This document shows, one piece after another, positions 1 to 64,000 of a stretch of DNA of 64,000 nt. Both the position numbers and the translations under genes were made by a program. Numbering within the stretch: the first letter of the stretch is position 1; each line of letters opens with the position of its first letter. Under the pieces are notes generated by a model. The model was not told the origin of the DNA, did not search any database, and was given only the letters and a program-made list of their open reading frames with translations. The DNA lies in contig JAVXOZ010000008.1 in the NCBI GenBank assembly GCA_036644995.1, forward strand, positions 5,838-69,837, written 5' to 3'. The DNA comes from Clostridiales bacterium. Lineage in GTDB: Bacteria > Bacillota > Dehalobacteriia > UBA7702.

Positions 1-815
1 TTTTCCACATATTGCGTAATAACACAATTTTCCACAGCACCATTGGGATACCAGAAAATTTCCATGGATTGTTTATTATTTAAAATTTTATCTTTCAAAG
101 CCAAGCTGGCTTTATTATCAAAGAAATTGGCAGTTTCAATATTTTTTACATCAGAATCTATTTGAACAACACCTTGGTTGTTTATTAAACAGGCATTTAA
201 GTCGTAGTCGTTTTCAAAGCTTTTTAATAATCCTTGTAGATGGTCCATTTTAACACCCACACCCACAACACCCAGTAAAGAGCCATCGCTACCTTCTATT
301 CGGCAATTAACAAATATTGTTAATTGGTTGTTTTTAACTTCATCGGCATCCACATCCAAATCGTATGGTTTTCTGCTCTCCACAAAATCGTAATACCAAA
401 TATCGTGGGGGTTTTCAGGGCTGACAATTTTATTTATTCCCTCATAATGATAATAAACCTCACTATTAGCCGAAACCAAAAATACCGAATCATAGTTATA
501 TTTATTTTGATATGCGGATAAATATTCCTGAATTAACTGTTGCTGTTCCAGCTGTACTTCATTGGGGTTTTCCTTATTTAACCAGTTTTTCAAAAACGTA
601 TCATTTGCCATGGTTTGACCCACAAAAATAGGCTTGGTAAGACTATTATCTATCTGGCCATAAATAGTAGATGAAGATAATTTTGAAATATTTTCTATAT
701 CGTTTTCAACTATTTTATTAAAATTATCATTATGTAAGAGATTGATAACCACAAAACCTGTAAATATAATCAGGCACACTATTATATTTATTGCAATCAA
801 AGTTCTTTTTTTCAT
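1..815 (-). CDS. Membrane-anchored sensor protein with extracellular Cache-like domain (N-terminal part only; gene continues past window start)
   Basis: The minus-strand ORF runs off the window edge. It begins MKKRTLIAINIIVCLIIFTGFVV (TM anchor) and continues with a periplasmic-type sensory region. RBS AGAGG lies 11 nt upstream of the ATG at 815. An alternative start MDREALDF lies at 839. Confidence 0.5.
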   Translation of the reverse strand, partial: MKKRTLIAINIIVCLIIFTGFVVINLLHNDNFNKIVENDIENISKLSSSTIYGQIDNSLTKPIFVGQTMANDTFLKNWLNKENPNEVQLEQQQLIQEYLSAYQNKYNYDSVFLVSANSEVYYHYEGINKIVSPENPHDIWYYDFVESRKPYDLDVDADEVKNNQLTIFVNCRIEGSDGSLLGVVGVGVKMDHLQGLLKSFENDYDLNACLINNQGVVQIDSDVKNIETANFFDNKASLALKDKILNNKQSMEIFWYPNGAVENCVITQYVE

Positions 816-1101
816 AAAATCCAGTGCCTCTCTATCCATTTTTATTCAATACATTAATGATAACATCATTTATGCTAAAATAATATATCTTTTCCAAATA
901 AATAATTATCCAAAAAAGAAAAACATCCCGACATAATAACTTTTTAGTATTTTATATCGGGATATTTTAAAATCCGAAAATCAACAAAATATATTTAAAG
1001 ATTTGATATTTAAAATAAATAAAACTTTGCATTTAATACTTTATGGTTTTTCAACTGTAATTAAAGTCCTTTAAATAATATCAAAGAAATATTTAGGAAA
1101 A

Positions 1102-1812
1102 TTATTTCCCCGCTTTTGCTGTTTCACTTGTAAGAAATTTGTAAACCAGTGCAGCTATTGCAGCACCCACCAAAGGTGCAACAATAAATACCCAAACTTG
1201 GGAGAGGGCTTCGCCACCCATTAAAAGAGCAGGTCCGAAGCTTCTGGCAGGGTTTACCGATGTACCGGTGAAAGGAATACCTAAAATATGCACCAATGTT
1301 AAAGATAAACCAATAACCAAGCCAACTACATTATTATTTTCAACCTTGGAAGTAACACCTAAAATGGCAATTACAAACACAAATGTTAAGATAATTTCAA
1401 CCACCATTGCTTGTCCCAGATTTATACCCAAAGCACTGGCTGCTCCAAATCCATTTTGACCCAAGCCATTGGCTTTGCCAAATAAATAAACAAGAACACC
1501 TGCTGCAACTATGCCACCGGCAAATTGTGCCACAACATAGCCGATAAAATCTGTTACACTCATTTTTCCGGAAATAAGCATAGATAATGAAACTGCAGGA
1601 TTAATATGGCAACCGGATATGTTGCCAATGGAATAAGCCATTGCCACAATGGAAAGTCCAAAAGCAAAAGCTATTAAAAGTGTAGTAAAAGCCAGGGCAC
1701 TGGCTCCACCTAAATCAAACTTGCCAATTAATGTATTGGCCGCAACGGCACTGCCGCAACCAAAAAGCACCAAAACAAAAGTTCCTATAAATTCCGCAAA
1801 ATATTTTTTCAT
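1102..1812 (-). CDS. MIP-family channel (aquaporin / glycerol uptake facilitator)
   Basis: Two NPA motifs (HINPAVS, SVNPARS) and six TM segments. AAGGAGG RBS sits 5 nt before the ATG at 1812 (MKKYFAEFIGTF). The listed ORF start at 1833 would contain the RBS. Confidence 0.85.
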   Translation of the reverse strand: MKKYFAEFIGTFVLVLFGCGSAVAANTLIGKFDLGGASALAFTTLLIAFAFGLSIVAMAYSIGNISGCHINPAVSLSMLISGKMSVTDFIGYVVAQFAGGIVAAGVLVYLFGKANGLGQNGFGAASALGINLGQAMVVEIILTFVFVIAILGVTSKVENNNVVGLVIGLSLTLVHILGIPFTGTSVNPARSFGPALLMGGEALSQVWVFIVAPLVGAAIAALVYKFLTSETAKAGK

Positions 1813-2010
1813 AAAGTTCCTCCTTATATTCACTTTTTAAACCTCAGGGTGATTAATCTAAAAAAATAATGCTTTCCCTTGCAGAAATAATGTTTTAAAT
1901 AATTATTATTTAAACAACTTAATTAACAGTAACTTTACCAAAATATCCCCAATAAGTGCAGCATAAAATAAATGTTAAATTTCAATATAATTAATAATAA
2001 AAATGGTATA

Positions 2011-2433
2011 CTAATTTACTGATTTTTGATTTAATACAGCACCATAGCAAAATAATATCGGCAATAACAAACCAAATAACAGCGAGCAAACCCCTGATAC
2101 GCTTAAGCCTTGCTGCCACATTCCCATAATTGAGCTAAACAATGATAGTGCCATAAGCACACAACCAAGTTTAAAACAAATTACGGATTCACCGGGTTTA
2201 TCACATTTTTTAATACCAAAAATACCGCTTACTATTGATAAAATGGACCAAATTAATCCTGCCCCAAAAACTAAAACAAAGGGCAATGTTCCCGCAGCCG
2301 AAGTATTGGTGCCTAAAAGAAGCACAGCTTCTCCTCCGAATAAAGCAATAGCATAAATAATTGCACCAATAATCCCAAAAATTACTAACAAAATGCCAAC
2401 AATTTTAAGATATTTCTTTCCTTTTGCTTCCAT
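2011..2433 (-). CDS. Hypothetical polytopic membrane protein
   Basis: 140-aa ORF with four hydrophobic helices and no recognisable motif. Confidence 0.45.
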   Translation of the reverse strand: MEAKGKKYLKIVGILLVIFGIIGAIIYAIALFGGEAVLLLGTNTSAAGTLPFVLVFGAGLIWSILSIVSGIFGIKKCDKPGESVICFKLGCVLMALSLFSSIMGMWQQGLSVSGVCSLLFGLLLPILFCYGAVLNQKSVN

Positions 2434-2842
2434 ATTTTTTCTCCTTTTAATCTTATTTTATAAATTCTGTTTGCTGCACCAATAAACAGAATAATATAAC
2501 TGTTATTTAACTCCCTATTATTTTTTATAGCAAAATAAAATATTTTGTTATATGGGGCTTTTAGGAGCACCTTACATCCATAAACTTTATATTATAATAT
2601 CATCTTTCGACAACATTAAGCTGATTTTTACTTATTTCGTATTTTTTTTACACAAATATAACACATCTATTTTCCATACAAGAAAAAGTTTTATTTATGA
2701 ACCGTTGATGTACTACACTTTCTTATTTTGTATAAAAGTATGAAGATAAAATAAAACATTATTAACAAATACTTTACTCATTAAAAGTGAAATATAAAAA
2801 ACAGGGCATTAAATTTTTTAATTTACATACCCTGTAAAATAT

Positions 2843-2888
2843 TGGTTTTATACTAAATATTGTGGTGTAGATATGAACTTTGATAAAG
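2843..2888 (+). repeat. 46-bp motif copy A (tggttttatactaaatattgtggtgtagatatgaactttgataaag), second copy at 42902
   Basis: About 42 of 46 nt match 42902-42949. Both copies lie immediately 3' of a terminator-like hairpin. Confidence 0.6.
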
Positions 2889-2918
2889 CGATTTAAACAC
2901 GTCAGCCCCTGCGGCAGA

Positions 2919-3875
2919 ATTTCAATCCACGCACCTGTGAAGGTGCGACCCAAAATCCCCCGGTGAGAAAATCATACCAATCAATATTTAAATCCACGCA
3001 CCTGTGAAGGTGCGACGTATTATCTTTTTTATCAAACTCTCCCACACAATATTTCAATCCACGCACCTGTGAAGGTGCGACTTGCGAAAATCTCCACCTT
3101 TAAATTTTGACAAAAAGATTTCAATCCACGCACCTGTGAAGGTGCGACTACAAAGTGTAATCTACTTCCAACTTTGACCATATAATTTCAATCCACGCAC
3201 CTGTGAAGGTGCGACTGACCCTGCCATATATCGTGTTTACGACAACATTATTTCAATCCACGCACCTGTGAAGGTGCGACGGTTTCCCGTTCGTCAATTA
3301 GTGATTTAAAATTCTGGATTTCAATCCACGCACCTGTGAAGGTGCGACGTGTATATAGATATCTAAGGCAGGCTTTACAGTTATTTCAATCCACGCACCT
3401 GTGAAGGTGCGACTGTCTAATTTCTCCCATTTGTTGTAAATACCATTTAATTTCAATCCACGCACCTGTGAAGGTGCGACGCATCAATGGGGGATTCAAA
3501 AACTTTTATTCGGTTAATTTCAATCCACGCACCTGTGAAGGTGCGACTACTTTATCCAAAGACTTACCAAAAAAATAATCGTATTTCAATCCACGCACCT
3601 GTGAAGGTGCGACGATATGCAGCCAACTTCATCAATGGCAGGTTTGGATTTCAATCCACGCACCTGTGAAGGTGCGACTTACATCGGCAGACGTTCAGGG
3701 GTTTTGAAAAATATTTCAATCCACGCACCTGTGAAGGTGCGACTGGGATAATTACGAATTTACCACATATGAAAAGTTATTTCAATCCACGCACCTGTGA
3801 AGGTGCGACCTTTTTCAGATAAAACAAGGATACCGAACTTTGGCATTTCAATCCACGCACCTGTGAAGGTGCGAC
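2919..3875 (-). CRISPR. Type I-C CRISPR array with 15 repeats and 14 spacers of 34-37 nt
   Basis: Plus-strand repeat is ATTTCAATCCACGCACCTGTGAAGGTGCGAC, 31 nt. Its reverse complement GTCGCACCTTCACAGGTGCGTGGATTGAAAT matches the canonical I-C repeat, with the GCACC/GGTGC stem and the GATTGAAAT 3' handle. Repeats start at 2919, 2986, 3051, 3118, 3185, 3250, 3318, 3383, 3450, 3517, 3583, 3648, 3713, 3779 and 3845. The repeat at 2986 carries one substitution (ATTTA instead of ATTTC), consistent with the leader-distal end. The array is transcribed on the minus strand toward lower coordinates. Confidence 0.95.
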
Positions 3876-4022
3876 TCTATTTTTTTGCATTATTATACAA
3901 TTATACTGTATTTTTCGTCAAAAAATAGTTTTCTTTTTACTGTTTTAAGTGGAAATTATCTGCGAAAGCATAGGCAATATTATGTTACCTATATGTTCGC
4001 AGTAAGTAAATGAAAATTTATG
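3876..4022 (-). promoter_or_regulatory. CRISPR leader, AT-rich, between cas2 and the first (newest) repeat
   Basis: A 147-bp AT-rich non-coding stretch lies directly between the cas2 stop and the array, on the side expected for a I-C leader. Confidence 0.5.
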
Positions 4023-4316
4023 CTAAAAAATGAATGTATCTTTTTGAGGATGATAGCTTAAATCTTTTCCCATGGTTTCTACTCTGTTTTCCCAATTTTT
4101 ACCCAATAAATAAAACCGTAGGCTATCCAATTTCATATCTATAATTTTTGCCAAATCTGCTTTTAAGGTAATAAATTTAGCTGGTTCCAAATCACATTCA
4201 AATACGGAATTTTGCACACGTTGTCCGCAATTTACACAACATTTTGCAACTTTACGTAAACGCTTTTGTCCTCCGGGAGATTCGGTATTAACATCATAAG
4301 TAACAAGAATCATCAT
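4023..4316 (-). CDS. cas2: CRISPR-associated endoribonuclease Cas2
   Basis: MMILVTYDVNTE..., the typical Cas2 N-terminus, about 97 aa. It sits immediately downstream of cas1. Confidence 0.9.
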   Translation of the reverse strand: MMILVTYDVNTESPGGQKRLRKVAKCCVNCGQRVQNSVFECDLEPAKFITLKADLAKIIDMKLDSLRFYLLGKNWENRVETMGKDLSYHPQKDTFIF

Positions 4317-4329
4317 TTTAGATATTCTC

Positions 4330-5367
4330 CTATTGTACAAAAAATGGTGGATAAGCAGAAAAATCGCCTCGTAAAAACCCTGCCATTAGCATTGCTTGGG
4401 TGTAGGGTATAAGCCCTATTTCCACCTTTTCTTTTAAATATGGATGTTCCACTACATCCTGTTTACGTTTTTGCCAAGCAGCCAGTAATATTTTTTTACC
4501 ATCATCTGTTAACAATACGGCGCCATTTTCTTTTTGATGAAAATCATTTTTATGAATTTGTTTGCGATTTATTAAGGATAGAACGAATCTATCACCTAAA
4601 TATGAACGCAATTCCTCCATCATATCTAAACCAAGGCTTGCTCTGCCCGGTCTATCTTTATGAAAAAATCCCACGTACGAATCTAAGCCCACAGATTCCA
4701 AAGCATTTTGGCAATCAATGGCAAGAATAGTGTAAACATAGGAAAGTAAGGCATTGAAAGGATCAAGTGGTGGTCGTTTATTTCTTTCTATAAAACTAAA
4801 ATCTTCTTTTTGCTGTAAAATCAAGCTATCAATAACAGAAAAATATCGTTTTGCAGCATCACCTTCTATACCTCGGAGTGTATCTTCATTTTCTGCTTTT
4901 TGAACGCTATTTATTGATGTGGATAAGCTACATATTACTGATTCTAAAGGTGTAATATCAAGTTCTTTTTTATGGTCACGAATGGCTCTATTTAACGTTT
5001 TTTTACTATTTGCCAACTTTGCTAAAATCATATTTTTAGCAATTAAAAGTGATTGCTCTTTATCATCGGCAATGCGGTATTGGGTGCGTCTTAATAAAAC
5101 ATTGCCATTGGTTTTGCCATGAAAACGTCCGCAAAAACCTCCATTTTTATCCATAAAGCTAATTGCCACACCATGTTCTGCGCATAGGCGTATTAGGGCG
5201 CCATTCATACCTGTATAGTTAAAACACACAATGTTTTCTATAATATGTATGGGTCTTCTTCCCACCTCTTTATCCTCAATTTTTACAACAATGTTATCGC
5301 CATCTCTGGATAAATATGCTTCGGGCGTGGTGATATATAACGTATTAAGTAATTTGCGCATTCTCAT
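4330..5367 (-). CDS. cas1: CRISPR-associated integrase Cas1 (I-C)
   Basis: 345 aa of Cas1 size with acidic active-site residues, flanked by cas4 and cas2. Confidence 0.9.
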   Translation of the reverse strand: MRMRKLLNTLYITTPEAYLSRDGDNIVVKIEDKEVGRRPIHIIENIVCFNYTGMNGALIRLCAEHGVAISFMDKNGGFCGRFHGKTNGNVLLRRTQYRIADDKEQSLLIAKNMILAKLANSKKTLNRAIRDHKKELDITPLESVICSLSTSINSVQKAENEDTLRGIEGDAAKRYFSVIDSLILQQKEDFSFIERNKRPPLDPFNALLSYVYTILAIDCQNALESVGLDSYVGFFHKDRPGRASLGLDMMEELRSYLGDRFVLSLINRKQIHKNDFHQKENGAVLLTDDGKKILLAAWQKRKQDVVEHPYLKEKVEIGLIPYTQAMLMAGFLRGDFSAYPPFFVQ

Positions 5368-6019
5368 CCTCCAAATATTTAGCTATATAGTGGTCAATAT
5401 TAAGCTGTTTTTTGGTTATTTTTGGCATACAGATATCATATAGCGAGCATTTTTTGCAATTATGATTAGTTTCAGCTTTTGGTATAATTGCACTTTTAAA
5501 CATTGTGTGCAATTCTTCTGCAAGTAAAATTAATTCTTGACGGAGAGGTTGTTCCATAGCCACAGTATATCGGCTATTGGTGGCAGCATAGAATAAATCT
5601 GCGGACTCTATGGAACAACCCAACATTTCTTCTAAACAAATAACCTGGGCAGTAAGCTGCATAAGGTCACATTTGTTTTTTTTGGGCTTGCCATGTTTAT
5701 ATTCCACAATATTGGGCAACCATTTTCCTTCACGCCCCGGTATTGCGATACCGTTTTCATTTTGTTTAAATTCCACTACATCTAAAATACCGGAAAAGCC
5801 CAGGGTTTTGGAGGAAACAGCCATAGCACGGGAGATAAATACATTTTTGCGGGTTTCTGTAATAAAGGGATTATCGGCTTTTTCGTGGAGTATGTTTCCT
5901 GCAGAGGTTAGCCCATTATCTGCCCATGCTTGGGAAATATGAATTAACCCCCATTGACGTTTGCAAAAATAATAATGTTGCAAACCGGATATCATCAAAT
6001 AATCATCTTCTGTGTACAT
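5345..6019 (-). CDS. cas4: CRISPR-associated exonuclease Cas4 (RecB-like nuclease with a cysteine cluster)
   Basis: 224 aa with N-terminal Cys (YYFCKRQ) and a C-terminal CKKCSLYDIC cluster typical of Cas4. It overlaps the cas1 start. Confidence 0.85.
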   Translation of the reverse strand: MYTEDDYLMISGLQHYYFCKRQWGLIHISQAWADNGLTSAGNILHEKADNPFITETRKNVFISRAMAVSSKTLGFSGILDVVEFKQNENGIAIPGREGKWLPNIVEYKHGKPKKNKCDLMQLTAQVICLEEMLGCSIESADLFYAATNSRYTVAMEQPLRQELILLAEELHTMFKSAIIPKAETNHNCKKCSLYDICMPKITKKQLNIDHYIAKYLEDENAQIT

Positions 6020-6879
6020 TATATTAATTGATAGATTTCCGGAGATAAACCATCTAAGTCCTCAATGCTTATATCATAATCCTTAAATGACTTGGGAGTT
6101 ATTCCTTCTTTGGCTTTTATTTTCAAACTTCTATGCACTTCGGCAGAAGAATATTTAGGTGTTTTGGCTGCGTGTTTCCACCAGTAAACACGGCAAACTT
6201 CCATGCTGCCATCGGGTCTGGCTGAGGATGAATCATTTTCAAATAAAGAAATCATGGCTTTTTTTATTTTTTCCGCATCTTCATCGGTAAAACCGGTTTT
6301 TTCGGCTAACTGGCAGTTTATACTGCCCTTTATAAGATATAAGCCAAAAGCAACTCTATGTTTCATACCCATGGTATCAGAAGCTTTTTCTGAACCTTTT
6401 TTACTTTCACTGTTAACGCTTTTGGTAATTTGCATACTTATAATATCCACAGGTGAAATGCTTACGCCTTGGTGAATGGAAACAGGACCACGAACACCAA
6501 CTGAAACTTCATCGCTTTTAAAAGCAAAAACTTGTCCAAAACTACGCACATCTATCCATTCTTCGCAGGCAGCCTTGGCAAAATCATTTTTATTTGTATT
6601 TTTACCATCGGAAAATTTTTTAACTTTCTCAGTTTTATCAAGTCGTTGCTTTAAACTGGTACATCCATCATTGCTGCGTTCATCTGATTGTACAAATATA
6701 GATTCACCCATATCCTGTAAACGGTTGCGTATTTTCCTTTTTATGCACACATCGGATATTTCACCATAGCCATCGTAATTTTCTCTGGGTCTGTTACCAT
6801 TTAAAGGGTCACCATTTGGATTGGCGTTTTCTGCAGAAATAATCATGGCAAAGTCTATTTTAGTAGTTAGTGTACTCAT
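6019..6879 (-). CDS. cas7: Cas7 (Csd2) backbone subunit of the type I-C Cascade
   Basis: 286 aa in the right size and position between cas8c and cas4 for a I-C operon, with glycine-rich loop regions. Confidence 0.8.
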   Translation of the reverse strand: MSTLTTKIDFAMIISAENANPNGDPLNGNRPRENYDGYGEISDVCIKRKIRNRLQDMGESIFVQSDERSNDGCTSLKQRLDKTEKVKKFSDGKNTNKNDFAKAACEEWIDVRSFGQVFAFKSDEVSVGVRGPVSIHQGVSISPVDIISMQITKSVNSESKKGSEKASDTMGMKHRVAFGLYLIKGSINCQLAEKTGFTDEDAEKIKKAMISLFENDSSSARPDGSMEVCRVYWWKHAAKTPKYSSAEVHRSLKIKAKEGITPKSFKDYDISIEDLDGLSPEIYQLI

Positions 6880-8772
6880 TTAATTTTCCCCCTTATTATT
6901 AAATAAATCTTTGGTTTGACAATGAAAGCCCAATAGATATTTGCCATTTAATTTATCATCACTGGCAAAATCATCTATTGTAAATTTGTCACATATTTCA
7001 TTAAGTATTTTGGTATAGAATACTTGACTTCCTTGCCCCATTTTATTTAAATATGGTTGCAATCTTTCTTCAATCATTTTCCATGTTTTAAAGGGATTTG
7101 ACGAAAATGCACTCATATAGCGTTTTGCATTTGTTTGCCGTTTTTCATCTTTTTCAAATGTTGAACTTTCAATTATATCGGCAACAGCCAACAATCTGCC
7201 AAAAAGATAGCTGCGGTCTGTGCAACTTTTATCCAATGCCATAGTAATATCCTCCTTATTTTCTATCATTTGTTTTTTCACCAAAGAACAGGCAATACCA
7301 AGAACTTCCTGCCAATTATATTTTTTTTCGTAAGCTTGAGGATTAGATCCGTTGATTACCGCTCGGTTTATTAAATCCTTGGGAATTTTTCTACCGTCAA
7401 TAATACAGGGCAGTAATCTGTCTATTGTAGAGTTAATTATATCATCTTTAGCTTTTATAATGCCATTTTGTTCTGTGCCATAAATAGCTTGTGCAATTCT
7501 TTTGGGACTGGGAGCCATAACAAGATATTTTTTTTCCTTGTTAAATACTTTACTTAAATGCCATGCCATATCTAAGTGCCATTTTTGTAGATTTTCTAAA
7601 AATTGGGAGCCGTTTAATTCTCGGTATAATGTTATAGATAAACGTCCCTTAGTGGCTGCATCCAATGTCATTACAATAACTTTTGAGGTAGTTGTTAAAT
7701 TTGAGGCATAACCACTAATTGCCAAATTTAGTTGTTTGGCAAAAGCACTGCCGGTTTGAGGATACCTAACTGCATCCTCATCTTCATCTTCATAATCATT
7801 AATAGACCATATATCAACAGTATCACCAACAACCGATGGTATTGGTGCCATATTATTAGCCCAGGAAACAATATTTAATGAATCATGATGCCAACCTTGG
7901 CGGCTAATCAACCATTTTAAGGCATTATGTGCTTTTTCTGAAACCTCATAGCCAACAGACATAACCTGCTCTTTATTGGCAAAACGACCACGATAGGTAA
8001 AGCCTTTTTCATCATTGCCGGATATGAGTTTGGCTTTATCGTTTGTATTGCGTATTTTACTGGCATGTTTTTCTGTGCAGGTCAATGATTTACCTGTAAT
8101 ATAACAGAGATTTTTTTTGGTATAGCATGAATTATTATAGTCTATAAAACTTTGAAAAAGTTCTTTATTTTGCCATACTCTGGTTTCAATGATATTAGAA
8201 TCATCTTCCACACGAAATCTTACAAAAGAATCAAGTTGACCCACTGTGCCTATTTTTGGTGTAGGTAATAAAATATTATTTTCATCACATTTTAAGATGC
8301 CAATATTTACTGAATCCCTAAAATTTACTAAATCCCCAATTAAACTTTTTTTTGATAAATAATCATAAATTGCTTTAATTGGCGGTTTAACATATGGGGA
8401 ATCAACCCACATTTTAAGTTGTGCCATATAATCATCGTAATATTTCAGAACATTTTTTTTGGTTTTAGGAATATAGTTTTCATAATCTCCGGCAACATAT
8501 AAAAATTTATCGCAAAGTGGGTGTGGTGTACTGCGGCTGCTGCCTCGTGAGGCAGAATTCATAGAAACCGGTATAATAGTGATTTTGTCATCTTTATCTA
8601 CTATGCTGCCCTGGATAAAATTGCCGTGAATATCGATACTAACTTCAATTTGAGCATTGGCAGTTGAATGATAAATGGGTAATAAAATGGCATTGGTGGT
8701 TTCTTCATAGCCAACCAAATCTTTATTTTTATCATAGATTAGGCATAATTCATCAATCCAGCTCAATGCCAT
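6880..8772 (-). CDS. cas8c: Cas8c (Csd1) large subunit of type I-C
   Basis: About 630 aa between cas5 and cas7. The likely start is MALSWIDEL at 8772; the listed ATG at 8823 overlaps cas5 by 70 nt. Confidence 0.75.
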   Translation of the reverse strand: MALSWIDELCLIYDKNKDLVGYEETTNAILLPIYHSTANAQIEVSIDIHGNFIQGSIVDKDDKITIIPVSMNSASRGSSRSTPHPLCDKFLYVAGDYENYIPKTKKNVLKYYDDYMAQLKMWVDSPYVKPPIKAIYDYLSKKSLIGDLVNFRDSVNIGILKCDENNILLPTPKIGTVGQLDSFVRFRVEDDSNIIETRVWQNKELFQSFIDYNNSCYTKKNLCYITGKSLTCTEKHASKIRNTNDKAKLISGNDEKGFTYRGRFANKEQVMSVGYEVSEKAHNALKWLISRQGWHHDSLNIVSWANNMAPIPSVVGDTVDIWSINDYEDEDEDAVRYPQTGSAFAKQLNLAISGYASNLTTTSKVIVMTLDAATKGRLSITLYRELNGSQFLENLQKWHLDMAWHLSKVFNKEKKYLVMAPSPKRIAQAIYGTEQNGIIKAKDDIINSTIDRLLPCIIDGRKIPKDLINRAVINGSNPQAYEKKYNWQEVLGIACSLVKKQMIENKEDITMALDKSCTDRSYLFGRLLAVADIIESSTFEKDEKRQTNAKRYMSAFSSNPFKTWKMIEERLQPYLNKMGQGSQVFYTKILNEICDKFTIDDFASDDKLNGKYLLGFHCQTKDLFNNKGEN

Positions 8773-9490
8773 CACCTCTTTCAAATTCAGCAGAACCACT
8801 GAAATTTTCCAAATCTTTTCCAAATGGTTTTATTTCCATGGGTTTAATGTGGCGTTTTATTTGGCAATCCTCGGGTCGTATAAATACAATTTCACCTTTT
8901 TTTATGGTTGGCTGCCAAAAACGCACAGTCATTTGATTTTTGTCTTCTTGGTTTATTGCCTCATCTGCATAGGTAAATCCATGGAATATCAAGCCAAAAG
9001 ATAGTTCAGCTATTTCATCATAAAAGCTGCAACCTTCGCCATAAATACAAGGTTCCACATAACCTTGGCACTCTCTGCAGCCCAAAAAGATATCTCGTCT
9101 TCCACCTCGTTCTATCATTCTTTTAGCTATGTTGTGGTGTTTATTTTCATTGCGATCTTGTTCAAGCTCGGGGCGATTTAAATTCCATTCAAAATGTGCT
9201 TGTATTTGATATTCCACATCCCACAAATAGGTATAGTAAGATAAATCATTACCGCCACTGTATTTAATGGGTCTAATACCCCTTGTTTGTGTTTGTATGG
9301 GCTTAATAATACGCACTTTGTCAATAATCCAAATAAAGGTAGGTTTCCAGTAGATGCTGTTTAAAACACCTTTTAGCGATTCATAGGTTGGTATTTGGTA
9401 GGAAAATTTTTCTCCACCTTTGGTTAGTGGGTCTGTAAATAATGCCATATCCCCATACAGTTTAAATTCTACGGTATTTCTGTGTTTCAC
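8753..9490 (-). CDS. cas5: Cas5 (Cas5d) pre-crRNA processing subunit of type I-C
   Basis: 245 aa with N-terminal VEFKLYGDMALFTDPLTK, a typical Cas5 motif. It is the second gene after cas3, as in I-C. Confidence 0.85.
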   Translation of the reverse strand: MKHRNTVEFKLYGDMALFTDPLTKGGEKFSYQIPTYESLKGVLNSIYWKPTFIWIIDKVRIIKPIQTQTRGIRPIKYSGGNDLSYYTYLWDVEYQIQAHFEWNLNRPELEQDRNENKHHNIAKRMIERGGRRDIFLGCRECQGYVEPCIYGEGCSFYDEIAELSFGLIFHGFTYADEAINQEDKNQMTVRFWQPTIKKGEIVFIRPEDCQIKRHIKPMEIKPFGKDLENFSGSAEFERGDGIELD

Positions 9491-9528
9491 AATTTAACCC
9501 CCTTTCTATAATTTAATTATTATAAATT

Positions 9529-11895
9529 TTAAATACTATCAAAGTCCATTAAATTAGCTTCTATTATTAAGCCGCTTTTTTCATCATAGTTTTCTTCTCT
9601 CAAAATCCAGATACCACTATTAAGTGGTGTGTAAATACTGTTTGTGCTTTTCAACTTTTCAAATATATGAGGATATACAGATATTGTATATTTTTGAATT
9701 GCCTTAAAATTACAAGGGTAATACTGTGAGGATAATTGGGAAATTATCTCTTTGGCTTCTTCATTATAAGGAACAATAATAGCCATGGTATTATTTTCTA
9801 TCACATCAAAATTACCACCAGCTGTTTTAAATCCTTGGCAAAAGATATGAGGTGGTTTATGATTTGTTCTTGTTATATACGCATCTCTTGCATAGTTATT
9901 GAATGATAGTAATTCCATAATTGAGGTTTTTTCGTGGGGTAATGTATAGTTCATTTTGCCATCTTTAACCAATGTAAGATAGTATTTTTCATAAAACATA
10001 TCCATAGCTTGGGGTGATAAAATATCCTTATAATATTTTGTGTTGCGTAATAATAAATTTGTCGCAATTTGTGCTTCTTTAATTTCCGGTAATTTACCAA
10101 TATTTTCCTCTGTTAGCTTAATTACATAAACATTTTTACATTTATATTTTCCATTGCGATTGCAGCGACCTGCAGCTTGGGCAATATTATCAAGACCGGC
10201 CAAAGACCGCACCACACAATTAAAAGATATATTTACTCCTGCTTCAATAAGTTGAGTGGTTACGCATATCAAATGCTCATTTGCAGCTAAAGATTTTATC
10301 ATTTTGGATAAAACTTTTTGACGGTGCCCAGGGCACATATTAGTGCTTAAGTGTATAAGCTGATACTTTTCTTTATTTTTGTCAGCACTTTGCTTTTCTA
10401 ATAGTAAATCATAAATATCTTTAGCGGCTTTTTTGGTATTAACAACCAGTAAAACATTGTGGTTTTCATCTGCTGTTTTATATAAAAAATCTGCAGCTTG
10501 GTCATTATTTTTTGGCTCTGCGGTTAAATCCACAATAATGGTTCGTTTAAAATTTTCAAAGTCCACATCAACATTTTCAATAATGCTTTTGGGTTCAGAA
10601 AAAATAAGATTACTATGTTCAATATTATCTAAAGTAGGTTGAGTGGCAGAGCATAATATAATTGTGGAATTACCTAATTTACTTAAAAAGTTCATTGCCA
10701 AATTAAATAAACCAATACATTTGATGGGTATAGATTGTATTTCATCCACAATAATTACGGAATTTGTTAATTGGTGCATTCTTCTCACGGCGGAAGTTTT
10801 ATCGGAAAAGAGTGCATTTAAAAATTGCACCATAGTTGTGGCAATTACCGGGCAATTCCAAGTTTGAGTTAACAGTTCATATTCTTCACTGTCATTTTCA
10901 ACATTGCAATGGTGCTCTAAAAATAGATTATTATCTTTAATAACATTGCTGAAAACATCACTGTTTTGCTCTAATATAGTATTAAAAGGGGCAATGTAAT
11001 ATATGTGGTTCATATTTTGAATTTTAGCATGTTCTATGGCAAATCGCAAAGATGATAAGGTTTTTCCGCCACCTGTGGGTACAATAAGCTGATAAATTCC
11101 CACTTGCTTTTTGGCAAAATTATAGCATACATCTGAGATTTCCTGCTTTTTTTGAGATAAGAAATCATCACTTTTTAATTTTTTTAATGCAATATCCAAA
11201 TTTTTTTGAATTTGTTCCCATATTTCCATGCTGCCTAATTGTCCCGGTAGATTTTCATGGCGAGTAAAAGATATGGTATCATTTCTATCTGCATCAATAA
11301 GTATGGAAAGTAATAATCTAACCAACATACCATAATAAAAATGCTTGTTGTGCTTATCCAACATTGCTATTTTTTCTGTAAAGCTTGTTATTTCCTGTTC
11401 AGCCTCTAAAAATTTTGTGGTTAAATCTTCCGGGGATAGGTAGCTTTTGCGACATTCTTCCTGAATTTCTTCATAACAATGGTTTTTGGCTAATCTTTTA
11501 GAAAAATAATCCTCACCATCTAATTTAAGCCAATCATAAAGACCGTGATGTGAACCTATGGTAATAGCTAATAATTCACAAAGAAACATCTTAATAGGTG
11601 TATCTTTTTCTAAGTTTTCATATAGAAATTTAGCACCCGCATAACTATGGTCTATATCGCCACGGTTTATTTTTTTATAAGTTTGGCTCAAAATATCATT
11701 ATTCTGATTAAGATAATTTTGAAATTTCGAACTATTTTTACCAATATCATGGTATAATCCTGCTAAATATGCTGTATTTTCTATTTTTACGGAACTGGCA
11801 TAATTTTTAGCAATTTCAGCTACATTCTCGCAGTGTTCTTTTACCCTTTGTTTTCTTCCGTCATCGGTTTTGTGGGCATAGTAGGGTTGTTTCAT
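9529..11895 (-). CDS. cas3: Cas3 HD-nuclease / SF2 helicase
   Basis: N-terminal HD motif (LAGLYHDIGK), Walker A VPTGGGKT and a DEAD-like IIVDEIQS box, 788 aa. First gene of the operon. Confidence 0.9.
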   Translation of the reverse strand: MKQPYYAHKTDDGRKQRVKEHCENVAEIAKNYASSVKIENTAYLAGLYHDIGKNSSKFQNYLNQNNDILSQTYKKINRGDIDHSYAGAKFLYENLEKDTPIKMFLCELLAITIGSHHGLYDWLKLDGEDYFSKRLAKNHCYEEIQEECRKSYLSPEDLTTKFLEAEQEITSFTEKIAMLDKHNKHFYYGMLVRLLLSILIDADRNDTISFTRHENLPGQLGSMEIWEQIQKNLDIALKKLKSDDFLSQKKQEISDVCYNFAKKQVGIYQLIVPTGGGKTLSSLRFAIEHAKIQNMNHIYYIAPFNTILEQNSDVFSNVIKDNNLFLEHHCNVENDSEEYELLTQTWNCPVIATTMVQFLNALFSDKTSAVRRMHQLTNSVIIVDEIQSIPIKCIGLFNLAMNFLSKLGNSTIILCSATQPTLDNIEHSNLIFSEPKSIIENVDVDFENFKRTIIVDLTAEPKNNDQAADFLYKTADENHNVLLVVNTKKAAKDIYDLLLEKQSADKNKEKYQLIHLSTNMCPGHRQKVLSKMIKSLAANEHLICVTTQLIEAGVNISFNCVVRSLAGLDNIAQAAGRCNRNGKYKCKNVYVIKLTEENIGKLPEIKEAQIATNLLLRNTKYYKDILSPQAMDMFYEKYYLTLVKDGKMNYTLPHEKTSIMELLSFNNYARDAYITRTNHKPPHIFCQGFKTAGGNFDVIENNTMAIIVPYNEEAKEIISQLSSQYYPCNFKAIQKYTISVYPHIFEKLKSTNSIYTPLNSGIWILREENYDEKSGLIIEANLMDFDSI

Positions 11896-11934
11896 TTATT
11901 TTACCTCTTTATCAAAACAATTTGTTTGGATATA

Positions 11935-12070
11935 GGCTGTTGATAAAGTCTGATATTCGGCAAAATCCCTTCCCACCGACTGCTTATGTACGTCTATGTA
12001 CATAAGCAGTCGCTGCTCAGGGAGTTTTACCGAATCTAAGGCTTTCTTAACAGCCTGACAGATTGTTTGG
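11935..12070 (+). repeat. Intergenic structured repeat element, copy 1 (3' tail diverged)
   Basis: GGCTGTTGATAAAGTCTGATATTCGGCAAAATCCCTTCCC...CTGCTCAGGGAGTTTTACCGAATCTAAGGCTTTCTTAACAGCC. A long imperfect outer inverted repeat encloses a perfect 14-bp palindrome, GACTGCTTATGTAC/GTACATAAGCAGTC. The same core recurs at 19304, 43797, 46648 and 63970. Confidence 0.75.
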
Positions 12071-12132
12071 ATACATTTTTTTATACTGAACTTCTGTTAT
12101 GAATAGTATTTGTAAAATAAAGTAATAAATAA

Positions 12133-15100
12133 TTATCGTATACATTTTGCCAAAGTAGCGTATAGCTGTTGCGGCTCTATGGGTTTTGCCAAGTGTTCGT
12201 TCATTCCTGCGGCAATGCTTTTTTGAACATCTTCCGCAAAGGCATTGGCTGTCATGGCGATAATGGGAATGGTTTTTCCTTGGGGGTGTTGGGATTTGCG
12301 TATGGCATCTGTAGCTTCATATCCATTCATAACAGGCATTTGAATATCCATTAAAATGGCATCAAAGGAGCCCGGCTTACTTTTGGTAAATATATTGAAA
12401 CCTGTTTCACCATTATTTGCCATGGTAACAGTAATGCCTTGTTTTTCTAAAATTCTTTTGGCAACTAATTGGTTTACCGAGTGATCCTCGCAAAGGAGTA
12501 TCCGCATACCTGCTAAATTTAAAGATTCCGGAGGAATATCTTTATCTGCTTGTTTTGGGGCTTGTTTTTCCGTAAAACGCAAAGGCAGTTCAATTACAAA
12601 AGTTGTGCCAATTCCCGGTATGCTACTGAGGGAAATGGTGCCACCCATATAGTCCACAATGCTTTTCACAATGGATAATCCCAGTCCTGCTCCTTCCACA
12701 TTTGATGTCATGGAATTTTCTGCACGGTAAAATGGCTCAAATATATATTTTTGTTGTTCTGCACTTATGCCAATACCATTATCTGAAATTTCAAAGCGAT
12801 AAAGACCTATATTTTTGTTTTCCAATGCCGATTCTGAAAGATGATAGGTAATTTTACCACCCTCAGGGGTAAACTTCAGGGCATTGGCAAGTATATTATC
12901 CACAATTCTGTGAATCCGCATAATATCACCACTGCAACAATCGTGGGTAATATCTAAATCCATCTCAATAATTTGGTGCTTTTTACTTGCTAAAGCCCGT
13001 GCCCTGGCTGCGGCAATTTGCAGTTGTTCTGAAATTGAAAAAGAGGAATTTGCCAGTACCATTTTGCCGCTTTCAATTCTGTTCATATCTAAAATATCAT
13101 TTATTAAGAAAAGCAGTAGCCCTGAAGATTGCTGAATTACCTCTAAGCTTTCATGTATTTGTTCTGCATTGCTTTCATCGGCAATAGCCAAATTGCACAT
13201 ACCAATTATGGCATTCATCGGCGTTCTGATATCATGGCTCATGGAGGCAAGAAATTTTGATTTTGAGTTGTTTGCTTGTTGAGCAATGGTAAGTGATTCG
13301 GATAACGCAATTTTTTGCTTTTCTTCTTGGGCAAGTATATCCGTTACATCCGCACGGCTAAAAACCACAATTCCCGCATCTTTATCATGGGTGGCAAAGC
13401 GAGCTTGCTTGGTGCGGATTTCGCCATTTGGTTCTTTAAGGTGGTAGGTAAATTCATAGCTATCTTTATTTTTTAGCTGTTCCATTACATTTTTTATGGA
13501 CATATTTTGTAGGTAAAGTGCTTTATCTTTTTTTGTTATAAAGTTTTTTGCGGTAAGGGCTATTGTGTCAGTGTAAGTATAGGGAACACCATCTTTATAT
13601 TCTTGCAGTTCCGAATTTTGAATTTTGCTGTTATAGAATACGGTGGTATTTGAATGTAAATTTAAGTGTGCCACATAGTCATAGTCAAATTGTATTACAG
13701 AGTCCAGTACCTGCTCTTGGATTTTTTTTGCAGTAACATCGGTAACTGTTAAAAAGCCAATGAGTTCATTGGTTTCCGGTTGTAATACCGTATCAACATG
13801 GGTAGAAATCCAGCTGATACCCTTGTTTTTACCAAGGCTAATGGTGCAATCATAGTTTTGTTGGCTAATGCCCAAATCAAAGCTGCTTTTTATATTTTCG
13901 TTTAAAAAGGTTTTGCAAAATATTTTTTGCTGTTCCTTATTGGGAATTAGTGAAGCAATACCCCTAAAAAAATCTTCACGCACCATACCAAAGCGTTTTT
14001 CCAGGTTTAAGCCGGTTTTATCGTTTATTTCAATGATTTTATTTTGGGTTAAATTGCAGTGTCCCGCTAAAATAACATTTTCCCCCAATGTGTTATAACG
14101 ATATTTTATGGCATTATTATACTTTTGCTTTACTTCCACTTGGTCTGTTACATCAACGGCACTACCCAACGCATATATAGGTTTTCTGTCTCGGTTTGGT
14201 AAAACCGTATAGGTACAGCGTTTCCAAACGTATTTTTCCGTGCGAGCGTCCCATAAACGTATTGTGGTGGATACTTGGTTTTCACCATTATGAAGTTTTT
14301 TGTAAAAATCACGAAATGCCTCGGCATCATTGGGGTAGCATAACTTTTGCTCAATAAGTGTTTCCGGTATGTTGGGGATTTTCATATTGTGAATGCCATA
14401 GATATCTTCAGTATTATGATTTTGAATGATGGTATGCTCTTGAATATCGTACATCCATGAATCAATTTTATTTTGTTCTAAAACCGTGGCAAAACGGTTT
14501 TCAAGTTCTTTATATTCGTTGATGCTTTCTGCGGTAGCAACTGCCCAAACAGCTTTGCCGTATTCATCAAATATTGCGGTAAATCTGGTTCTTTTCCATA
14601 TTAAATCACCATTGGCATTAATGGTTTTAATATCCGCCATGGCAGTGGGTTGCCCATGTTTTATAGCTTCCACCAAGGAATCGTACAACTCTATACTATC
14701 TTGGTGTATAGCCCCGGATTCATAAAGACTTGTAGGGTAATTTTCAATAATTTTATTTAGGGGATATTCCTTTGTGGAAATGGAGTTCAGATAGGCTCTG
14801 TTGTTTAAAATATCATATTCCCAATAAGCAAGACCTGCATGATCAATGGCAGCCGTTAGTTTTTTTCTGGTTTTGTTAAGCTCAAATTGAGCTCGTTTTT
14901 GCTCGCTGATATCCACAAATACACAGTAGAAAAAATTTCCTTCTGCTTTATTTTCTAAAAGCTGTCCATTAATTAAAATCCATTTTATGGTTCCATCTTT
15001 GCAAATTACTCTTTGTTCATGTTTTACAGATGTTGTGCCTGTGCCCAGCTGTGCGGAAATATCTGAAAAAACTTCGGGCAAATCATGGGGATGAATAACA

Positions 15101-16341
15101 GCAGACATTTTATTGCCCATAGCGGCAAATTCTGCTCGGGTATATCCTAAAAACTCAAACAGACCGTCATTAGCAGAAATAACAGTCCAGTTTTCATCAA
15201 ATTTACAGCGAAATACTGCACCGGGTATATTATTGTATATCTGTGTAATTTCATTGTTAGCTTTTTTTTCTTCGGAAATATCTGAAAGGTATATAACGTA
15301 GGAGGGGACACCCCGCCATTTTATGGCATGGGAATCTACAAAATAATATTTTTCTAAAAAATCAACATAGATTTCATTGCCTTTACCTTCATTATTGCTG
15401 GGATATGCTATACATTCTTCACAGGGCTTATCAAAATTTTTCAAAGCACGATAGCATTTTTTTCCTATAAAATCATGAATATTAACCTTTGCCAGAATTT
15501 GCTCCATCTCGTTATTGGCATACAATAGCTTGTGGGAATTTTCTTCTATCACATAAACACCATTGGTTGAATGGTGTACAATATCGTAATACAATTGGGA
15601 TTCATCGGACATTCCCACCAAAATTATATACCAAAGGGGAATACCATCTTTTTCCCCAATAATTTTAGCACTTAATTGCAGCCAAGTTACATATCCATCT
15701 TGGCAATAACAACGAACAGAGGTGGTTTTTACGGGGTTTTCCCGATTCTCATCATATATTATATTTAAAATTTTCTCTCTGTCTTCTTCATATATTACGT
15801 TTAAGGTATCATCTTTTATATGTTCTCTGTATTCTTCTTCGGTATAACCCAATAAAGATGCAACACCGACTGTAAAAGATATGGTTTTTATTTTTCTGTC
15901 TATTCCTTGGCAAACAGAAATGCCACCGGGAATGGCATCAATGAGGTATTTATTAAGTTCTTCATTTTCTTTTTGTTTGGATAAATCATAATAAGTGGAA
16001 AGAATGAAATCCTTTCCATCGGGAATAGCTACTTGTTTACCCCTATCCTGCACCCATATGTAACTACCATCTTTTTTGCGAATGCGATATTCAATGGTAT
16101 ATTTTTTGGCATCTGCCAACTGTTTATTCATGCTATTTATAATAAATTCAATATCATCGGGGTGAATGCAATTTATCATATTACCATTTATGGTATTTTT
16201 AAATTCTTCTTCAGAATCATAGCCAAAATAGTCTAACATTTTTTTACCAATATAGTAGTATGGAAAGCCTGTATCCATATATCGTATTATTAAGCTGTCC
16301 GAAATTACTTCATCCAGCAAATTATCATAATTATTACTCAC
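12133..16341 (-). CDS. Hybrid sensor histidine kinase with multiple PAS/PAC domains, HisKA-HATPase and a C-terminal receiver domain
   Basis: H-box HDIRTPMNAIIGM, G-boxes, and a C-terminal REC with DAILMDIQMP. N-terminal repeats of PAS-like about 120-aa units. The likely start is GTG/ATG at 16341-16347 with an AAGGTG RBS, overlapping the XRE stop. Confidence 0.85.
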   Translation of the reverse strand: MSNNYDNLLDEVISDSLIIRYMDTGFPYYYIGKKMLDYFGYDSEEEFKNTINGNMINCIHPDDIEFIINSMNKQLADAKKYTIEYRIRKKDGSYIWVQDRGKQVAIPDGKDFILSTYYDLSKQKENEELNKYLIDAIPGGISVCQGIDRKIKTISFTVGVASLLGYTEEEYREHIKDDTLNVIYEEDREKILNIIYDENRENPVKTTSVRCYCQDGYVTWLQLSAKIIGEKDGIPLWYIILVGMSDESQLYYDIVHHSTNGVYVIEENSHKLLYANNEMEQILAKVNIHDFIGKKCYRALKNFDKPCEECIAYPSNNEGKGNEIYVDFLEKYYFVDSHAIKWRGVPSYVIYLSDISEEKKANNEITQIYNNIPGAVFRCKFDENWTVISANDGLFEFLGYTRAEFAAMGNKMSAVIHPHDLPEVFSDISAQLGTGTTSVKHEQRVICKDGTIKWILINGQLLENKAEGNFFYCVFVDISEQKRAQFELNKTRKKLTAAIDHAGLAYWEYDILNNRAYLNSISTKEYPLNKIIENYPTSLYESGAIHQDSIELYDSLVEAIKHGQPTAMADIKTINANGDLIWKRTRFTAIFDEYGKAVWAVATAESINEYKELENRFATVLEQNKIDSWMYDIQEHTIIQNHNTEDIYGIHNMKIPNIPETLIEQKLCYPNDAEAFRDFYKKLHNGENQVSTTIRLWDARTEKYVWKRCTYTVLPNRDRKPIYALGSAVDVTDQVEVKQKYNNAIKYRYNTLGENVILAGHCNLTQNKIIEINDKTGLNLEKRFGMVREDFFRGIASLIPNKEQQKIFCKTFLNENIKSSFDLGISQQNYDCTISLGKNKGISWISTHVDTVLQPETNELIGFLTVTDVTAKKIQEQVLDSVIQFDYDYVAHLNLHSNTTVFYNSKIQNSELQEYKDGVPYTYTDTIALTAKNFITKKDKALYLQNMSIKNVMEQLKNKDSYEFTYHLKEPNGEIRTKQARFATHDKDAGIVVFSRADVTDILAQEEKQKIALSESLTIAQQANNSKSKFLASMSHDIRTPMNAIIGMCNLAIADESNAEQIHESLEVIQQSSGLLLFLINDILDMNRIESGKMVLANSSFSISEQLQIAAARARALASKKHQIIEMDLDITHDCCSGDIMRIHRIVDNILANALKFTPEGGKITYHLSESALENKNIGLYRFEISDNGIGISAEQQKYIFEPFYRAENSMTSNVEGAGLGLSIVKSIVDYMGGTISLSSIPGIGTTFVIELPLRFTEKQAPKQADKDIPPESLNLAGMRILLCEDHSVNQLVAKRILEKQGITVTMANNGETGFNIFTKSKPGSFDAILMDIQMPVMNGYEATDAIRKSQHPQGKTIPIIAMTANAFAEDVQKSIAAGMNEHLAKPIEPQQLYATLAKCIR

Positions 16342-16591
16342 AAGCATCACCTTTTTCCTGTTTTTCTTTGTGGTGGAACAAAGCAGCTTCCAAATCCTGC
16401 AACAGTTCTTCTGAGGCTCCTTTTTCTTTTGCCAAGGCAAATACTGTTACAGAAGCCAAGGGATTTGGTTTTGCACGTTGGTTTTCCCAGCGATTTATGG
16501 TGGAAAAACTAAGATGGAGTGCCGTGGCAATTTCCATTTGGGTCATACCTATTTCCTCTCGTACTTTTTTTAATATCTCATAAAGTTCCAT
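16334..16591 (-). CDS. XRE-family helix-turn-helix transcriptional regulator
   Basis: MELYEILKKVREEIGMTQMEIATALHLSFSTINRWE is a Cro/C1 HTH. GAGAGGTG RBS lies upstream. Its TAA stop overlaps the histidine kinase start, suggesting translational coupling. Confidence 0.7.
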   Translation of the reverse strand: MELYEILKKVREEIGMTQMEIATALHLSFSTINRWENQRAKPNPLASVTVFALAKEKGASEELLQDLEAALFHHKEKQEKGDACE

Positions 16592-17105
16592 TTTGCACCT
16601 CTCAAATTTCATAGCTAAAGCTATATAGCGTTCTCTATATAATACTATGAAAAATACATTGATTTGTCAAGAGAAAACACAAATTATAGGTAAAAGTATA
16701 TCAATTTAAGCACAGAGAATAAAATATTTGCAAAATATAGATTTAATTATGGTGAATAATCACAGTAAATCAAAGTTGTACTTTGTGTATTTTAAAAAAA
16801 CTTTTTTATCTTTGATTACCGCAATGTATAATATTTAATATAAACCCTATATTTATGGGATGTATTTTATCGTATTAACTATAAATTTAAAAAATAACTC
16901 GAAAAAAGTCATAATAAGTTGTATTTTTTTAGATATTTGTTATAATAAAGTAAATGCTTATAATATTTTAAAGAATAAAGCTAATATAAAAAGTAGAGTT
17001 ACAAACCCAAGGTTTTTTCAAAATTTTTGTAGTTTATTATTAATAAATCATATCAACGGTGCATATAAAGTAAAGCTAAAAAAGTTATTTAGGAGGTAAT
17101 TTTTT

Positions 17106-17834
17106 GTGAATATAGCCATAGTGGATGATTCCAATAGTGATTGCTTTCAATTAATCAACTTTTTAACAAAATATAGTAATGAAAATGCACTTTTACTCAC
17201 AATAAATAGTTTTGAAAATGGTGAAAAATTTCTAAACAGTGGAAATCTATCAAAGATAGATGCTATTTTTTTGGATATTTATATGGATAAAGTAAATGGT
17301 ATGGAGGTTGCCCAAGAAATTAGAAAACAAGGGTTAAGCTGCAATATTATTTTTACCACTACCTCTGAATCCTTTGCTGTGCAAAGCTATGAAGTCCGGG
17401 CATTTGACTATTTGGTAAAACCTATAACATATGAAAAAATAGATAAGGTTATGGGCTTGTTGGATAAAAGCACCAATGCTTCTTCCCATTTTATTATAGT
17501 AAAAGAAGGACGTGAACTGCGCAGAATTTTAGTTTCAGATATTATATATGCAGATTATCATAATCATTATGTACAAATACACACAGATAAATATGTTATA
17601 AGCACCTATAAAAAATTTGGGGATTTTGAAGAAGAATTATTGAATTACAAATCATTTGTAACCTGCTATCGCTGTATTTTAGTTAATATGAATAAAATAG
17701 AAAAAGTAGAAGAAGGCTTTTTTTTAATGAAAAATGGTGAATATGTGCCCATAAATCGTAATAGAGCAAGGGAAATAAAAAATCGCTATATAGATTACAT
17801 CTTTGGGGAAATGGAGATAGATGCAAATGTTTGA
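17106..17834 (+). CDS. LytTR-family response regulator (AgrA/ComE-like)
   Basis: N-terminal receiver (IAIVDD...FLDIYMD) plus a C-terminal LytTR DNA-binding domain. GTG start with GGAGG RBS. Overlaps the downstream kinase by 14 nt. Confidence 0.85.
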   Translation: MNIAIVDDSNSDCFQLINFLTKYSNENALLLTINSFENGEKFLNSGNLSKIDAIFLDIYMDKVNGMEVAQEIRKQGLSCNIIFTTTSESFAVQSYEVRAFDYLVKPITYEKIDKVMGLLDKSTNASSHFIIVKEGRELRRILVSDIIYADYHNHYVQIHTDKYVISTYKKFGDFEEELLNYKSFVTCYRCILVNMNKIEKVEEGFFLMKNGEYVPINRNRAREIKNRYIDYIFGEMEIDANV

Positions 17835-19164
17835 TTATGAAGTTTTACTGTATATTGGTCAAGCGTTTTTTAATCTTTCCGTTTACACTTTTTTTGTTTT
17901 AAAGGCTTTTGAGCATAATCTTAAATATAACAAAAAAATTACCATGATTTTTGCCTGTATTTATGTTATTTTTTCCGTTGCAATCATTGAATTATGTTGT
18001 GAAGATATAGCTCCTTTTAAAATATATGCGCCCTTTGCCATGATTTTGTGGGCTGTGGTATCTATTTTATTTGCTCGTATTAATTTTAAAGCCAACGTTA
18101 TGCAGCTAATATTTTTTGTTTTTGCAATTTTTGATATCTCTTTTAATGTGATGATGGTTTCCAGGGCTATTGTTGCTTCAGATATTTTATCAAGTTTTAT
18201 CGCCGGTGATAATATTGCGTTTTTATTAACTTCAATAATTATATTAATTTTGATAATACCTTTTTTGTGGTATCTTTGCGTTAATCTCTTTCAAAGGGCT
18301 ATTAGTTTGGATATTAGTGCTGCTTATTGGAAACAGCTGTTTATCTTGCCATTATCCTATTTTCTGTTCGCTTGGCTGGCTGTAAAAAGTGCTTTCCCCA
18401 TTGAGGTAATTACACCTTTTAATTTACTGCTGATACTATTTTTTCTTAATGTAAGTTCATTCCTTTCCTATGTGGCGGTATTGCAAATGTTAATAAAAAC
18501 TCACGATAGTTTAAAAGCCACAGAAAAAGCCAATCTTTCTGAGCAAATGAATATGATGCAGAAAAAACAATATAATGATATGGCAAATAACATTGTTAAA
18601 ACCAATAAATTACGCCATGATTTTCGCCATCACTTAATAGCCATAAGAGGTTATGCCCAAAGCGGGGATTTGGAAGGCTTAAACCGGTACTTGGATGAAT
18701 ACCAAAAAGATAGTTTTCCCAATGAAGATACTCCTGTTTGCAGTAATTATTTTGTGGATATAATTCTCCGCCACTATATTGGCCAAGCCAAAGCCATGGG
18801 TATACGGGTGAATGTAGCTACAAAAGATTTAGGTGATTTTGAGCTGGCGGATACCGACCTTTGTTTGGTATTTGGAAATTTATTTGAAAATGCCATAGAA
18901 AGCTGTGAGCGTCAAAAAAGTGGAGATAAGTTTATAGATATAAAAACAAAAAGCATAAGCAAAAGTATGTTGGCAATTACTGTAACCAATAGCTATGGTG
19001 ACATAATTACCACAAGAGGAAAATTGTTTTTATCAAACAAACATGAAAATGAGGGTATTGGCATTGCCACAATACAATCAATAGCCGAAAAAAACGGTGG
19101 CAGTTGCCAGTTAAGCTTTGAAAATGGTGTTTTTAAAGCAAATGTATTATTGGTAGCAAAATAA
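17821..19164 (+). CDS. HPK10-type (AgrC/ComD-like) membrane sensor histidine kinase
   Basis: About 6 TM helices, H-box-like RHDFRHHL and a GHKL ATPase C-terminus (GIGIATIQSIAEKNGG). Confidence 0.8.
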   Translation: MQMFDYEVLLYIGQAFFNLSVYTFFVLKAFEHNLKYNKKITMIFACIYVIFSVAIIELCCEDIAPFKIYAPFAMILWAVVSILFARINFKANVMQLIFFVFAIFDISFNVMMVSRAIVASDILSSFIAGDNIAFLLTSIIILILIIPFLWYLCVNLFQRAISLDISAAYWKQLFILPLSYFLFAWLAVKSAFPIEVITPFNLLLILFFLNVSSFLSYVAVLQMLIKTHDSLKATEKANLSEQMNMMQKKQYNDMANNIVKTNKLRHDFRHHLIAIRGYAQSGDLEGLNRYLDEYQKDSFPNEDTPVCSNYFVDIILRHYIGQAKAMGIRVNVATKDLGDFELADTDLCLVFGNLFENAIESCERQKSGDKFIDIKTKSISKSMLAITVTNSYGDIITTRGKLFLSNKHENEGIGIATIQSIAEKNGGSCQLSFENGVFKANVLLVAK

Positions 19165-19303
19165 AAAGTCTATTATTGCTGAAACATATATTGTTTACCC
19201 AAAAGTTTTGATTTGCCATAAACGGTTTTGGATTACGGTATCCCACATATATATTTGAATAAATGTTTTACAGGCATGTAAATTGCAAAATTTAATGCCT
19301 TTA

Positions 19304-19462
19304 GGCTGTTGATAAAGTCTGATATTCGGCAAAATCCCTTCCCAGCCACTGCTTATGTACATCTAAGTACACTGCACAGCCGCTGCTCAGGGAGTTTTAC
19401 CGAATCTAAGTCTTTCTTAACAGCCTAACATCTTGCCAAAAAACTATATTTTTGACAATCTG
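19304..19462 (+). repeat. Intergenic structured repeat element, copy 2
   Basis: Same about 160-bp element as at 11935, ending ...CTTGCCAAAAAACTATATTTTTGACAATCTG. Confidence 0.8.
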
Positions 19463-19651
19463 AGGGTATATAAATTGTAATGCCCTGTTTTTTATATTAT
19501 TTTTTTGTCAATGGTTGTGCTCCCTAAAAATAAAATATATTTCAGTGATACTTGAGATGTGGCAGTTGTATTTATGCAGCAACCATTTTTTTTTGGTTTG
19601 ATGTGGGGATATATGGCTTTTTGTCAGATTATATTATAGGTTTCAATATAA

Positions 19652-19780
19652 AAAAACCTATATGCCCATTTATATTATGGTTCTAAATATAGAAAAAGAC
19701 CTATATGTCCCTTTATATCATGGTTCTAAATATAGAAAAAGACATGTATGCCCATTTATATCATGGTTTTAAATATAGAA
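19652..19780. repeat. Tandem repeat of about 43 bp, 3 units plus a diverged 4th unit that forms the terminator hairpin
   Basis: Units AAAGACCTATATGYCCMTTTATATYATGGTTYTAAATATAGAA at 19652, 19695 and 19738. The unit at 19781 begins identically but its 3' half folds into a hairpin. Confidence 0.8.
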
Positions 19781-19782
19781 AA

Positions 19783-19821
19783 AGACCTATTTCCCTTTAA
19801 CGGAAAATAGGTCTTTTTTTT
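19783..19821 (-). terminator. Hairpin with U-runs on both strands (bidirectional rho-independent terminator) at the 3' end of the tRNA cluster
   Basis: AGACCTATTTCC-CTTTAAC-GGAAAATAGGTCT followed by T8 on the plus strand and a T-rich run on the minus strand. It lies immediately 3' of tRNA-Gln. Confidence 0.7.
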
Positions 19822-19895
19822 GGCTGGGGTGGCTGGATTCGAACCAACGAATAGCGGCTCCAAAAACCGCTGCCTTGCCACTTGGCGACACCCCA
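19821..19895 (-). tRNA. tRNA-Gln (anticodon TTG)
   Basis: Manual fold of the reverse complement TGGGGTG...CCA gives anticodon stem GCGGT/GCCGC, loop TTTTGGA and a T-arm GGTTCGAATCC. Confidence 0.8.
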
Positions 19896-19930
19896 ACGAT
19901 GGGTTTATATTAAATTTAGTTGAATACATA

Positions 19931-20007
19931 TGGGGTGAGTGATGGGATTTGAACCCACGAGTGCCGGAGCCACAATCCGGTGCGTTAACCGCTTCGCCAC
20001 ACCCACC
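19931..20007 (-). tRNA. tRNA-His (anticodon GTG)
   Basis: Reverse complement GGTGGGTG... carries the extra 5' G characteristic of tRNA-His, with anticodon loop TTGTGGC. Confidence 0.8.
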
Positions 20008-20017
20008 ATAAAAAAGT

Positions 20018-20094
20018 TGGCGCGCCTGCAGGGACTCGAACCCCGGGCACACGGATTAGAAGTCCGTTGCTCTATCCACCTGAGCTACAGGCGC
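20018..20094 (-). tRNA. tRNA-Arg (anticodon TCT)
   Basis: Reverse complement GCGCCTGTAGCTCAGGTGGATAGAGCAACGGACTTCTAATCCGT...CGCGCCA, with anticodon loop CTTCTAA. Confidence 0.8.
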
Positions 20095-20235
20095 AAAACT
20101 TAAAACGTAACGAGTTTATTATACTGAATTTTTCAATATTTTGCAAGGGGTTATTGTGATTTTTTAATATTAAATTTGCAGGCATATTTCTCAATAAGAG
20201 AAATAAAATACCGAAAATTCGGTATTTAAAAAATC

Positions 20236-20309
<74 letters not shown>

Positions 20310-20356
20310 ATGACTTTATATATTATATATGTTTTTTGTCTTAAGGTCAATACCTT

Positions 20357-20950
20357 TTATGACATTGTTTTTAAATATTTTAACATTTTTTTAAAAGCCT
20401 TGGCTCTGTGGCTAATTTTATTCTTTTCTCCAAGTGATATTTCTGCCATGGTTCTATCTAAAAAAGGCACGTAGAACAGGGGATCATAGCCAAAACCTTG
20501 GTCGCCACGGTATTCTGTAAGTATCAAACCATCAGCAATGCCCTCTGTAAAAAAAGTTTCGCCATTGGGTAAAAAAAGTGCTAAAAAAGTGTGAAACTGA
20601 CCTTGTCTGTGATTCCAGTCCACGGATTCTAAGGCTTTTAAGAGCTTTTCGTTGTTGGTTTGGTCTGTGGCGTCCTCGCCGCTGTATCTGGCGGAGTATA
20701 TCCCCGGTGCGCCATCCAAGGCATCAACGGTGAGTCCACTGTCATCTGCTAAAGCTGGCAGTCCGCTGAATTTTGAAGCTGCCTCGGCTTTAATCAAGGC
20801 ATTTTCCTGAAAAGTAGCTCCTGTTTCTTCGGGTTGTACAAATTTGGGAAAATCTTTCATTGTGAGTATTTTAATGTTTAGTTCTGATGTAAGGTTTTTT
20901 AATTCTTCTGCTTTATTTTCATTGCTTGTGGCAAAAAATATTTCCTGCAT
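20357..20950 (-). CDS. rdgB: Non-canonical purine NTP pyrophosphatase (dITP/XTP pyrophosphatase, Ham1/RdgB family)
   Basis: FATSNENKAEE N-terminal motif, 197 aa, immediately downstream of rph (conserved rph-rdgB pair). Confidence 0.85.
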   Translation of the reverse strand: MQEIFFATSNENKAEELKNLTSELNIKILTMKDFPKFVQPEETGATFQENALIKAEAASKFSGLPALADDSGLTVDALDGAPGIYSARYSGEDATDQTNNEKLLKALESVDWNHRQGQFHTFLALFLPNGETFFTEGIADGLILTEYRGDQGFGYDPLFYVPFLDRTMAEISLGEKNKISHRAKAFKKMLKYLKTMS

Positions 20951-21663
20951 TATTTGACCTCCAAAAAATTTTTGTTGATGGCAAAGATATCATTGATACC
21001 TTTTTTCGCCATTGTTAATAATTCCGTAAGCTCATTGGGGCTAAAATCGCTATTTTCTCCGGTGCCCTGAATTTCTATGAAGTTGCCCTTGGCAGTCATT
21101 ACCACATTCATGTCCACATCGGCTTTGCTATCTTCGGCATATTCCAAATCCAAGGAAACTTCACCGCCCACAATGCCCACGCTTATGGCGGCAATTTCTT
21201 GTTTTAAAATATTTTTTGGCAAGCCCATATTTTCCAGTGCCAAGGATAAGCAAAGCCATGCTGAGGATATAGCCGCTGTTCTGGTACCGCCATCTGCTTG
21301 GATAACATCACAGTCTATCTTAATGGTTTTTTCCCCCAAGCGGTTTAAATCTATGGCTTGACGCAAACTTCTGCCAATTAATCTTTGAATCTCCACGGTG
21401 CGACCTGTTTGTTTCCCTTTGGTGGCTTCACGCTGTACTCTTTGTTGGGTAGAGGCGGGGAGTAGGGAATATTCCGCAGTGAGCCAACCTCGGCCGCTGT
21501 TTGCCAAAAACGGAGGTACTTCATTTTCTATATTTATTGCGGTTAAAACTTTGGTATCTCCCTGGGACCAAAGTACCGAAGCTGAGGCAAATTTTTGAAA
21601 ACCGGTTTCAATTTTAATGGGTCTTAAGCTATCCAAAGCTCTGTTATTTCTATATTTGTTCAT
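20950..21663 (-). CDS. rph: Ribonuclease PH
   Basis: 237 aa, RNase PH family sequence starting MNKYRNNRALDSLRPI. Confidence 0.9.
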   Translation of the reverse strand: MNKYRNNRALDSLRPIKIETGFQKFASASVLWSQGDTKVLTAINIENEVPPFLANSGRGWLTAEYSLLPASTQQRVQREATKGKQTGRTVEIQRLIGRSLRQAIDLNRLGEKTIKIDCDVIQADGGTRTAAISSAWLCLSLALENMGLPKNILKQEIAAISVGIVGGEVSLDLEYAEDSKADVDMNVVMTAKGNFIEIQGTGENSDFSPNELTELLTMAKKGINDIFAINKNFLEVK

Positions 21664-21814
21664 TAAAGTTGTAATGCTCCTTTTATTAATAGTATATTAT
21701 TATTATATCATAGGACGGTAGTAATATGTTAAAAAGCTTTTAAACTGTTGATAATTTGGTAAAACCGTTGATTTTTCCGTGAAAATGCCAATAAATAAAT
21801 ATATTTTGGCATTA

Positions 21815-21858
21815 TTGTTGTCAAAACCAAATATTTTTGTTGTCAAAACCAAATATTT
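21815..21858 (+). repeat. Perfect 22-bp tandem duplication (TTGTTGTCAAAACCAAATATTT, 2 copies) in the hpt promoter region
   Basis: Two identical units lie head-to-tail. The second supplies a -35-like TTGTCA spaced 17 nt from TAAAAT (21840-21868). Confidence 0.8.
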
Positions 21859-21899
21859 TTGATAAAATGAATACATTATATTTAGGAAGGTGGAAATTC

Positions 21900-22427
21900 A
21901 TGAGTACAGAAAAATTAAATGTTTTATACAGTGAAGAACAAATAGCCGCAAGGGTAGAAGCCTTAGGTAAAGAAATTACCGCAGATTATCAAGGCAAAGA
22001 CCTTTTGGTTATTGGCATTTTAAAAGGTTCTTTTATGTTTTTCTCTGATTTGGTAAAAAAAATAGATTTGCCTTTGGAAATTGATTTTATGGGTGCCAAA
22101 AGCTATGGCGATAATACCCACCCCGGTGAAGTCCGCATTGTTAAAGATTTGGATAAGCCCATTGAAGGCAGGCACATTCTTATTGTTGAAGATATATTGG
22201 ATACAGGCCAAACATTACACGCTCTTTATAAATTATTGGAAGTGCGTGGTGCTGCATCTTTAAGAACCTGTACCTTTTTGGACAAACCTGCACGTCGCAA
22301 TACGGATTTTTATGCTGATTATAAAGGCTATGAAATTTCCGATTATTTTGCCGTTGGCTATGGTTTGGATTACGCTGAAAAATATCGTAATTTACCCTAT
22401 ATCGCAGAATTGATTTTTGAAAAATAA
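21900..22427 (+). CDS. hpt: Hypoxanthine-guanine phosphoribosyltransferase
   Basis: PRPP-binding motif ILIVEDILDTGQT. The likely start is MSTEK at 21900, preceded by an AGGTGG RBS; the listed ORF starts upstream at 21837. Confidence 0.9.
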   Translation: MSTEKLNVLYSEEQIAARVEALGKEITADYQGKDLLVIGILKGSFMFFSDLVKKIDLPLEIDFMGAKSYGDNTHPGEVRIVKDLDKPIEGRHILIVEDILDTGQTLHALYKLLEVRGAASLRTCTFLDKPARRNTDFYADYKGYEISDYFAVGYGLDYAEKYRNLPYIAELIFEK

Positions 22428-22447
22428 AAGTTTAAATTACATTAAAA

Positions 22448-22480
22448 ATGACTCCCTTAATTGCGGAGTCATTTTTTTTA
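22448..22480. terminator. Bidirectional rho-independent terminator between convergent hpt and the AraC regulator
   Basis: ATGACTCC-CTTAATTGC-GGAGTCAT followed by T8. Confidence 0.75.
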
Positions 22481-22482
22481 TG

Positions 22483-23712
22483 TTATGAAATAATTTGGTC
22501 ACGGTATTTACCCGGGCTTATGCCTGTTACCGCCCTGAAAACCTTGGTAAAATAACTCTGTTCCTCAAAACCTACCAAGCCGGGAATATCCGAAAGCGAA
22601 GTGGATGTATCTGCCAAAAGGTGTTTGCTTTCTTCTATTCTTACTTTGGTTAAATATTGAGTAAAAGTCATGTTTAATTCTTTTTTAAACATTTTGCTGA
22701 AATATGGAGGGCTAAAGTGTACGTAATCGGATATTTCCTGTAAAGTCATATGATCTCTAAAGTTTAAATGTATGTAATGCAGTGCAGAATATACCATATT
22801 CGCATTTTTCATACTGGGTAAATAATAGGCAGATTCCAATAAGGAGCGTATTTTCTTTTTTGCCCAAGGAGCCAATTTTTCGCTGTTATCAATATATTCA
22901 AGTTCGCTTAAAGCGTTAATGCAATGGTCTGTAATGGGATTTGGAGCGTTTTTATCGTCACATTTATTGTGCAACATGAAGATAAGGGCAGTAATATTAT
23001 TTTTGTGCTCTTTAATGGATTCTGTATTTTGAGATATTTCTGCAACTATATTTTTTAAAGCTTCATCAATATCCATGGGTTGACCTGAATTTATTGCCGC
23101 TGAAAGTTTTTGCCAGTTTTCACCCATAAGATTTTGCTGAACACTTTCTTGGGTTTCTTGGTTTAATAAATTTTCAATTTCGTTGATGCGCATGGGGTTG
23201 GCTTTATCCTCAGATAGATTTAACGCCATCATATCTAAAATATGTTTCAAGCTTTCCAAACGGTTTTCATCAATGACAATGGAGGATAAAAGGCTGTTTT
23301 TCAATTCGGGATATTTGGCTAAAAGCTTTTCGTGCAAAGTTGAAAGATTTTTTCTTTTAATAATATTTTCCCGTGTATTATCAAAAAAAACGTGACCCGC
23401 AATGAAAATTCCTTGTATTTGCCCGTGTACAACAATGGGTGATGCCCAGTGCATTAAGCCCATGGGGCAAAAATAGGATATACAAGTGCCCTTATTTTTG
23501 GCAGTTGCTGCACCATTTTTGTGTAAATTTAAGCAGTAGTTGGCAATTTCACTATCTTTTTGGTAGCAAAATTCTTTATGTATTGCTCCGGGGCAAGGGT
23601 TATAAATTGTATCACCTTTTACTAAAAGACATTCCACCCCGGTGGCGTTGGTGTAATCCTTTGCCAGTGTTTGGGCTTGTTGGATATCATAAGTTTCGTT
23701 ATTCGTTAGCAT
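22483..23712 (-). CDS. AraC-family transcriptional regulator with an N-terminal Cys-containing (PocR-like) sensory domain
   Basis: C-terminal double HTH of AraC type (LQEISDYVHFSPPYFSKMFKKELNMTFTQYL). The N-terminal domain has conserved Cys/His positions. Confidence 0.7.
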   Translation of the reverse strand: MLTNNETYDIQQAQTLAKDYTNATGVECLLVKGDTIYNPCPGAIHKEFCYQKDSEIANYCLNLHKNGAATAKNKGTCISYFCPMGLMHWASPIVVHGQIQGIFIAGHVFFDNTRENIIKRKNLSTLHEKLLAKYPELKNSLLSSIVIDENRLESLKHILDMMALNLSEDKANPMRINEIENLLNQETQESVQQNLMGENWQKLSAAINSGQPMDIDEALKNIVAEISQNTESIKEHKNNITALIFMLHNKCDDKNAPNPITDHCINALSELEYIDNSEKLAPWAKKKIRSLLESAYYLPSMKNANMVYSALHYIHLNFRDHMTLQEISDYVHFSPPYFSKMFKKELNMTFTQYLTKVRIEESKHLLADTSTSLSDIPGLVGFEEQSYFTKVFRAVTGISPGKYRDQIIS

Positions 23713-23735
23713 GGTTCACCTCGTTTCAATGGGAA

Positions 23736-24794
23736 TTAAATGTTTACAACCCAGTTGTGGGTATCTTCTACTGTTCCCCATTGGATTCCTGTTAATGTGT
23801 CATAAAGTTTTTGTGTTAATGTTCCCATTTCACCATTGTTAATGGTGATTATCTCGCCGTCTTTATTCAATTCGGAAACAGGGCTTACCACTGCAGCTGT
23901 ACCGGAACCAAAAACTTCTTCCAGTTCATTTTTGCTGTAACGTTCAAATACTTCATTTATGGATAGTTGCCGTTCATTAACGGTTATACCCATATCTCGG
24001 GCTAAATTAATGATTGAGTTTCTGGTAATGCCCCCTAATATAGAGCCGTTTAAGGCGGGGGTTACCAATTCATCCTTAAATTTAAAGAAAATATTCATGG
24101 AACCCACTTCTTCCACAAATTCTTTGTGGATACCATCTAACCATAAAACTTGGGCATAACCTTTTTTATTGGCAATTTCACCTGCTAAAATACTGGCAGC
24201 ATAATTACCTGCTGTTTTGGTGAATCCCATTCCGCCTTTTACCGCACGTACATATTCATCTTCAACAAATATTTTTACAGGTTTTAAGCCCTCTTTATAA
24301 TAGGGACCCACAGGTGATAAAATTATGGCGAAAATATAGTTGGTAGAAGCTTTAACCCCAAGGTGTGGGTCGGTAGCAAAAATAAATGGGCGTATATATA
24401 GAGAGGTATTGGGTGCAGATGGCACCCAATCTGCTTCTAATTTTATTAATTCTTCCAGTGCAGTTAAGGCTTTTGCTTCATCAATTTGGGGAATGCAGAG
24501 TCTTTCAGCGGAAAGATTTAAACGCTTAAAGTTTTCTGTGGGACGAAACAAATTTATGGAGCCATTAGGGGTGCGATAAGCTTTCATCCCTTCAAAAATT
24601 GATTGCCCATAATGTATAACCATGCAGGAAGGATCTAAACTAAAGGGACCATATGGTACAATTTTCCAATCATGCCAACCCTTTTCATCATGGTGGCAAA
24701 TGAGCATATGGTCAGTAAATGTTGTGCCAAAAGATAAAGTATCTGTTTGGGGTTTTTCTTTTAATTTGGGGCTTTTTTCAATCTCGATTTCCAT
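23736..24794 (-). CDS. ilvE: Branched-chain amino acid aminotransferase
   Basis: PLP fold-type IV aminotransferase. BCAT length of 352 aa. Confidence 0.85.
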   Translation of the reverse strand: MEIEIEKSPKLKEKPQTDTLSFGTTFTDHMLICHHDEKGWHDWKIVPYGPFSLDPSCMVIHYGQSIFEGMKAYRTPNGSINLFRPTENFKRLNLSAERLCIPQIDEAKALTALEELIKLEADWVPSAPNTSLYIRPFIFATDPHLGVKASTNYIFAIILSPVGPYYKEGLKPVKIFVEDEYVRAVKGGMGFTKTAGNYAASILAGEIANKKGYAQVLWLDGIHKEFVEEVGSMNIFFKFKDELVTPALNGSILGGITRNSIINLARDMGITVNERQLSINEVFERYSKNELEEVFGSGTAAVVSPVSELNKDGEIITINNGEMGTLTQKLYDTLTGIQWGTVEDTHNWVVNI

Positions 24795-25047
24795 TTTTAT
24801 CCTCCTGTATATTCATTGTTTAATAAATTGTGATTAATTATATATATATAGTATTTTAGCTCAAAATTCAATAAAATACAATACTTTAGTAATTGAATGG
24901 CAATTATTTAACTTTATTTTGTAAATTTTTAATGTTTTATTAAATAGTTTATGTAAAGTTGTGGGAAATTACCAATTTCCAACTTGGATATTTTTCATAG
25001 ATTGGAGAAAATTAATAGTATTGATTTTTAGTTTATGGAGGATTATC

Positions 25048-26259
25048 TTGAAAAATTTTAACAGACAACCTTGGTTGTATTTTACAATGATTGCGTGTTT
25101 TGCGGTGTTGATTTTTGGCTTTTCCTGGCTAACCGCCAATGTAATGGATGGTTTTTTTCAGCAAAGCTCAGCAAAAACCAAAGAATTTTTATCTTTGGAA
25201 CAGTACCAAAATATTTTAATTAAAGATATTGAGGGAGAAGAAAAGATAAATGAAACAGAATTAACCAAAACATCAGAAACATCAAAAACAACGGAAAAAG
25301 CATCTTTAGATGTATCTTCAAAGTCCAAATTGATGGTGGGAGGCACTTCTTTGGGGATAATAATGAAAACCGATGGTGTTTTGGTAGTTGGCTATTCATC
25401 TATTAATAATGAAAACGGTGATGTTTGCTACCCTGCCAAAGAAGGCGGCATTGCTCTGGGGGATAGTATTATTAAAATAGAAGGTGAGGTGGTTAACAGC
25501 GATGATGCTATGTTGGAACTTATTAATAAATATGGAGCAAAAGGTGAAATTAAGTTTGAGATAAGGCATGGAAGTGCCATTACAGAAAAAACTGTAATGT
25601 CTTATTTTTGTGCAGAAACAGAGCGATACCGTGTGGGGCTTTATGTGCGGGATAATATGGGCGGCGTGGGCACTTTAACTTTTTATGACCCAAAATCTCA
25701 AAGATTCGGTGCTCTTGGCCATCCTATTGAAGGTGTAATTTCAGAAAGCAGCGAAACCATTATAGGCAGAGCCTTGCCTTCTGCGGTACGGGGTATTAAA
25801 AAAGCCACCAAAGGTGAAACCGGAGAGAAAATAGGTTATTTTGAAAGCGGTGAATTTGATGGCGTTGTGGATACCGTGGGATTATATGGAATTTATGGTA
25901 TAATGGAAGGCAAAGTAAAAAACCCTTTAAACACCTATGTTTATCCGGGTAAAAGTGACGAAGTGAAGGTGGGACCGGCAAAAATAGTTACGGTGATAGA
26001 GGGTAGTAATCCTGAATTTTTTGATATAAACATTCTGCACGTAGATAAAAATGATACATCGGGGAAGGGTTTATCCATTGAAATTACCGATAAAAATTTA
26101 CTGGAAAAAACCGGCGGAATTATTCAAGGTATGAGCGGTAGTCCTGTTTTGCAGAATAATAAATTGGTTGGAGCGGTTACCTATGTAATGGTTAATCAGC
26201 CCCAAAAAGGTTATGGTTGTCTTATTGAATATATGCTGAAAGAGGGAAGGTGTGAATAA
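25048..26259 (+). CDS. spoIVB: Stage IV sporulation protein B (SpoIVB signalling serine peptidase, PDZ + S55)
   Basis: S55 signature GTLTFYDPKSQRFGALGHPI and a PDZ region GDSIIKIEGEVVNS. The likely TTG start at 25048 is preceded by a GGAGG RBS; the listed in-frame ORF starts at 24961. Confidence 0.85.
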   Translation: MKNFNRQPWLYFTMIACFAVLIFGFSWLTANVMDGFFQQSSAKTKEFLSLEQYQNILIKDIEGEEKINETELTKTSETSKTTEKASLDVSSKSKLMVGGTSLGIIMKTDGVLVVGYSSINNENGDVCYPAKEGGIALGDSIIKIEGEVVNSDDAMLELINKYGAKGEIKFEIRHGSAITEKTVMSYFCAETERYRVGLYVRDNMGGVGTLTFYDPKSQRFGALGHPIEGVISESSETIIGRALPSAVRGIKKATKGETGEKIGYFESGEFDGVVDTVGLYGIYGIMEGKVKNPLNTYVYPGKSDEVKVGPAKIVTVIEGSNPEFFDINILHVDKNDTSGKGLSIEITDKNLLEKTGGIIQGMSGSPVLQNNKLVGAVTYVMVNQPQKGYGCLIEYMLKEGRCE

Positions 26260-26275
26260 TATTTCTTGCGAGAAA

Positions 26276-26312
26276 TGTCGAAATTTGTAACATAGCAGTA
26301 TAATACGTCGAA
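26276..26312 (+). promoter_or_regulatory. Putative Spo0A boxes (TGTCGAA at 26276, CGTCGAA at 26306) upstream of spo0A, with a possible sigma-H-type promoter at 26343-26368
   Basis: 0A-box consensus TGTCGAA is present once perfectly and once with a 1-nt deviation. AGGAAT-N15-GAATT resembles sigma-H -35/-10. Confidence 0.35.
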
Positions 26313-26409
26313 ATAATATTTAAATATTATTATTTTCTTTAAAGGAATATGAGAAAAAATGTAGAATTAATTCTTAAGCGAAACAAAAAAGAATATTGGA
26401 GAGAGGAAA

Positions 26410-27171
26410 ATGACAGAAAACATTAACATTATTATCGCAGACGATAACAAGAACTTTAGCGAGAGTTTAAAGCAGCACTTGGAGTTTAATGAGGATTTTA
26501 CTGTGGTTGGCTGTGCTGCCAATGGTTTGGAAACACTGGAGATGACTGAGGAATTAGAACCGGATGTATTAATTATGGAGTTAATTATGCCGTGCCTTGA
26601 TGGACTGGGTGTATTATCAAGGTTAAATTCTTTACCAAAAAAACCAAAAGTCATTATTAGCACTGCCATGGGGCAAGAAAACATGACCCAAGAAGCTGTT
26701 CGTTTAGGTATTGATTATTTTTTATTAAAACCTTACGATTTTCAATCCATGTCTATGCGTATTAGGCAATTAGTGGGTATGTCCAACACAGTGTTAGAGC
26801 CTATTGCTGTTGCGGGTAAAAACTTTGAAGTTGAAGTTACCAACGTTCTGCATCAAATGGGAGTCCCTGCCCATATCAAAGGCTATCAATATTTAAGAGA
26901 TGGCATTGTATATGTGATAGAAGATACAAATCTTTTAGGGGCAATTACCAAGGAGCTATATCCCATGATAGCGAAAAAATACAACACCACTGCCAGCCGA
27001 GTGGAGCGGGCAATACGTCACGGAATAGAACTTGCTTGGGACAGAGGAAATATTGAATTAATGAACAAATACTTTGGGTATACCATCGACGTAGAGCGTG
27101 GAAAGCCTACAAACTCGGAATTTATTGCTATGATAGCCGATAAATTAAAAATGGCAAATCGTTTAGCTTAA
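26410..27171 (+). CDS. spo0A: Sporulation master regulator Spo0A
   Basis: Receiver domain (IIADDN...[14 protein letters not shown]) plus the Spo0A-specific C-terminal domain ([19 protein letters not shown]). It sits downstream of spoIVB, a conserved synteny. Confidence 0.95.
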
Positions 27172-27246
27172 TAACCGGTGTTTTTAGATTGTAAAAGTGA
27201 TGAGTTGGTGCTATTGGAGCCTAAATATTTACAGTCGAAAATTAAA

Positions 27247-27295
27247 GCTCATCTGTGTATTGGAAAAATTCCTTGCACAGATGGGCTTTTGTTGT
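27247..27295 (+). terminator. Rho-independent terminator of spo0A
   Basis: GCTCATCTGTG...CACAGATGGGC followed by TTTTGTTGTTT. Confidence 0.7.
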
Positions 27296-27420
27296 TTAAA
27301 AAATAGTTTTTTCCTTAAAAAACATTATTAATTCAAAGTTTTTATTATTATTTATCCTCCGCAGAAAAAGCGACGGTATTTTTTTTGAAAAAAAGCATAG
27401 ATTTTTATGAGGTGAATTTT

Positions 27421-27645
27421 ATGATATCTATTACCATAAAAAATTTTAAAAGTGCTTTTTGCCGCATTTGTATTCTAACTTTGGTGGTTGCTTTGGTTTT
27501 TTGGGGAGTGCCAAAATTTTATAATGCCATGGCGGAAGGTGAAAAAGATGTGGATGATTTAAGGGAACTTACCGAGCCTTTACGTGTTCAGGCAAACCCC
27601 AATGTGAATGATGTTTCCGCTTGGTTTAATAGTATAGATAAATAA
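27421..27645 (+). CDS. Small hypothetical membrane-anchored protein
   Basis: 74 aa with a GAGGTGA RBS and an N-terminal TM helix. No known motif. Confidence 0.35.
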   Translation: MISITIKNFKSAFCRICILTLVVALVFWGVPKFYNAMAEGEKDVDDLRELTEPLRVQANPNVNDVSAWFNSIDK

Positions 27646-27724
27646 TCAAGAAAAAAACACTGGAGAAAATCAGCAAAAACCCTTATAATATATAACATGA
27701 ATCAAGAAAGGGTTTGACATAATT

Positions 27725-28627
27725 ATGGAGGATACTAAAAATAACAGCGAAATTAAAGATTTTTGTGACTATTTATTGGTAGAAAAAGGGTATTCTCTTA
27801 ACACCATTGCGGGATATTCCTGTGACTTAACTGAATTTCTCAAGTTTATTGTTTCAGAAAATACATCACTTTTATCTTTGGCAACAAGAAAAAATGTTAT
27901 TGGTTTTTTGGTGTATCTGCATAAAGAGAATCTTTCACCCAACACCGTAGCCAGAAAACTTTCTTCTTTGCGTTCATTTTACAAATTTCTTTTGTTGGAT
28001 AGAAGAATTACCATTGACCCCACCACCAATTTGGAAAGTCCTAAAATGGCTAAATATCTGCCCAATGTTTTATCTCAAGATGAAATTTTAACTTTGTTAA
28101 ATCAGCCTGATGCTGCCACATTACAGGGAAAGCGTGACAGTGCAATTTTAGAAACTTTGTATGCCACGGGTATGCGGGTAAGCGAGGTAATTGCCTTGGA
28201 TATAGGGGATGTGAATATAAAATTTTCTTATGCCAAATGTTTTGGCAAAGGTGGTAAAGAACGCATTGTCCCCATGGGCTCTTATGCTCTGGAATCTATA
28301 AATTTATATTTAAAAGAAGTTAGGCCTAAATTTTTAAAGGGTAAAACAACATCTGCTTTATTTTTAAATCAACGTGGGGGTAGGCTTACACGTCAAAGTA
28401 TTTGGGGAATGATGAAAAAATACGGCAAAGCAGCAGGTGTGGGTGATGGATTAAGTCCCCATACTTTACGGCATTCCTTGGCAACTCATATGCTGGAAAA
28501 TGGTGCGGATTTACGCACTGTTCAGGAAATTTTGGGTCATGTGGACTTGGCTACAACTCAAATTTATACACACTTATTACAAAATACAATAACGGCGGAA
28601 TATAAAAAATTCCACCCCAGGAGTTAA
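27725..28627 (+). CDS. xerD: Tyrosine recombinase XerD/XerC family
   Basis: C-terminal catalytic box HTLRHSLATHMLENGADLRTVQEILGHVDLATTQIYTH, with the R..HxxR..Y residues. Confidence 0.8.
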   Translation: MEDTKNNSEIKDFCDYLLVEKGYSLNTIAGYSCDLTEFLKFIVSENTSLLSLATRKNVIGFLVYLHKENLSPNTVARKLSSLRSFYKFLLLDRRITIDPTTNLESPKMAKYLPNVLSQDEILTLLNQPDAATLQGKRDSAILETLYATGMRVSEVIALDIGDVNIKFSYAKCFGKGGKERIVPMGSYALESINLYLKEVRPKFLKGKTTSALFLNQRGGRLTRQSIWGMMKKYGKAAGVGDGLSPHTLRHSLATHMLENGADLRTVQEILGHVDLATTQIYTHLLQNTITAEYKKFHPRS

Positions 28628-28629
28628 AT

Positions 28630-29793
28630 ATGAAAAGAGCTTTTATAATAGTTTTAGATAGTGTTGGTATTGGCGCCATAGGGGATTGGGCGGAATACGA
28701 CACAGAACCCGGGAACACCATTTGCCATGTGGCAGCAGCGGTGGGGGGGCTTAATATGCCACATTTGGAAGCCATGGGATTAGGAAATATTGCGGATATT
28801 AAAGGGCTTGCTCCCACTGAAAATCCCACTGCAAAACATGGTAAAGCACCATTAACCACCAAGGGAAAAGATACCACAGCGGGGCATTGGGAAATGATGG
28901 GGATAATTTTACAACAGGCTTTTCCCACCTATCCCAATGGTTTTCCCAATGATTTAATTGAGGAATTGGAAAATGCTTTCGGCAGTAAAATATTAGGTAA
29001 AAAGCCTGCATCGGGAACTGCTGTTATTGAAGAATTTGGCAGGGAGCATCTAAAAACCCATGCTCCCATTGTTTATACTTCAGGTGATAGTGTGGTGCAG
29101 ATAGCTTGCCACGAAGATATTTATAATAACGAAAAATTATACGATTTATGTAAAAAAGCACGGAGCATATGTCAAGGAAAGCATGGGGTGGGACGAGTTA
29201 TTGCCCGACCTTTTAAAGGTGTGCCCGGAGCTTTTGAAAGAACCAAATATCGCAAAGATTTTTCCTTGGTGCCACCTAAACCCAATGTTTTATCAGCACT
29301 AAATGGCAAAAAAATCCCTGTGATTGGGGTGGGAAAAATAAACGATATTTTTTGTGGTGAAAACATAGATATTTCATATGGCGTAAAAGGCAATACACTT
29401 TGCCTTGATAAAACCTTGGAATTATTAAAAGATGGCAAAGATGGTTTTTACTTTGTTAATCTGGTGGATTTTGATATGCTCTATGGGCATAGAAATGACC
29501 CTGTGGGTTATGCCCAAGCTTTGGAAGATTTTGATGCCCATGTTCCCTCTATTTTGGAAAACCTTAGAGAGGACGATTTACTGATTATCACCGCAGATCA
29601 CGGCAACGACCCCACCACCGCCAGTACCGACCACAATCGAGAATATGTGCCGGTGTTATCCTATATCTGCGGTGAAAAAGGCGGCAATATCGGTGTGCTA
29701 AAAACCATGTCTGATATTGGAGCCACAGTTTATCAATGGCTTACCGGTGAGAATTATTTACAGGGAAATTCTTGGCTGAATATTTCTAAATAA
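28630..29793 (+). CDS. deoB: Phosphopentomutase
   Basis: N-terminal IVLDSVGIG metal-binding motif, 387 aa. Confidence 0.9.
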   Translation: MKRAFIIVLDSVGIGAIGDWAEYDTEPGNTICHVAAAVGGLNMPHLEAMGLGNIADIKGLAPTENPTAKHGKAPLTTKGKDTTAGHWEMMGIILQQAFPTYPNGFPNDLIEELENAFGSKILGKKPASGTAVIEEFGREHLKTHAPIVYTSGDSVVQIACHEDIYNNEKLYDLCKKARSICQGKHGVGRVIARPFKGVPGAFERTKYRKDFSLVPPKPNVLSALNGKKIPVIGVGKINDIFCGENIDISYGVKGNTLCLDKTLELLKDGKDGFYFVNLVDFDMLYGHRNDPVGYAQALEDFDAHVPSILENLREDDLLIITADHGNDPTTASTDHNREYVPVLSYICGEKGGNIGVLKTMSDIGATVYQWLTGENYLQGNSWLNISK

Positions 29794-29802
29794 GGTGAAA
29801 AA

Positions 29803-31146
29803 ATGAATATAATAGACATTATAACCAAAGAAAAAAATGGAGAATCATTATCTAAAGCGGAGATATATTATTTTGTTAATGAATATGCAAAAGGTAATAT
29901 ACCTGATTATCAAATCAGTGCATTGCTCATGGCAATATATTTTTGTGGTATGGATGAGGAAGGTATTTTCAATTTAACTATGGCAATGATGCACAGCGGT
30001 GACATTATGGATTTATCTTCAATAAGGGATATTACCATAGATAAGCACAGCACCGGTGGAATAGGGGATAAAATAACCTTGATAGTGGCACCCATATGGG
30101 CAGCAACGGGTTTTAGCGTTGCTAAAATGTCCGGTAGAGGTTTGGGCTACACCGGTGGCACCATAGATAAATTGGAATCTATTCCTCACTTTACAACGGC
30201 TCTTGATTTAGAAGATTTTTTGCGCCTTGCAAAAACCAATAAAATTGCCATAACATCCCAAAGCGGTAATTTAGTACCTGCGGATAAATTATTATATGCC
30301 TTAAGGGACGTAACCGCTACGGTGGATTCCATACCTTTAATTGCTGCCAGTGTTATGTCTAAAAAATTGGCAACAGGCAGTGATGTTTTGGTTTTAGATG
30401 TAAAATATGGTCGTGGTTCTTTTATGAAAACTTATGAAAAGGCTGCTGATTTAGCTACTACCATGATAAAAATAGGGGAAAAAGCAGGTCGCAAAGTAGC
30501 GGCGGTGTTAAGCCCTATGAATTGCCCTTTGGGCTATGCTGTGGGAAACTCCTTGGAAGTCCTTGAAGCTTTGGATATACTATCCAATAAAGGTAATAAA
30601 AAATTAAGAGATGAAGCCATTGCCATTGGGGCGGTGGGTTATTATATTGGCGGTATTACCAAAGATTTAGCGGCGGGGATAGCAAAAGTTAAAAAATGCC
30701 TTGAAGATGGCAGCGGCAAAGAAAAATTTTACAGTTTTGTGCGTAGTCAAGGTGGGGAAGCAGAAAAAAATAATTTTACGGATACCTTGGTATTAAGCAA
30801 AAATACAATAACTATCAAAGCACCAAAAAGTGGTATTATTACGGATATCAATGCACTTGGCATTGGTATGGCCTCGGTTGAATTAGGTGGTGGCAGAAAA
30901 AAATTAGGTGAAAATATAGACCACGGTTCAGGAGTGCTCCTTAAAAAAACAGTGGGTGATGCTGTTAAAAAAGGTGATATTTTGGCATTGCTGTACAGTA
31001 ATAAAACCACAGAAATTATGGCTGATCTTGCTAAATCTTTATTAGCAGATTTCCAAATATCCGATGATGGAAAAAATATTCCCCAAGAAAAATTGGAGCT
31101 TATATATAATAATGAAACAATTAATCTTTTGCAATTTTTAGTTTAA
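29803..31146 (+). CDS. pdp: Pyrimidine-nucleoside (thymidine) phosphorylase
   Basis: HSTGGIGDKITL phosphate-binding motif, 447 aa. Confidence 0.9.
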   Translation: MNIIDIITKEKNGESLSKAEIYYFVNEYAKGNIPDYQISALLMAIYFCGMDEEGIFNLTMAMMHSGDIMDLSSIRDITIDKHSTGGIGDKITLIVAPIWAATGFSVAKMSGRGLGYTGGTIDKLESIPHFTTALDLEDFLRLAKTNKIAITSQSGNLVPADKLLYALRDVTATVDSIPLIAASVMSKKLATGSDVLVLDVKYGRGSFMKTYEKAADLATTMIKIGEKAGRKVAAVLSPMNCPLGYAVGNSLEVLEALDILSNKGNKKLRDEAIAIGAVGYYIGGITKDLAAGIAKVKKCLEDGSGKEKFYSFVRSQGGEAEKNNFTDTLVLSKNTITIKAPKSGIITDINALGIGMASVELGGGRKKLGENIDHGSGVLLKKTVGDAVKKGDILALLYSNKTTEIMADLAKSLLADFQISDDGKNIPQEKLELIYNNETINLLQFLV

Positions 31147-31157
31147 GAGGAAATAAA

Positions 31158-32438
31158 ATGAAAAATAAAAGTGTAGTATTGATTTTACTGCTTACCGCAT
31201 TATTAACCATGTTTTCCGCCGATGTTTTTGCTGAAACACCAACAGCACCGGTGGCACCAACAGTGGCTCCTGCCTCTGCACCCACACAGGCATCTCCAAA
31301 CACAATAGAAGCCATAAAAAATCAAGTAATGGCAGAGGTTAACAATGCAGCAGGGAATGAAACAGCAAATTTACAGGTGGGTGCTGCAATTATAGCTGAC
31401 CCTATTACCAAAAATGTAATATATGAAAAAAATTCCAACCAAAAAATGTATCCTGCCAGTATAACCAAGTTAATGTCTTTTGTTATAATTTATGAAGGAA
31501 TAAACAGCGGCAAATTTAAACTTACAGACCCTGTAACAATTTCCCCCACTGTGGAGGCGGTGAATGAAGGGGATATTAAATTAAAAGCAGGTGAAATATG
31601 GCAATTACAGGAGCTGCTTTATGCTATGTCCATAATATCCGCCAATGATGCCTCGGTGGCAGTGGCGGAATATGCCGCAGGTTCTGAAGCACAATATGCG
31701 GAAATGATGAATGCTAAAGCTACTGAATTGGGCATGAAAAACACTCATTTTATGAATTGCACAGGCTTGCATGATGAGAACCACTATACCACTGCCCATG
31801 ATTTATTTACCTTAGCTTGCCACGCAGTGGAAATTCCTCAGCTTTTAGCTTTAACCTCCACCCAAAAACACGTATTTAACTTATCCACAGGTCAGGTTAC
31901 CCTTAATTGTACCAATAAGGTTTTGGATTGGTATCCCGGTGCCGATGGTTTAAAAACAGGTTTTACCACACCTGCGGGTCATTGCTTGGCTGCTACCGCA
32001 GTTAAAGATAATATGCGGTTAATAAGTATTGTTTTGGGTTGTCCTGCCAAATACGGGCATTACAGTGAAACCATGAAATTACTTAATTACGGATTTTCCA
32101 AATACGCTTTAAAAGATGTGGTTACCGCCAATACAACCGTAGCAACCATTGATTTACCCAAAGGCAAAACCGAAAATATTAAAGTGTGCCCTCAAGATAC
32201 CATCACTTTACCCACAGCCAAAGAGGGGGACTCAGGTTATAAAGTAAGCTGTAAAATGGATTCACAGATTGTTGCCCCGGTGCAAAAAGGGGACATCATC
32301 GGCAAGGTGTTTATCACCGCCAATGGTAAAGAAATTGCCACCACTCCCATGGTTGCCGCAGAATCCATAGATAAAGAAAACATTTTCCAAAGTGCATATC
32401 GTGGTGTGCGTGATTTTTTCCGCAAAATTACGACTTAA
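31158..32438 (+). CDS. dacF: D-alanyl-D-alanine carboxypeptidase (low-MW PBP; forespore DacF-type by context)
   Basis: Signal peptide, SITK (SxxK), SANDA (SxN) and KTG motifs. It lies immediately upstream of spoIIAA-spoIIAB-sigF, as in the dacF operon. It has an unusual Pro/Ala/Thr-rich linker after the signal peptide. Confidence 0.8.
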   Translation: MKNKSVVLILLLTALLTMFSADVFAETPTAPVAPTVAPASAPTQASPNTIEAIKNQVMAEVNNAAGNETANLQVGAAIIADPITKNVIYEKNSNQKMYPASITKLMSFVIIYEGINSGKFKLTDPVTISPTVEAVNEGDIKLKAGEIWQLQELLYAMSIISANDASVAVAEYAAGSEAQYAEMMNAKATELGMKNTHFMNCTGLHDENHYTTAHDLFTLACHAVEIPQLLALTSTQKHVFNLSTGQVTLNCTNKVLDWYPGADGLKTGFTTPAGHCLAATAVKDNMRLISIVLGCPAKYGHYSETMKLLNYGFSKYALKDVVTANTTVATIDLPKGKTENIKVCPQDTITLPTAKEGDSGYKVSCKMDSQIVAPVQKGDIIGKVFITANGKEIATTPMVAAESIDKENIFQSAYRGVRDFFRKITT

Positions 32439-32530
32439 AACCTGTTTATTTCCTATTATTTACCAAAGGAAGATACCTTTAAAAATAGAAATCTCATAGT
32501 AATGGTAAAAATTAACTATGGGAGGTTAAT

Positions 32531-32854
32531 ATGGATTTTCAAATTAAAAAAAATCTCCTCACCTTTAGGGTTGCAGGAGATTTTGATTTATCGCTTTGCC
32601 CTCCATTAAAAGAAAAAATGCTCAAGGCTATTGAAATGGATGGGGTAAACAGAATTATTTTTGATATGAAAGAGGTTACATTTTTAGATAGTTCCGCTTT
32701 GGGCTTGATTTTAACTGCTTATAAAAAAACAGCACCTTTAGGGGGTGGTGTGGGCATTATAAATTTACAGCCAAAGTTAAGGCAATTATTTGAAATGGCA
32801 GGATTGGAACATATAATAAAAATATCCTTAACAAAAGAGGTGCAAGATGATTGA
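32531..32854 (+). CDS. spoIIAA: Anti-sigma-F factor antagonist SpoIIAA (STAS domain)
   Basis: 107 aa with phosphorylatable Ser in TFLDSSALG. Confidence 0.9.
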   Translation: MDFQIKKNLLTFRVAGDFDLSLCPPLKEKMLKAIEMDGVNRIIFDMKEVTFLDSSALGLILTAYKKTAPLGGGVGIINLQPKLRQLFEMAGLEHIIKISLTKEVQDD

Positions 32855-33278
32855 AAAAAATGAAGAAAATAAAATTGAATTTTCCTTTATGGCAAAAGAT
32901 GAAAACGTATCTTCAGCCAGGTTATTGGCAGCATCTTTCAGCAGCCAAATGGGTTTTACTTTAAGCGAGGTTGAGGAAATAAAAGTGGCGGTTTCCGAAG
33001 GTGTTTCCAACGCTATTATTCATGGTTACAAAAATAATAGCAGCGAAATGGTATCCATGGAATTAATCTGTGTGGAAAATTTGTTAACTGTAATCATTAA
33101 AGATAAAGGTTGTGGCATAGCCAATATAGAAAAAGCCATGGAACCTATGTTTTCTACTATTGCGGATAGAATGGGTTTGGGCTTTGTTTTCATGCAATCT
33201 TTCATGGATGATTTTAAAATTGTTTCACAAATTCATGAAGGCACCACCCTTATTTTGAAAAAAACTTGTAAATTGTGA
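32847..33278 (+). CDS. spoIIAB: Anti-sigma-F factor SpoIIAB (serine kinase, GHKL)
   Basis: 143 aa with N-box EGVSNAIIHG and G-box GLGFVFM. Overlaps the spoIIAA stop. Confidence 0.9.
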   Translation: MIEKNEENKIEFSFMAKDENVSSARLLAASFSSQMGFTLSEVEEIKVAVSEGVSNAIIHGYKNNSSEMVSMELICVENLLTVIIKDKGCGIANIEKAMEPMFSTIADRMGLGFVFMQSFMDDFKIVSQIHEGTTLILKKTCKL

Positions 33279-33279
33279 T

Positions 33280-33993
33280 ATGGAAAAATGCTATGGTGAT
33301 TTTTCTGATGCAGAAAAACAAATACTTTGGTTAAAATGCAAAGATGGAGATGTAAAAGCCAGAGAAAAATTGATTGATGGCAATTATCCACTGGTTGGTG
33401 CTGTTGCCGGGAAATTATCTTTTAATAATGATGAATATGATGAGCTGTTTCAAAGTGGTGTTTTGGGTCTAATCAAAGCTGTGGATGGCTTTGACCAAAA
33501 TTTGGGGGTAGCTTTTTCCACCTATGCCTTATCATTTATCCATGGTGAAATAATGCGGCAAAAGGAAAGAATTAGAGGTGTAAAAAGGCAGCGAAATACT
33601 GAAGTTCTTTTTTCTAAAATAAAAGCTGCGGAAAAAGAATTGCGTGAGGGTAGCGGCTATGAGCCATCCTTTGGTGAAGTTGCGGCAAAAATAGGTGAAT
33701 CCACGGAAAATATTATCTGGATAATGGAAAATAATAAGGAAAATATTGCCCTTGATGAAATATGTATCACCGATGAAAATGCCATTAACAATTATGAAAT
33801 AGTGGAAAATAGGTTGTTTATCAAAGCAATTTTAAAGGAAGTAACAGCCAAAGAGCGAATTATACTCTTGGAACACTATATTAACGGCAAAACCCAAAAG
33901 GTAATTGCCCAAGAACTGGGCTTGAGCCAAACCCAAATTAGTCGTTTGGAAAAAGCCGCTTTAAAGAAACTAAAAAAAATTACTCAAATGTGA
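33280..33993 (+). CDS. sigF: Sporulation sigma factor sigma-F
   Basis: Sigma-70 region 2 (LFQSGVLGLIKAVDGFD) and a region 4 HTH (QKVIAQELGLSQTQISRLEK), 237 aa. It completes the spoIIA operon. Confidence 0.9.
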   Translation: MEKCYGDFSDAEKQILWLKCKDGDVKAREKLIDGNYPLVGAVAGKLSFNNDEYDELFQSGVLGLIKAVDGFDQNLGVAFSTYALSFIHGEIMRQKERIRGVKRQRNTEVLFSKIKAAEKELREGSGYEPSFGEVAAKIGESTENIIWIMENNKENIALDEICITDENAINNYEIVENRLFIKAILKEVTAKERIILLEHYINGKTQKVIAQELGLSQTQISRLEKAALKKLKKITQM

Positions 33994-33999
33994 GGATAT

Positions 34000-34533
34000 A
34001 TGGAAAAGAAATGTTGTTTCACAGGTTACAGACCTGTTAAGTTGAAATATTTATATAATAAAGATAGTGTAGAATATAAAAAATTATATACGCTTTTACA
34101 GGAAACCATAGAAGAAGCCGTGGCAGATGGTTATAATTATTTTATTTCCGGTTTTGCTATGGGTGTGGATTTAATGGCGGCAGAAATTGTTTTGCAATTA
34201 AAAACTGCAAATGCCCATATAAAATTAGAGGCGGCTTTGCCCTGTATGAACCAAACTGTATCTTGGTCATCTGTATCTCAAGAAAAATATTTTGCCTTAT
34301 TGGATAAGGCGGATTATCGCAGCTGTGTACATCCAAAAGGAATGAGGGAAAGTTATTTAATGCGTAACCGTTATATGGTGGAAAATAGCGATAGGGTTAT
34401 TGCGGTTTACGATGGGAGAAAAGGCGGTACATCTTACACTGTGGATTATGCCAGAAAACATAAGCGGGAAGTTATTGTTATCGACCCTCAAATTTTAGAA
34501 ATAACAGAAAGGGAGTATTCTCTTTTTAAATAA
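34000..34533 (+). CDS. YpsA-like SLOG-fold protein (DUF1273/UPF0398)
   Basis: CFTGYRP, ISGFAMGVDLMAAE and ALLDKADY match the conserved blocks of the B. subtilis YpsA family (ITGYKP, ISGQLGVELWAAE, AVLAQADY), recalled from memory. Confidence 0.65.
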   Translation: MEKKCCFTGYRPVKLKYLYNKDSVEYKKLYTLLQETIEEAVADGYNYFISGFAMGVDLMAAEIVLQLKTANAHIKLEAALPCMNQTVSWSSVSQEKYFALLDKADYRSCVHPKGMRESYLMRNRYMVENSDRVIAVYDGRKGGTSYTVDYARKHKREVIVIDPQILEITEREYSLFK

Positions 34534-34744
34534 ATTTTGGTAAAAAACAAATTTATTGCCTTGGGTTCATTCCTATAAAACCACACTGTGCATTAGGTAT
34601 TCCCCAATTTTAATCCATATAAAAAGCCTTTGATTGGGGAGTATAATTCCATATTATAAACCCACTTTGAATAAAAAGTGGAAAGATAAAAAAGCGAGAA
34701 CCACAAAAAATGTGATTCTCGCTTTAAAAATATTTTAAATAATA

Positions 34745-36148
34745 TTATTTGGCTTTCATTCTGTTTCTTTCGGGAATGAGGTAATTCTTTTGGAAATCTT
34801 CTGTTTCTTTGGCAATTACATTGCTTAAAAGCAACAGGGCTATTAAGTTTGGTATTGCCATTAAAGCATTGAAAATATCGGATATTGCCCATGCCAAATC
34901 CAAAGAAACTATGGCACCAAAGAAGGGTAAGAGTGAGAATATTACACGGTAAGGCACATTAGCTTTGGTGCTGCCCACTAAATATTCCAAACATTTTTCA
35001 CCATAATAGGACCAGCCTAAAATAGTGGATGAGGCAAAGAGTAAAATACCAATGGTAACCAAAACGCTACCGAATTTACCCAATGCCGAAGCAAATGCCA
35101 AGGTGGTTAATTCCGAGCCGGAAATGAAAGCACCTGTTGCATCAGTTGTGCCCAAAACACCGGAGCTGGCAATAACAAGACCTGTTAAACTACATATGAT
35201 GATGGTATCAATAAAGGTACCGGTCATGGATACATAGCCTTGTCTGCAAGGATGGTCTGTTTTTGCGGCTGCTGCTGCGATAGGGGCAGAACCTAAACCT
35301 GCTTCATTGGAGAACACACCACGTGCAACCCCAAAGCGGATAGCATTGGCAACTGTGGCACCTAAAACACCACCAACTGCGGATCTGGGTGAAAAGGCAT
35401 CTGTGAAGATAGCAGCTAAACCTGCGGGTACGTTTTGAATATTAATAACAATTACAGTAATAGCTACGATAAAATAAAAGGCTGCCATAAAAGGCACGAT
35501 TTTTGAGGATACTTTGGCGATGCTCTTGATACCGCCTAAAATTACAAAGAGACAAAAGATTACAATAATAATACCGGTAACCCAAGCAGGGATGTTGAAT
35601 GTGCTGTTTAAAGCACCTGCAACTGCATTACTTTGGGTCATGTTCCCAATCCCAAATGAGGCTACAACAGCAAAGAAGGCAAATAAAGCTGCCATGACTC
35701 TGCCGAGTCCCTTCCATTTAAGACCATCACGGAGTGCGTACATTGTGCCGCCTGCCATTTCGCCTTTATCGTTTACTACACGATATTTTACAGCGATAAC
35801 GCTTTCAGCGTATTTTGTGGAAAGACCAAAAATAGCGGTAATCCACATCCAGAATAAAGCCCCGGGACCACCTGCCACCATTGCCGTGGCAACCCCTGCG
35901 ATATTCCCTACCCCTACGGTAGCAGATAATGCCGTCATTAATGATTGGAAAGGGGTAATATCCCCTTTTGTGCCTGAGTTTTTCTTAAAGATAGACTTTA
36001 AGGCGTAACCCAAATTCCTCCAAGGTAAAAATTTCAGTCGGAAGGTAAGGAAGATACCGGTACCCACCAAAAGAACCAACATGACAGGACCCCACACGAA
36101 GTCATCAATCATGCCTACGATGTTAGCGAATGTTTCCATAACCATCAC
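34745..36148 (-). CDS. Alanine/glycine:cation symporter (AGCS family)
   Basis: 467 aa, about 11 TM helices, N-terminal MMVMETFANIVGMIDDFVWGP typical of AGCS. A terminator hairpin lies at 34684-34730. Confidence 0.85.
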   Translation of the reverse strand: MMVMETFANIVGMIDDFVWGPVMLVLLVGTGIFLTFRLKFLPWRNLGYALKSIFKKNSGTKGDITPFQSLMTALSATVGVGNIAGVATAMVAGGPGALFWMWITAIFGLSTKYAESVIAVKYRVVNDKGEMAGGTMYALRDGLKWKGLGRVMAALFAFFAVVASFGIGNMTQSNAVAGALNSTFNIPAWVTGIIIVIFCLFVILGGIKSIAKVSSKIVPFMAAFYFIVAITVIVINIQNVPAGLAAIFTDAFSPRSAVGGVLGATVANAIRFGVARGVFSNEAGLGSAPIAAAAAKTDHPCRQGYVSMTGTFIDTIIICSLTGLVIASSGVLGTTDATGAFISGSELTTLAFASALGKFGSVLVTIGILLFASSTILGWSYYGEKCLEYLVGSTKANVPYRVIFSLLPFFGAIVSLDLAWAISDIFNALMAIPNLIALLLLSNVIAKETEDFQKNYLIPERNRMKAK

Positions 36149-36331
36149 CTTTCTTAAATAAATACTTATAATCTATAATAATACTTCAAATCAACGCAAA
36201 ATACAATAAAAATTTACAAAAAATTCACACAATATCTATAATTTGTCAAATATTTAAAAAAATATCTACATTTTAGGCTAAATATGTTATAATTTATATT
36301 AATAGTAATTACTTACTATAAGGAGGCAATT

Positions 36332-36724
36332 ATGGATCCAAGTCAAGATTGGTTTTTACGCCAGTTAATGAATTTAGCAGATGGCATCCAAGGAATCCAC
36401 AGCCAAAGCAGCAAAATAGAAATACCCCAACCCACAAATGCTGTTAATAGCGATGAAATATTGCCGCTGATTTTAAATGGCATGATAAAAAGCGGCAAAA
36501 TAGACGAAGCGGAAAATTTATTGTTTCGCTGTGTGGAAAATTATCCCTTAGTGGAAAATTACACTATTGGATTGGACTTTTACACAAAATTAGCTACGAT
36601 GGATGCAGATGATTTAAAAGCAGCAGGGTGGAGCAGAGAAGAAATTAAAGACGGCATAGCCGACTTGCATTTTTTAATATTTGATGAACCATTGGATAGA
36701 AAGACAATTTTTGAGGAGGAATAA
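36332..36724 (+). CDS. Hypothetical acidic protein, first gene of the AMMECR1/radical-SAM cluster
   Basis: 130 aa with no motif. It lies 4 nt before the fusion gene and is probably co-transcribed. Confidence 0.4.
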   Translation: MDPSQDWFLRQLMNLADGIQGIHSQSSKIEIPQPTNAVNSDEILPLILNGMIKSGKIDEAENLLFRCVENYPLVENYTIGLDFYTKLATMDADDLKAAGWSREEIKDGIADLHFLIFDEPLDRKTIFEEE

Positions 36725-36727
36725 AAA

Positions 36728-38134
36728 ATGGGAAAAATTTTAGGAAGATTTATATTACCCCATCCACCTATTTTGATTCCTCAAATAGGTGGAGAAGATG
36801 CAAGAAAAGGTCAGGGAACCTTGGATAGTTTTGCTGCCATAGGCAAAAAAATTGCAGAGCTGAAACCACAAAATATAATTATTATAAGTCCCCATGCCCC
36901 TATGTTTAACGATAAATTTTATATTAACACCAATTCCCGTATCAGCGGTGATATGTCGCAATTTAAGCACAAAGAAATTTTATTGGGCTTTAATAATAAT
37001 ACAGGGCTTATTGACCTTATTACCCATGCTGCAAAAAATTTAGATATTAAAGCAGGGGCGGTTTCAGAAAATTTATTGCGTCGCTATGGTCTATCCTATG
37101 ATTTAGACCATGGAATTATTGTACCTATGTATTTTATAAGTCATTTTTATACAGATTTTAACCTGATTCCTGTTTCTTTGACTTCCCGTAGTCCCAAAGA
37201 GCACTATTTAATGGGTGAGGCAATAGCCCAAGGGGTATTGGCAAGTGATGAAGATGCGGTTATAATTGCCAGCGGTGATTTATCCCATAAATTAAAAGAA
37301 GATGGCCCCTATGGTTTTGCTGAGGAAGGACCAATTTTTGATGAGTTGTTGATTAGCTTACTCAAAGAAAATAATATTGAGGGTTTACTGAGTATTGATA
37401 GTAAATTAGAAGAAAAAGCAGCCCAATGTGGACTTTATTCTTTCTATATACTTTTAGGAACATTAAAAGGATACAATATGGCTGCCAAAGTACACTCCTA
37501 TGAGAAACCTTTTGGGGTAGGCTATTTAACCGCCACCATAGACCAAGGTGCAACCACAGAACATAAGCCTTTGGCATCATATCTCAGTAAGCGTGAAGCA
37601 AGTTTAAAGGAAATGCAAAGTGTGGAATCTCCGCCCTTGGCTTTGGCAAGAGCCGCCCTTTCCTATTATTTGGATACGGGCAAGGAAATGACCATACCTG
37701 AAAACTTTCCCGAGGAATGGATAAGTAATCAAGGCGGCACTTTTGTAAGTTTTAAAAAGGATAATAATTTGCGTGGCTGTGTTGGTACCATTAGTGCCAC
37801 CCAACCAAATTTAGCTGAAGAAATCATCAATAATGCCATATCCGCAGGAACAAAAGATTACCGTTTTTCACCTATTACCCCGGGAGAAGTTGCAGAACTT
37901 ACTGTTTCTGTTGATGTTTTGGGCGATATTGAAGATATTGAAAGTGAAGATGATTTAGACCCTTTAAATTATGGCGTAATAGTAACCAGTGGCTCCAAGC
38001 GTGGGCTTTTGCTCCCTAATTTGGAGGGAGTGGATTCTGTGGAGCAGCAAATCCGCATTGCCAAGGAAAAGGCAGGTATACCTTTTTTTAAAAAAGTGAA
38101 TTTACAAAGATTTAAAGTGGTACGATATGAGTGA
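36728..38134 (+). CDS. Fusion protein: class III extradiol dioxygenase-like (LigB/Memo superfamily) N-domain + AMMECR1 C-domain
   Basis: N-domain has conserved His positions (PHPP, LDHG, SGDLSH) typical of LigB/YgiD-type proteins. C-domain has the AMMECR1 signature LRGCVGTI and LLLPN. It overlaps the radical SAM gene. Confidence 0.75.
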   Translation: MGKILGRFILPHPPILIPQIGGEDARKGQGTLDSFAAIGKKIAELKPQNIIIISPHAPMFNDKFYINTNSRISGDMSQFKHKEILLGFNNNTGLIDLITHAAKNLDIKAGAVSENLLRRYGLSYDLDHGIIVPMYFISHFYTDFNLIPVSLTSRSPKEHYLMGEAIAQGVLASDEDAVIIASGDLSHKLKEDGPYGFAEEGPIFDELLISLLKENNIEGLLSIDSKLEEKAAQCGLYSFYILLGTLKGYNMAAKVHSYEKPFGVGYLTATIDQGATTEHKPLASYLSKREASLKEMQSVESPPLALARAALSYYLDTGKEMTIPENFPEEWISNQGGTFVSFKKDNNLRGCVGTISATQPNLAEEIINNAISAGTKDYRFSPITPGEVAELTVSVDVLGDIEDIESEDDLDPLNYGVIVTSGSKRGLLLPNLEGVDSVEQQIRIAKEKAGIPFFKKVNLQRFKVVRYE

Positions 38135-38996
38135 AATAATTACTAAAACAGCAGAATATTGGGAACCTTGCAATGATAAAATTCGCTGTACCCTTTGCCC
38201 CCATCAGTGCTTAATCGGGGTGGGGAAAGCGGGATTATGTTTGGGCAGAAAAAATATTGATGGTAAATTGATAGCGGAAAATTACGGCAGAGTTACCTCT
38301 ATGGCGGTGGATCCCATGACAAAAAAACCACTTAACCGTTTTTATGCAGCTAATACCATTTTAACAGTAGCTTCTTATGGCTGTAATTTTAAGTGTAATT
38401 TTTGCCAAAACCACAGTATTTCTCAGCAAGAGAATGATTACACATATTATTCCCCCAAAGCAATACTGGATTTGGCTTTACACCACACTATTAATGATAA
38501 TGTAGGTTTGGCTTTTTCCTATAATGAACCCACTATATCCTTTGAATATGTGAAGGATTGTTTTAAATTGATTAAAGCCGCAGGTCTTAAAACCATATTG
38601 GTAACCAATGGCTATTTGGCAGAAAAACCTTTTGGCGAATTGGCAGCTTTAACCGATGCCATGAACATAGATTTAAAGGGGTTTAATGAAAATTTTTACC
38701 ATAAAATATGCGGTGGTGATTTAGAAACCGTGAAAAAGAATATCACCACAGCAGTGGAAAATTGTCATGTTGAAATTACAACTTTGGTGATACCTCAATT
38801 AAATGATGATTTACAGGAAATAAAAGCCATGGCAAAATGGATAGGGGAGTTAAATCCGGAAATTCCTTACCATTTAAGTAGATTTTTTCCACGTTATAAA
38901 ATGGAAAATCAAGAGCCAACACCATTGGCTACCATGTCGGAAGCTGCTGAAGTGGCATCGGAATATCTGAAATATGTATATTTGGGCAATATGTAA
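38127..38996 (+). CDS. Radical SAM enzyme (AmmeMemoRadiSam-system type, PFL-activase-like)
   Basis: CNFKCNFC is a CxxxCxxC radical SAM cluster motif. An additional N-terminal Cys-rich stretch CTLCPHQC is present. 289 aa. Confidence 0.8.
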   Translation: MSEIITKTAEYWEPCNDKIRCTLCPHQCLIGVGKAGLCLGRKNIDGKLIAENYGRVTSMAVDPMTKKPLNRFYAANTILTVASYGCNFKCNFCQNHSISQQENDYTYYSPKAILDLALHHTINDNVGLAFSYNEPTISFEYVKDCFKLIKAAGLKTILVTNGYLAEKPFGELAALTDAMNIDLKGFNENFYHKICGGDLETVKKNITTAVENCHVEITTLVIPQLNDDLQEIKAMAKWIGELNPEIPYHLSRFFPRYKMENQEPTPLATMSEAAEVASEYLKYVYLGNM

Positions 38997-39034
38997 ATGT
39001 TAAAATTAACTAAATAAGCCATTAAATGGAATAA

Positions 39035-39074
39035 AGCACTGAATTTTCAAAAAATGAAAATTCAGTGCTTTTTA
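39035..39074. terminator. Bidirectional terminator between the radical SAM gene and copA
   Basis: AGCACTGAATTTTC-AAAAAATG-AAAATTCAGTGCT followed by TTTT. Confidence 0.75.
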
Positions 39075-39110
39075 AGTTGGATATTTTGGATTTTATAGTA
39101 AAATCGCAAA

Positions 39111-41297
39111 TTATATTTTGTAAAGATTTAATCGCAGGGCATTTAATACCACGGAAATAGAAGAAAAGGACATGGCAGCCGCTGCTATCATGGGGTTTAA
39201 CAGTGGGCCACCAAAAAAGTATAATATACCTGCGGCAATGGGTATGCCTAAAATATTGTAGAAAAATGCCCAAAACAAATTCTGTTTTATATTTCTCATA
39301 GTGGCTTTGGATAAAGCTATGCTTTTGGTAACACCCTGAAGATTAGAGGACATGATTACCACATCGGCTGTGGCTATGGCAGCATCAGTACCGCCACCCA
39401 TGGCTATACCCACATCTGCGGTGGCAAGTGCCGGGGCATCATTTATGCCATCTCCAACCATGGCTACGGTTGCACCTTTGCTTTTTAATTTAGCTATGAT
39501 ATTGGCTTTATCCTCAGGCAAAACTTCGGAAAAAATTTGTTTTATCCCCACTGCATTCCCAATGGCGGCGGCTGTTTCTTTTTTGTCACCGGTTAACAAA
39601 ACCGTGTTAATCTTGGCATTTTTTAAAGATTGAATTACGGTTTCGGCATTTTCTTTTAAGGGGTCTGCCAAGGCAATTATTCCTATTATTTCATTGTTTT
39701 TGCAAAAAAAGATTGGTGTTTTACCTGCTTTCCCTAAATCATCTGCAATACTTTTCCAAGAGCCAATGTTTATGGCTTGGTCTTTTAATGATTTTTCATT
39801 ACCTGCGGAATATTGAACATCATCAAGGTTAGCCTTGATACCGCTGCCGGGTAATGCTGTAAAATCACTTACTTTTAAAAGTGTTAATTTTTTATTTTTG
39901 GCTTCACCTAAAATTGCTTTGCCCAATGGGTGCTCGGTTTCCCGCTCTAAACTGGCGGCAATGGTTAAAAGTTCTGTTTTGGTGATGGAATTTTGGGGTA
40001 TTATATCTGTTAACTCGGGGTTTCCACGGGTTATTGTTCCTGTTTTATCAAATACTACGGTATTTATTTTGTGGCTTATTTCCAAGGCTTCGGCACTTTT
40101 AAAAATAACACCTGCTTCTGTTCCTTTGCCTGTGCCTACCATAATAGCTGTGGGAGTTGCCAAACCTAAAGCACAAGGGCAAGAAATTACCAATACCGAA
40201 ACAAATACCGTTAAAGCAAAGGAAAATTCTTTGCCCATAAATAGCCAAAAAACCCCTGCAATTAAGGCTATTACCATTACTGTGGGCACAAAATAACCTG
40301 CTATTATATCTGCTATTCTGGCTATGGGTGCTTTGGAACCTGCTGCATCCTCCACCATTTTAACAATTCTGGCTAATGCTGTATTTTTTCCACTTTGGGT
40401 GGCTATACATTTTAAGGAACCATTAAAATTTAATGAACCACCATATACATTATCTTTACTGCTTTTTTCCACAGGTATGCTTTCCCCTGTGAGCATAGAT
40501 TCATCTACCGCTGATGAACCGCTGATAATTATGCCATCACCGGGTATTTTTTCACCGGGACGCACTATAAAGATATCATCAATGATTATATCTTTGGCAG
40601 GGATTTCAATTTCTGCACCATTACGGATAACTAAAGCTTTTTGGGGGGCTAAATCCAATAATTTACCAATGCTTTTTCCTGTTTTGGCTTTGGCTTTGGC
40701 TTCCATATATCTGCCTACCATTACCAAAGCTATTATCATTGCCGCAGATTCAAAATAGATATTGTGGCTATCCCCTATAAACAGAGAATAAATGCTGTAT
40801 AGCAGTGCAGAAACAGTGCCTATGGCAACTAAACTATCCATATTGGGGTGACCTTTGAGCAAGGATGGTATGCCAATTTTATAAAATTGGGCACCGGCAA
40901 TAACCACGGGAATGGTTAAAATTAATTGGGCAATACCATTATGCAAAAATTGAGGCACAGGTATACCCACCATATGCCCCATGGATATGTAAAAAACAAA
41001 TAGGGCAAAGGTGGCGGCAATAATGAGCTTTAGTTTTTCTTTTTTTAGCCTGTCCTCATCGTCGTCATCGTTTTCTTCTTCTTGGGTAAATGCTTCAAAT
41101 CCTGCATTTTCCACGGCTTTTATAATGCCGTTTATTTCAGCTTCATCGCCTTTTTTTACTGTGGCATTTATTTTTTCAGTTGTTAGACTAACACTGACTT
41201 CTTCAACATAATTGAGCTTTTTAATTACTTTTTCGGCATTTGCCACACAGCCGGCACAATGGAGGCCACGAATATTTAATACTATTTTTTTTGACAT
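39111..41297 (-). CDS. copA: Copper-translocating P1B-type ATPase
   Basis: N-terminal HMA domain (GLHCAGC), CPC motif, [13 protein letters not shown]. 728 aa. Confidence 0.9.
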
Positions 41298-41334
41298 ATA
41301 AAAATCTCCTTTTTCTTTCTATTATAGTGCCAAA

Positions 41335-42000
41335 TTATTTTAATTCGATACTACCTAAAATAGCAGAACAATCCAAATGCACCGTGGGGCAATTAATTGC
41401 CATGGATTGGGTGGTTTTATTTTCCACAGAGCCTAAAAAAGGTGAGCTGCTTATCATAATTTTTACATTGGGCGGAAAAAATATTTCCACACTGCCCATA
41501 AAAGCATAGGCACTGATATGTATATCTTTTTCAATTATTGCACAACTTAAATCTAAAACCGAAGTCCCCATTACCGCACTGATTTTTCCGCCGTAGTAGG
41601 GTTCATTGGTTACCCTGCCTTGGGCATTGCTGCAAAATGATGCTATATTGCTGTTGGTGCTATTTTTTGGGTACATAAAGCGTTTTATGCCCCCAATGCC
41701 AAAAATTAGAGCAATTCCCAGTATAACAAAAAATCCGGGAATAATCAATTTCCATAATAGTCCCCAAGGAATAATACCCCAAGCGGAAACCAGCAATCCC
41801 AAACCTATTATAAGCCCTACGCTATTGCACCAATTAAAGCCTTTTTTAATAATACTTGCAACACAGGGGATAATAATAAATAAGGTCCACCAACCGTGAA
41901 AGAAAATATCAATAGCCCAAAAATTTAAGGCATTGCCACCTAATATTACCCCCAAAAGAATAAGGAGCACTCCCCAGCATACAGAACCAAAATTTCTCAT
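41335..42000 (-). CDS. Membrane protein with LiaF-like (DUF2154) C-terminal domain
   Basis: N-terminal 4-5 TM segments followed by a beta-rich C-terminal domain resembling LiaF/YvqF. It lies upstream of copA on the same strand. Confidence 0.45.
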   Translation of the reverse strand: MRNFGSVCWGVLLILLGVILGGNALNFWAIDIFFHGWWTLFIIIPCVASIIKKGFNWCNSVGLIIGLGLLVSAWGIIPWGLLWKLIIPGFFVILGIALIFGIGGIKRFMYPKNSTNSNIASFCSNAQGRVTNEPYYGGKISAVMGTSVLDLSCAIIEKDIHISAYAFMGSVEIFFPPNVKIMISSSPFLGSVENKTTQSMAINCPTVHLDCSAILGSIELK

Positions 42001-42253
42001 AAATTACCTCATTTTTCTTTGTGTTATATATTTAGCAATAAAAATAAAAAAGCCTCATCAGTTAGGTTATTTTGTTCCTTTATTTACACTTTCAGCCATC
42101 TCATTTATCCCATATAACGTTTTATTTTAAGTATAACATAGTGATAAAATCTTTTCATTAAAATAACATTAAAAACCATATTAATTTGTAGTTAATATTT
42201 TTTATAAATATGTTAGTTTTCCGAATTTTTTATCTCTTTATGCGTCAAATTAC

Positions 42254-42281
42254 TTGACAAATCATCACAACATGTTATAAT
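42254..42281 (+). promoter_or_regulatory. Sigma-A-type promoter of the MarR gene (TTGACA-N16-TATAAT), followed by an inverted repeat AAATTTGT-N11-ACAAATTT (42295-42321) as candidate operator
   Basis: Consensus hexamers are read directly from the sequence. The palindrome lies between the -10 element and the RBS. Confidence 0.55.
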
Positions 42282-42358
42282 ATAGCATAGGTTGAAATTT
42301 GTTATGACAAAATTACAAATTTAATATAGGAAATTCAGAAAGGTATTGATGAAATATT

Positions 42359-42832
42359 ATGAAGCAAGTAAAAAAAGAAATTAATGAATTTTTAGTGGAA
42401 ACTTTTAACGACATACTTAAAATTGAAGAATCCACACTAAAAAAATCACCTTACAGCAATGTTACCATGAAAGAGTTCCATCTTTTGGAAACAGTGTACA
42501 GACGTGGTAAAAACAACGGTGATAATACCGCAGGTGCCATAGCCAAAGAATTGAGAGTTACCCCGGGTACATTAACTACTGCGGTTAAATTATTGGAGAA
42601 AAAGGGCTATCTAAAAAGATTAAAAGATGCTAAAGATAAACGCTCTGTACATATTGTGGTAACAAAACTTGGGGAAAAAGCCAATGTAGACCATCAAAAA
42701 TTCCATAACGATATGGTGGAAGACGTTATTTCTGTATTATCTGAAGATGAATCCAAAGCGTTTTTAAAAGGACTTAAAACACTGGGTGATTTCTTTGAAC
42801 AGCAGGATAAAAAAATCAACAAAATAAACTAA
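42359..42832 (+). CDS. MarR-family transcriptional regulator
   Basis: Winged-helix region TPGTLTTAVKLLEKKGYLKRLKDAKDKRSVHIVVT. 157 aa. Confidence 0.85.
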   Translation: MKQVKKEINEFLVETFNDILKIEESTLKKSPYSNVTMKEFHLLETVYRRGKNNGDNTAGAIAKELRVTPGTLTTAVKLLEKKGYLKRLKDAKDKRSVHIVVTKLGEKANVDHQKFHNDMVEDVISVLSEDESKAFLKGLKTLGDFFEQQDKKINKIN

Positions 42833-42849
42833 TATATAAAATGAAAAAA

Positions 42850-42897
42850 GGCAGGTCAAGGTTATCTTTTAAGATAATCAGTGACCTGCTGTTTTTA
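42850..42897 (+). terminator. Rho-independent terminator of the MarR gene
   Basis: GCAGGTCAAGGTTATCTTTTAAGATAATCAGTGACCTGC followed by TGTTTTTATTT. Confidence 0.8.
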
Positions 42898-42901
42898 TTT
42901 A

Positions 42902-42949
42902 TGGTTCTATACTAAATATTGTGGTGTATGATATAAGCTTTATAAAAAG
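42902..42949 (+). repeat. 46-bp motif copy B (tggttctatactaaatattgtggtgtatgatataagctttataaaaag)
   Basis: Near-identical to 2843-2888. It also lies directly 3' of a terminator. Confidence 0.6.
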
Positions 42950-42968
42950 TCTCAAAAAAGAGCCTTAA

Positions 42969-43748
42969 TTATTCGCTCATGGTTATTAATTGGTCTATGC
43001 GGTTTTTGGCTTCTACTAAAAATTCTTTTTCATTTTTGTAAATTTCGGTATTGGCAATTAGCTCCATGGTGTAGGGAATATTTCTATTTTTTATCAGTGG
43101 TATAATTTTAGTGAAATCTATTTCGCCGTCAAAGGGTAACCAATGTCTATCTTTAATGCCATCGTTATCTGAAAGATGATAAGCGGATAAAAGTTTATTG
43201 TATTTTTCCAGCAAGTAAAATTCATCTCTGAGATTGGCGTGGGATGTATCAAAGCAAAAGCCCAATTCTTTTACGGGAAATTCTGCCCACACTGCTTCTA
43301 AATAATCACTGCGCCAGGTATTTTCCAAGGATAGCACTGTATTGTTGGCTTGAGCTACAGGGATAAGTGCCTCAATACTTTTAAGCAAGCTTTTGTTGGG
43401 TGCAGGTACCTCGCCTTTTTCACATAAATGCAACACCAAATTATGTAAATTGTAATCTGCCATTTCTTCAATGGTGCGGCAAATTGGCTCAAGGTGCTTT
43501 TTGCGTTTAAGGTTATCTTCACTCCATATAGCGTTATCATCACACCCGGACATATGGATGTTAAAAATATCTAAATCCATAGCCCTTGTGTTTTTTACCA
43601 TTTCTGAACAGGTGATGGGCCATGAGCATACTTCATCTTCCCACCAAATCATTATTCCGTCAAAGCCGGTTTCTTTAATTAATTCAATGCGTTGATTAAA
43701 ATCTGTAAAGAAACCATACCAACTAAAAATTCCGGTTTGTTCTGACAT
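42969..43748 (-). CDS. Sugar phosphate isomerase/epimerase (xylose-isomerase-like TIM barrel) family protein
   Basis: 259 aa with conserved His/Asp/Glu pattern (HLCEKG, DTSHANL) of the AP-endonuclease-2/TIM-barrel family. Confidence 0.55.
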   Translation of the reverse strand: MSEQTGIFSWYGFFTDFNQRIELIKETGFDGIMIWWEDEVCSWPITCSEMVKNTRAMDLDIFNIHMSGCDDNAIWSEDNLKRKKHLEPICRTIEEMADYNLHNLVLHLCEKGEVPAPNKSLLKSIEALIPVAQANNTVLSLENTWRSDYLEAVWAEFPVKELGFCFDTSHANLRDEFYLLEKYNKLLSAYHLSDNDGIKDRHWLPFDGEIDFTKIIPLIKNRNIPYTMELIANTEIYKNEKEFLVEAKNRIDQLITMSE

Positions 43749-43796
43749 TGTTTTGCCTCTATTCTTTGAAATATAGTAAATATCCAGGCTGTTGAT

Positions 43797-43945
43797 AAAG
43801 TCTGATATTCGGCAAAATCCCTTCCCATCCGCTGTTTATGTACATTTAGGTACATAAGCATCCACTGCTCAGGGAGTTTTACCGAATCTAAGTCTTTCTT
43901 AACAGTCTGGCATCTTGTCAAACAACTATGTTTTTTGACAATCTG
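43797..43945 (+). repeat. Intergenic structured repeat element, copy 3
   Basis: Same element. The inner palindrome GCTGTTTATGTAC/GTACATAAGCATCC is nearly intact. It ends in TTTTTTGACAATCTG. Confidence 0.8.
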
Positions 43946-43967
43946 AATATGTTGATTATTTTATTGA

Positions 43968-44855
43968 TTAAGTTACCGCCATGGGGTCTTTGGAATTTTG
44001 CCATTCCAACCAAATTACTGTGGCAATTATTAAAGAACCACCCATAAGCAGGTTCATGGTAAAGGCTTCAAATCCCAACAGTACCGAAAAAGCGGCACCA
44101 AAAAATGATTCAAAAGATAGTAATATAGCGCTTGTGGAAGTTGGCGTGTATTTTTGCCCAAAAGTTTGTAAAAACAAGCATAAAGCGGTGGGAAAAATGG
44201 CAAGATAAGTCATAACCAACATACCTGAGCCCCATTGTACTCCGGAAAAATCTCCGCCTTCAAAAACAAAAAAGGTAAAGGTGGATAGCACTGCCACTGT
44301 GGCAAGTTGTAGAAAGGATAGCCGTAATGGGTGTTTTCCTTTGGCGTTTACCCCTAAATAAGCAATGTGACAAGCGTAAGCCAAAGCACAGCCTAAAGTG
44401 AGAGTATCACCTATGTTAAAATTCAATCCTGCATTTGTCCAAGTTAAAATAGCTATGCCGATAAAGCAGATAAAAACCGCTATAAAAACCCGTATATTTG
44501 GCTTTTTTTTAAAAATCAACCAAGATATAAATGGTACCATTAAAAGATTGGTGGCGGTGAGTATGGCATTATTGGAAACTGTGGTAAATTGCAAACCCAC
44601 AGTTTGTAAATAAAAACCAAAAAAGTAAAATACACCTGCGGTTATACCAACTTTTACCTCAGATTTGGTAAGTTTTATTACATTTTTATTTAAAGCTATA
44701 AGTAAAACCAAAGCACCCATTAAGAACCTGAGCATATTGAGGAGTCCGGGCTTAAAACCACAGGATAAAGCCATATCCACAGCAATAAAACCGCTGCCCC
44801 AAATTAAGGCAGTTGTTAAAAGTGCTGCTTCCCCTTTAAATTTTTTGAAATTCAT
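43968..44855 (-). CDS. EamA/DMT-family transporter (10 TM)
   Basis: 295 aa with two EamA-like 5-TM repeats. Confidence 0.8.
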   Translation of the reverse strand: MNFKKFKGEAALLTTALIWGSGFIAVDMALSCGFKPGLLNMLRFLMGALVLLIALNKNVIKLTKSEVKVGITAGVFYFFGFYLQTVGLQFTTVSNNAILTATNLLMVPFISWLIFKKKPNIRVFIAVFICFIGIAILTWTNAGLNFNIGDTLTLGCALAYACHIAYLGVNAKGKHPLRLSFLQLATVAVLSTFTFFVFEGGDFSGVQWGSGMLVMTYLAIFPTALCLFLQTFGQKYTPTSTSAILLSFESFFGAAFSVLLGFEAFTMNLLMGGSLIIATVIWLEWQNSKDPMAVT

Positions 44856-45015
44856 TGTTTTCTCCTAAATTATGATATCGAAAATGAATTATAGCACAAA
44901 AAACTGTGAAAATAAACGAATAATATAAAATTAGCATGAAAATACAATAAATTCCCTTTACAAATAAAAAAAATTGCTATAACATGTTATGAAATAAGTA
45001 AGGAGATATGTATCA

Positions 45016-46464
45016 ATGAAAAAAAATATGAATTATACAATGCTGTGTGATTTTTATGAGTTAACTATGTCTAATGGTTACTTTCAATTAGGTTGGGAAT
45101 CTAAAATCACTTATTTCGATGTTTTTTTTAGAAGAATACCAGATAATGGCGGCTTTGCTATTGCGGCAGGGTTAGAACAAGTTATTGACTATATTGAAAA
45201 TTTGAATTTTGATGAAGATGATATCGCATTGCTGCGTAAAAAAGGTATATTTGATGAAGCATTTTTAAAATATTTGGAAACTTTTAAGTTCCATGGTGAT
45301 ATTTATGCAGTGCCTGAAGGTACTCCTGTTTTTCCCAATGAACCTATTTTAACGGTACGTGCCCCGGCTATGGAGGCACAATTTATTGAAACATTTATTT
45401 TATTATCCTTAAATCATCAAAGTTTAATTGCAACCAAGTCCAATAGAATCTGCCGAGCTGCGGCAGGTAGACCTATATCAGAATTTGGCTCCCGCCGTGC
45501 TCAAGGTGCCGATGCTGCTATATTAGGGGCACGTGCTGCCTGTATTGGTGGTTGTGCAGGAACTGCCTGCACCATTTCGGATTTGCTTTTTGATACCCCC
45601 GCAGGTGGTACCATGGCTCATTCTTGGGTGCAAATGTTTGATACGGAATTAGAATCATTTCAGGCATATTGCCGCACTTATCCTCAAAAACCCACACTCT
45701 TAGTGGATACTTATAATGTTACAAAAAGCGGTGTGCCCAATGCTATTGCGGCTTTTAAGGAATTTGGCATTGAAGATGGCGCTATTAGATTAGATTCCGG
45801 AGATATTACTTATCTTAGTAAAAAAGCCAGAAAAATGCTGGATGATGCAGGTTTGCCAAATTGCAAAATTGTGGTTTCAAATTCTTTAGATGAGTTTATT
45901 ATCCGTGATTTATTGCTTCAAGGTGCTCAAATAGATGCTTTTGGGGTGGGTGAACGCTTAATAACTGCCAGCAGTGAGCCTGTTTTTGGTTGTGTTTATA
46001 AATTGGCAGCCATTGAAGATGATAAAGGTAACATAATACCAAAAATAAAAATCAGTGAAAATGCAGAAAAAATAACCACACCCCATTTTAAAAAAGTGTA
46101 TCGTATTTTTGATAATGCCACAGGTAATGCCAATGCGGACTTGGTGTCTATTTTTGATGAAGAATTTGATGAATCTAAACCTTTAACAATTTTTGATTCC
46201 GATTATCCTTGGAAGAAAAAAGTATTTACCGATTATACTATGAAAGAATTATTGGTGCCTATATTCAAAAATGGTGAAAAAGTTTACAACAGTCCTTCGG
46301 TTGCGGAAATTAAAGCTCATTCCCAACAACAGATTGATAAATTATGGGATGAAATGAAACGTTTTGAACATCCCCATATCTATTACGTTGACCTTTCGGA
46401 AAAACTGTGGAAAATTAAGAAAGATTTGATTGAAAATAACTTCGGTAAATATCAAAATTCTTAA
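45016..46464 (+). CDS. pncB: Nicotinate phosphoribosyltransferase
   Basis: 482 aa, NAPRTase family N-terminus YTMLCDFYELTMSNGYF. Confidence 0.9.
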   Translation: MKKNMNYTMLCDFYELTMSNGYFQLGWESKITYFDVFFRRIPDNGGFAIAAGLEQVIDYIENLNFDEDDIALLRKKGIFDEAFLKYLETFKFHGDIYAVPEGTPVFPNEPILTVRAPAMEAQFIETFILLSLNHQSLIATKSNRICRAAAGRPISEFGSRRAQGADAAILGARAACIGGCAGTACTISDLLFDTPAGGTMAHSWVQMFDTELESFQAYCRTYPQKPTLLVDTYNVTKSGVPNAIAAFKEFGIEDGAIRLDSGDITYLSKKARKMLDDAGLPNCKIVVSNSLDEFIIRDLLLQGAQIDAFGVGERLITASSEPVFGCVYKLAAIEDDKGNIIPKIKISENAEKITTPHFKKVYRIFDNATGNANADLVSIFDEEFDESKPLTIFDSDYPWKKKVFTDYTMKELLVPIFKNGEKVYNSPSVAEIKAHSQQQIDKLWDEMKRFEHPHIYYVDLSEKLWKIKKDLIENNFGKYQNS

Positions 46465-46477
46465 AATTTACATATAG

Positions 46478-46516
46478 CAGGCAACTATTTTACCTAAAGT
46501 AGTTGCCTGTTTTTTA
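46478..46516 (+). terminator. Rho-independent terminator of pncB
   Basis: CAGGCAACTAT...TAGTTGCCTG followed by TTTTTT. A second GC-rich hairpin CCCCTTGTTG...CAACAAGGGG follows at 46576-46635. Confidence 0.8.
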
Positions 46517-46647
46517 ATGCGGTAATAAATTTAGAATCAGTGGTTTTTTATTATTTTTGATGTACTTAATATTTAAAAAAATAACCCCTTGTTGCAGTAT
46601 TATATTAGTAATATATTACTTTACAACAAGGGGTATTTTATAGTGCA

Positions 46648-46807
46648 GGCTGTTGATAAAGTCTGATATTCGGCAAAATCCCTTCCCACCCACTGCTTAT
46701 GTACATTTAGGTACACTGCACAGTCGCTGCTCAGGGAGTTTTACCGAATCTAAGGCTTTCTTAACAGCCCGGCATCTTGCCAAAAAACTATGTTTTTTGA
46801 CAATCTG
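46648..46807 (+). repeat. Intergenic structured repeat element, copy 4 (most complete; the 3' tail carries an outward TTGACA-N17-TATATA)
   Basis: GGCTGTTGATAAAGTCTGATATTCGGCAAAATCCCTTCCCACCCACTGCTTATGTACATTTAGGTACACTGCACAGTCGCTGCTCAGGGAGTTTTACCGAATCTAAGGCTTTCTTAACAGCCCGGCATCTTGCCAAAAAACTATGTTTTTTGACAATCTG. Confidence 0.8.
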
Positions 46808-46851
46808 TTTTATAGTGTTTATATAATTGATATTAAGTTTTTAAAGAATTT

Positions 46852-47439
46852 TTATTTTAATAGTTCATGGATTTTGGATTTAATTTTTACTTCTGTTATT
46901 TTGGCATCAGCTGCAACAATTTCATCGCTGTTTTGAGGATTATAGCTTTCTAAGTGTGCTACCCCAATATTTTGGGAAATATCCACAAAGCAGAGTGGTG
47001 GGAACATCACGCACCACCAGTTTTTCCCTTCTCCTGCTCCCAGTAGTATCTTAACTGCCTGATATTCCCCGGCACCGAGAGTTAGGTCGCCATATTTTTT
47101 GGTGGGGAAGATATCCTTTTTGATTTGCACCTTGGCACCATAGGTAAAACCATTTGACAGTAGAGTTTCATTGGCTATTTTTTCGATTTTATTTGAGTTT
47201 TGCGTAAGTAAATCATAGGCTTCTTGGTAATTTTTGCAGCAGTTTAAATCATGGGCAAAGGCTTTTAAAACAGCATCCCGCACTTTTAGTTTTACCTCTT
47301 GGTCATAAGGGGCATCACTATTGGCAATTACGTGAAAACGGATTAAGCTTTGTTCCGCAGTGGCGTTATTGGAGTATAGCCAAATACTGAGGGAAAAAAC
47401 AGTGGTGGAAATCAGCAGTAAAGCCAAAAACTTTTTCAA
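46852..47439 (-). CDS. spoIIR: Stage II sporulation protein R (SpoIIR)
   Basis: Signal peptide plus conserved RFHVIANSDAPYDQEVKLKVRDAVL block characteristic of SpoIIR. Confidence 0.8.
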   Translation of the reverse strand: MKKFLALLLISTTVFSLSIWLYSNNATAEQSLIRFHVIANSDAPYDQEVKLKVRDAVLKAFAHDLNCCKNYQEAYDLLTQNSNKIEKIANETLLSNGFTYGAKVQIKKDIFPTKKYGDLTLGAGEYQAVKILLGAGEGKNWWCVMFPPLCFVDISQNIGVAHLESYNPQNSDEIVAADAKITEVKIKSKIHELLK

Positions 47440-47451
47440 AATAAATCCCCC

Positions 47452-48225
47452 TTATATATGTTTTCTTAAATTGGTAAGTGCGTTTTTTTCCAATCTTGAA
47501 ACTTGAGCTTGGGAAATCCCTATTTCTGTGGCAACTTCCATTTGGGTTCTGCCTTTAAAAAAACGTAAATCTATAATTTTTTTCTCTCGTGGGCTTATTT
47601 TTTTCATAGCTTCACCTATGGCTAAGTGCTCGGTCCATAATTTATCGTTATTTTTGTCATCACCTATTTGATCCATTACCAAAAGTGGATCACCGCCATC
47701 GTGATAAATAGGCTCGTAGATGGAAATAGGGTCTTGAATGGCATCTAAAGCGTAGGTAATTGTTTCTCTTGGAACTTCAATAGCTGCAGCAATTTGCTCT
47801 ATAGTGGGTTCCTTGCCATTTTCTATTAATAATCTTTCTTTGGCTTGTAGTGCTTTATAGGCTATATCTCGCAATGAACGGCTCACACGTAGGGAATTAT
47901 TATCTCTTAAATAGCGTCTTATTTCCCCAATAATCATAGGTACTGCATAAGTGGAAAAATGCACATTTTGTGATAAATCAAAATTATCTGTGGCTTTCAT
48001 CAAGCCTATACAGCCAACTTGAAATAAATCATCAAGATTTTCACCTCTATTGGTAAACCGCTGTATTATGCTGAGTACCAATCTTAAATTTCCGCCAATT
48101 ATTTCCTCTCTGGCGTTTTCATCTCCGCTTTGCATTTCTTTAAAGAGTCCTGTCATAACCTTATTGGATAACACCGGCAGCTTTGAAGTATCAACGCCGC
48201 AAATCTCAACTTTTCTGTATTGCAT
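47452..48225 (-). CDS. sigG: Sporulation sigma factor sigma-G
   Basis: VEICGVDTSKLPVL, GNLRLVLSIIQRF, LFQVGCIGLMKA and FSTYAVPMIIGEIRRYLRDNN are nearly identical to B. subtilis SigG as I recall it. A TGAATA -35-like box lies upstream at about 48270. Confidence 0.9.
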   Translation of the reverse strand: MQYRKVEICGVDTSKLPVLSNKVMTGLFKEMQSGDENAREEIIGGNLRLVLSIIQRFTNRGENLDDLFQVGCIGLMKATDNFDLSQNVHFSTYAVPMIIGEIRRYLRDNNSLRVSRSLRDIAYKALQAKERLLIENGKEPTIEQIAAAIEVPRETITYALDAIQDPISIYEPIYHDGGDPLLVMDQIGDDKNNDKLWTEHLAIGEAMKKISPREKKIIDLRFFKGRTQMEVATEIGISQAQVSRLEKNALTNLRKHI

Positions 48226-48543
48226 ATGGTCCTCCCCAAGAATTATTCTCAGTAATAATATGGTTGAATATTCATGGGTTTATCCCGCAATAAAACCTGT
48301 AATAATGTCGAATAAACAAAAAAAGGATGCCCTAAACAACAGGGCACTCTCTTGACAGTGGCTTTAATATTTTATTGATAATTTACAGGAAATAATTTAC
48401 AGTAAAGTATAGCCTTCCAATATTTTATTAAAACAGCGGCAATTACCTTAGTTGTAATTGCCGCTGTTTAATAAACTATTAGGAAAACCCTATTAGGAAA
48501 AACGCATATAACAGAGATTATTTTTATTATAATGATTTTATTT

Positions 48544-49173
48544 TTATAATGTGCCGTAAATCCTGTCCCCTGCATCTCCAAGACCCGGAAGAATATATCC
48601 TTTTTCGTTTAGTCTTTCATCTAAAGCACCAACATATATTTCAACGTCGGGGTGTGCTTCTTCCATGATTTTTACACCTTCAGGAGAGCCGATAATGCAC
48701 ATAAGCTTTATATCTTTGCCGCCTCTTTCTTTAATAAATGAGATTGCAGCGGCACTGCTGCCCCCGGTTGCCAGCATGGGGTCTACAACTATAACTTTGT
48801 GTTTTGCTATATCCCGTGGGAGTTTGCAGTAATATTCTACAGGTTTCAATGTTTCATGGTCACGGTGAAGTCCTATGTGGCCTACTTTTGCAGCAGGCAT
48901 TAAATCTAAAATCCCATCTACCATTCCTAAACCCGCACGGAGAATAGGTATAATGGCAACTTTTTGGGAAATTACTTTGCCCACAGTTTTGGTTAGTGGT
49001 GTTTCAATGTTAATATCTTCCAAGGGAAGATTTTTTGTGGCTTCATAGCCCATCAGTAAGGAAATTTCATAAACTAATTGCCGAAAATCTTTAACTGTAG
49101 TGTTCTTATCTCGCAGCATGGTTATTTTGTGAGAGATTAAAGGGTGGTTCATAATGTGGACATTATTATTCAT
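48544..49173 (-). CDS. upp: Uracil phosphoribosyltransferase
   Basis: [15 protein letters not shown] motif, 209 aa. A terminator (GCCCTGTTGTTTAGGGC plus T7 on the minus strand) lies at 48322-48360. Confidence 0.95.
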
Positions 49174-49206
49174 GATCTGCCTCCAGTTCTTCTATTTTAG
49201 CTTTAT

Positions 49207-49500
49207 CACATTCTAATTCTTGGGTAAAAGTAAATTCATAATTACACCAACAACCACGGCAATGAATAAGCCTGAGAGTGTTAAGGAAACCGCACCAATA
49301 TTTATGCTAAGACCGCCTGTGGCACTGAATGCCGCTAAAAAGGCAAAAGAAGAGCCCTGGAATACAGGAACCTCAAATTTGGTACATACATTAAAAATAA
49401 GCGTATCAAAGCCTACTGTAACCAGAGTTACTGCGGTATTTAAGCGGTAATAAGTGGTACTAAAATGGTGCTCCCAAACATTGCGAACATATGCTGGATG
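49207..49500 (-). pseudogene. Remnant of a uracil permease gene (NCS2 family; C-terminal about 95 codons only)
   Basis: Minus-strand translation gives ...SSFAFLAAFSATGGLSINIGAVSLTLSGLFIAVVVGVIMNLLLPKN*, a typical NCS2 C-terminus. No start codon is present, and in-frame stops lie upstream at about 49555. Position upstream of upp fits a decayed pyrP-like gene. Confidence 0.5.
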
Positions 49501-49850
49501 CCAAGAAGTAAATCCTTGCTGTTGAGTCTTTACATTAAAAAAGTATCTTCTAAATCATTGTTTATCAGATAAAACCCTTAAACTTTCAAAATTATACAAT
49601 ATTTTTATTTAATTGTCCAGTGGGTGTTCCTTGTCAATGTATTTTTTGGTGGGATAGGGAGTAAACACCACAGCCACATAGGTATAGAAGGTTAAAAAAA
49701 ATTCTTTTTTAACACCAAGTGCAAATTTTTGTTTTTTATAGAACAATCAAAAAAAAATACAATAACAAATAATTGAAATTACAAAACATTGTGAAAAGTA
49801 GATATATTTGACATATGTGTTGAAATACGCTCCTAAACGGCTTTTTTGGC

Positions 49851-49879
49851 TTGCAATTTATTTTCCATAGAAGTATAAT
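49851..49879 (+). promoter_or_regulatory. Strong sigma-A-type promoter (TTGCAA-N17-TATAAT) driving the ech operon, with about 130-nt leader
   Basis: Hexamers and spacing read directly from the sequence. No other consensus promoter lies between 49560 and 50010. Confidence 0.6.
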
Positions 49880-50010
49880 TACAATGTAAATTTAACGTGG
49901 GTGCTCATTTCCATCAAATACCATTGTCATTATTCGACATAATATGTATTATACTAAAGAGAAGGAAATGAAAATACCCAAAGAAACCAAAAGAAGAGGG
50001 GGATTTAAAA

Positions 50011-52023
50011 TTGGATACCATGTTTCTCGGTACACTATCTGCACTAATTTTATTTCCGATCGTGGTTGCACTGATTCTTTTGGTTGTCAAATCTGACGGC
50101 GCAAGAAACGGCATTGTTAAAGTGGCTTCTATAGCCATTGCGGCTGCCTCTGTATTTCTTGCAGTACTGTATTTCATGAATGGGAGTCAAACCTTTGCCT
50201 TTGATGGCACAATGATTTCCTATGCTATGATGGCTATTGAGGTATTCCTCTGTGTAGTTATTATCGCATTCAGCATTAAATACAAGTTCTATTGGGCCGG
50301 TGTTTTGGCAATCATACAAACTCCGATTATGATCTGGTTCGAAATGACCCATGGTCACGGAATTGATATCAGTTACAACCTCTACGTCGACGGACTCTCG
50401 GTAATCATGGCTGTGATTATCGGCATCATTGGTACACTTATTGCGGTCTATGCTTTAGGCTACATGAAAGACTACCAACAGCACAACGAGGACCAGAAAG
50501 ACAGAAGACCGTGGTTCTTCTTCGTTGTATTCATTTTCCTTGCCGCTATGTTCGGCCTTGTAACATCCAATAACTTAATCTGGATGTATTTCTTCTGGGA
50601 AATTACGAGCTTAAGTTCGTTCTTCCTAATCGGATACTCCAAAACCCAAGAAGCAATCCGGAATTCATTCCGTGCATTGATTATGAACTTGGGCGGCGGG
50701 TTGGCATTCTGTCTTGCCATTGTGTTCTTAGGTGTAACTTGTTACACTGTTGAATTTTCCGGATTACTTGCTCAGGGATTAGCCGGTAGTTTAGGCATCT
50801 ACATTATCGTACCTGTTGGTCTTTTGGCTTTTGCCGGTATTACCAAAGCCGCTCAAATGCCTTTCAACAGTTGGCTCCTTGGTGCCATGGTTGCACCTAC
50901 TCCCGTTTCTGCTTTACTTCACTCATCTACAATGGTTAAAGCAGGGGTATTCCTAATTATCAAATTGGCTCCCTTGATGGGTGTTTGGATTCCCGGTGCT
51001 ACATCCGGTGCATTCGTCAATGGAATTTTCGCTTATAACTTTGCAGGCATCATGGTTATGATGGTTGGTGGTATCACTTTCCTTCTTGCCTCATTTGCCG
51101 CTATTTCCCAAAGCAATGCAAAAAGAGTATTGGCTTACTCAACCATTGCTAATCTTGGCTTGATTGTACTTTGCGGTGGTATTGGTACACCCGCAGCAGT
51201 ATGGGCAGGCATCATGCTTATTATCTTCCATGCTATCGCTAAATCTTTGTTGTTCTTAAGTGTTGGTACAGTAGAACATCGCATTGGTTCCAGAGATATC
51301 GAAGATATGGATGGCTTGTTTGTAAGATTACCTAAAGTTGCTATTTTCATGATTATTGGTATTTGCGGTATGTTTATTGCTCCTTTTGGTATGTTAATTT
51401 CCAAATGGGCAGCAATGGTTTCAATTATTGAATCCGGTAACCCAATATTGGTAATGATGTTGATATTCGGTAGTGCAGCTACCTTGTTCTTCTGGGCTAA
51501 ATGGCTCGGCAAACTTTGTGCTGTTGTTGCCGGTTGCGATGATAAAGAATCACTTGGTATTCCAAGTTCTGAAAAACTCGTATTGAGTGTTTTAGCAACA
51601 TTTACCATTGCCATGTGTTTATTCTTCCCGGTGTTGTCTTCCGGTGTTATTGTTCCTTATCTCCAAAGTGCTTTCACAGCAACGGATATGGGGCTAATTG
51701 CAGAAAGCAACCTTATTATCATGACTATTCTTGTGGCTGTTATCGTTTTGATGGTAGTTTTCTTCTTTGGCAAAACCAAAAAGAAAATTGTTTCCATCTA
51801 CTTATCCGGTGAAAATGTTGGGGATGATCGTACTTTCCGCAACTCCTTAAAACAACCGCAACAAGCACAACTCAAAAACTGGTATATGGAATCTTATTTC
51901 GGTGAACATAAGATGAATCTTATCGGTATCATCAGCACCGTAATTGTAATTGGTGGAACCTTTATCTTAATCGCTGGTTACGCTCTTTACGTTTTATTAA
52001 GAATGTTTGGAGGTGCTGCATAA
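50011..52023 (+). CDS. echA: Ech hydrogenase subunit A (NuoL/MnhA-like antiporter-type membrane subunit)
   Basis: 670 aa, 16+ TM, NuoL-family conserved blocks (WLLGAMVAPTPVSALLHSSTMVKAGV). Confidence 0.8.
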   Translation: MDTMFLGTLSALILFPIVVALILLVVKSDGARNGIVKVASIAIAAASVFLAVLYFMNGSQTFAFDGTMISYAMMAIEVFLCVVIIAFSIKYKFYWAGVLAIIQTPIMIWFEMTHGHGIDISYNLYVDGLSVIMAVIIGIIGTLIAVYALGYMKDYQQHNEDQKDRRPWFFFVVFIFLAAMFGLVTSNNLIWMYFFWEITSLSSFFLIGYSKTQEAIRNSFRALIMNLGGGLAFCLAIVFLGVTCYTVEFSGLLAQGLAGSLGIYIIVPVGLLAFAGITKAAQMPFNSWLLGAMVAPTPVSALLHSSTMVKAGVFLIIKLAPLMGVWIPGATSGAFVNGIFAYNFAGIMVMMVGGITFLLASFAAISQSNAKRVLAYSTIANLGLIVLCGGIGTPAAVWAGIMLIIFHAIAKSLLFLSVGTVEHRIGSRDIEDMDGLFVRLPKVAIFMIIGICGMFIAPFGMLISKWAAMVSIIESGNPILVMMLIFGSAATLFFWAKWLGKLCAVVAGCDDKESLGIPSSEKLVLSVLATFTIAMCLFFPVLSSGVIVPYLQSAFTATDMGLIAESNLIIMTILVAVIVLMVVFFFGKTKKKIVSIYLSGENVGDDRTFRNSLKQPQQAQLKNWYMESYFGEHKMNLIGIISTVIVIGGTFILIAGYALYVLLRMFGGAA

Positions 52024-52922
52024 TGCCATCAAATTTTGGTTTAATCAACATAATTTCTTTGGTTGCTTTCATAGTGTTAGCACCATTTGTAGGCGGCATA
52101 TTGGCAGGTTTGGACAGAAGAATAACCGCCCGTATGCAAGGACGTTTTGGTCCTCCTATTCTTCAGCCCTTCTACGATGTTTCTAAATTAATGCAAAAAG
52201 AAGCTGTTACTGTTAATAAGGTTCAGGATTTCTATATTGGAGCATTCTTGTTCTTCATTATTATTACCGGTGCATTCTTCTTCGTAGGCGGCGATTTACT
52301 TTTAGTAATCTTCACATTAACAACTGCCAGCATCTTTATGGTTGCAGCAGCTTATTCTTCCAATTCACCTTTTGCTGAAATTGGTGCAGAACGTGAATTA
52401 TTGCAAATGATGGCTTATGAACCTATGGTTTTATTAACTGCCGTTGGTTTCTACCTTGTTTGTGGAACTTTCAATGTATCTGAAATACTTGGTGCCGCAA
52501 AACCTGCAATTATTTATTTACCCGGTATGTTCATTGGCTTCTTGTTCATTTTGACCTTGAAGTTCAGAAAATCACCTTTCGATTTGAGTATGTCTCATCA
52601 TGCTCACCAAGAATTGGTAAAAGGTCTTACCACTGAGTTTTCCGGTAAAACCTTGGCAATGATTGAAATTTCTCACTGGTATGAAAACGTATTCCTTCTT
52701 GGTTTCGTTTATCTCTTCGTGGCTTATACTGCTGTGTGGAGTATACCTATTGCTATCCTTGTATGTCTTTTGACCTACTTCCTTGAAGTATTCATCGATA
52801 ACAATTATGCCAGAATGAAATGGGAAGTTGCTATTAATTCTTCGTGGATAGTTACCATGACCTTTGGTTTTGTTAACTTGCTTGCTGTTTATTTACTTAA
52901 ATTGTTCGGTATTATTGTATAG
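52023..52922 (+). CDS. echB: Ech hydrogenase subunit B (NuoH/HycD-like membrane subunit)
   Basis: 299 aa, 8 TM, with an ATGA start/stop overlap with echA. Confidence 0.8.
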   Translation: MPSNFGLINIISLVAFIVLAPFVGGILAGLDRRITARMQGRFGPPILQPFYDVSKLMQKEAVTVNKVQDFYIGAFLFFIIITGAFFFVGGDLLLVIFTLTTASIFMVAAAYSSNSPFAEIGAERELLQMMAYEPMVLLTAVGFYLVCGTFNVSEILGAAKPAIIYLPGMFIGFLFILTLKFRKSPFDLSMSHHAHQELVKGLTTEFSGKTLAMIEISHWYENVFLLGFVYLFVAYTAVWSIPIAILVCLLTYFLEVFIDNNYARMKWEVAINSSWIVTMTFGFVNLLAVYLLKLFGIIV

Positions 52923-52933
52923 GAGGTGTAGAT

Positions 52934-53443
52934 ATGTCATCAGTAATTAAATCACCCTGGGTGATCCATTATGATGCTTCCAGCTGCAACGGCTGCGACA
53001 TCGAAGTGTTGGCGTGCCTCACTCCCATGTATGATGCAGAACGTTTTGGTATCATCAATACTGGTAACCCCAAACACGCCGATGTTTTCTTGGTAACCGG
53101 TGGTGTTAATGAACAAAATAAAAATGTTGTAAAACAGATTTATGAACAAATGCCTGAACCTAAAGTAGTAGTAGCTATTGGTATCTGTGCCGCCACAGGT
53201 GGTATATTCCAAGAATGTTACAACATCTTAGGTGGTGTAGACACTGTTATTCCCGTTGACGTTTATGTTCCCGGTTGTGCTGCCAGACCAGAAGCCATCA
53301 TTGATGGTATCGTTCAAGGTCTTGGGGTATTGGCTGAGAAAAGCGCAAACTTGAAAAAAGGTATTTTGCCCGCTAACACAGTGATTGAAGCAGGCAAAGA
53401 CCAAGAAACTGTAACCGAAGCCGATGCGGCTCGTCCCGAGTAA
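52934..53443 (+). CDS. echC: Ech hydrogenase subunit C ([NiFe] hydrogenase small subunit, NuoB-like)
   Basis: Proximal [4Fe-4S] cluster Cys pattern CNGCD...GICAATGG...VPGCAARPE. Confidence 0.85.
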   Translation: MSSVIKSPWVIHYDASSCNGCDIEVLACLTPMYDAERFGIINTGNPKHADVFLVTGGVNEQNKNVVKQIYEQMPEPKVVVAIGICAATGGIFQECYNILGGVDTVIPVDVYVPGCAARPEAIIDGIVQGLGVLAEKSANLKKGILPANTVIEAGKDQETVTEADAARPE

Positions 53444-53464
53444 GTATTAATTAGGAGGTAACCA

Positions 53465-53821
53465 ATGTATTTAGATTTCAATCTTGAAACCATTGAACCT
53501 ACCGAATTGGTGGAAACTGCTCACAATTTAAAAGCCCAAGGCTATCGCATGGTACAAATTTGCGCCACAAAAATTCCTGAAGCTTTTGAACTAACTTATA
53601 GTTTCGATAAAGATCATGAACTCTACAATTATCGTGTAGTATTACCCGAAAATGAAGAAATCATGAGCATTACCGATTCCTATTTTGCAGCTTTCGTTTA
53701 TGAAAATGAAATGAAAGACCTTTTCGGTATTAAAATTAACCATATCGCTCTGGACTTCCAAGGTGGATTCTTCGTTACCGGAGAACCTACCCCCTGGAAA
53801 ATTAGCGGAAGCGATAAATAA
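53465..53821 (+). CDS. echD: Ech hydrogenase subunit D
   Basis: 118-aa soluble protein at the position of EchD in echABCDEF operons. Confidence 0.65.
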   Translation: MYLDFNLETIEPTELVETAHNLKAQGYRMVQICATKIPEAFELTYSFDKDHELYNYRVVLPENEEIMSITDSYFAAFVYENEMKDLFGIKINHIALDFQGGFFVTGEPTPWKISGSDK

Positions 53822-53837
53822 GAAAGGAAGGTAGATT

Positions 53838-54917
53838 ATGGCTAAGCAAACTATTATTCCTTTCGGACCCCAGCATCCGGTTTTACCGGAACCTGTTCAT
53901 CTTGATTTAGTGATGGAAGATGAAACCGTTGTTCAAGCTATTCCCTCTATCGGATTTGTACATAGAGGACTTGAAAAATTGGTGGAAAAAAAGGAATACA
54001 CCGAATTAATGTATGTAACCGAACGTATCTGTGGGATTTGTGCTTTTGGTCATAACTGGGGCTACTGTTTAGCAGCCGAAGGTTTGATGAAAATTGAAAT
54101 TCCCGAAAGAGCTGAATACTTAAGAACTTTATGGCATGAAATGTCCAGAGTTCACAGCCATTTATTGTGGCTTGGTCTTTTAGCAGACTCCTTCGGTTTT
54201 GAAAGTTTATTTATGCACTGTTGGCGTGTGAGAGAGCAAGTTCTCGACCTTTTTGAAAAAACAACCGGTGGTCGTGTTATTTTCTCTGTTTGCAAAGTTG
54301 GTGGTGTTCATAGAGATATTTCTCCTGAAGTATTGGAAGAAATTGCTACTACAATGGAAAAAATGAAAAAAGATTTTAAGGAATTAGCTGACGTTTTCAT
54401 TAATGATGTTTCCGTTAAAAACCGTACAGTTGGCGTTGGTACCGTATCCAAAGCTGATGCTGAAGCTCTCTGTGCTGTTGGACCCACTGCTCGTGGTTCC
54501 GGTGTTGTTACCGATATTCGTTTAACAGGCCCCGGAGTTTACCAAAAAGTTGGTTTTGAACCCATTGTAGAACAAGGTGGCGACTGCTATTCTCGTGCTG
54601 TTGTCAGAGTTAAAGAAGTTTTCCAATCCATGGATATGGTAGCAGAACTTTGCCGTACCATGCCTGAAGGCGAAATTGCCGTACCTGTTAAAGGTAAACC
54701 CAATGGCGAATTTGCCGCTCGCTTGGAACAACCCAGAGGCGAAGCATATTATTACTTAAAAGGCAATGACAGTAAATTCTTGGAAAGAATGCGTATCAGA
54801 ACACCTACCAATATCAATATTCCTTTCATGGTGCAAGCCTTGGCAGGATGCGATTTAGCTGATGTCCCTGTAATCGTTCTGAGTATTGACCCTTGCATTA
54901 GCTGTACAGAAAGATAA
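53838..54917 (+). CDS. echE: Ech hydrogenase subunit E ([NiFe] hydrogenase large subunit, group 4)
   Basis: N-terminal RICGICAFGH (RxCGxCxxxH) and C-terminal DPCISCTER Ni-Fe ligand motifs. 359 aa, short form typical of group 4. Confidence 0.9.
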   Translation: MAKQTIIPFGPQHPVLPEPVHLDLVMEDETVVQAIPSIGFVHRGLEKLVEKKEYTELMYVTERICGICAFGHNWGYCLAAEGLMKIEIPERAEYLRTLWHEMSRVHSHLLWLGLLADSFGFESLFMHCWRVREQVLDLFEKTTGGRVIFSVCKVGGVHRDISPEVLEEIATTMEKMKKDFKELADVFINDVSVKNRTVGVGTVSKADAEALCAVGPTARGSGVVTDIRLTGPGVYQKVGFEPIVEQGGDCYSRAVVRVKEVFQSMDMVAELCRTMPEGEIAVPVKGKPNGEFAARLEQPRGEAYYYLKGNDSKFLERMRIRTPTNINIPFMVQALAGCDLADVPVIVLSIDPCISCTER

Positions 54918-54927
54918 GGAGGTAGAC

Positions 54928-55311
54928 ATGGCAGCATTTAAAATGGGTAAAGTAGTGTTGAGAAGCCTGTTTAAAAAGCCGGCTACCCTCATGTATCCCG
55001 TCGTACCCCGGGAATATACCCCCATAACAAAGGGGCATATGACTATCGATATTGATACATGTATCTTTTGTGGGCTTTGTGCTAAAAAATGCCCCACCAA
55101 TGCGATTACAATTGATCGTGAAGCCAGAACATGGAGCATTGAAAGAATGAATTGTATCCAATGCAGCTGCTGTGCTTGGGCGTGTAAACAGGATAGCTTA
55201 AAAATGGATCCTTTATACACCACACCATCCACAGAAAAAATTGTTGACTTGGTTCAAGGACCTCCCAAAAAAGAAAAGAAACCGGCCGCAACAGAAGGTG
55301 CAGCAGTTTAA
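54928..55311 (+). CDS. echF: Ech hydrogenase subunit F (2x[4Fe-4S] ferredoxin-like)
   Basis: Two CxxCxxCxxxCP motifs (CIFCGLCAKKCP, CIQCSCCAWAC). The start at 54928 is preceded by an AAGGAGG RBS. Confidence 0.8.
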   Translation: MAAFKMGKVVLRSLFKKPATLMYPVVPREYTPITKGHMTIDIDTCIFCGLCAKKCPTNAITIDREARTWSIERMNCIQCSCCAWACKQDSLKMDPLYTTPSTEKIVDLVQGPPKKEKKPAATEGAAV

Positions 55312-55336
55312 TCGCTGTTGCTTATAAGGTGAATCA

Positions 55337-55681
55337 ATGCACGAATTTCCAATTACCCAACAAATTATAAAATTAGCTGAAAAGCACGCAAAGGAAAACG
55401 GTGCTTCTGCTGTAACCAAGGTAAACTTGGTTGTAGGACTGTATTCAGGTTTCATTGGTGAAAGTATACAAATGTATTTTGATGTTATTGCAGAAGGTAC
55501 TCTTTGTGAAAATGCCACCATTGAAATAAAAGCCGTTAAGCCAAAGTTAAAATGCAGTAAATGTGGTGAACTTTTTGAAAGACAGCCTATGTCTTTTAAA
55601 TGCCCCTATTGTGATGGCGAAGGTGAACCCACAAAAATTGGAAAAGAATTCTATATTGATTCCATAGAAATTGAAGCATAA
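55337..55681 (+). CDS. hypA: Hydrogenase nickel incorporation protein HypA
   Basis: MHEFPI N-terminus and CxxC...CxxC zinc site (CSKCG...CPYCDG). 114 aa. Confidence 0.9.
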   Translation: MHEFPITQQIIKLAEKHAKENGASAVTKVNLVVGLYSGFIGESIQMYFDVIAEGTLCENATIEIKAVKPKLKCSKCGELFERQPMSFKCPYCDGEGEPTKIGKEFYIDSIEIEA

Positions 55682-55737
55682 TTTATGGGGCAGGTGATTA
55701 TCGCCTGCCCCATAATTCCTTTAAAAGGAGAAGAAAG

Positions 55738-56394
55738 ATGCATGATATTTTAAAAATTGATTTAAAAGAAAACATTCATGATGAAAACGACCATATTGCA
55801 GTTCACGTCAAAGAAGATATGACGGAAAAAGATGTAATGGTTATCAACGTTATGGGCGCACCCGGTGTTGGTAAAACCACAACTTTAAAAAATATTTTTA
55901 AACATTTAAAAGATTCCAAGCCTTATGTTATTGAAGGCGATATTGAAAGCGATATTGATACCAAAGATTTGCAAAATATGGGGATTACAACTTTTCAAAT
56001 AAATACCTTTGGAGCTTGTCATTTAGATGCACCCATGATTCGTGATGCTGTTAAAAAAATAGATTTCGATAAAAAGGGTATTCTATTTATTGAAAATATA
56101 GGCAATCTTGTTTGTCCTGCGGAATTTTCCATTGGCGAACATGTTAAAATGTTAATAACCACAGCTACTGATGGTAGTGATAAACCATATAAATATCCTT
56201 TGGCTTTTGAAAAAGCAGATATTATTATTATCAATAAATGTGATTTATTACCTTATGTTGATTTTGATGAAGAATTTTTTATGAAGGGTGTACGTGCCCA
56301 AAACAAAAATGTGCCTGTGTTTAAAGTATCCGGTCGCTCCGGTGAAGGGTATGATAAAGTTACCGCTTGGTTAGAAGCTCATGGTACAAAATAA
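55738..56394 (+). CDS. hypB: Hydrogenase maturation GTPase HypB
   Basis: P-loop GAPGVGKTT and NKCDL G4 motif. Confidence 0.9.
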   Translation: MHDILKIDLKENIHDENDHIAVHVKEDMTEKDVMVINVMGAPGVGKTTTLKNIFKHLKDSKPYVIEGDIESDIDTKDLQNMGITTFQINTFGACHLDAPMIRDAVKKIDFDKKGILFIENIGNLVCPAEFSIGEHVKMLITTATDGSDKPYKYPLAFEKADIIIINKCDLLPYVDFDEEFFMKGVRAQNKNVPVFKVSGRSGEGYDKVTAWLEAHGTK

Positions 56395-56425
56395 TACAGA
56401 ATTTATAGGAAAGGGGGCTTACGCC

Positions 56426-58747
56426 ATGATTACGGTGAGAATTCGCATATGGGGCATCGTGCAAGGTGTGGGCTTTCGTCCATTTATAGCCAAATTGGCT
56501 GATAAATTGAATATTAAAGGTAATGTTCGTAACATTGGTGGTCTTGTGGATATTACCGTCACTGATACAAAAGCAAATATTGATGATTTTATTGATAAAA
56601 TTAAAAGTGAAAAACCTTTGCCCGCAGAAATTGTGCATCTTAAAATTGAAAATTTGCCCCTGCTAAATTTTACTGATTTTACCATTATAAACAGTGGCGA
56701 GGGTGATAATGAAGTTGCAATGATTCCCGGCGATTTGGCAATTTGTCCCCAATGTTTAGAAGATATGGGGGAAAAATCAAATCCACGATACAATCATCCT
56801 TTTATCAGCTGTATGGCGTGTGGACCTCGCTATACTATAATTGATAAAATTCCTTATGACCGTGAAAACACAGCCATGGTTGATTTTCCCATGTGTGATT
56901 TTTGTAATGGTGAATATACTGATAGAAAAGACCGAAGATACCATGCCCAAACTATTTCCTGCCATAATTGTGGGCCGGAACTGCTTTTGTATAACAGTGA
57001 TTTAACAGCTGAAAAGGCAATAGAAAAAGCTTGCAGCTTATTAAAGGCAGGAAAAATAATAGCACTTAAAGGTGTTGGTGGATATAATTTTGTTGCCACT
57101 CCCTTTAATAATGAAACAGTTTTAAATTTACGAAAATTAAAAGGCAGGGAAGAAAAGCCTTTTGCGGTAATGTTTAATAATCTTGAAGAAATTAAAGAAT
57201 ACTGTAAAGTATCAAAAGAAGAAGCTGAATTACTTAACAGCAGTGCCAAACCTATTGTATTGCTTTTTACCATGGGTCAACCATTTGCCCTTGAAACTTC
57301 TAAAACCAGTCGCTATACAGGTGCTTTTTTACCCAGCATGGGTTTACATCATCTTTTACTAAATGAGTGTGGGCCATTAATAGTAACCAGTGCCAATTTA
57401 GCGGATATGCCCATGATTAAAGAAGATGAGGAAATGTTTTCACTTTATGAAGAAAACAAAGATTTATTGGAGGCGGTATTTTATCACCAGCGTGATATCC
57501 GTGTGAGTGTTGATGATTCCGTGGTACGGGTGATAGACGGTCAACCCCAAATTATCAGGCGTTCCAAGGGTTATGCTCCTGTTCCCTTGTATTTAAAGGG
57601 TGAGGAAAATATTGAAAAAGAGCAAATGATTTTAGCTTTGGGCGGTGAATTAAAATCGGCTTTCACTTTGAGCAAAGGTAATTTTGCTTACGTTAGCCAA
57701 TTTTTCGGTGATCTTGTGGCGGATAATATCCGAAAACTTTATGTGGAAAATATTGAGAGAATGAAATCTCTTTTTAGAATAGAACCAAATTTGGTGGTGA
57801 CTGATACGCACCCCAGATATTTTACCCATGATTTTGGTGAAGAATATGCCAAAAAACATAATATACCTTTATTAAAAGTTCAACATCATCATGCTCATGT
57901 TGCTTCTGTAATGGCGGAACACCACATAGAGGATGCAGTTATCGGAGTTAGCTTTGATGGCACGGGATATGGTGACGATGGCAATATTTGGGGCGGAGAA
58001 TTTTTGCTTTGTAAAGGCAGTAAATTTGTGCGTATGGGGCATCTGGCATATACACCGATGATCGGTGGGGATAATTCCATGAAAGAGGGCTGGAAATCTG
58101 CCATGTGCTACATTGCCTCGGTGGGTGAAGTTGCGGAAAAAATTCCCTTGGCAATGGATAGCCGTTATGCCATGGTAAAAGCCGCTTTGCGCCACGGTAT
58201 AAACACCATTTATAATTCCAGTATGGGCAGGCTTTTTGATGCTGTTGCCGCTGCCATGGGCATACATGATGAAAACAGGTATGAGGGTGAATGTGCCATT
58301 ATGTTGGAAAATGCCGCTGCCTTAGGTAAGGACAAAGGTGTGGTACCTTATATTATGACTTTCCTTTTTTGGGAAGAAGATGGTATTTATAATATTTCCT
58401 CAGCTACGATTTTTCAGGCTATTGCCAAAGGCTTATCTTTGGGTGTTTCCAAAGAATCCATGGCTCTTGGTTTTCATGAAGCGGTGGCAAAAATGGTTTT
58501 ATCACTGTGTGAAAAAATCAGTAAAAAAACCGCAGTAAAAAATATAGTATTGACAGGCGGAGTTTTTCAGAATAAAATTTTAATGGAAGCAACTTTGGAA
58601 TTGCTCCGTGAAGAAGATTTTAACATTTATTATAATATTTCCGTAGGAACCAATGATGGTGGAATATCGTTGGGACAAACATATATCGGAATGGAGTATT
58701 TAAAGGAGAGTAAAAATGTGCATTGCAATGCCGGGAAAAATAGTTGA
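56426..58747 (+). CDS. hypF: Carbamoyltransferase HypF
   Basis: Acylphosphatase domain, two CxxC-N18-CxxC zinc fingers, YrdC and Kae1-like domains. The start at 56426 is preceded by an AAAGGGGG RBS; the listed ORF starts at 56381. Confidence 0.9.
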   Translation: MITVRIRIWGIVQGVGFRPFIAKLADKLNIKGNVRNIGGLVDITVTDTKANIDDFIDKIKSEKPLPAEIVHLKIENLPLLNFTDFTIINSGEGDNEVAMIPGDLAICPQCLEDMGEKSNPRYNHPFISCMACGPRYTIIDKIPYDRENTAMVDFPMCDFCNGEYTDRKDRRYHAQTISCHNCGPELLLYNSDLTAEKAIEKACSLLKAGKIIALKGVGGYNFVATPFNNETVLNLRKLKGREEKPFAVMFNNLEEIKEYCKVSKEEAELLNSSAKPIVLLFTMGQPFALETSKTSRYTGAFLPSMGLHHLLLNECGPLIVTSANLADMPMIKEDEEMFSLYEENKDLLEAVFYHQRDIRVSVDDSVVRVIDGQPQIIRRSKGYAPVPLYLKGEENIEKEQMILALGGELKSAFTLSKGNFAYVSQFFGDLVADNIRKLYVENIERMKSLFRIEPNLVVTDTHPRYFTHDFGEEYAKKHNIPLLKVQHHHAHVASVMAEHHIEDAVIGVSFDGTGYGDDGNIWGGEFLLCKGSKFVRMGHLAYTPMIGGDNSMKEGWKSAMCYIASVGEVAEKIPLAMDSRYAMVKAALRHGINTIYNSSMGRLFDAVAAAMGIHDENRYEGECAIMLENAAALGKDKGVVPYIMTFLFWEEDGIYNISSATIFQAIAKGLSLGVSKESMALGFHEAVAKMVLSLCEKISKKTAVKNIVLTGGVFQNKILMEATLELLREEDFNIYYNISVGTNDGGISLGQTYIGMEYLKESKNVHCNAGKNS

Positions 58748-58931
58748 AATTCAAGGGCATAGGGCTAAGGTAGATTTTAGCGGTACCGTAGTTAATGCCA
58801 ATGTAATGATGGTAGATGCCAAAGTTGGTGAATACGTATTGGTTCATGCAGGTTGTGCCATTGAGGTACTTTCTCAAAGCCGTGCTCAGGAATTAATGTC
58901 TATTTTTGATGAAATGGAAGCGGATATATGA
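58716..58931 (+). CDS. hypC: Hydrogenase assembly chaperone HypC
   Basis: MCIAMPGKIVEI N-terminus (MC[LI][AG][IV]P signature), 71 aa. Confidence 0.9.
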   Translation: MCIAMPGKIVEIQGHRAKVDFSGTVVNANVMMVDAKVGEYVLVHAGCAIEVLSQSRAQELMSIFDEMEADI

Positions 58932-59971
58932 ACAGCGCAGAGGTTATAAATTATCTAAAAGAATACCAAGGCAGGGAAATAAAATTAATGGAAGTTTGCG
59001 GAACTCATACCTCGGCAATTTTTAAAAATGGTATCCGTTCACTGATTTCTCCAAAAATTAAGTTAATTTCAGGCCCCGGTTGTCCCGTATGTGTTACCCC
59101 GGCTGCTTATATAGATAAATGTATTGAATATGCAAAAAAAGAAAATCATGTGCTATATACATTTGGTGATATGATTAAAGTAACAGGCACTACTCAAAGT
59201 TTAGCCATGGCTAAAGGTGAAGGTGCCAAAGTGGAGCTAATGTTTTCCCCTGTGGAAGTGGTGGAAAAAGCAAAAAATAACCCCCAAACCACTTTTGTTA
59301 TTGCTGCGGTGGGTTTTGAAACCACAATCCCCACATATTCCGTAGCATTGGAAGAAGCCTTGTCACAGGGTGTAAAAAATATTAAGTTGGTTACGGCATT
59401 AAAAACCGCATTGCCTGCTTTAGATTGGATATGTGCCAATGAAAAGGGTATAGATGGTTTCATTTGTCCCGGGCATGTCAGCGTTATTACAGGCAGTGAA
59501 ATATATGCAGATTTGGCAGCAAAATATAAAAAGCCTTTTGTGGTTGCAGGTTTTGAGGGCGAACATCTTTTGGCTGTGATTTATGATTTGGTGAAACAAA
59601 TTGAAAATAATACAAGCGAAGTTGAAAATCTTTACCAAAATGCAGTAAAAACCAATGGTAATATAAAAGCTTTAACTTTAATTGATAAGTACTTTATACC
59701 GGGAAATGCCATGTGGCGAGGTTTGGGTATTATACCTGATTCGGGTATGTATTTAAAGGAGCAGTATAGCCAATATGATGGTGGCAGTTTTGGTCTTGAT
59801 AAAGATGTGGAATTGCCAAAATCTTGCAGATGCTCCGAGGTGATAGTTGGGCGCATAAATCCCAATCAGTGCCCTATGTTTGGTAAATCATGCAACCCCA
59901 CCAACCCTTATGGTCCATGTATGGTATCAGCGGAAGGTGCTTGCGGTATTTGGTACAGAAATATAATTTAG
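58928..59971 (+). CDS. hypD: Hydrogenase maturation factor HypD
   Basis: CGTHTS, GPGCPVC and CPVC motifs, 347 aa. Confidence 0.9.
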   Translation: MNSAEVINYLKEYQGREIKLMEVCGTHTSAIFKNGIRSLISPKIKLISGPGCPVCVTPAAYIDKCIEYAKKENHVLYTFGDMIKVTGTTQSLAMAKGEGAKVELMFSPVEVVEKAKNNPQTTFVIAAVGFETTIPTYSVALEEALSQGVKNIKLVTALKTALPALDWICANEKGIDGFICPGHVSVITGSEIYADLAAKYKKPFVVAGFEGEHLLAVIYDLVKQIENNTSEVENLYQNAVKTNGNIKALTLIDKYFIPGNAMWRGLGIIPDSGMYLKEQYSQYDGGSFGLDKDVELPKSCRCSEVIVGRINPNQCPMFGKSCNPTNPYGPCMVSAEGACGIWYRNII

Positions 59972-59995
59972 TAAAGAAAACTGATGAGGTACGTA

Positions 59996-60976
59996 ATGAA
60001 AATAACAATGGCACATGGCAGTGGCGGTAAATCTTCTGCGGAATTGATGCAACAAATTTTCGGCAAACACTTCAGTAATGAAATATTGAACAAAATGGAA
60101 GATGCTGCTGTTTTGGAAATTAATGGTAAAATAGCTTTTAGCACTGATTCTTTTGTGGTAACGCCTACAATTTTTAAGGGTGGAGATATTGGTAAATTAG
60201 CTGTTTGCGGCACAGTTAACGACCTTTTGATGATGGGGGCAAAGCCTCTTTATCTCACCTCAGCCTATATTTTAGAAGAAGGCTTGGAATTGGAAAAGCT
60301 GGATATTATTGCGGAATCTATGGCTAAAACAGCTAAAGATGCAGGGGTAAAGATAGTGGCAGGTGATACCAAAGTGGTGGAAGGCAATGGCGGTTTAATG
60401 ATAAATACCACAGGTATTGGCATTATACCCCAAGATAGAGATATCAGTGCGGCAAATTTAAAACCCGGGGATGCGGTTATAGTTTCCGGCTTTTTAGGGG
60501 ATCACCATGCTTGTATCCTCAGTGCCAGAATGGAATTGGAAAATAATATAAAAAGTGATTGTGCTCCTTTAAATTCCATTGTTGATTCACTTTTTCAATG
60601 TGGTGTGCAAGTAAAGGCAATGCGTGATGTAACCCGTGGTGGTCTTGGTACCATGCTTAACGAATTGGCAAATACATCGGGCACCGCCATTGAAATAGAA
60701 GAAAAAAATATTCCTGTGCGTGATGATGTGCGTGGCTTTTGTGATATACTGGGCTTAGACCCTCTCTATATGGGTAACGAAGGTAAAATGCTGGTAGTGG
60801 TTGAGGGGGAAGATGCCAATAAAGCTTTGGCACAAATAAAAAGTACAGAGTTGGGCAAAGATGCTCTTATTTTAGGTTATGTAAAATCCGGAAAAGGCGT
60901 AACTATGAAAACCAGGCTTGGGGGCACAAGGGTTGTGGATATGCTTTACGGTGAAGGCTTGCCCAGAATTTGTTAA
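59996..60976 (+). CDS. hypE: Hydrogenase maturation factor HypE
   Basis: AIR-synthase-like fold, MAHGSGG N-terminus and a C-terminal PRIC with the conserved terminal Cys. Confidence 0.9.
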   Translation: MKITMAHGSGGKSSAELMQQIFGKHFSNEILNKMEDAAVLEINGKIAFSTDSFVVTPTIFKGGDIGKLAVCGTVNDLLMMGAKPLYLTSAYILEEGLELEKLDIIAESMAKTAKDAGVKIVAGDTKVVEGNGGLMINTTGIGIIPQDRDISAANLKPGDAVIVSGFLGDHHACILSARMELENNIKSDCAPLNSIVDSLFQCGVQVKAMRDVTRGGLGTMLNELANTSGTAIEIEEKNIPVRDDVRGFCDILGLDPLYMGNEGKMLVVVEGEDANKALAQIKSTELGKDALILGYVKSGKGVTMKTRLGGTRVVDMLYGEGLPRIC

Positions 60977-60988
60977 AGGAGAATTAAC

Positions 60989-61882
60989 ATGAATAAAAAA
61001 ATGCTATTTCTTTTTAACCCCAAAGCGGGTAAAAGTTCTATAAAAAACAGTCTTTCCGATATTTTAAATATATTTACCGTAGGGGGGTACGATTTAATGG
61101 TGCACCCCAGTCAAGCTCCTATGGATATGGAAGAATTTGTAACCCAACGTGGTAAGGAATTTGATGTTATTGTAACCTGCGGTGGAGATGGCAGCTTAAA
61201 TGAAACCATAAATGGTTTGATGCAGTTAGATAATCCGCCGCCATTGGGCTATATACCCACAGGCACAATGAACGATTTTGCCGCCAGCCATAATATTTCT
61301 AAAAATATGTTGGTTGCTGCCAAAGATATTGTCAGAGGCAAAATTGCAAGAACGGATATTGGTAAATTTAACGACCATTATTTTTCTTACGTTGCGGCTT
61401 TTGGTGCATTTACCGATGTTTCTTACGGTACTCCCCAGGAAAGCAAAAATGTTTTTGGCAAAAATGCTTATATTTTAGAGGGTATTAAAAGAATACCAAC
61501 TTTGGCATCTTATCATATTATTTTGGAGTATGAAGATAAAATAATGGAAGATGATTTTATCTATGGGATGATGAGCAACTCTATTTCCATAGGCGGAATG
61601 AAAATGGCAAAAAAGACTGCGGTTTCCATGAATGATGGTTATTTTGAAGTAAATTTGGTAAAAAAAGAACTTAGCGATTTTTTTAATGCCACCACGCTTT
61701 TGGGTGCGGTAATCAGCTTGGATTTAATAAATAATAAGTCCTTATTTAGCTTTAAAGCAAAAAAAATAACCGTTCGCCATAAGGAGGGGTTATCTTGGAC
61801 TCTGGATGGTGAATTTGGTGGTGTATGTACTGAAGCTGTTATTGAAAGCAAAAAAGAAGCTTTGGAAATTTTTGTGCCCTGA
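60989..61882 (+). CDS. Diacylglycerol kinase catalytic-domain lipid kinase (YegS/DagK family)
   Basis: GGDGSLNE motif, 297 aa. Confidence 0.8.
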   Translation: MNKKMLFLFNPKAGKSSIKNSLSDILNIFTVGGYDLMVHPSQAPMDMEEFVTQRGKEFDVIVTCGGDGSLNETINGLMQLDNPPPLGYIPTGTMNDFAASHNISKNMLVAAKDIVRGKIARTDIGKFNDHYFSYVAAFGAFTDVSYGTPQESKNVFGKNAYILEGIKRIPTLASYHIILEYEDKIMEDDFIYGMMSNSISIGGMKMAKKTAVSMNDGYFEVNLVKKELSDFFNATTLLGAVISLDLINNKSLFSFKAKKITVRHKEGLSWTLDGEFGGVCTEAVIESKKEALEIFVP

Positions 61883-61956
61883 TAAAACCAATTTTTTTAA
61901 CTAATTTTTTATAAAAGAATAATTATTGGTAGTTAAATTTTATTTAGTTGCAATCA

Positions 61957-61989
61957 ATTCCCAACAAAAAACTGTTGGGAATTTTTTTG
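61957..61989 (+). terminator. Rho-independent terminator after the lipid kinase gene
   Basis: ATTCCCAACA-AAAAAC-TGTTGGGAAT followed by T7. Confidence 0.8.
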
Positions 61990-62018
61990 TATATTTAAAA
62001 ACTACACAGGGCAAAATA
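61989..62018 (+). promoter_or_regulatory. Putative forespore sigma-F/G-type promoter of spoVA genes (GTATA-N18-CAAAATA)
   Basis: Resembles the sigma-G consensus (-35 GHATR, -10 CATNNTA). The spoVA operon is sigma-G dependent in Bacillus. Confidence 0.4.
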
Positions 62019-62053
62019 GCTTTGTATGTTTAATTATCTTTGGAGGTTTAATT

Positions 62054-62548
62054 ATGAATGATATATTAAAAGATTCTTTAGCAAAAGAATTGGAAAAAGC
62101 CCAAAAAATATCTTACGAAGATTTAGTTAAAGAAACTAAGCCAAAAACTCCATATTTTAAGAATATGCTTTTTGCATTTTTGATTGGGGGATTAATTTGC
62201 GCTATTGGTCAAATCTGCTTGGAGATTTTTTTATTTTGGGGCTTTACGGAAAAATTGGGGGTAACTTTATCTTTAATTACCCTTATTTTTTTAGGTGCTT
62301 TATTAACAGGGTTGGGACTTTACGATAAAATAGGAAAATATGCCGGGGCAGGCTCTATTGTGCCTATTAGCGGCTTTGCAAACTCCATGGTGGCACCTGC
62401 CATGGAATGGCGTTCCGAGGGCTATATTTTGGGTTTGGCAGTTAAAATTTTCACATTGGCGGGGCCTGTAATTGTTTATGGAATTTGTGGTTCTGTTATC
62501 CTGGGCTTAATAAAATACATTTATTGGTTTATTAAAGGTGGTTGGTAA
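62054..62548 (+). CDS. spoVAC: Stage V sporulation protein AC (SpoVAC/SpoVAEB family membrane protein)
   Basis: 164 aa, 4 TM, conserved GSIVPISGFANSMVAPAMEWRSEG block. Confidence 0.85.
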   Translation: MNDILKDSLAKELEKAQKISYEDLVKETKPKTPYFKNMLFAFLIGGLICAIGQICLEIFLFWGFTEKLGVTLSLITLIFLGALLTGLGLYDKIGKYAGAGSIVPISGFANSMVAPAMEWRSEGYILGLAVKIFTLAGPVIVYGICGSVILGLIKYIYWFIKGGW

Positions 62549-63578
62549 AATGATAGAAAAAAGCAAAAAAAATAATACCATACAATACAAGCATGGTGTT
62601 TATATTGCACAAGGCAGCAGTGCAGTGGGTCCCAAAGAAGGCGCAGGGCCCATCGGTAAATCCTTTGATAAAGTATATACCACTATTCATGGAGGGGAAG
62701 AAACATGGGAAAATTTTGAATGCAAGCTTCAGTTGGATGCAGTTACCACAGTGATGAAAAAAAATATGATGACCGCCGATGATTTTGGCTTTATTCTCGG
62801 GGGTGATTTGTTAAATCAAATTATGATAACAAATTTTACCGCTAAAGAACTGGAAATTCCATATTTAGGATTATATAATGCCTGTGCCACCATGGCAGAA
62901 GCAATGGTTATTGGTGGTATGTTAATAGATGGGGCATATGCAGATAATTTGCTGGTGGTAGCATCAAGCCACAATGCCACTTCGGAAAGGCAATACAGAA
63001 ATCCCACGGAATTAGGTGCACAAAGACCCCAAACTGCCCAATGGACAGTGACCGGTGCAGGTGCGATGATATTATCAACTACACCATCGGATATTAAAAT
63101 AACAGCAGCTACCATTGGTAAAGTACGGGATTTTGGAGTTAAAGACCCTAACCAAATGGGAGCAGCCATGGCTCCGGCGGTGTTTAGTACCATTAAAGAC
63201 CATTTTAAAAATACCAATACTTCTGTGTGTGATTATGATTTAATTTTAAGTGGCGATCTTGGTTATCATGGTCATAAAATTTTATTGGCTTTATTTCAGG
63301 GTGAAGGCTTTGAGGTTGGTGCACAAATTCAAGATAGCGGCATTTGGATTTATCACAGTAAACAGGATGTCCATAGCGGCGGTAGTGGTGCAGGGTGTAG
63401 TGCTGCTGTTTGGGCATCATACTTATTATCTGAAATAAGAAAAGGAAAGTATAAAAAAATATTATTGGCAGGTAGCGGTGCATTGTTAAGTCCTACTTCT
63501 TTACAGCAGGGAAATTCTATTCCTGCTATATGCCATGTCGTTTCTTTAATAAACCAGGAGGTAGGCAGTGTTTTATAA
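62538..63578 (+). CDS. spoVAD: Stage V sporulation protein AD (thiolase-fold)
   Basis: 346 aa. Overlaps spoVAC. Confidence 0.85.
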   Translation: MVGKMIEKSKKNNTIQYKHGVYIAQGSSAVGPKEGAGPIGKSFDKVYTTIHGGEETWENFECKLQLDAVTTVMKKNMMTADDFGFILGGDLLNQIMITNFTAKELEIPYLGLYNACATMAEAMVIGGMLIDGAYADNLLVVASSHNATSERQYRNPTELGAQRPQTAQWTVTGAGAMILSTTPSDIKITAATIGKVRDFGVKDPNQMGAAMAPAVFSTIKDHFKNTNTSVCDYDLILSGDLGYHGHKILLALFQGEGFEVGAQIQDSGIWIYHSKQDVHSGGSGAGCSAAVWASYLLSEIRKGKYKKILLAGSGALLSPTSLQQGNSIPAICHVVSLINQEVGSVL

Positions 63579-63930
63579 TATATTATTAGCTTTTTTGGTA
63601 GGTGGTTTAATATGCTTAATTGTGCAAATTATTATGGATACCACGCCGTTTTTTATTAGCACTGCCCATGTTTTGGTGGCATTGGTTTTAACCGGTGAAA
63701 TATTAAGCTTTTTTGGTTTATACCGTCCCTTTATTAATTTTGCATCTATGGGGGCTTCTGTGCCCTTATGTGGCTTTGGCAATACCTTAATGGAGGGTGT
63801 GGTAAGTGATTTAAAAGCTGATGGCTTAATTGGCTTGTTAACCGGAGGGTTTAGTGCAGGTGCTTCGGGGTTAGGTGCAGCTATTCTTTTTGGCTATTTT
63901 GTAGCCGTGATTTTTAAGCCCAAAGGTTAA
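63568..63930 (+). CDS. spoVAE: Stage V sporulation protein AE (SpoVAEB)
   Basis: 120 aa, 4 TM, paralogous to SpoVAC (GASVPLCGFGNTLMEGV). Confidence 0.85.
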   Translation: MFYNILLAFLVGGLICLIVQIIMDTTPFFISTAHVLVALVLTGEILSFFGLYRPFINFASMGASVPLCGFGNTLMEGVVSDLKADGLIGLLTGGFSAGASGLGAAILFGYFVAVIFKPKG

Positions 63931-63969
63931 ATTAGTTTAAATACTAAATGCAATTAAACTAATTCCACA

Positions 63970-64000
63970 GGCTGTGGATAAAGTCTGATATTCGGCAAAA
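63970..64000 (+). repeat. Intergenic structured repeat element, copy 5 (truncated by window end)
   Basis: GGCTGTGGATAAAGTCTGATATTCGGCAAAA matches the 5' end of the element. It is preceded by an AT-rich hairpin AATTAGTTTAA...TTAAACTAATT. Confidence 0.6.

Follow-up and report, generated by a model that had tools for sequence, protein, structure and literature searches.

A probable miniature transposable element of a gut Clostridiales bacterium duplicates its targets, including whole terminator hairpins

A roughly 160-bp sequence that recurs between the genes of an uncultured gut Clostridiales bacterium is, in all probability, a non-autonomous, non-coding MITE-like transposable element that duplicates its target, copying the whole stem-loop where the target is one. 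The central evidence is a site that is empty in one strain and filled in others, together with duplicated stem-loops around further copies and around an element with shared termini in a Ruminococcaceae genome.

Results

Eight copies share one orientation

The survey covered about 91 kb of one species, including the 64-kb window (the whole stretch of DNA that was analysed, 64,000 nucleotides); the sequences are metagenome assemblies, in which repeat interiors can be chimeric. A pattern search with the 31-nt left arm gave five matches in the window, all on the + strand (11935, 19304, 43787, 46648 and 63970; none expected by chance), and the right arm matched four times. The five co-oriented copies of the original prediction were thus recovered, except that the third, which had been placed at 43797, starts at 43787 (43785 with the terminal YA). 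All five are intergenic, as had been proposed, and the neighbouring genes run both ways. The copies and their flanking repeats are as follows.

c1, 11933..12062, + strand: short form with the tail hairpin deleted; 37 nt upstream of the start codon of minus-strand cas3
c1 flanking direct repeat TTGTTTGGATA, left 11922..11932, right 12063-12073: perfect, 11 bp
c2, 19302..19462, + strand: canonical long form, 161 bp
c2 duplicated hairpin, left copy AGGCAT...ATGCCT, 19272..19300: T-tract absent (direct sequence reading)
c2 duplicated hairpin, right diverged copy AGGGTAT...ATGCCCT, 19463..19500: followed by the T-tract GTTTTTTATATTATTTTTTT (direct sequence reading)
c3, 43785..43945, + strand: long form; 36 nt upstream of the start of a minus-strand AP_endonuc_2 gene
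c4, 46646..46807, + strand: long form; flanked by the spoIIR stop codon on one side and a minus-strand terminator-like hairpin on the other
c4 flanking direct repeat TTTTATAGTG, left 46636..46645, right 46808-46817: perfect, 10 bp
c5, 63968..64000, + strand: cut by the window end
c5 flanking repeat ATGCAATTAAACTAATTCCA, left 63948..63967, right 13113-13131 of contig L008: imperfect, 20 bp, itself a small inverted repeat

The sequence of c1 is identical in three other MAGs, and c5 is complete in other contigs, as a short form in L008 (12980-13112) and as a long form in L019 (8238-8396). Three further copies lie just past the right end of the window: c6 and a tandem pair, c7a and c7b. The total is eight copies at seven independent sites in ~73 kb (~1 per 10 kb), all in one orientation. 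MAG contigs of the species repeatedly end inside the element.

The shared orientation that had been noted in the window is therefore real over seven independent sites (2 x 0.5^7 = 0.016). An ordinary DDE MITE does not predict it, and we count it against our main reading. GC skew in the window tracks gene orientation and gives no direction of replication.

Anatomy of the element

Because the target duplications described below define them, the ends of the element are fixed: YAGGCTGTTGATAAAG on the left and GTTTTTTGACAATCTG on the right, which form imperfect terminal inverted repeats. CAGGCTGTTGATAAAG and the reverse-complemented right end, CAGATTGTCAAAAAAC, agree at 11 of 16 positions, a modest terminal repeat that we also counted against a MITE. 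The canonical form is non-coding and 160–161 bp long, and sizes across forms range from 130 to 161 bp. Six-frame translations matched no protein among 5.8 billion sequences, and concatenated six-frame peptides, searched against the protein collection to locate further copies, gave no matches. Like a MITE, the element is small (<300 bp) and lacks coding capacity.

Most of the element is an internal 120-nt hairpin, which owes its existence to a second copy of the left end, inverted and roughly 78% identical, within the element; a small A/T hairpin also lies between the termini. The arms are nearly invariant among copies (41 nt are identical in four of them), and both ends carry outward −35-like hexamers, TTGACA on the right and TTATCA on the left. 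Tail-less copies are deletion derivatives: they lost the sequence between the short direct repeats TGRCA...TGACA. The original prediction had described a long outer stem, a CCC/GGG clamp, an inner palindrome and an A/T tail hairpin with TTGACAATCTG, as well as a missing tail in c1 and a TTGACA-N17-TATATA in c4. All of these are present, and only the palindrome loop of c1, given as GTCTA, needs amending to GTCTAT (6 nt).

Insertion duplicates the target, including entire stem-loops

The c7 site provides a direct comparison of alleles. In GCA_036648935.1 (L111/L009) the site is empty, and its one hairpin scores as a terminator whichever strand is read. In GCA_036643835.1, GCA_036642995.1 and GCA_036655535.1 it is filled (the filled-allele loci include L116 and L121), and the allele reads hairpin, c7a, hairpin, c7b, hairpin-TTGTTTAAATTT. 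Therefore, insertion duplicates about 30 bp, a whole stem-loop, and the element is mobile within the species. A second candidate for an empty site, in a strain without c3 (L002), was rejected: its entire left flank has been swapped for a different island.

Flanking repeats at the other copies measure 10–30 bp and are mostly inverted repeats. At c2, a ~30-bp terminator stem-loop is duplicated and the T-tract is kept only on the right copy. An inverted-repeat or terminator target is duplicated at c2, c5, c6 and c7 and at the Ruminococcaceae element described below; the flanking repeats are imperfect at c2, c5 and c6, and c3 has only AATAT and no convincing duplication. At stem-loop targets, the left end of the element directly adjoins the stem at its 3′ base. 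Insertion thus duplicates the target and, when this is a stem-loop, typically an intrinsic terminator, copies all of it (about 20–33 bp). That copies sit just after gene terminators had been remarked upon in the original prediction; the position is indeed the key clue, but its meaning was understated, since the element duplicates the terminators. The mobile, MITE-like identity that it listed among several is upheld by the terminal inverted repeats, the flanking target duplications and the site that is filled or empty between strains.

What would such an insertion do to transcription? As we read it from the sequence, the hairpin copy upstream is left without a T-tract, so that the element would become part of an intergenic transcript or 3′ UTR. 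The T-tract stays with the downstream copy, so that termination would be restored there.

An independent relative and the distribution of the element

A scan of all collected loci for pairs of ends with adjacent direct repeats recovered the known copies and one further element, in a Ruminococcaceae UBA6413 MAG (L063). It is 240 bp long with an unrelated interior and shares both termini: 18 of 21 left-end positions are identical, and the right end reads ...TTTTTTGACAATCT. It is flanked by a perfect 31-bp direct repeat, which is a terminator hairpin. Another pair of ends, 2.7 kb apart in L077, falls within genes and reflects chance.

The exact left-arm 20-mer had no match in 185,579 species genomes or in viral contigs; its single match in a GC-rich metagenome contig (L007) is due to chance. 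With an nhmmer profile of the element, neither 80 NAPRTase loci from related Clostridia nor 23 kb of sequence from the nearest species, reached via a GGDEF protein, gave a match.

Alternative readings of the copies

Uniform orientation and a long hairpin recall elements that move as single-stranded DNA. The original prediction had suggested a PATE from the IS200/IS605 family or a REP-like element; a PATE- or REPIN-like sequence moved by an IS200/IS605 TnpA or a RAYT (a Y1 HUH enzyme) would insert into the lagging-strand template and so acquire one orientation. The co-orientation of seven independent sites (eight copies) over about 73 kb agrees with this, as does the fact that orientation follows the chromosome and not the neighbouring genes. 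However, such elements make no target duplication, and the 10–31-bp duplications of unrelated sequence found here, including the one seen by comparing empty and filled alleles, already largely refute a Y1 origin. Moreover, the nucleotides that precede the left end vary (AT, TT, CC, GC, AC, GC, TT), which leaves no fixed tetra- or pentanucleotide target; the ends are inverted repeats and not two similar subterminal hairpins on one strand; and the Pfam annotations of the collected loci include no Y1 transposase. We consider this origin extremely improbable.

Could the copies instead encode a family of structured small RNAs, or act as RNA in cis, with the minus strand as the one that is read and the fold as the reason for their conservation? 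The folds are far more stable than those of shuffled sequence (z = −7.3 on the + strand and −9.3 on the − strand), and several one-sided changes stay paired through G-U on the minus strand. Wobble pairing had been thought to favour that strand only, but some G-T pairs of the outer stem work in favour of the + strand. Of 13 distinct copies, 10 fold more stably as the minus strand and two as the + strand, so the preference is inconsistent. A covariation test across copies, as the original prediction had proposed, scored 0.044 against 0.044 in shuffles (218 of 500 shuffles were as high), and a compensatory, double-sided change was seen at one pair only on either strand. No Rfam family matched at the gathering threshold or at E <= 10, in keeping with the earlier failure to recognise a named one, and consensus scans revealed no promoter or terminator of the element's own. 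If the copies are transcribed at all, their sense relative to neighbouring genes differs, and the inverted duplication of the left end explains the fold trivially. An RNA family, the last of the earlier suggestions, is thus very unlikely.

A once-mobile sequence may also have been kept by its host. It could stabilise or attenuate transcripts from their 3′ UTR, serve as a rebuilt terminator, bind a protein, organise the chromosome or supply outward promoters. The near-invariant arms and the uniform orientation would suit such a role, as would the location of c1 and c3, each 36–37 nt upstream of a start codon, and the promoter-like sites that the outward hexamers form with flanking sequence at c3 and c4 (at c4 by direct reading). 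Yet promoter-like sites are no commoner than in shuffled sequence, and the right-end TTGACA is mostly aimed into the 3′ ends of convergent genes. The element is also missing from the closest relatives that were examined, and within the species one of its sites is polymorphic; it therefore looks like a recent parasite and not a conserved host function, which we regard as very unlikely. An integron attC site was rejected, as the GTT/AAC core has reversed polarity and the intervening genes are, by direct reading, ordinary chromosomal genes in both orientations.

Discussion

What is the mechanism of insertion?

For the MITE-like element that we favour, a transposase supplied in trans would bind the termini and attack both strands where an extruded hairpin or cruciform has its base; attacks offset by only a few bp in space would then leave the entire hairpin duplicated in sequence. 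Our best guess for the enzyme, offered tentatively and by analogy, is an IS30-like "copy-out, paste-in" transposase, because IS1630 and ISMhom-1 are reported to show the same behaviour. No autonomous element with these termini was found in ~1.7 Mb of collected loci or in viral contigs, plasmids and phages, and tblastn with the E. coli IS30 transposase (InsI) gave no match in any of the collected loci. Matches to the termini pattern in viral contigs fall within coding sequence and reflect chance only; plasmids and phages, queried by blastn with the complete element and with either end, returned nothing or chance matches, and a match on a Lactococcus plasmid (H17) is an ordinary promoter region.

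Comparison with known elements

According to the accounts of IS30-family elements in PMC3317919 and PMC7648426, and to the title of Calcutt et al. 1999 as cited in PMC2853133, IS1630 of Mycoplasma fermentans and ISMhom-1 of M. hominis choose inverted repeats or rho-independent terminators as targets, and their insertion duplicates the inverted repeat in full. Their direct repeats are long and variable, 16–26 bp (PMC3317919, PMC7648426), much like the 10–33-bp repeats here, mostly stem-loops. The likeness is one of behaviour: these are autonomous Mollicutes elements of 1.2–1.4 kb with 27-bp inverted repeats and a transposase gene, whereas ours is a 160-bp non-coding element of a spore-forming Clostridiales. 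The ends of E. coli IS30 (TGTAGATTCAAT..GTCAA) weakly resemble the right end CAGATTGTCAA.

Long, variable direct repeats are also shared with IS1634 and IS1549 of the IS4 group, in which they are not known to be hairpin-defined. Class C group II introns have a similar preference for terminators and home to sites just after the stems, but they are retroelements of about 2 kb and are not known to make a duplication. IS200/IS605 PATEs and REP/REPIN-RAYT systems are likewise hairpin-rich, intergenic and multi-copy and can be orientation-biased; they have no target duplication, a fixed short target motif and no terminal inverted repeats, and our element differs in all three respects.

Among MITE-like repeats of Firmicutes is bcr1 of the Bacillus cereus group. 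RUP, BOX and SPRITE are MITE-like repeats of Streptococcus pneumoniae (PMC3049150). The likeness lies in the traits of these four repeats: they are non-coding, intergenic and highly folded, measure 100–200 bp, occur in many copies, mainly downstream of genes, are species-restricted and transpose slowly. Unlike the present element, RUP makes short TA-type target duplications and is tied to IS630-Spn1, and SPRITE is itself terminator-like. Duplication of a host terminator hairpin is reported for none of the four, and a 2024 review of MITEs contains no such case (PMC10969869).

Implications

Major concepts are unchanged by this finding. Hairpin-targeted insertion with duplication of a whole terminator has, to our knowledge, been documented only for a few IS30-type elements of Mycoplasma, and we know of no miniature element, and of no case in Clostridia, for which it has been reported. 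The termini YAGKCTGTTGAWAAAG / TTTTTTGACAATCTR may, as a speculation that we hold to be rather unlikely in full, mark an undescribed group of gut-Clostridia transposons. Their structure-specific transposase would cut extruded terminator hairpins at the base, perhaps in intermediates of transcription termination or replication, with an insertion orientation fixed relative to the chromosome and a high-density spread (about 1 per 10 kb) that rebuilds a working terminator behind the element. If this is true and the enzyme is not an IS30 relative, it would be a new solution to hairpin-targeted transposition. In practical terms, metagenome assemblies of this gut species break at the element, whose copies might be used as strain markers. 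With its empty, single and tandem alleles, the element is a clean natural case in which to study how DNA structure, and not sequence, is read by a transposase. It also illustrates how a parasite can occupy 3′ UTRs and yet leave termination in place.

Copies of the element and their anatomy

The copies are real and belong to a miniature transposable element that had no name before; it targets and duplicates terminator hairpins, an unusual habit like that of IS1630. Five matches to its 31-nt left arm, GGCTGTTGATAAAGTCTGATATTCGGCAAAA, lie in the window, each differing at no more than one position, where none is expected by chance; its right arm is present four times, the fifth copy being truncated by the window end. 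A pattern search placed the left arms as follows.

11935, + strand: copy c1
19304, + strand: copy c2
43787, + strand: copy c3
46648, + strand: copy c4
63970, + strand: copy c5

The five co-oriented copies of the original prediction were thus recovered, with the third starting at 43787 rather than at 43797, and all window copies are indeed intergenic. Contigs overlapping the right window end supplied the remainder of c5, a further copy about 1.2 kb on (c6) and another about 6.5 kb after c6 (c7), all in the same orientation as the others; the 6 kb preceding the window and the 12 kb following c7 hold no more copies. The orientation is the same at 7/7 sites (2 × 0.5^7 = 0.016), and the genes beside the copies run in both directions: c1 and c3 lie 36–37 nt upstream of minus-strand start codons, the other copies downstream of plus-strand genes or between convergent genes. 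GC skew in the window tracks gene orientation and did not reveal the direction of replication.

Comparison of the copies fixed the ends of the element: the base preceding AGGCTG is always Y and bases further outward vary, and long forms terminate ...TTGACAATCTG. The left end CAGGCTGTTGATAAAG and the reverse-complemented right end, which reads CAGATTGTCAAAAAAC, agree at 11/16 positions, forming terminal inverted repeats. Because the element also holds an inverted internal copy of its own left end (roughly 78% identical), it can form the 120-nt "outer stem". In the alignment, four copies are identical over a 41-nt block, the inner palindrome varies more, and a 45-nt tail follows that is missing from c1, as originally described. 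The tail-less copies c1, c5 and c6 retain just the first 8–9 nt of the right end (AGATTGYCA) and are most readily explained by deletion between the short direct repeats TGRCA...TGACA. The c5 site itself carries the long form with the tail hairpin in one metagenome-assembled genome (MAG; contig L019, 8240–8396) and the short form in the others (e.g., L008, 12982–13112). Thus, tail loss is a polymorphic deletion and defines no separate subfamily.

Two alleles of the inner palindrome exist, GTACATAAGCAG, which is perfectly palindromic, and GTACACTGCACAG; strains differ in which one they carry at the same insertion site, with identical flanks.

Window 46690–46735 versus contig L001 11675–11720: palindrome allele swap
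Contig L008 versus contig L009, at about 14300–14345: palindrome allele swap

These swaps could reflect gene conversion between copies, quasi-palindrome correction or chimeric MAG assembly. The window itself probably derives from a metagenome assembly, in which case the interiors of its repeats call for caution.

Insertion duplicates a hairpin

The c7 site, which is intergenic and has a GGDEF gene on one side and an S-layer gene convergent with it on the other, is polymorphic between MAGs. The empty allele (GCA_036648935.1) has one hairpin, GCCCCTATCGTAGTATCTACGATAGGGGTT, then GTTTAAATTT, and a terminator scan scored this hairpin as terminator-like on both strands. In the filled allele, found in three other MAGs, the element directly follows the hairpin. 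Contig L116 reads hairpin / c7a / AA-hairpin / c7b, and the far junction, from contig L121, reads c7b ...TTGACAAGCTG / AA-CCCCTATCGTAGTATCTACGATAGGGG-TTGTTTAAATTT, the original hairpin with its T-rich tail. Thus, comparison of the empty and filled alleles indicates that insertion duplicates the entire stem-loop, ~30 bp. This site has also gained a second element in tandem, with a hairpin of its own, and the hairpin-element unit is present twice.

L116 5423–5777 and L121 12080–12244, about 7.9 kb past the right window end: c7 tandem unit

The copies c7a and c7b carry common private substitutions, and in the middle hairpin a CTACGA to CTATGA change compensates for a G-to-A change in the opposite stem arm, so that the two pair again.

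The flanks of c1, c2, c4, c5 and c6 are consistent with this pattern: (i) a stem-loop of roughly 30 bp stands on either side of c2 in diverged copies, of which only the right one keeps the T-tract; (ii) c6 begins directly after a GGGGAGCT...AGCTCCCC hairpin and has a diverged half-copy on its opposite side; (iii) the imperfect 20-bp repeat around c5 also forms a small inverted repeat; and (iv) c4 and c1 are flanked by perfect repeats of 10 and 11 bp, respectively. No convincing repeat was found around c3. In every hairpin case the left end lies 0–3 nt from the 3′ base of the stem.

Structured RNA or transposon?

Both strands fold far more stably than shuffled sequence (−51 kcal/mol, z = −7.3 for the plus strand; −70 kcal/mol, z = −9.3 for the minus strand). 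The minus strand, from which any RNA was originally proposed to be read, is the more stable one in 10/13 copies, c3 and the long c5 being among the exceptions. Across 15 distinct sequences, 98% of cells pair because the sequence itself is conserved; the covariation score equals that of shuffles (0.044 vs 0.044, with 218/500 shuffles as high) and double-sided changes occur in one of 51 pairs. No Rfam family matches at the gathering threshold or at E ≤ 10, in line with the element's earlier description as unassigned, and consensus scans found no promoter or terminator of its own. No result speaks for selection on an RNA fold or for a gene in its own right, and transcription of the copies probably runs through from their neighbours, in either sense.

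Of the readings first offered, that of a MITE agrees with a non-coding element that has terminal inverted repeats and target duplications and is polymorphic between strains; its termini, moreover, are common to an unrelated element elsewhere (in contig L063). An IS200/IS605 or REP element would leave its target unduplicated, lie next to a fixed short motif and have no terminal inverted repeats. Each of these points was tested, and the duplications, variable flanks and terminal inverted repeats found here contradict such a mechanism.

How might a miniature transposon duplicate a hairpin? A transposase acting in trans would bind the termini and link them to both strands at the extruded hairpin's base, and a spatial stagger of just a few base pairs there would lead to duplication of the whole hairpin. 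The insertion behaviour published for IS1630 (IS30 family) matches this proposal, and ISMhom-1, of the same family, behaves likewise (PMC7648426). The likeness to both lies in the targeting and duplicating of terminator hairpins. Ordinary IS30 elements make 2–3-bp duplications, in agreement with a duplication of "stem-loop plus about 3 bp". Placed end to end with a 2–3-bp spacer, the right and left ends would create TTGACA-N16/17-GATAAA, the geometry of junction promoters in circle-forming IS families, IS30 among them. No IS30-like gene was found in any fetched locus, and no autonomous partner with the element's termini in plasmids, phages or viral contigs. We tentatively give an IS30-family source of the transposase somewhat less than an even chance.

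Host, distribution and neighbouring sequence

The window encodes type I-C CRISPR-Cas, SpoIIR, SpoVA proteins and an Ech-type hydrogenase at 36% G+C, and its host is therefore a spore-forming member of Clostridia. Identical proteins occur in NCBI MAGs labelled "Clostridiales bacterium" (GCA_0366xxxxx), whose contigs repeatedly terminate within the element, as is typical of repeats present in many copies. The closest species genome is a human-gut "Peptococcaceae bacterium" MAG (NAPRTase identity 81%). A 20-mer of the element had no match in 185,579 species genomes or in viral contigs, its sole JGI metagenome match was rejected as a chance match, and a profile search of 80 loci from related Clostridia, and of 23 kb from the closest species reached via a neighbouring protein, gave no match. 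Thus, on the data available, the element is restricted to one species.

Several other features of the window were noted.

2918–3878: CRISPR array of 15 repeats of 32 nt, ATTTCAATCCACGCACCTGTGAAGGTGCGAC
4023–11895, minus strand: type I-C cas operon (cas3, cas5d, csd1, cas7, cas4, cas1, cas2), adjoining the array
19629–19790: 43-bp tandem repeat TTATATCATGGTTCTAAATATAGAAAAAGACCTATATGCCCAT (3.8 copies, 87% identity), between c2 and a tRNA-Gln/His/Arg/Gly cluster (19821–20309)
2843–2869 and 42902–42928: 27-nt sequence TGGTTYTATACTAAATATTGTGGTGTA (26/27 positions identical), one copy beside the CRISPR array, the other between a MarR gene and an AP_endonuc_2 gene

With only 37 nt separating c1 from the downstream cas3 start codon, the element is part of the leader/promoter region of the cas operon. 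In one MAG (contig L002, 8500–8920, corresponding to window about 43700–43965), c3 and everything leftward are swapped for a segment with an Eco47II-type restriction-modification pair, ParB, DUF6017 and a 78-aa IS3-type HTH_Tnp_1 fragment; the breakpoint lies ~20 nt right of c3's end position.

An independent relative with the same termini

Scanning all fetched loci for the termini revealed a 240-bp element in a Ruminococcaceae MAG.

L063 5555–5792, minus strand: element starting CAGTCTGTTGAAAAAGTCTG and ending GGTTTTTTGACAATCT

Its G+C-rich interior is unrelated to the element studied here, and the perfect 31-bp direct repeat on either side of it, AATATCCGACATCGGAAAATGCCGGATATTT, is a terminator stem-loop. 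Another MAG, from Oscillospiraceae (L070, 14190–14245), contains a 55-nt stretch homologous to the left end of the 240-bp element, adjoining another terminator-like hairpin. The matches in these two MAGs thus indicate that the termini and the hairpin-duplicating habit define a wider family, to which the long internal hairpin does not extend, being peculiar to the element studied here.
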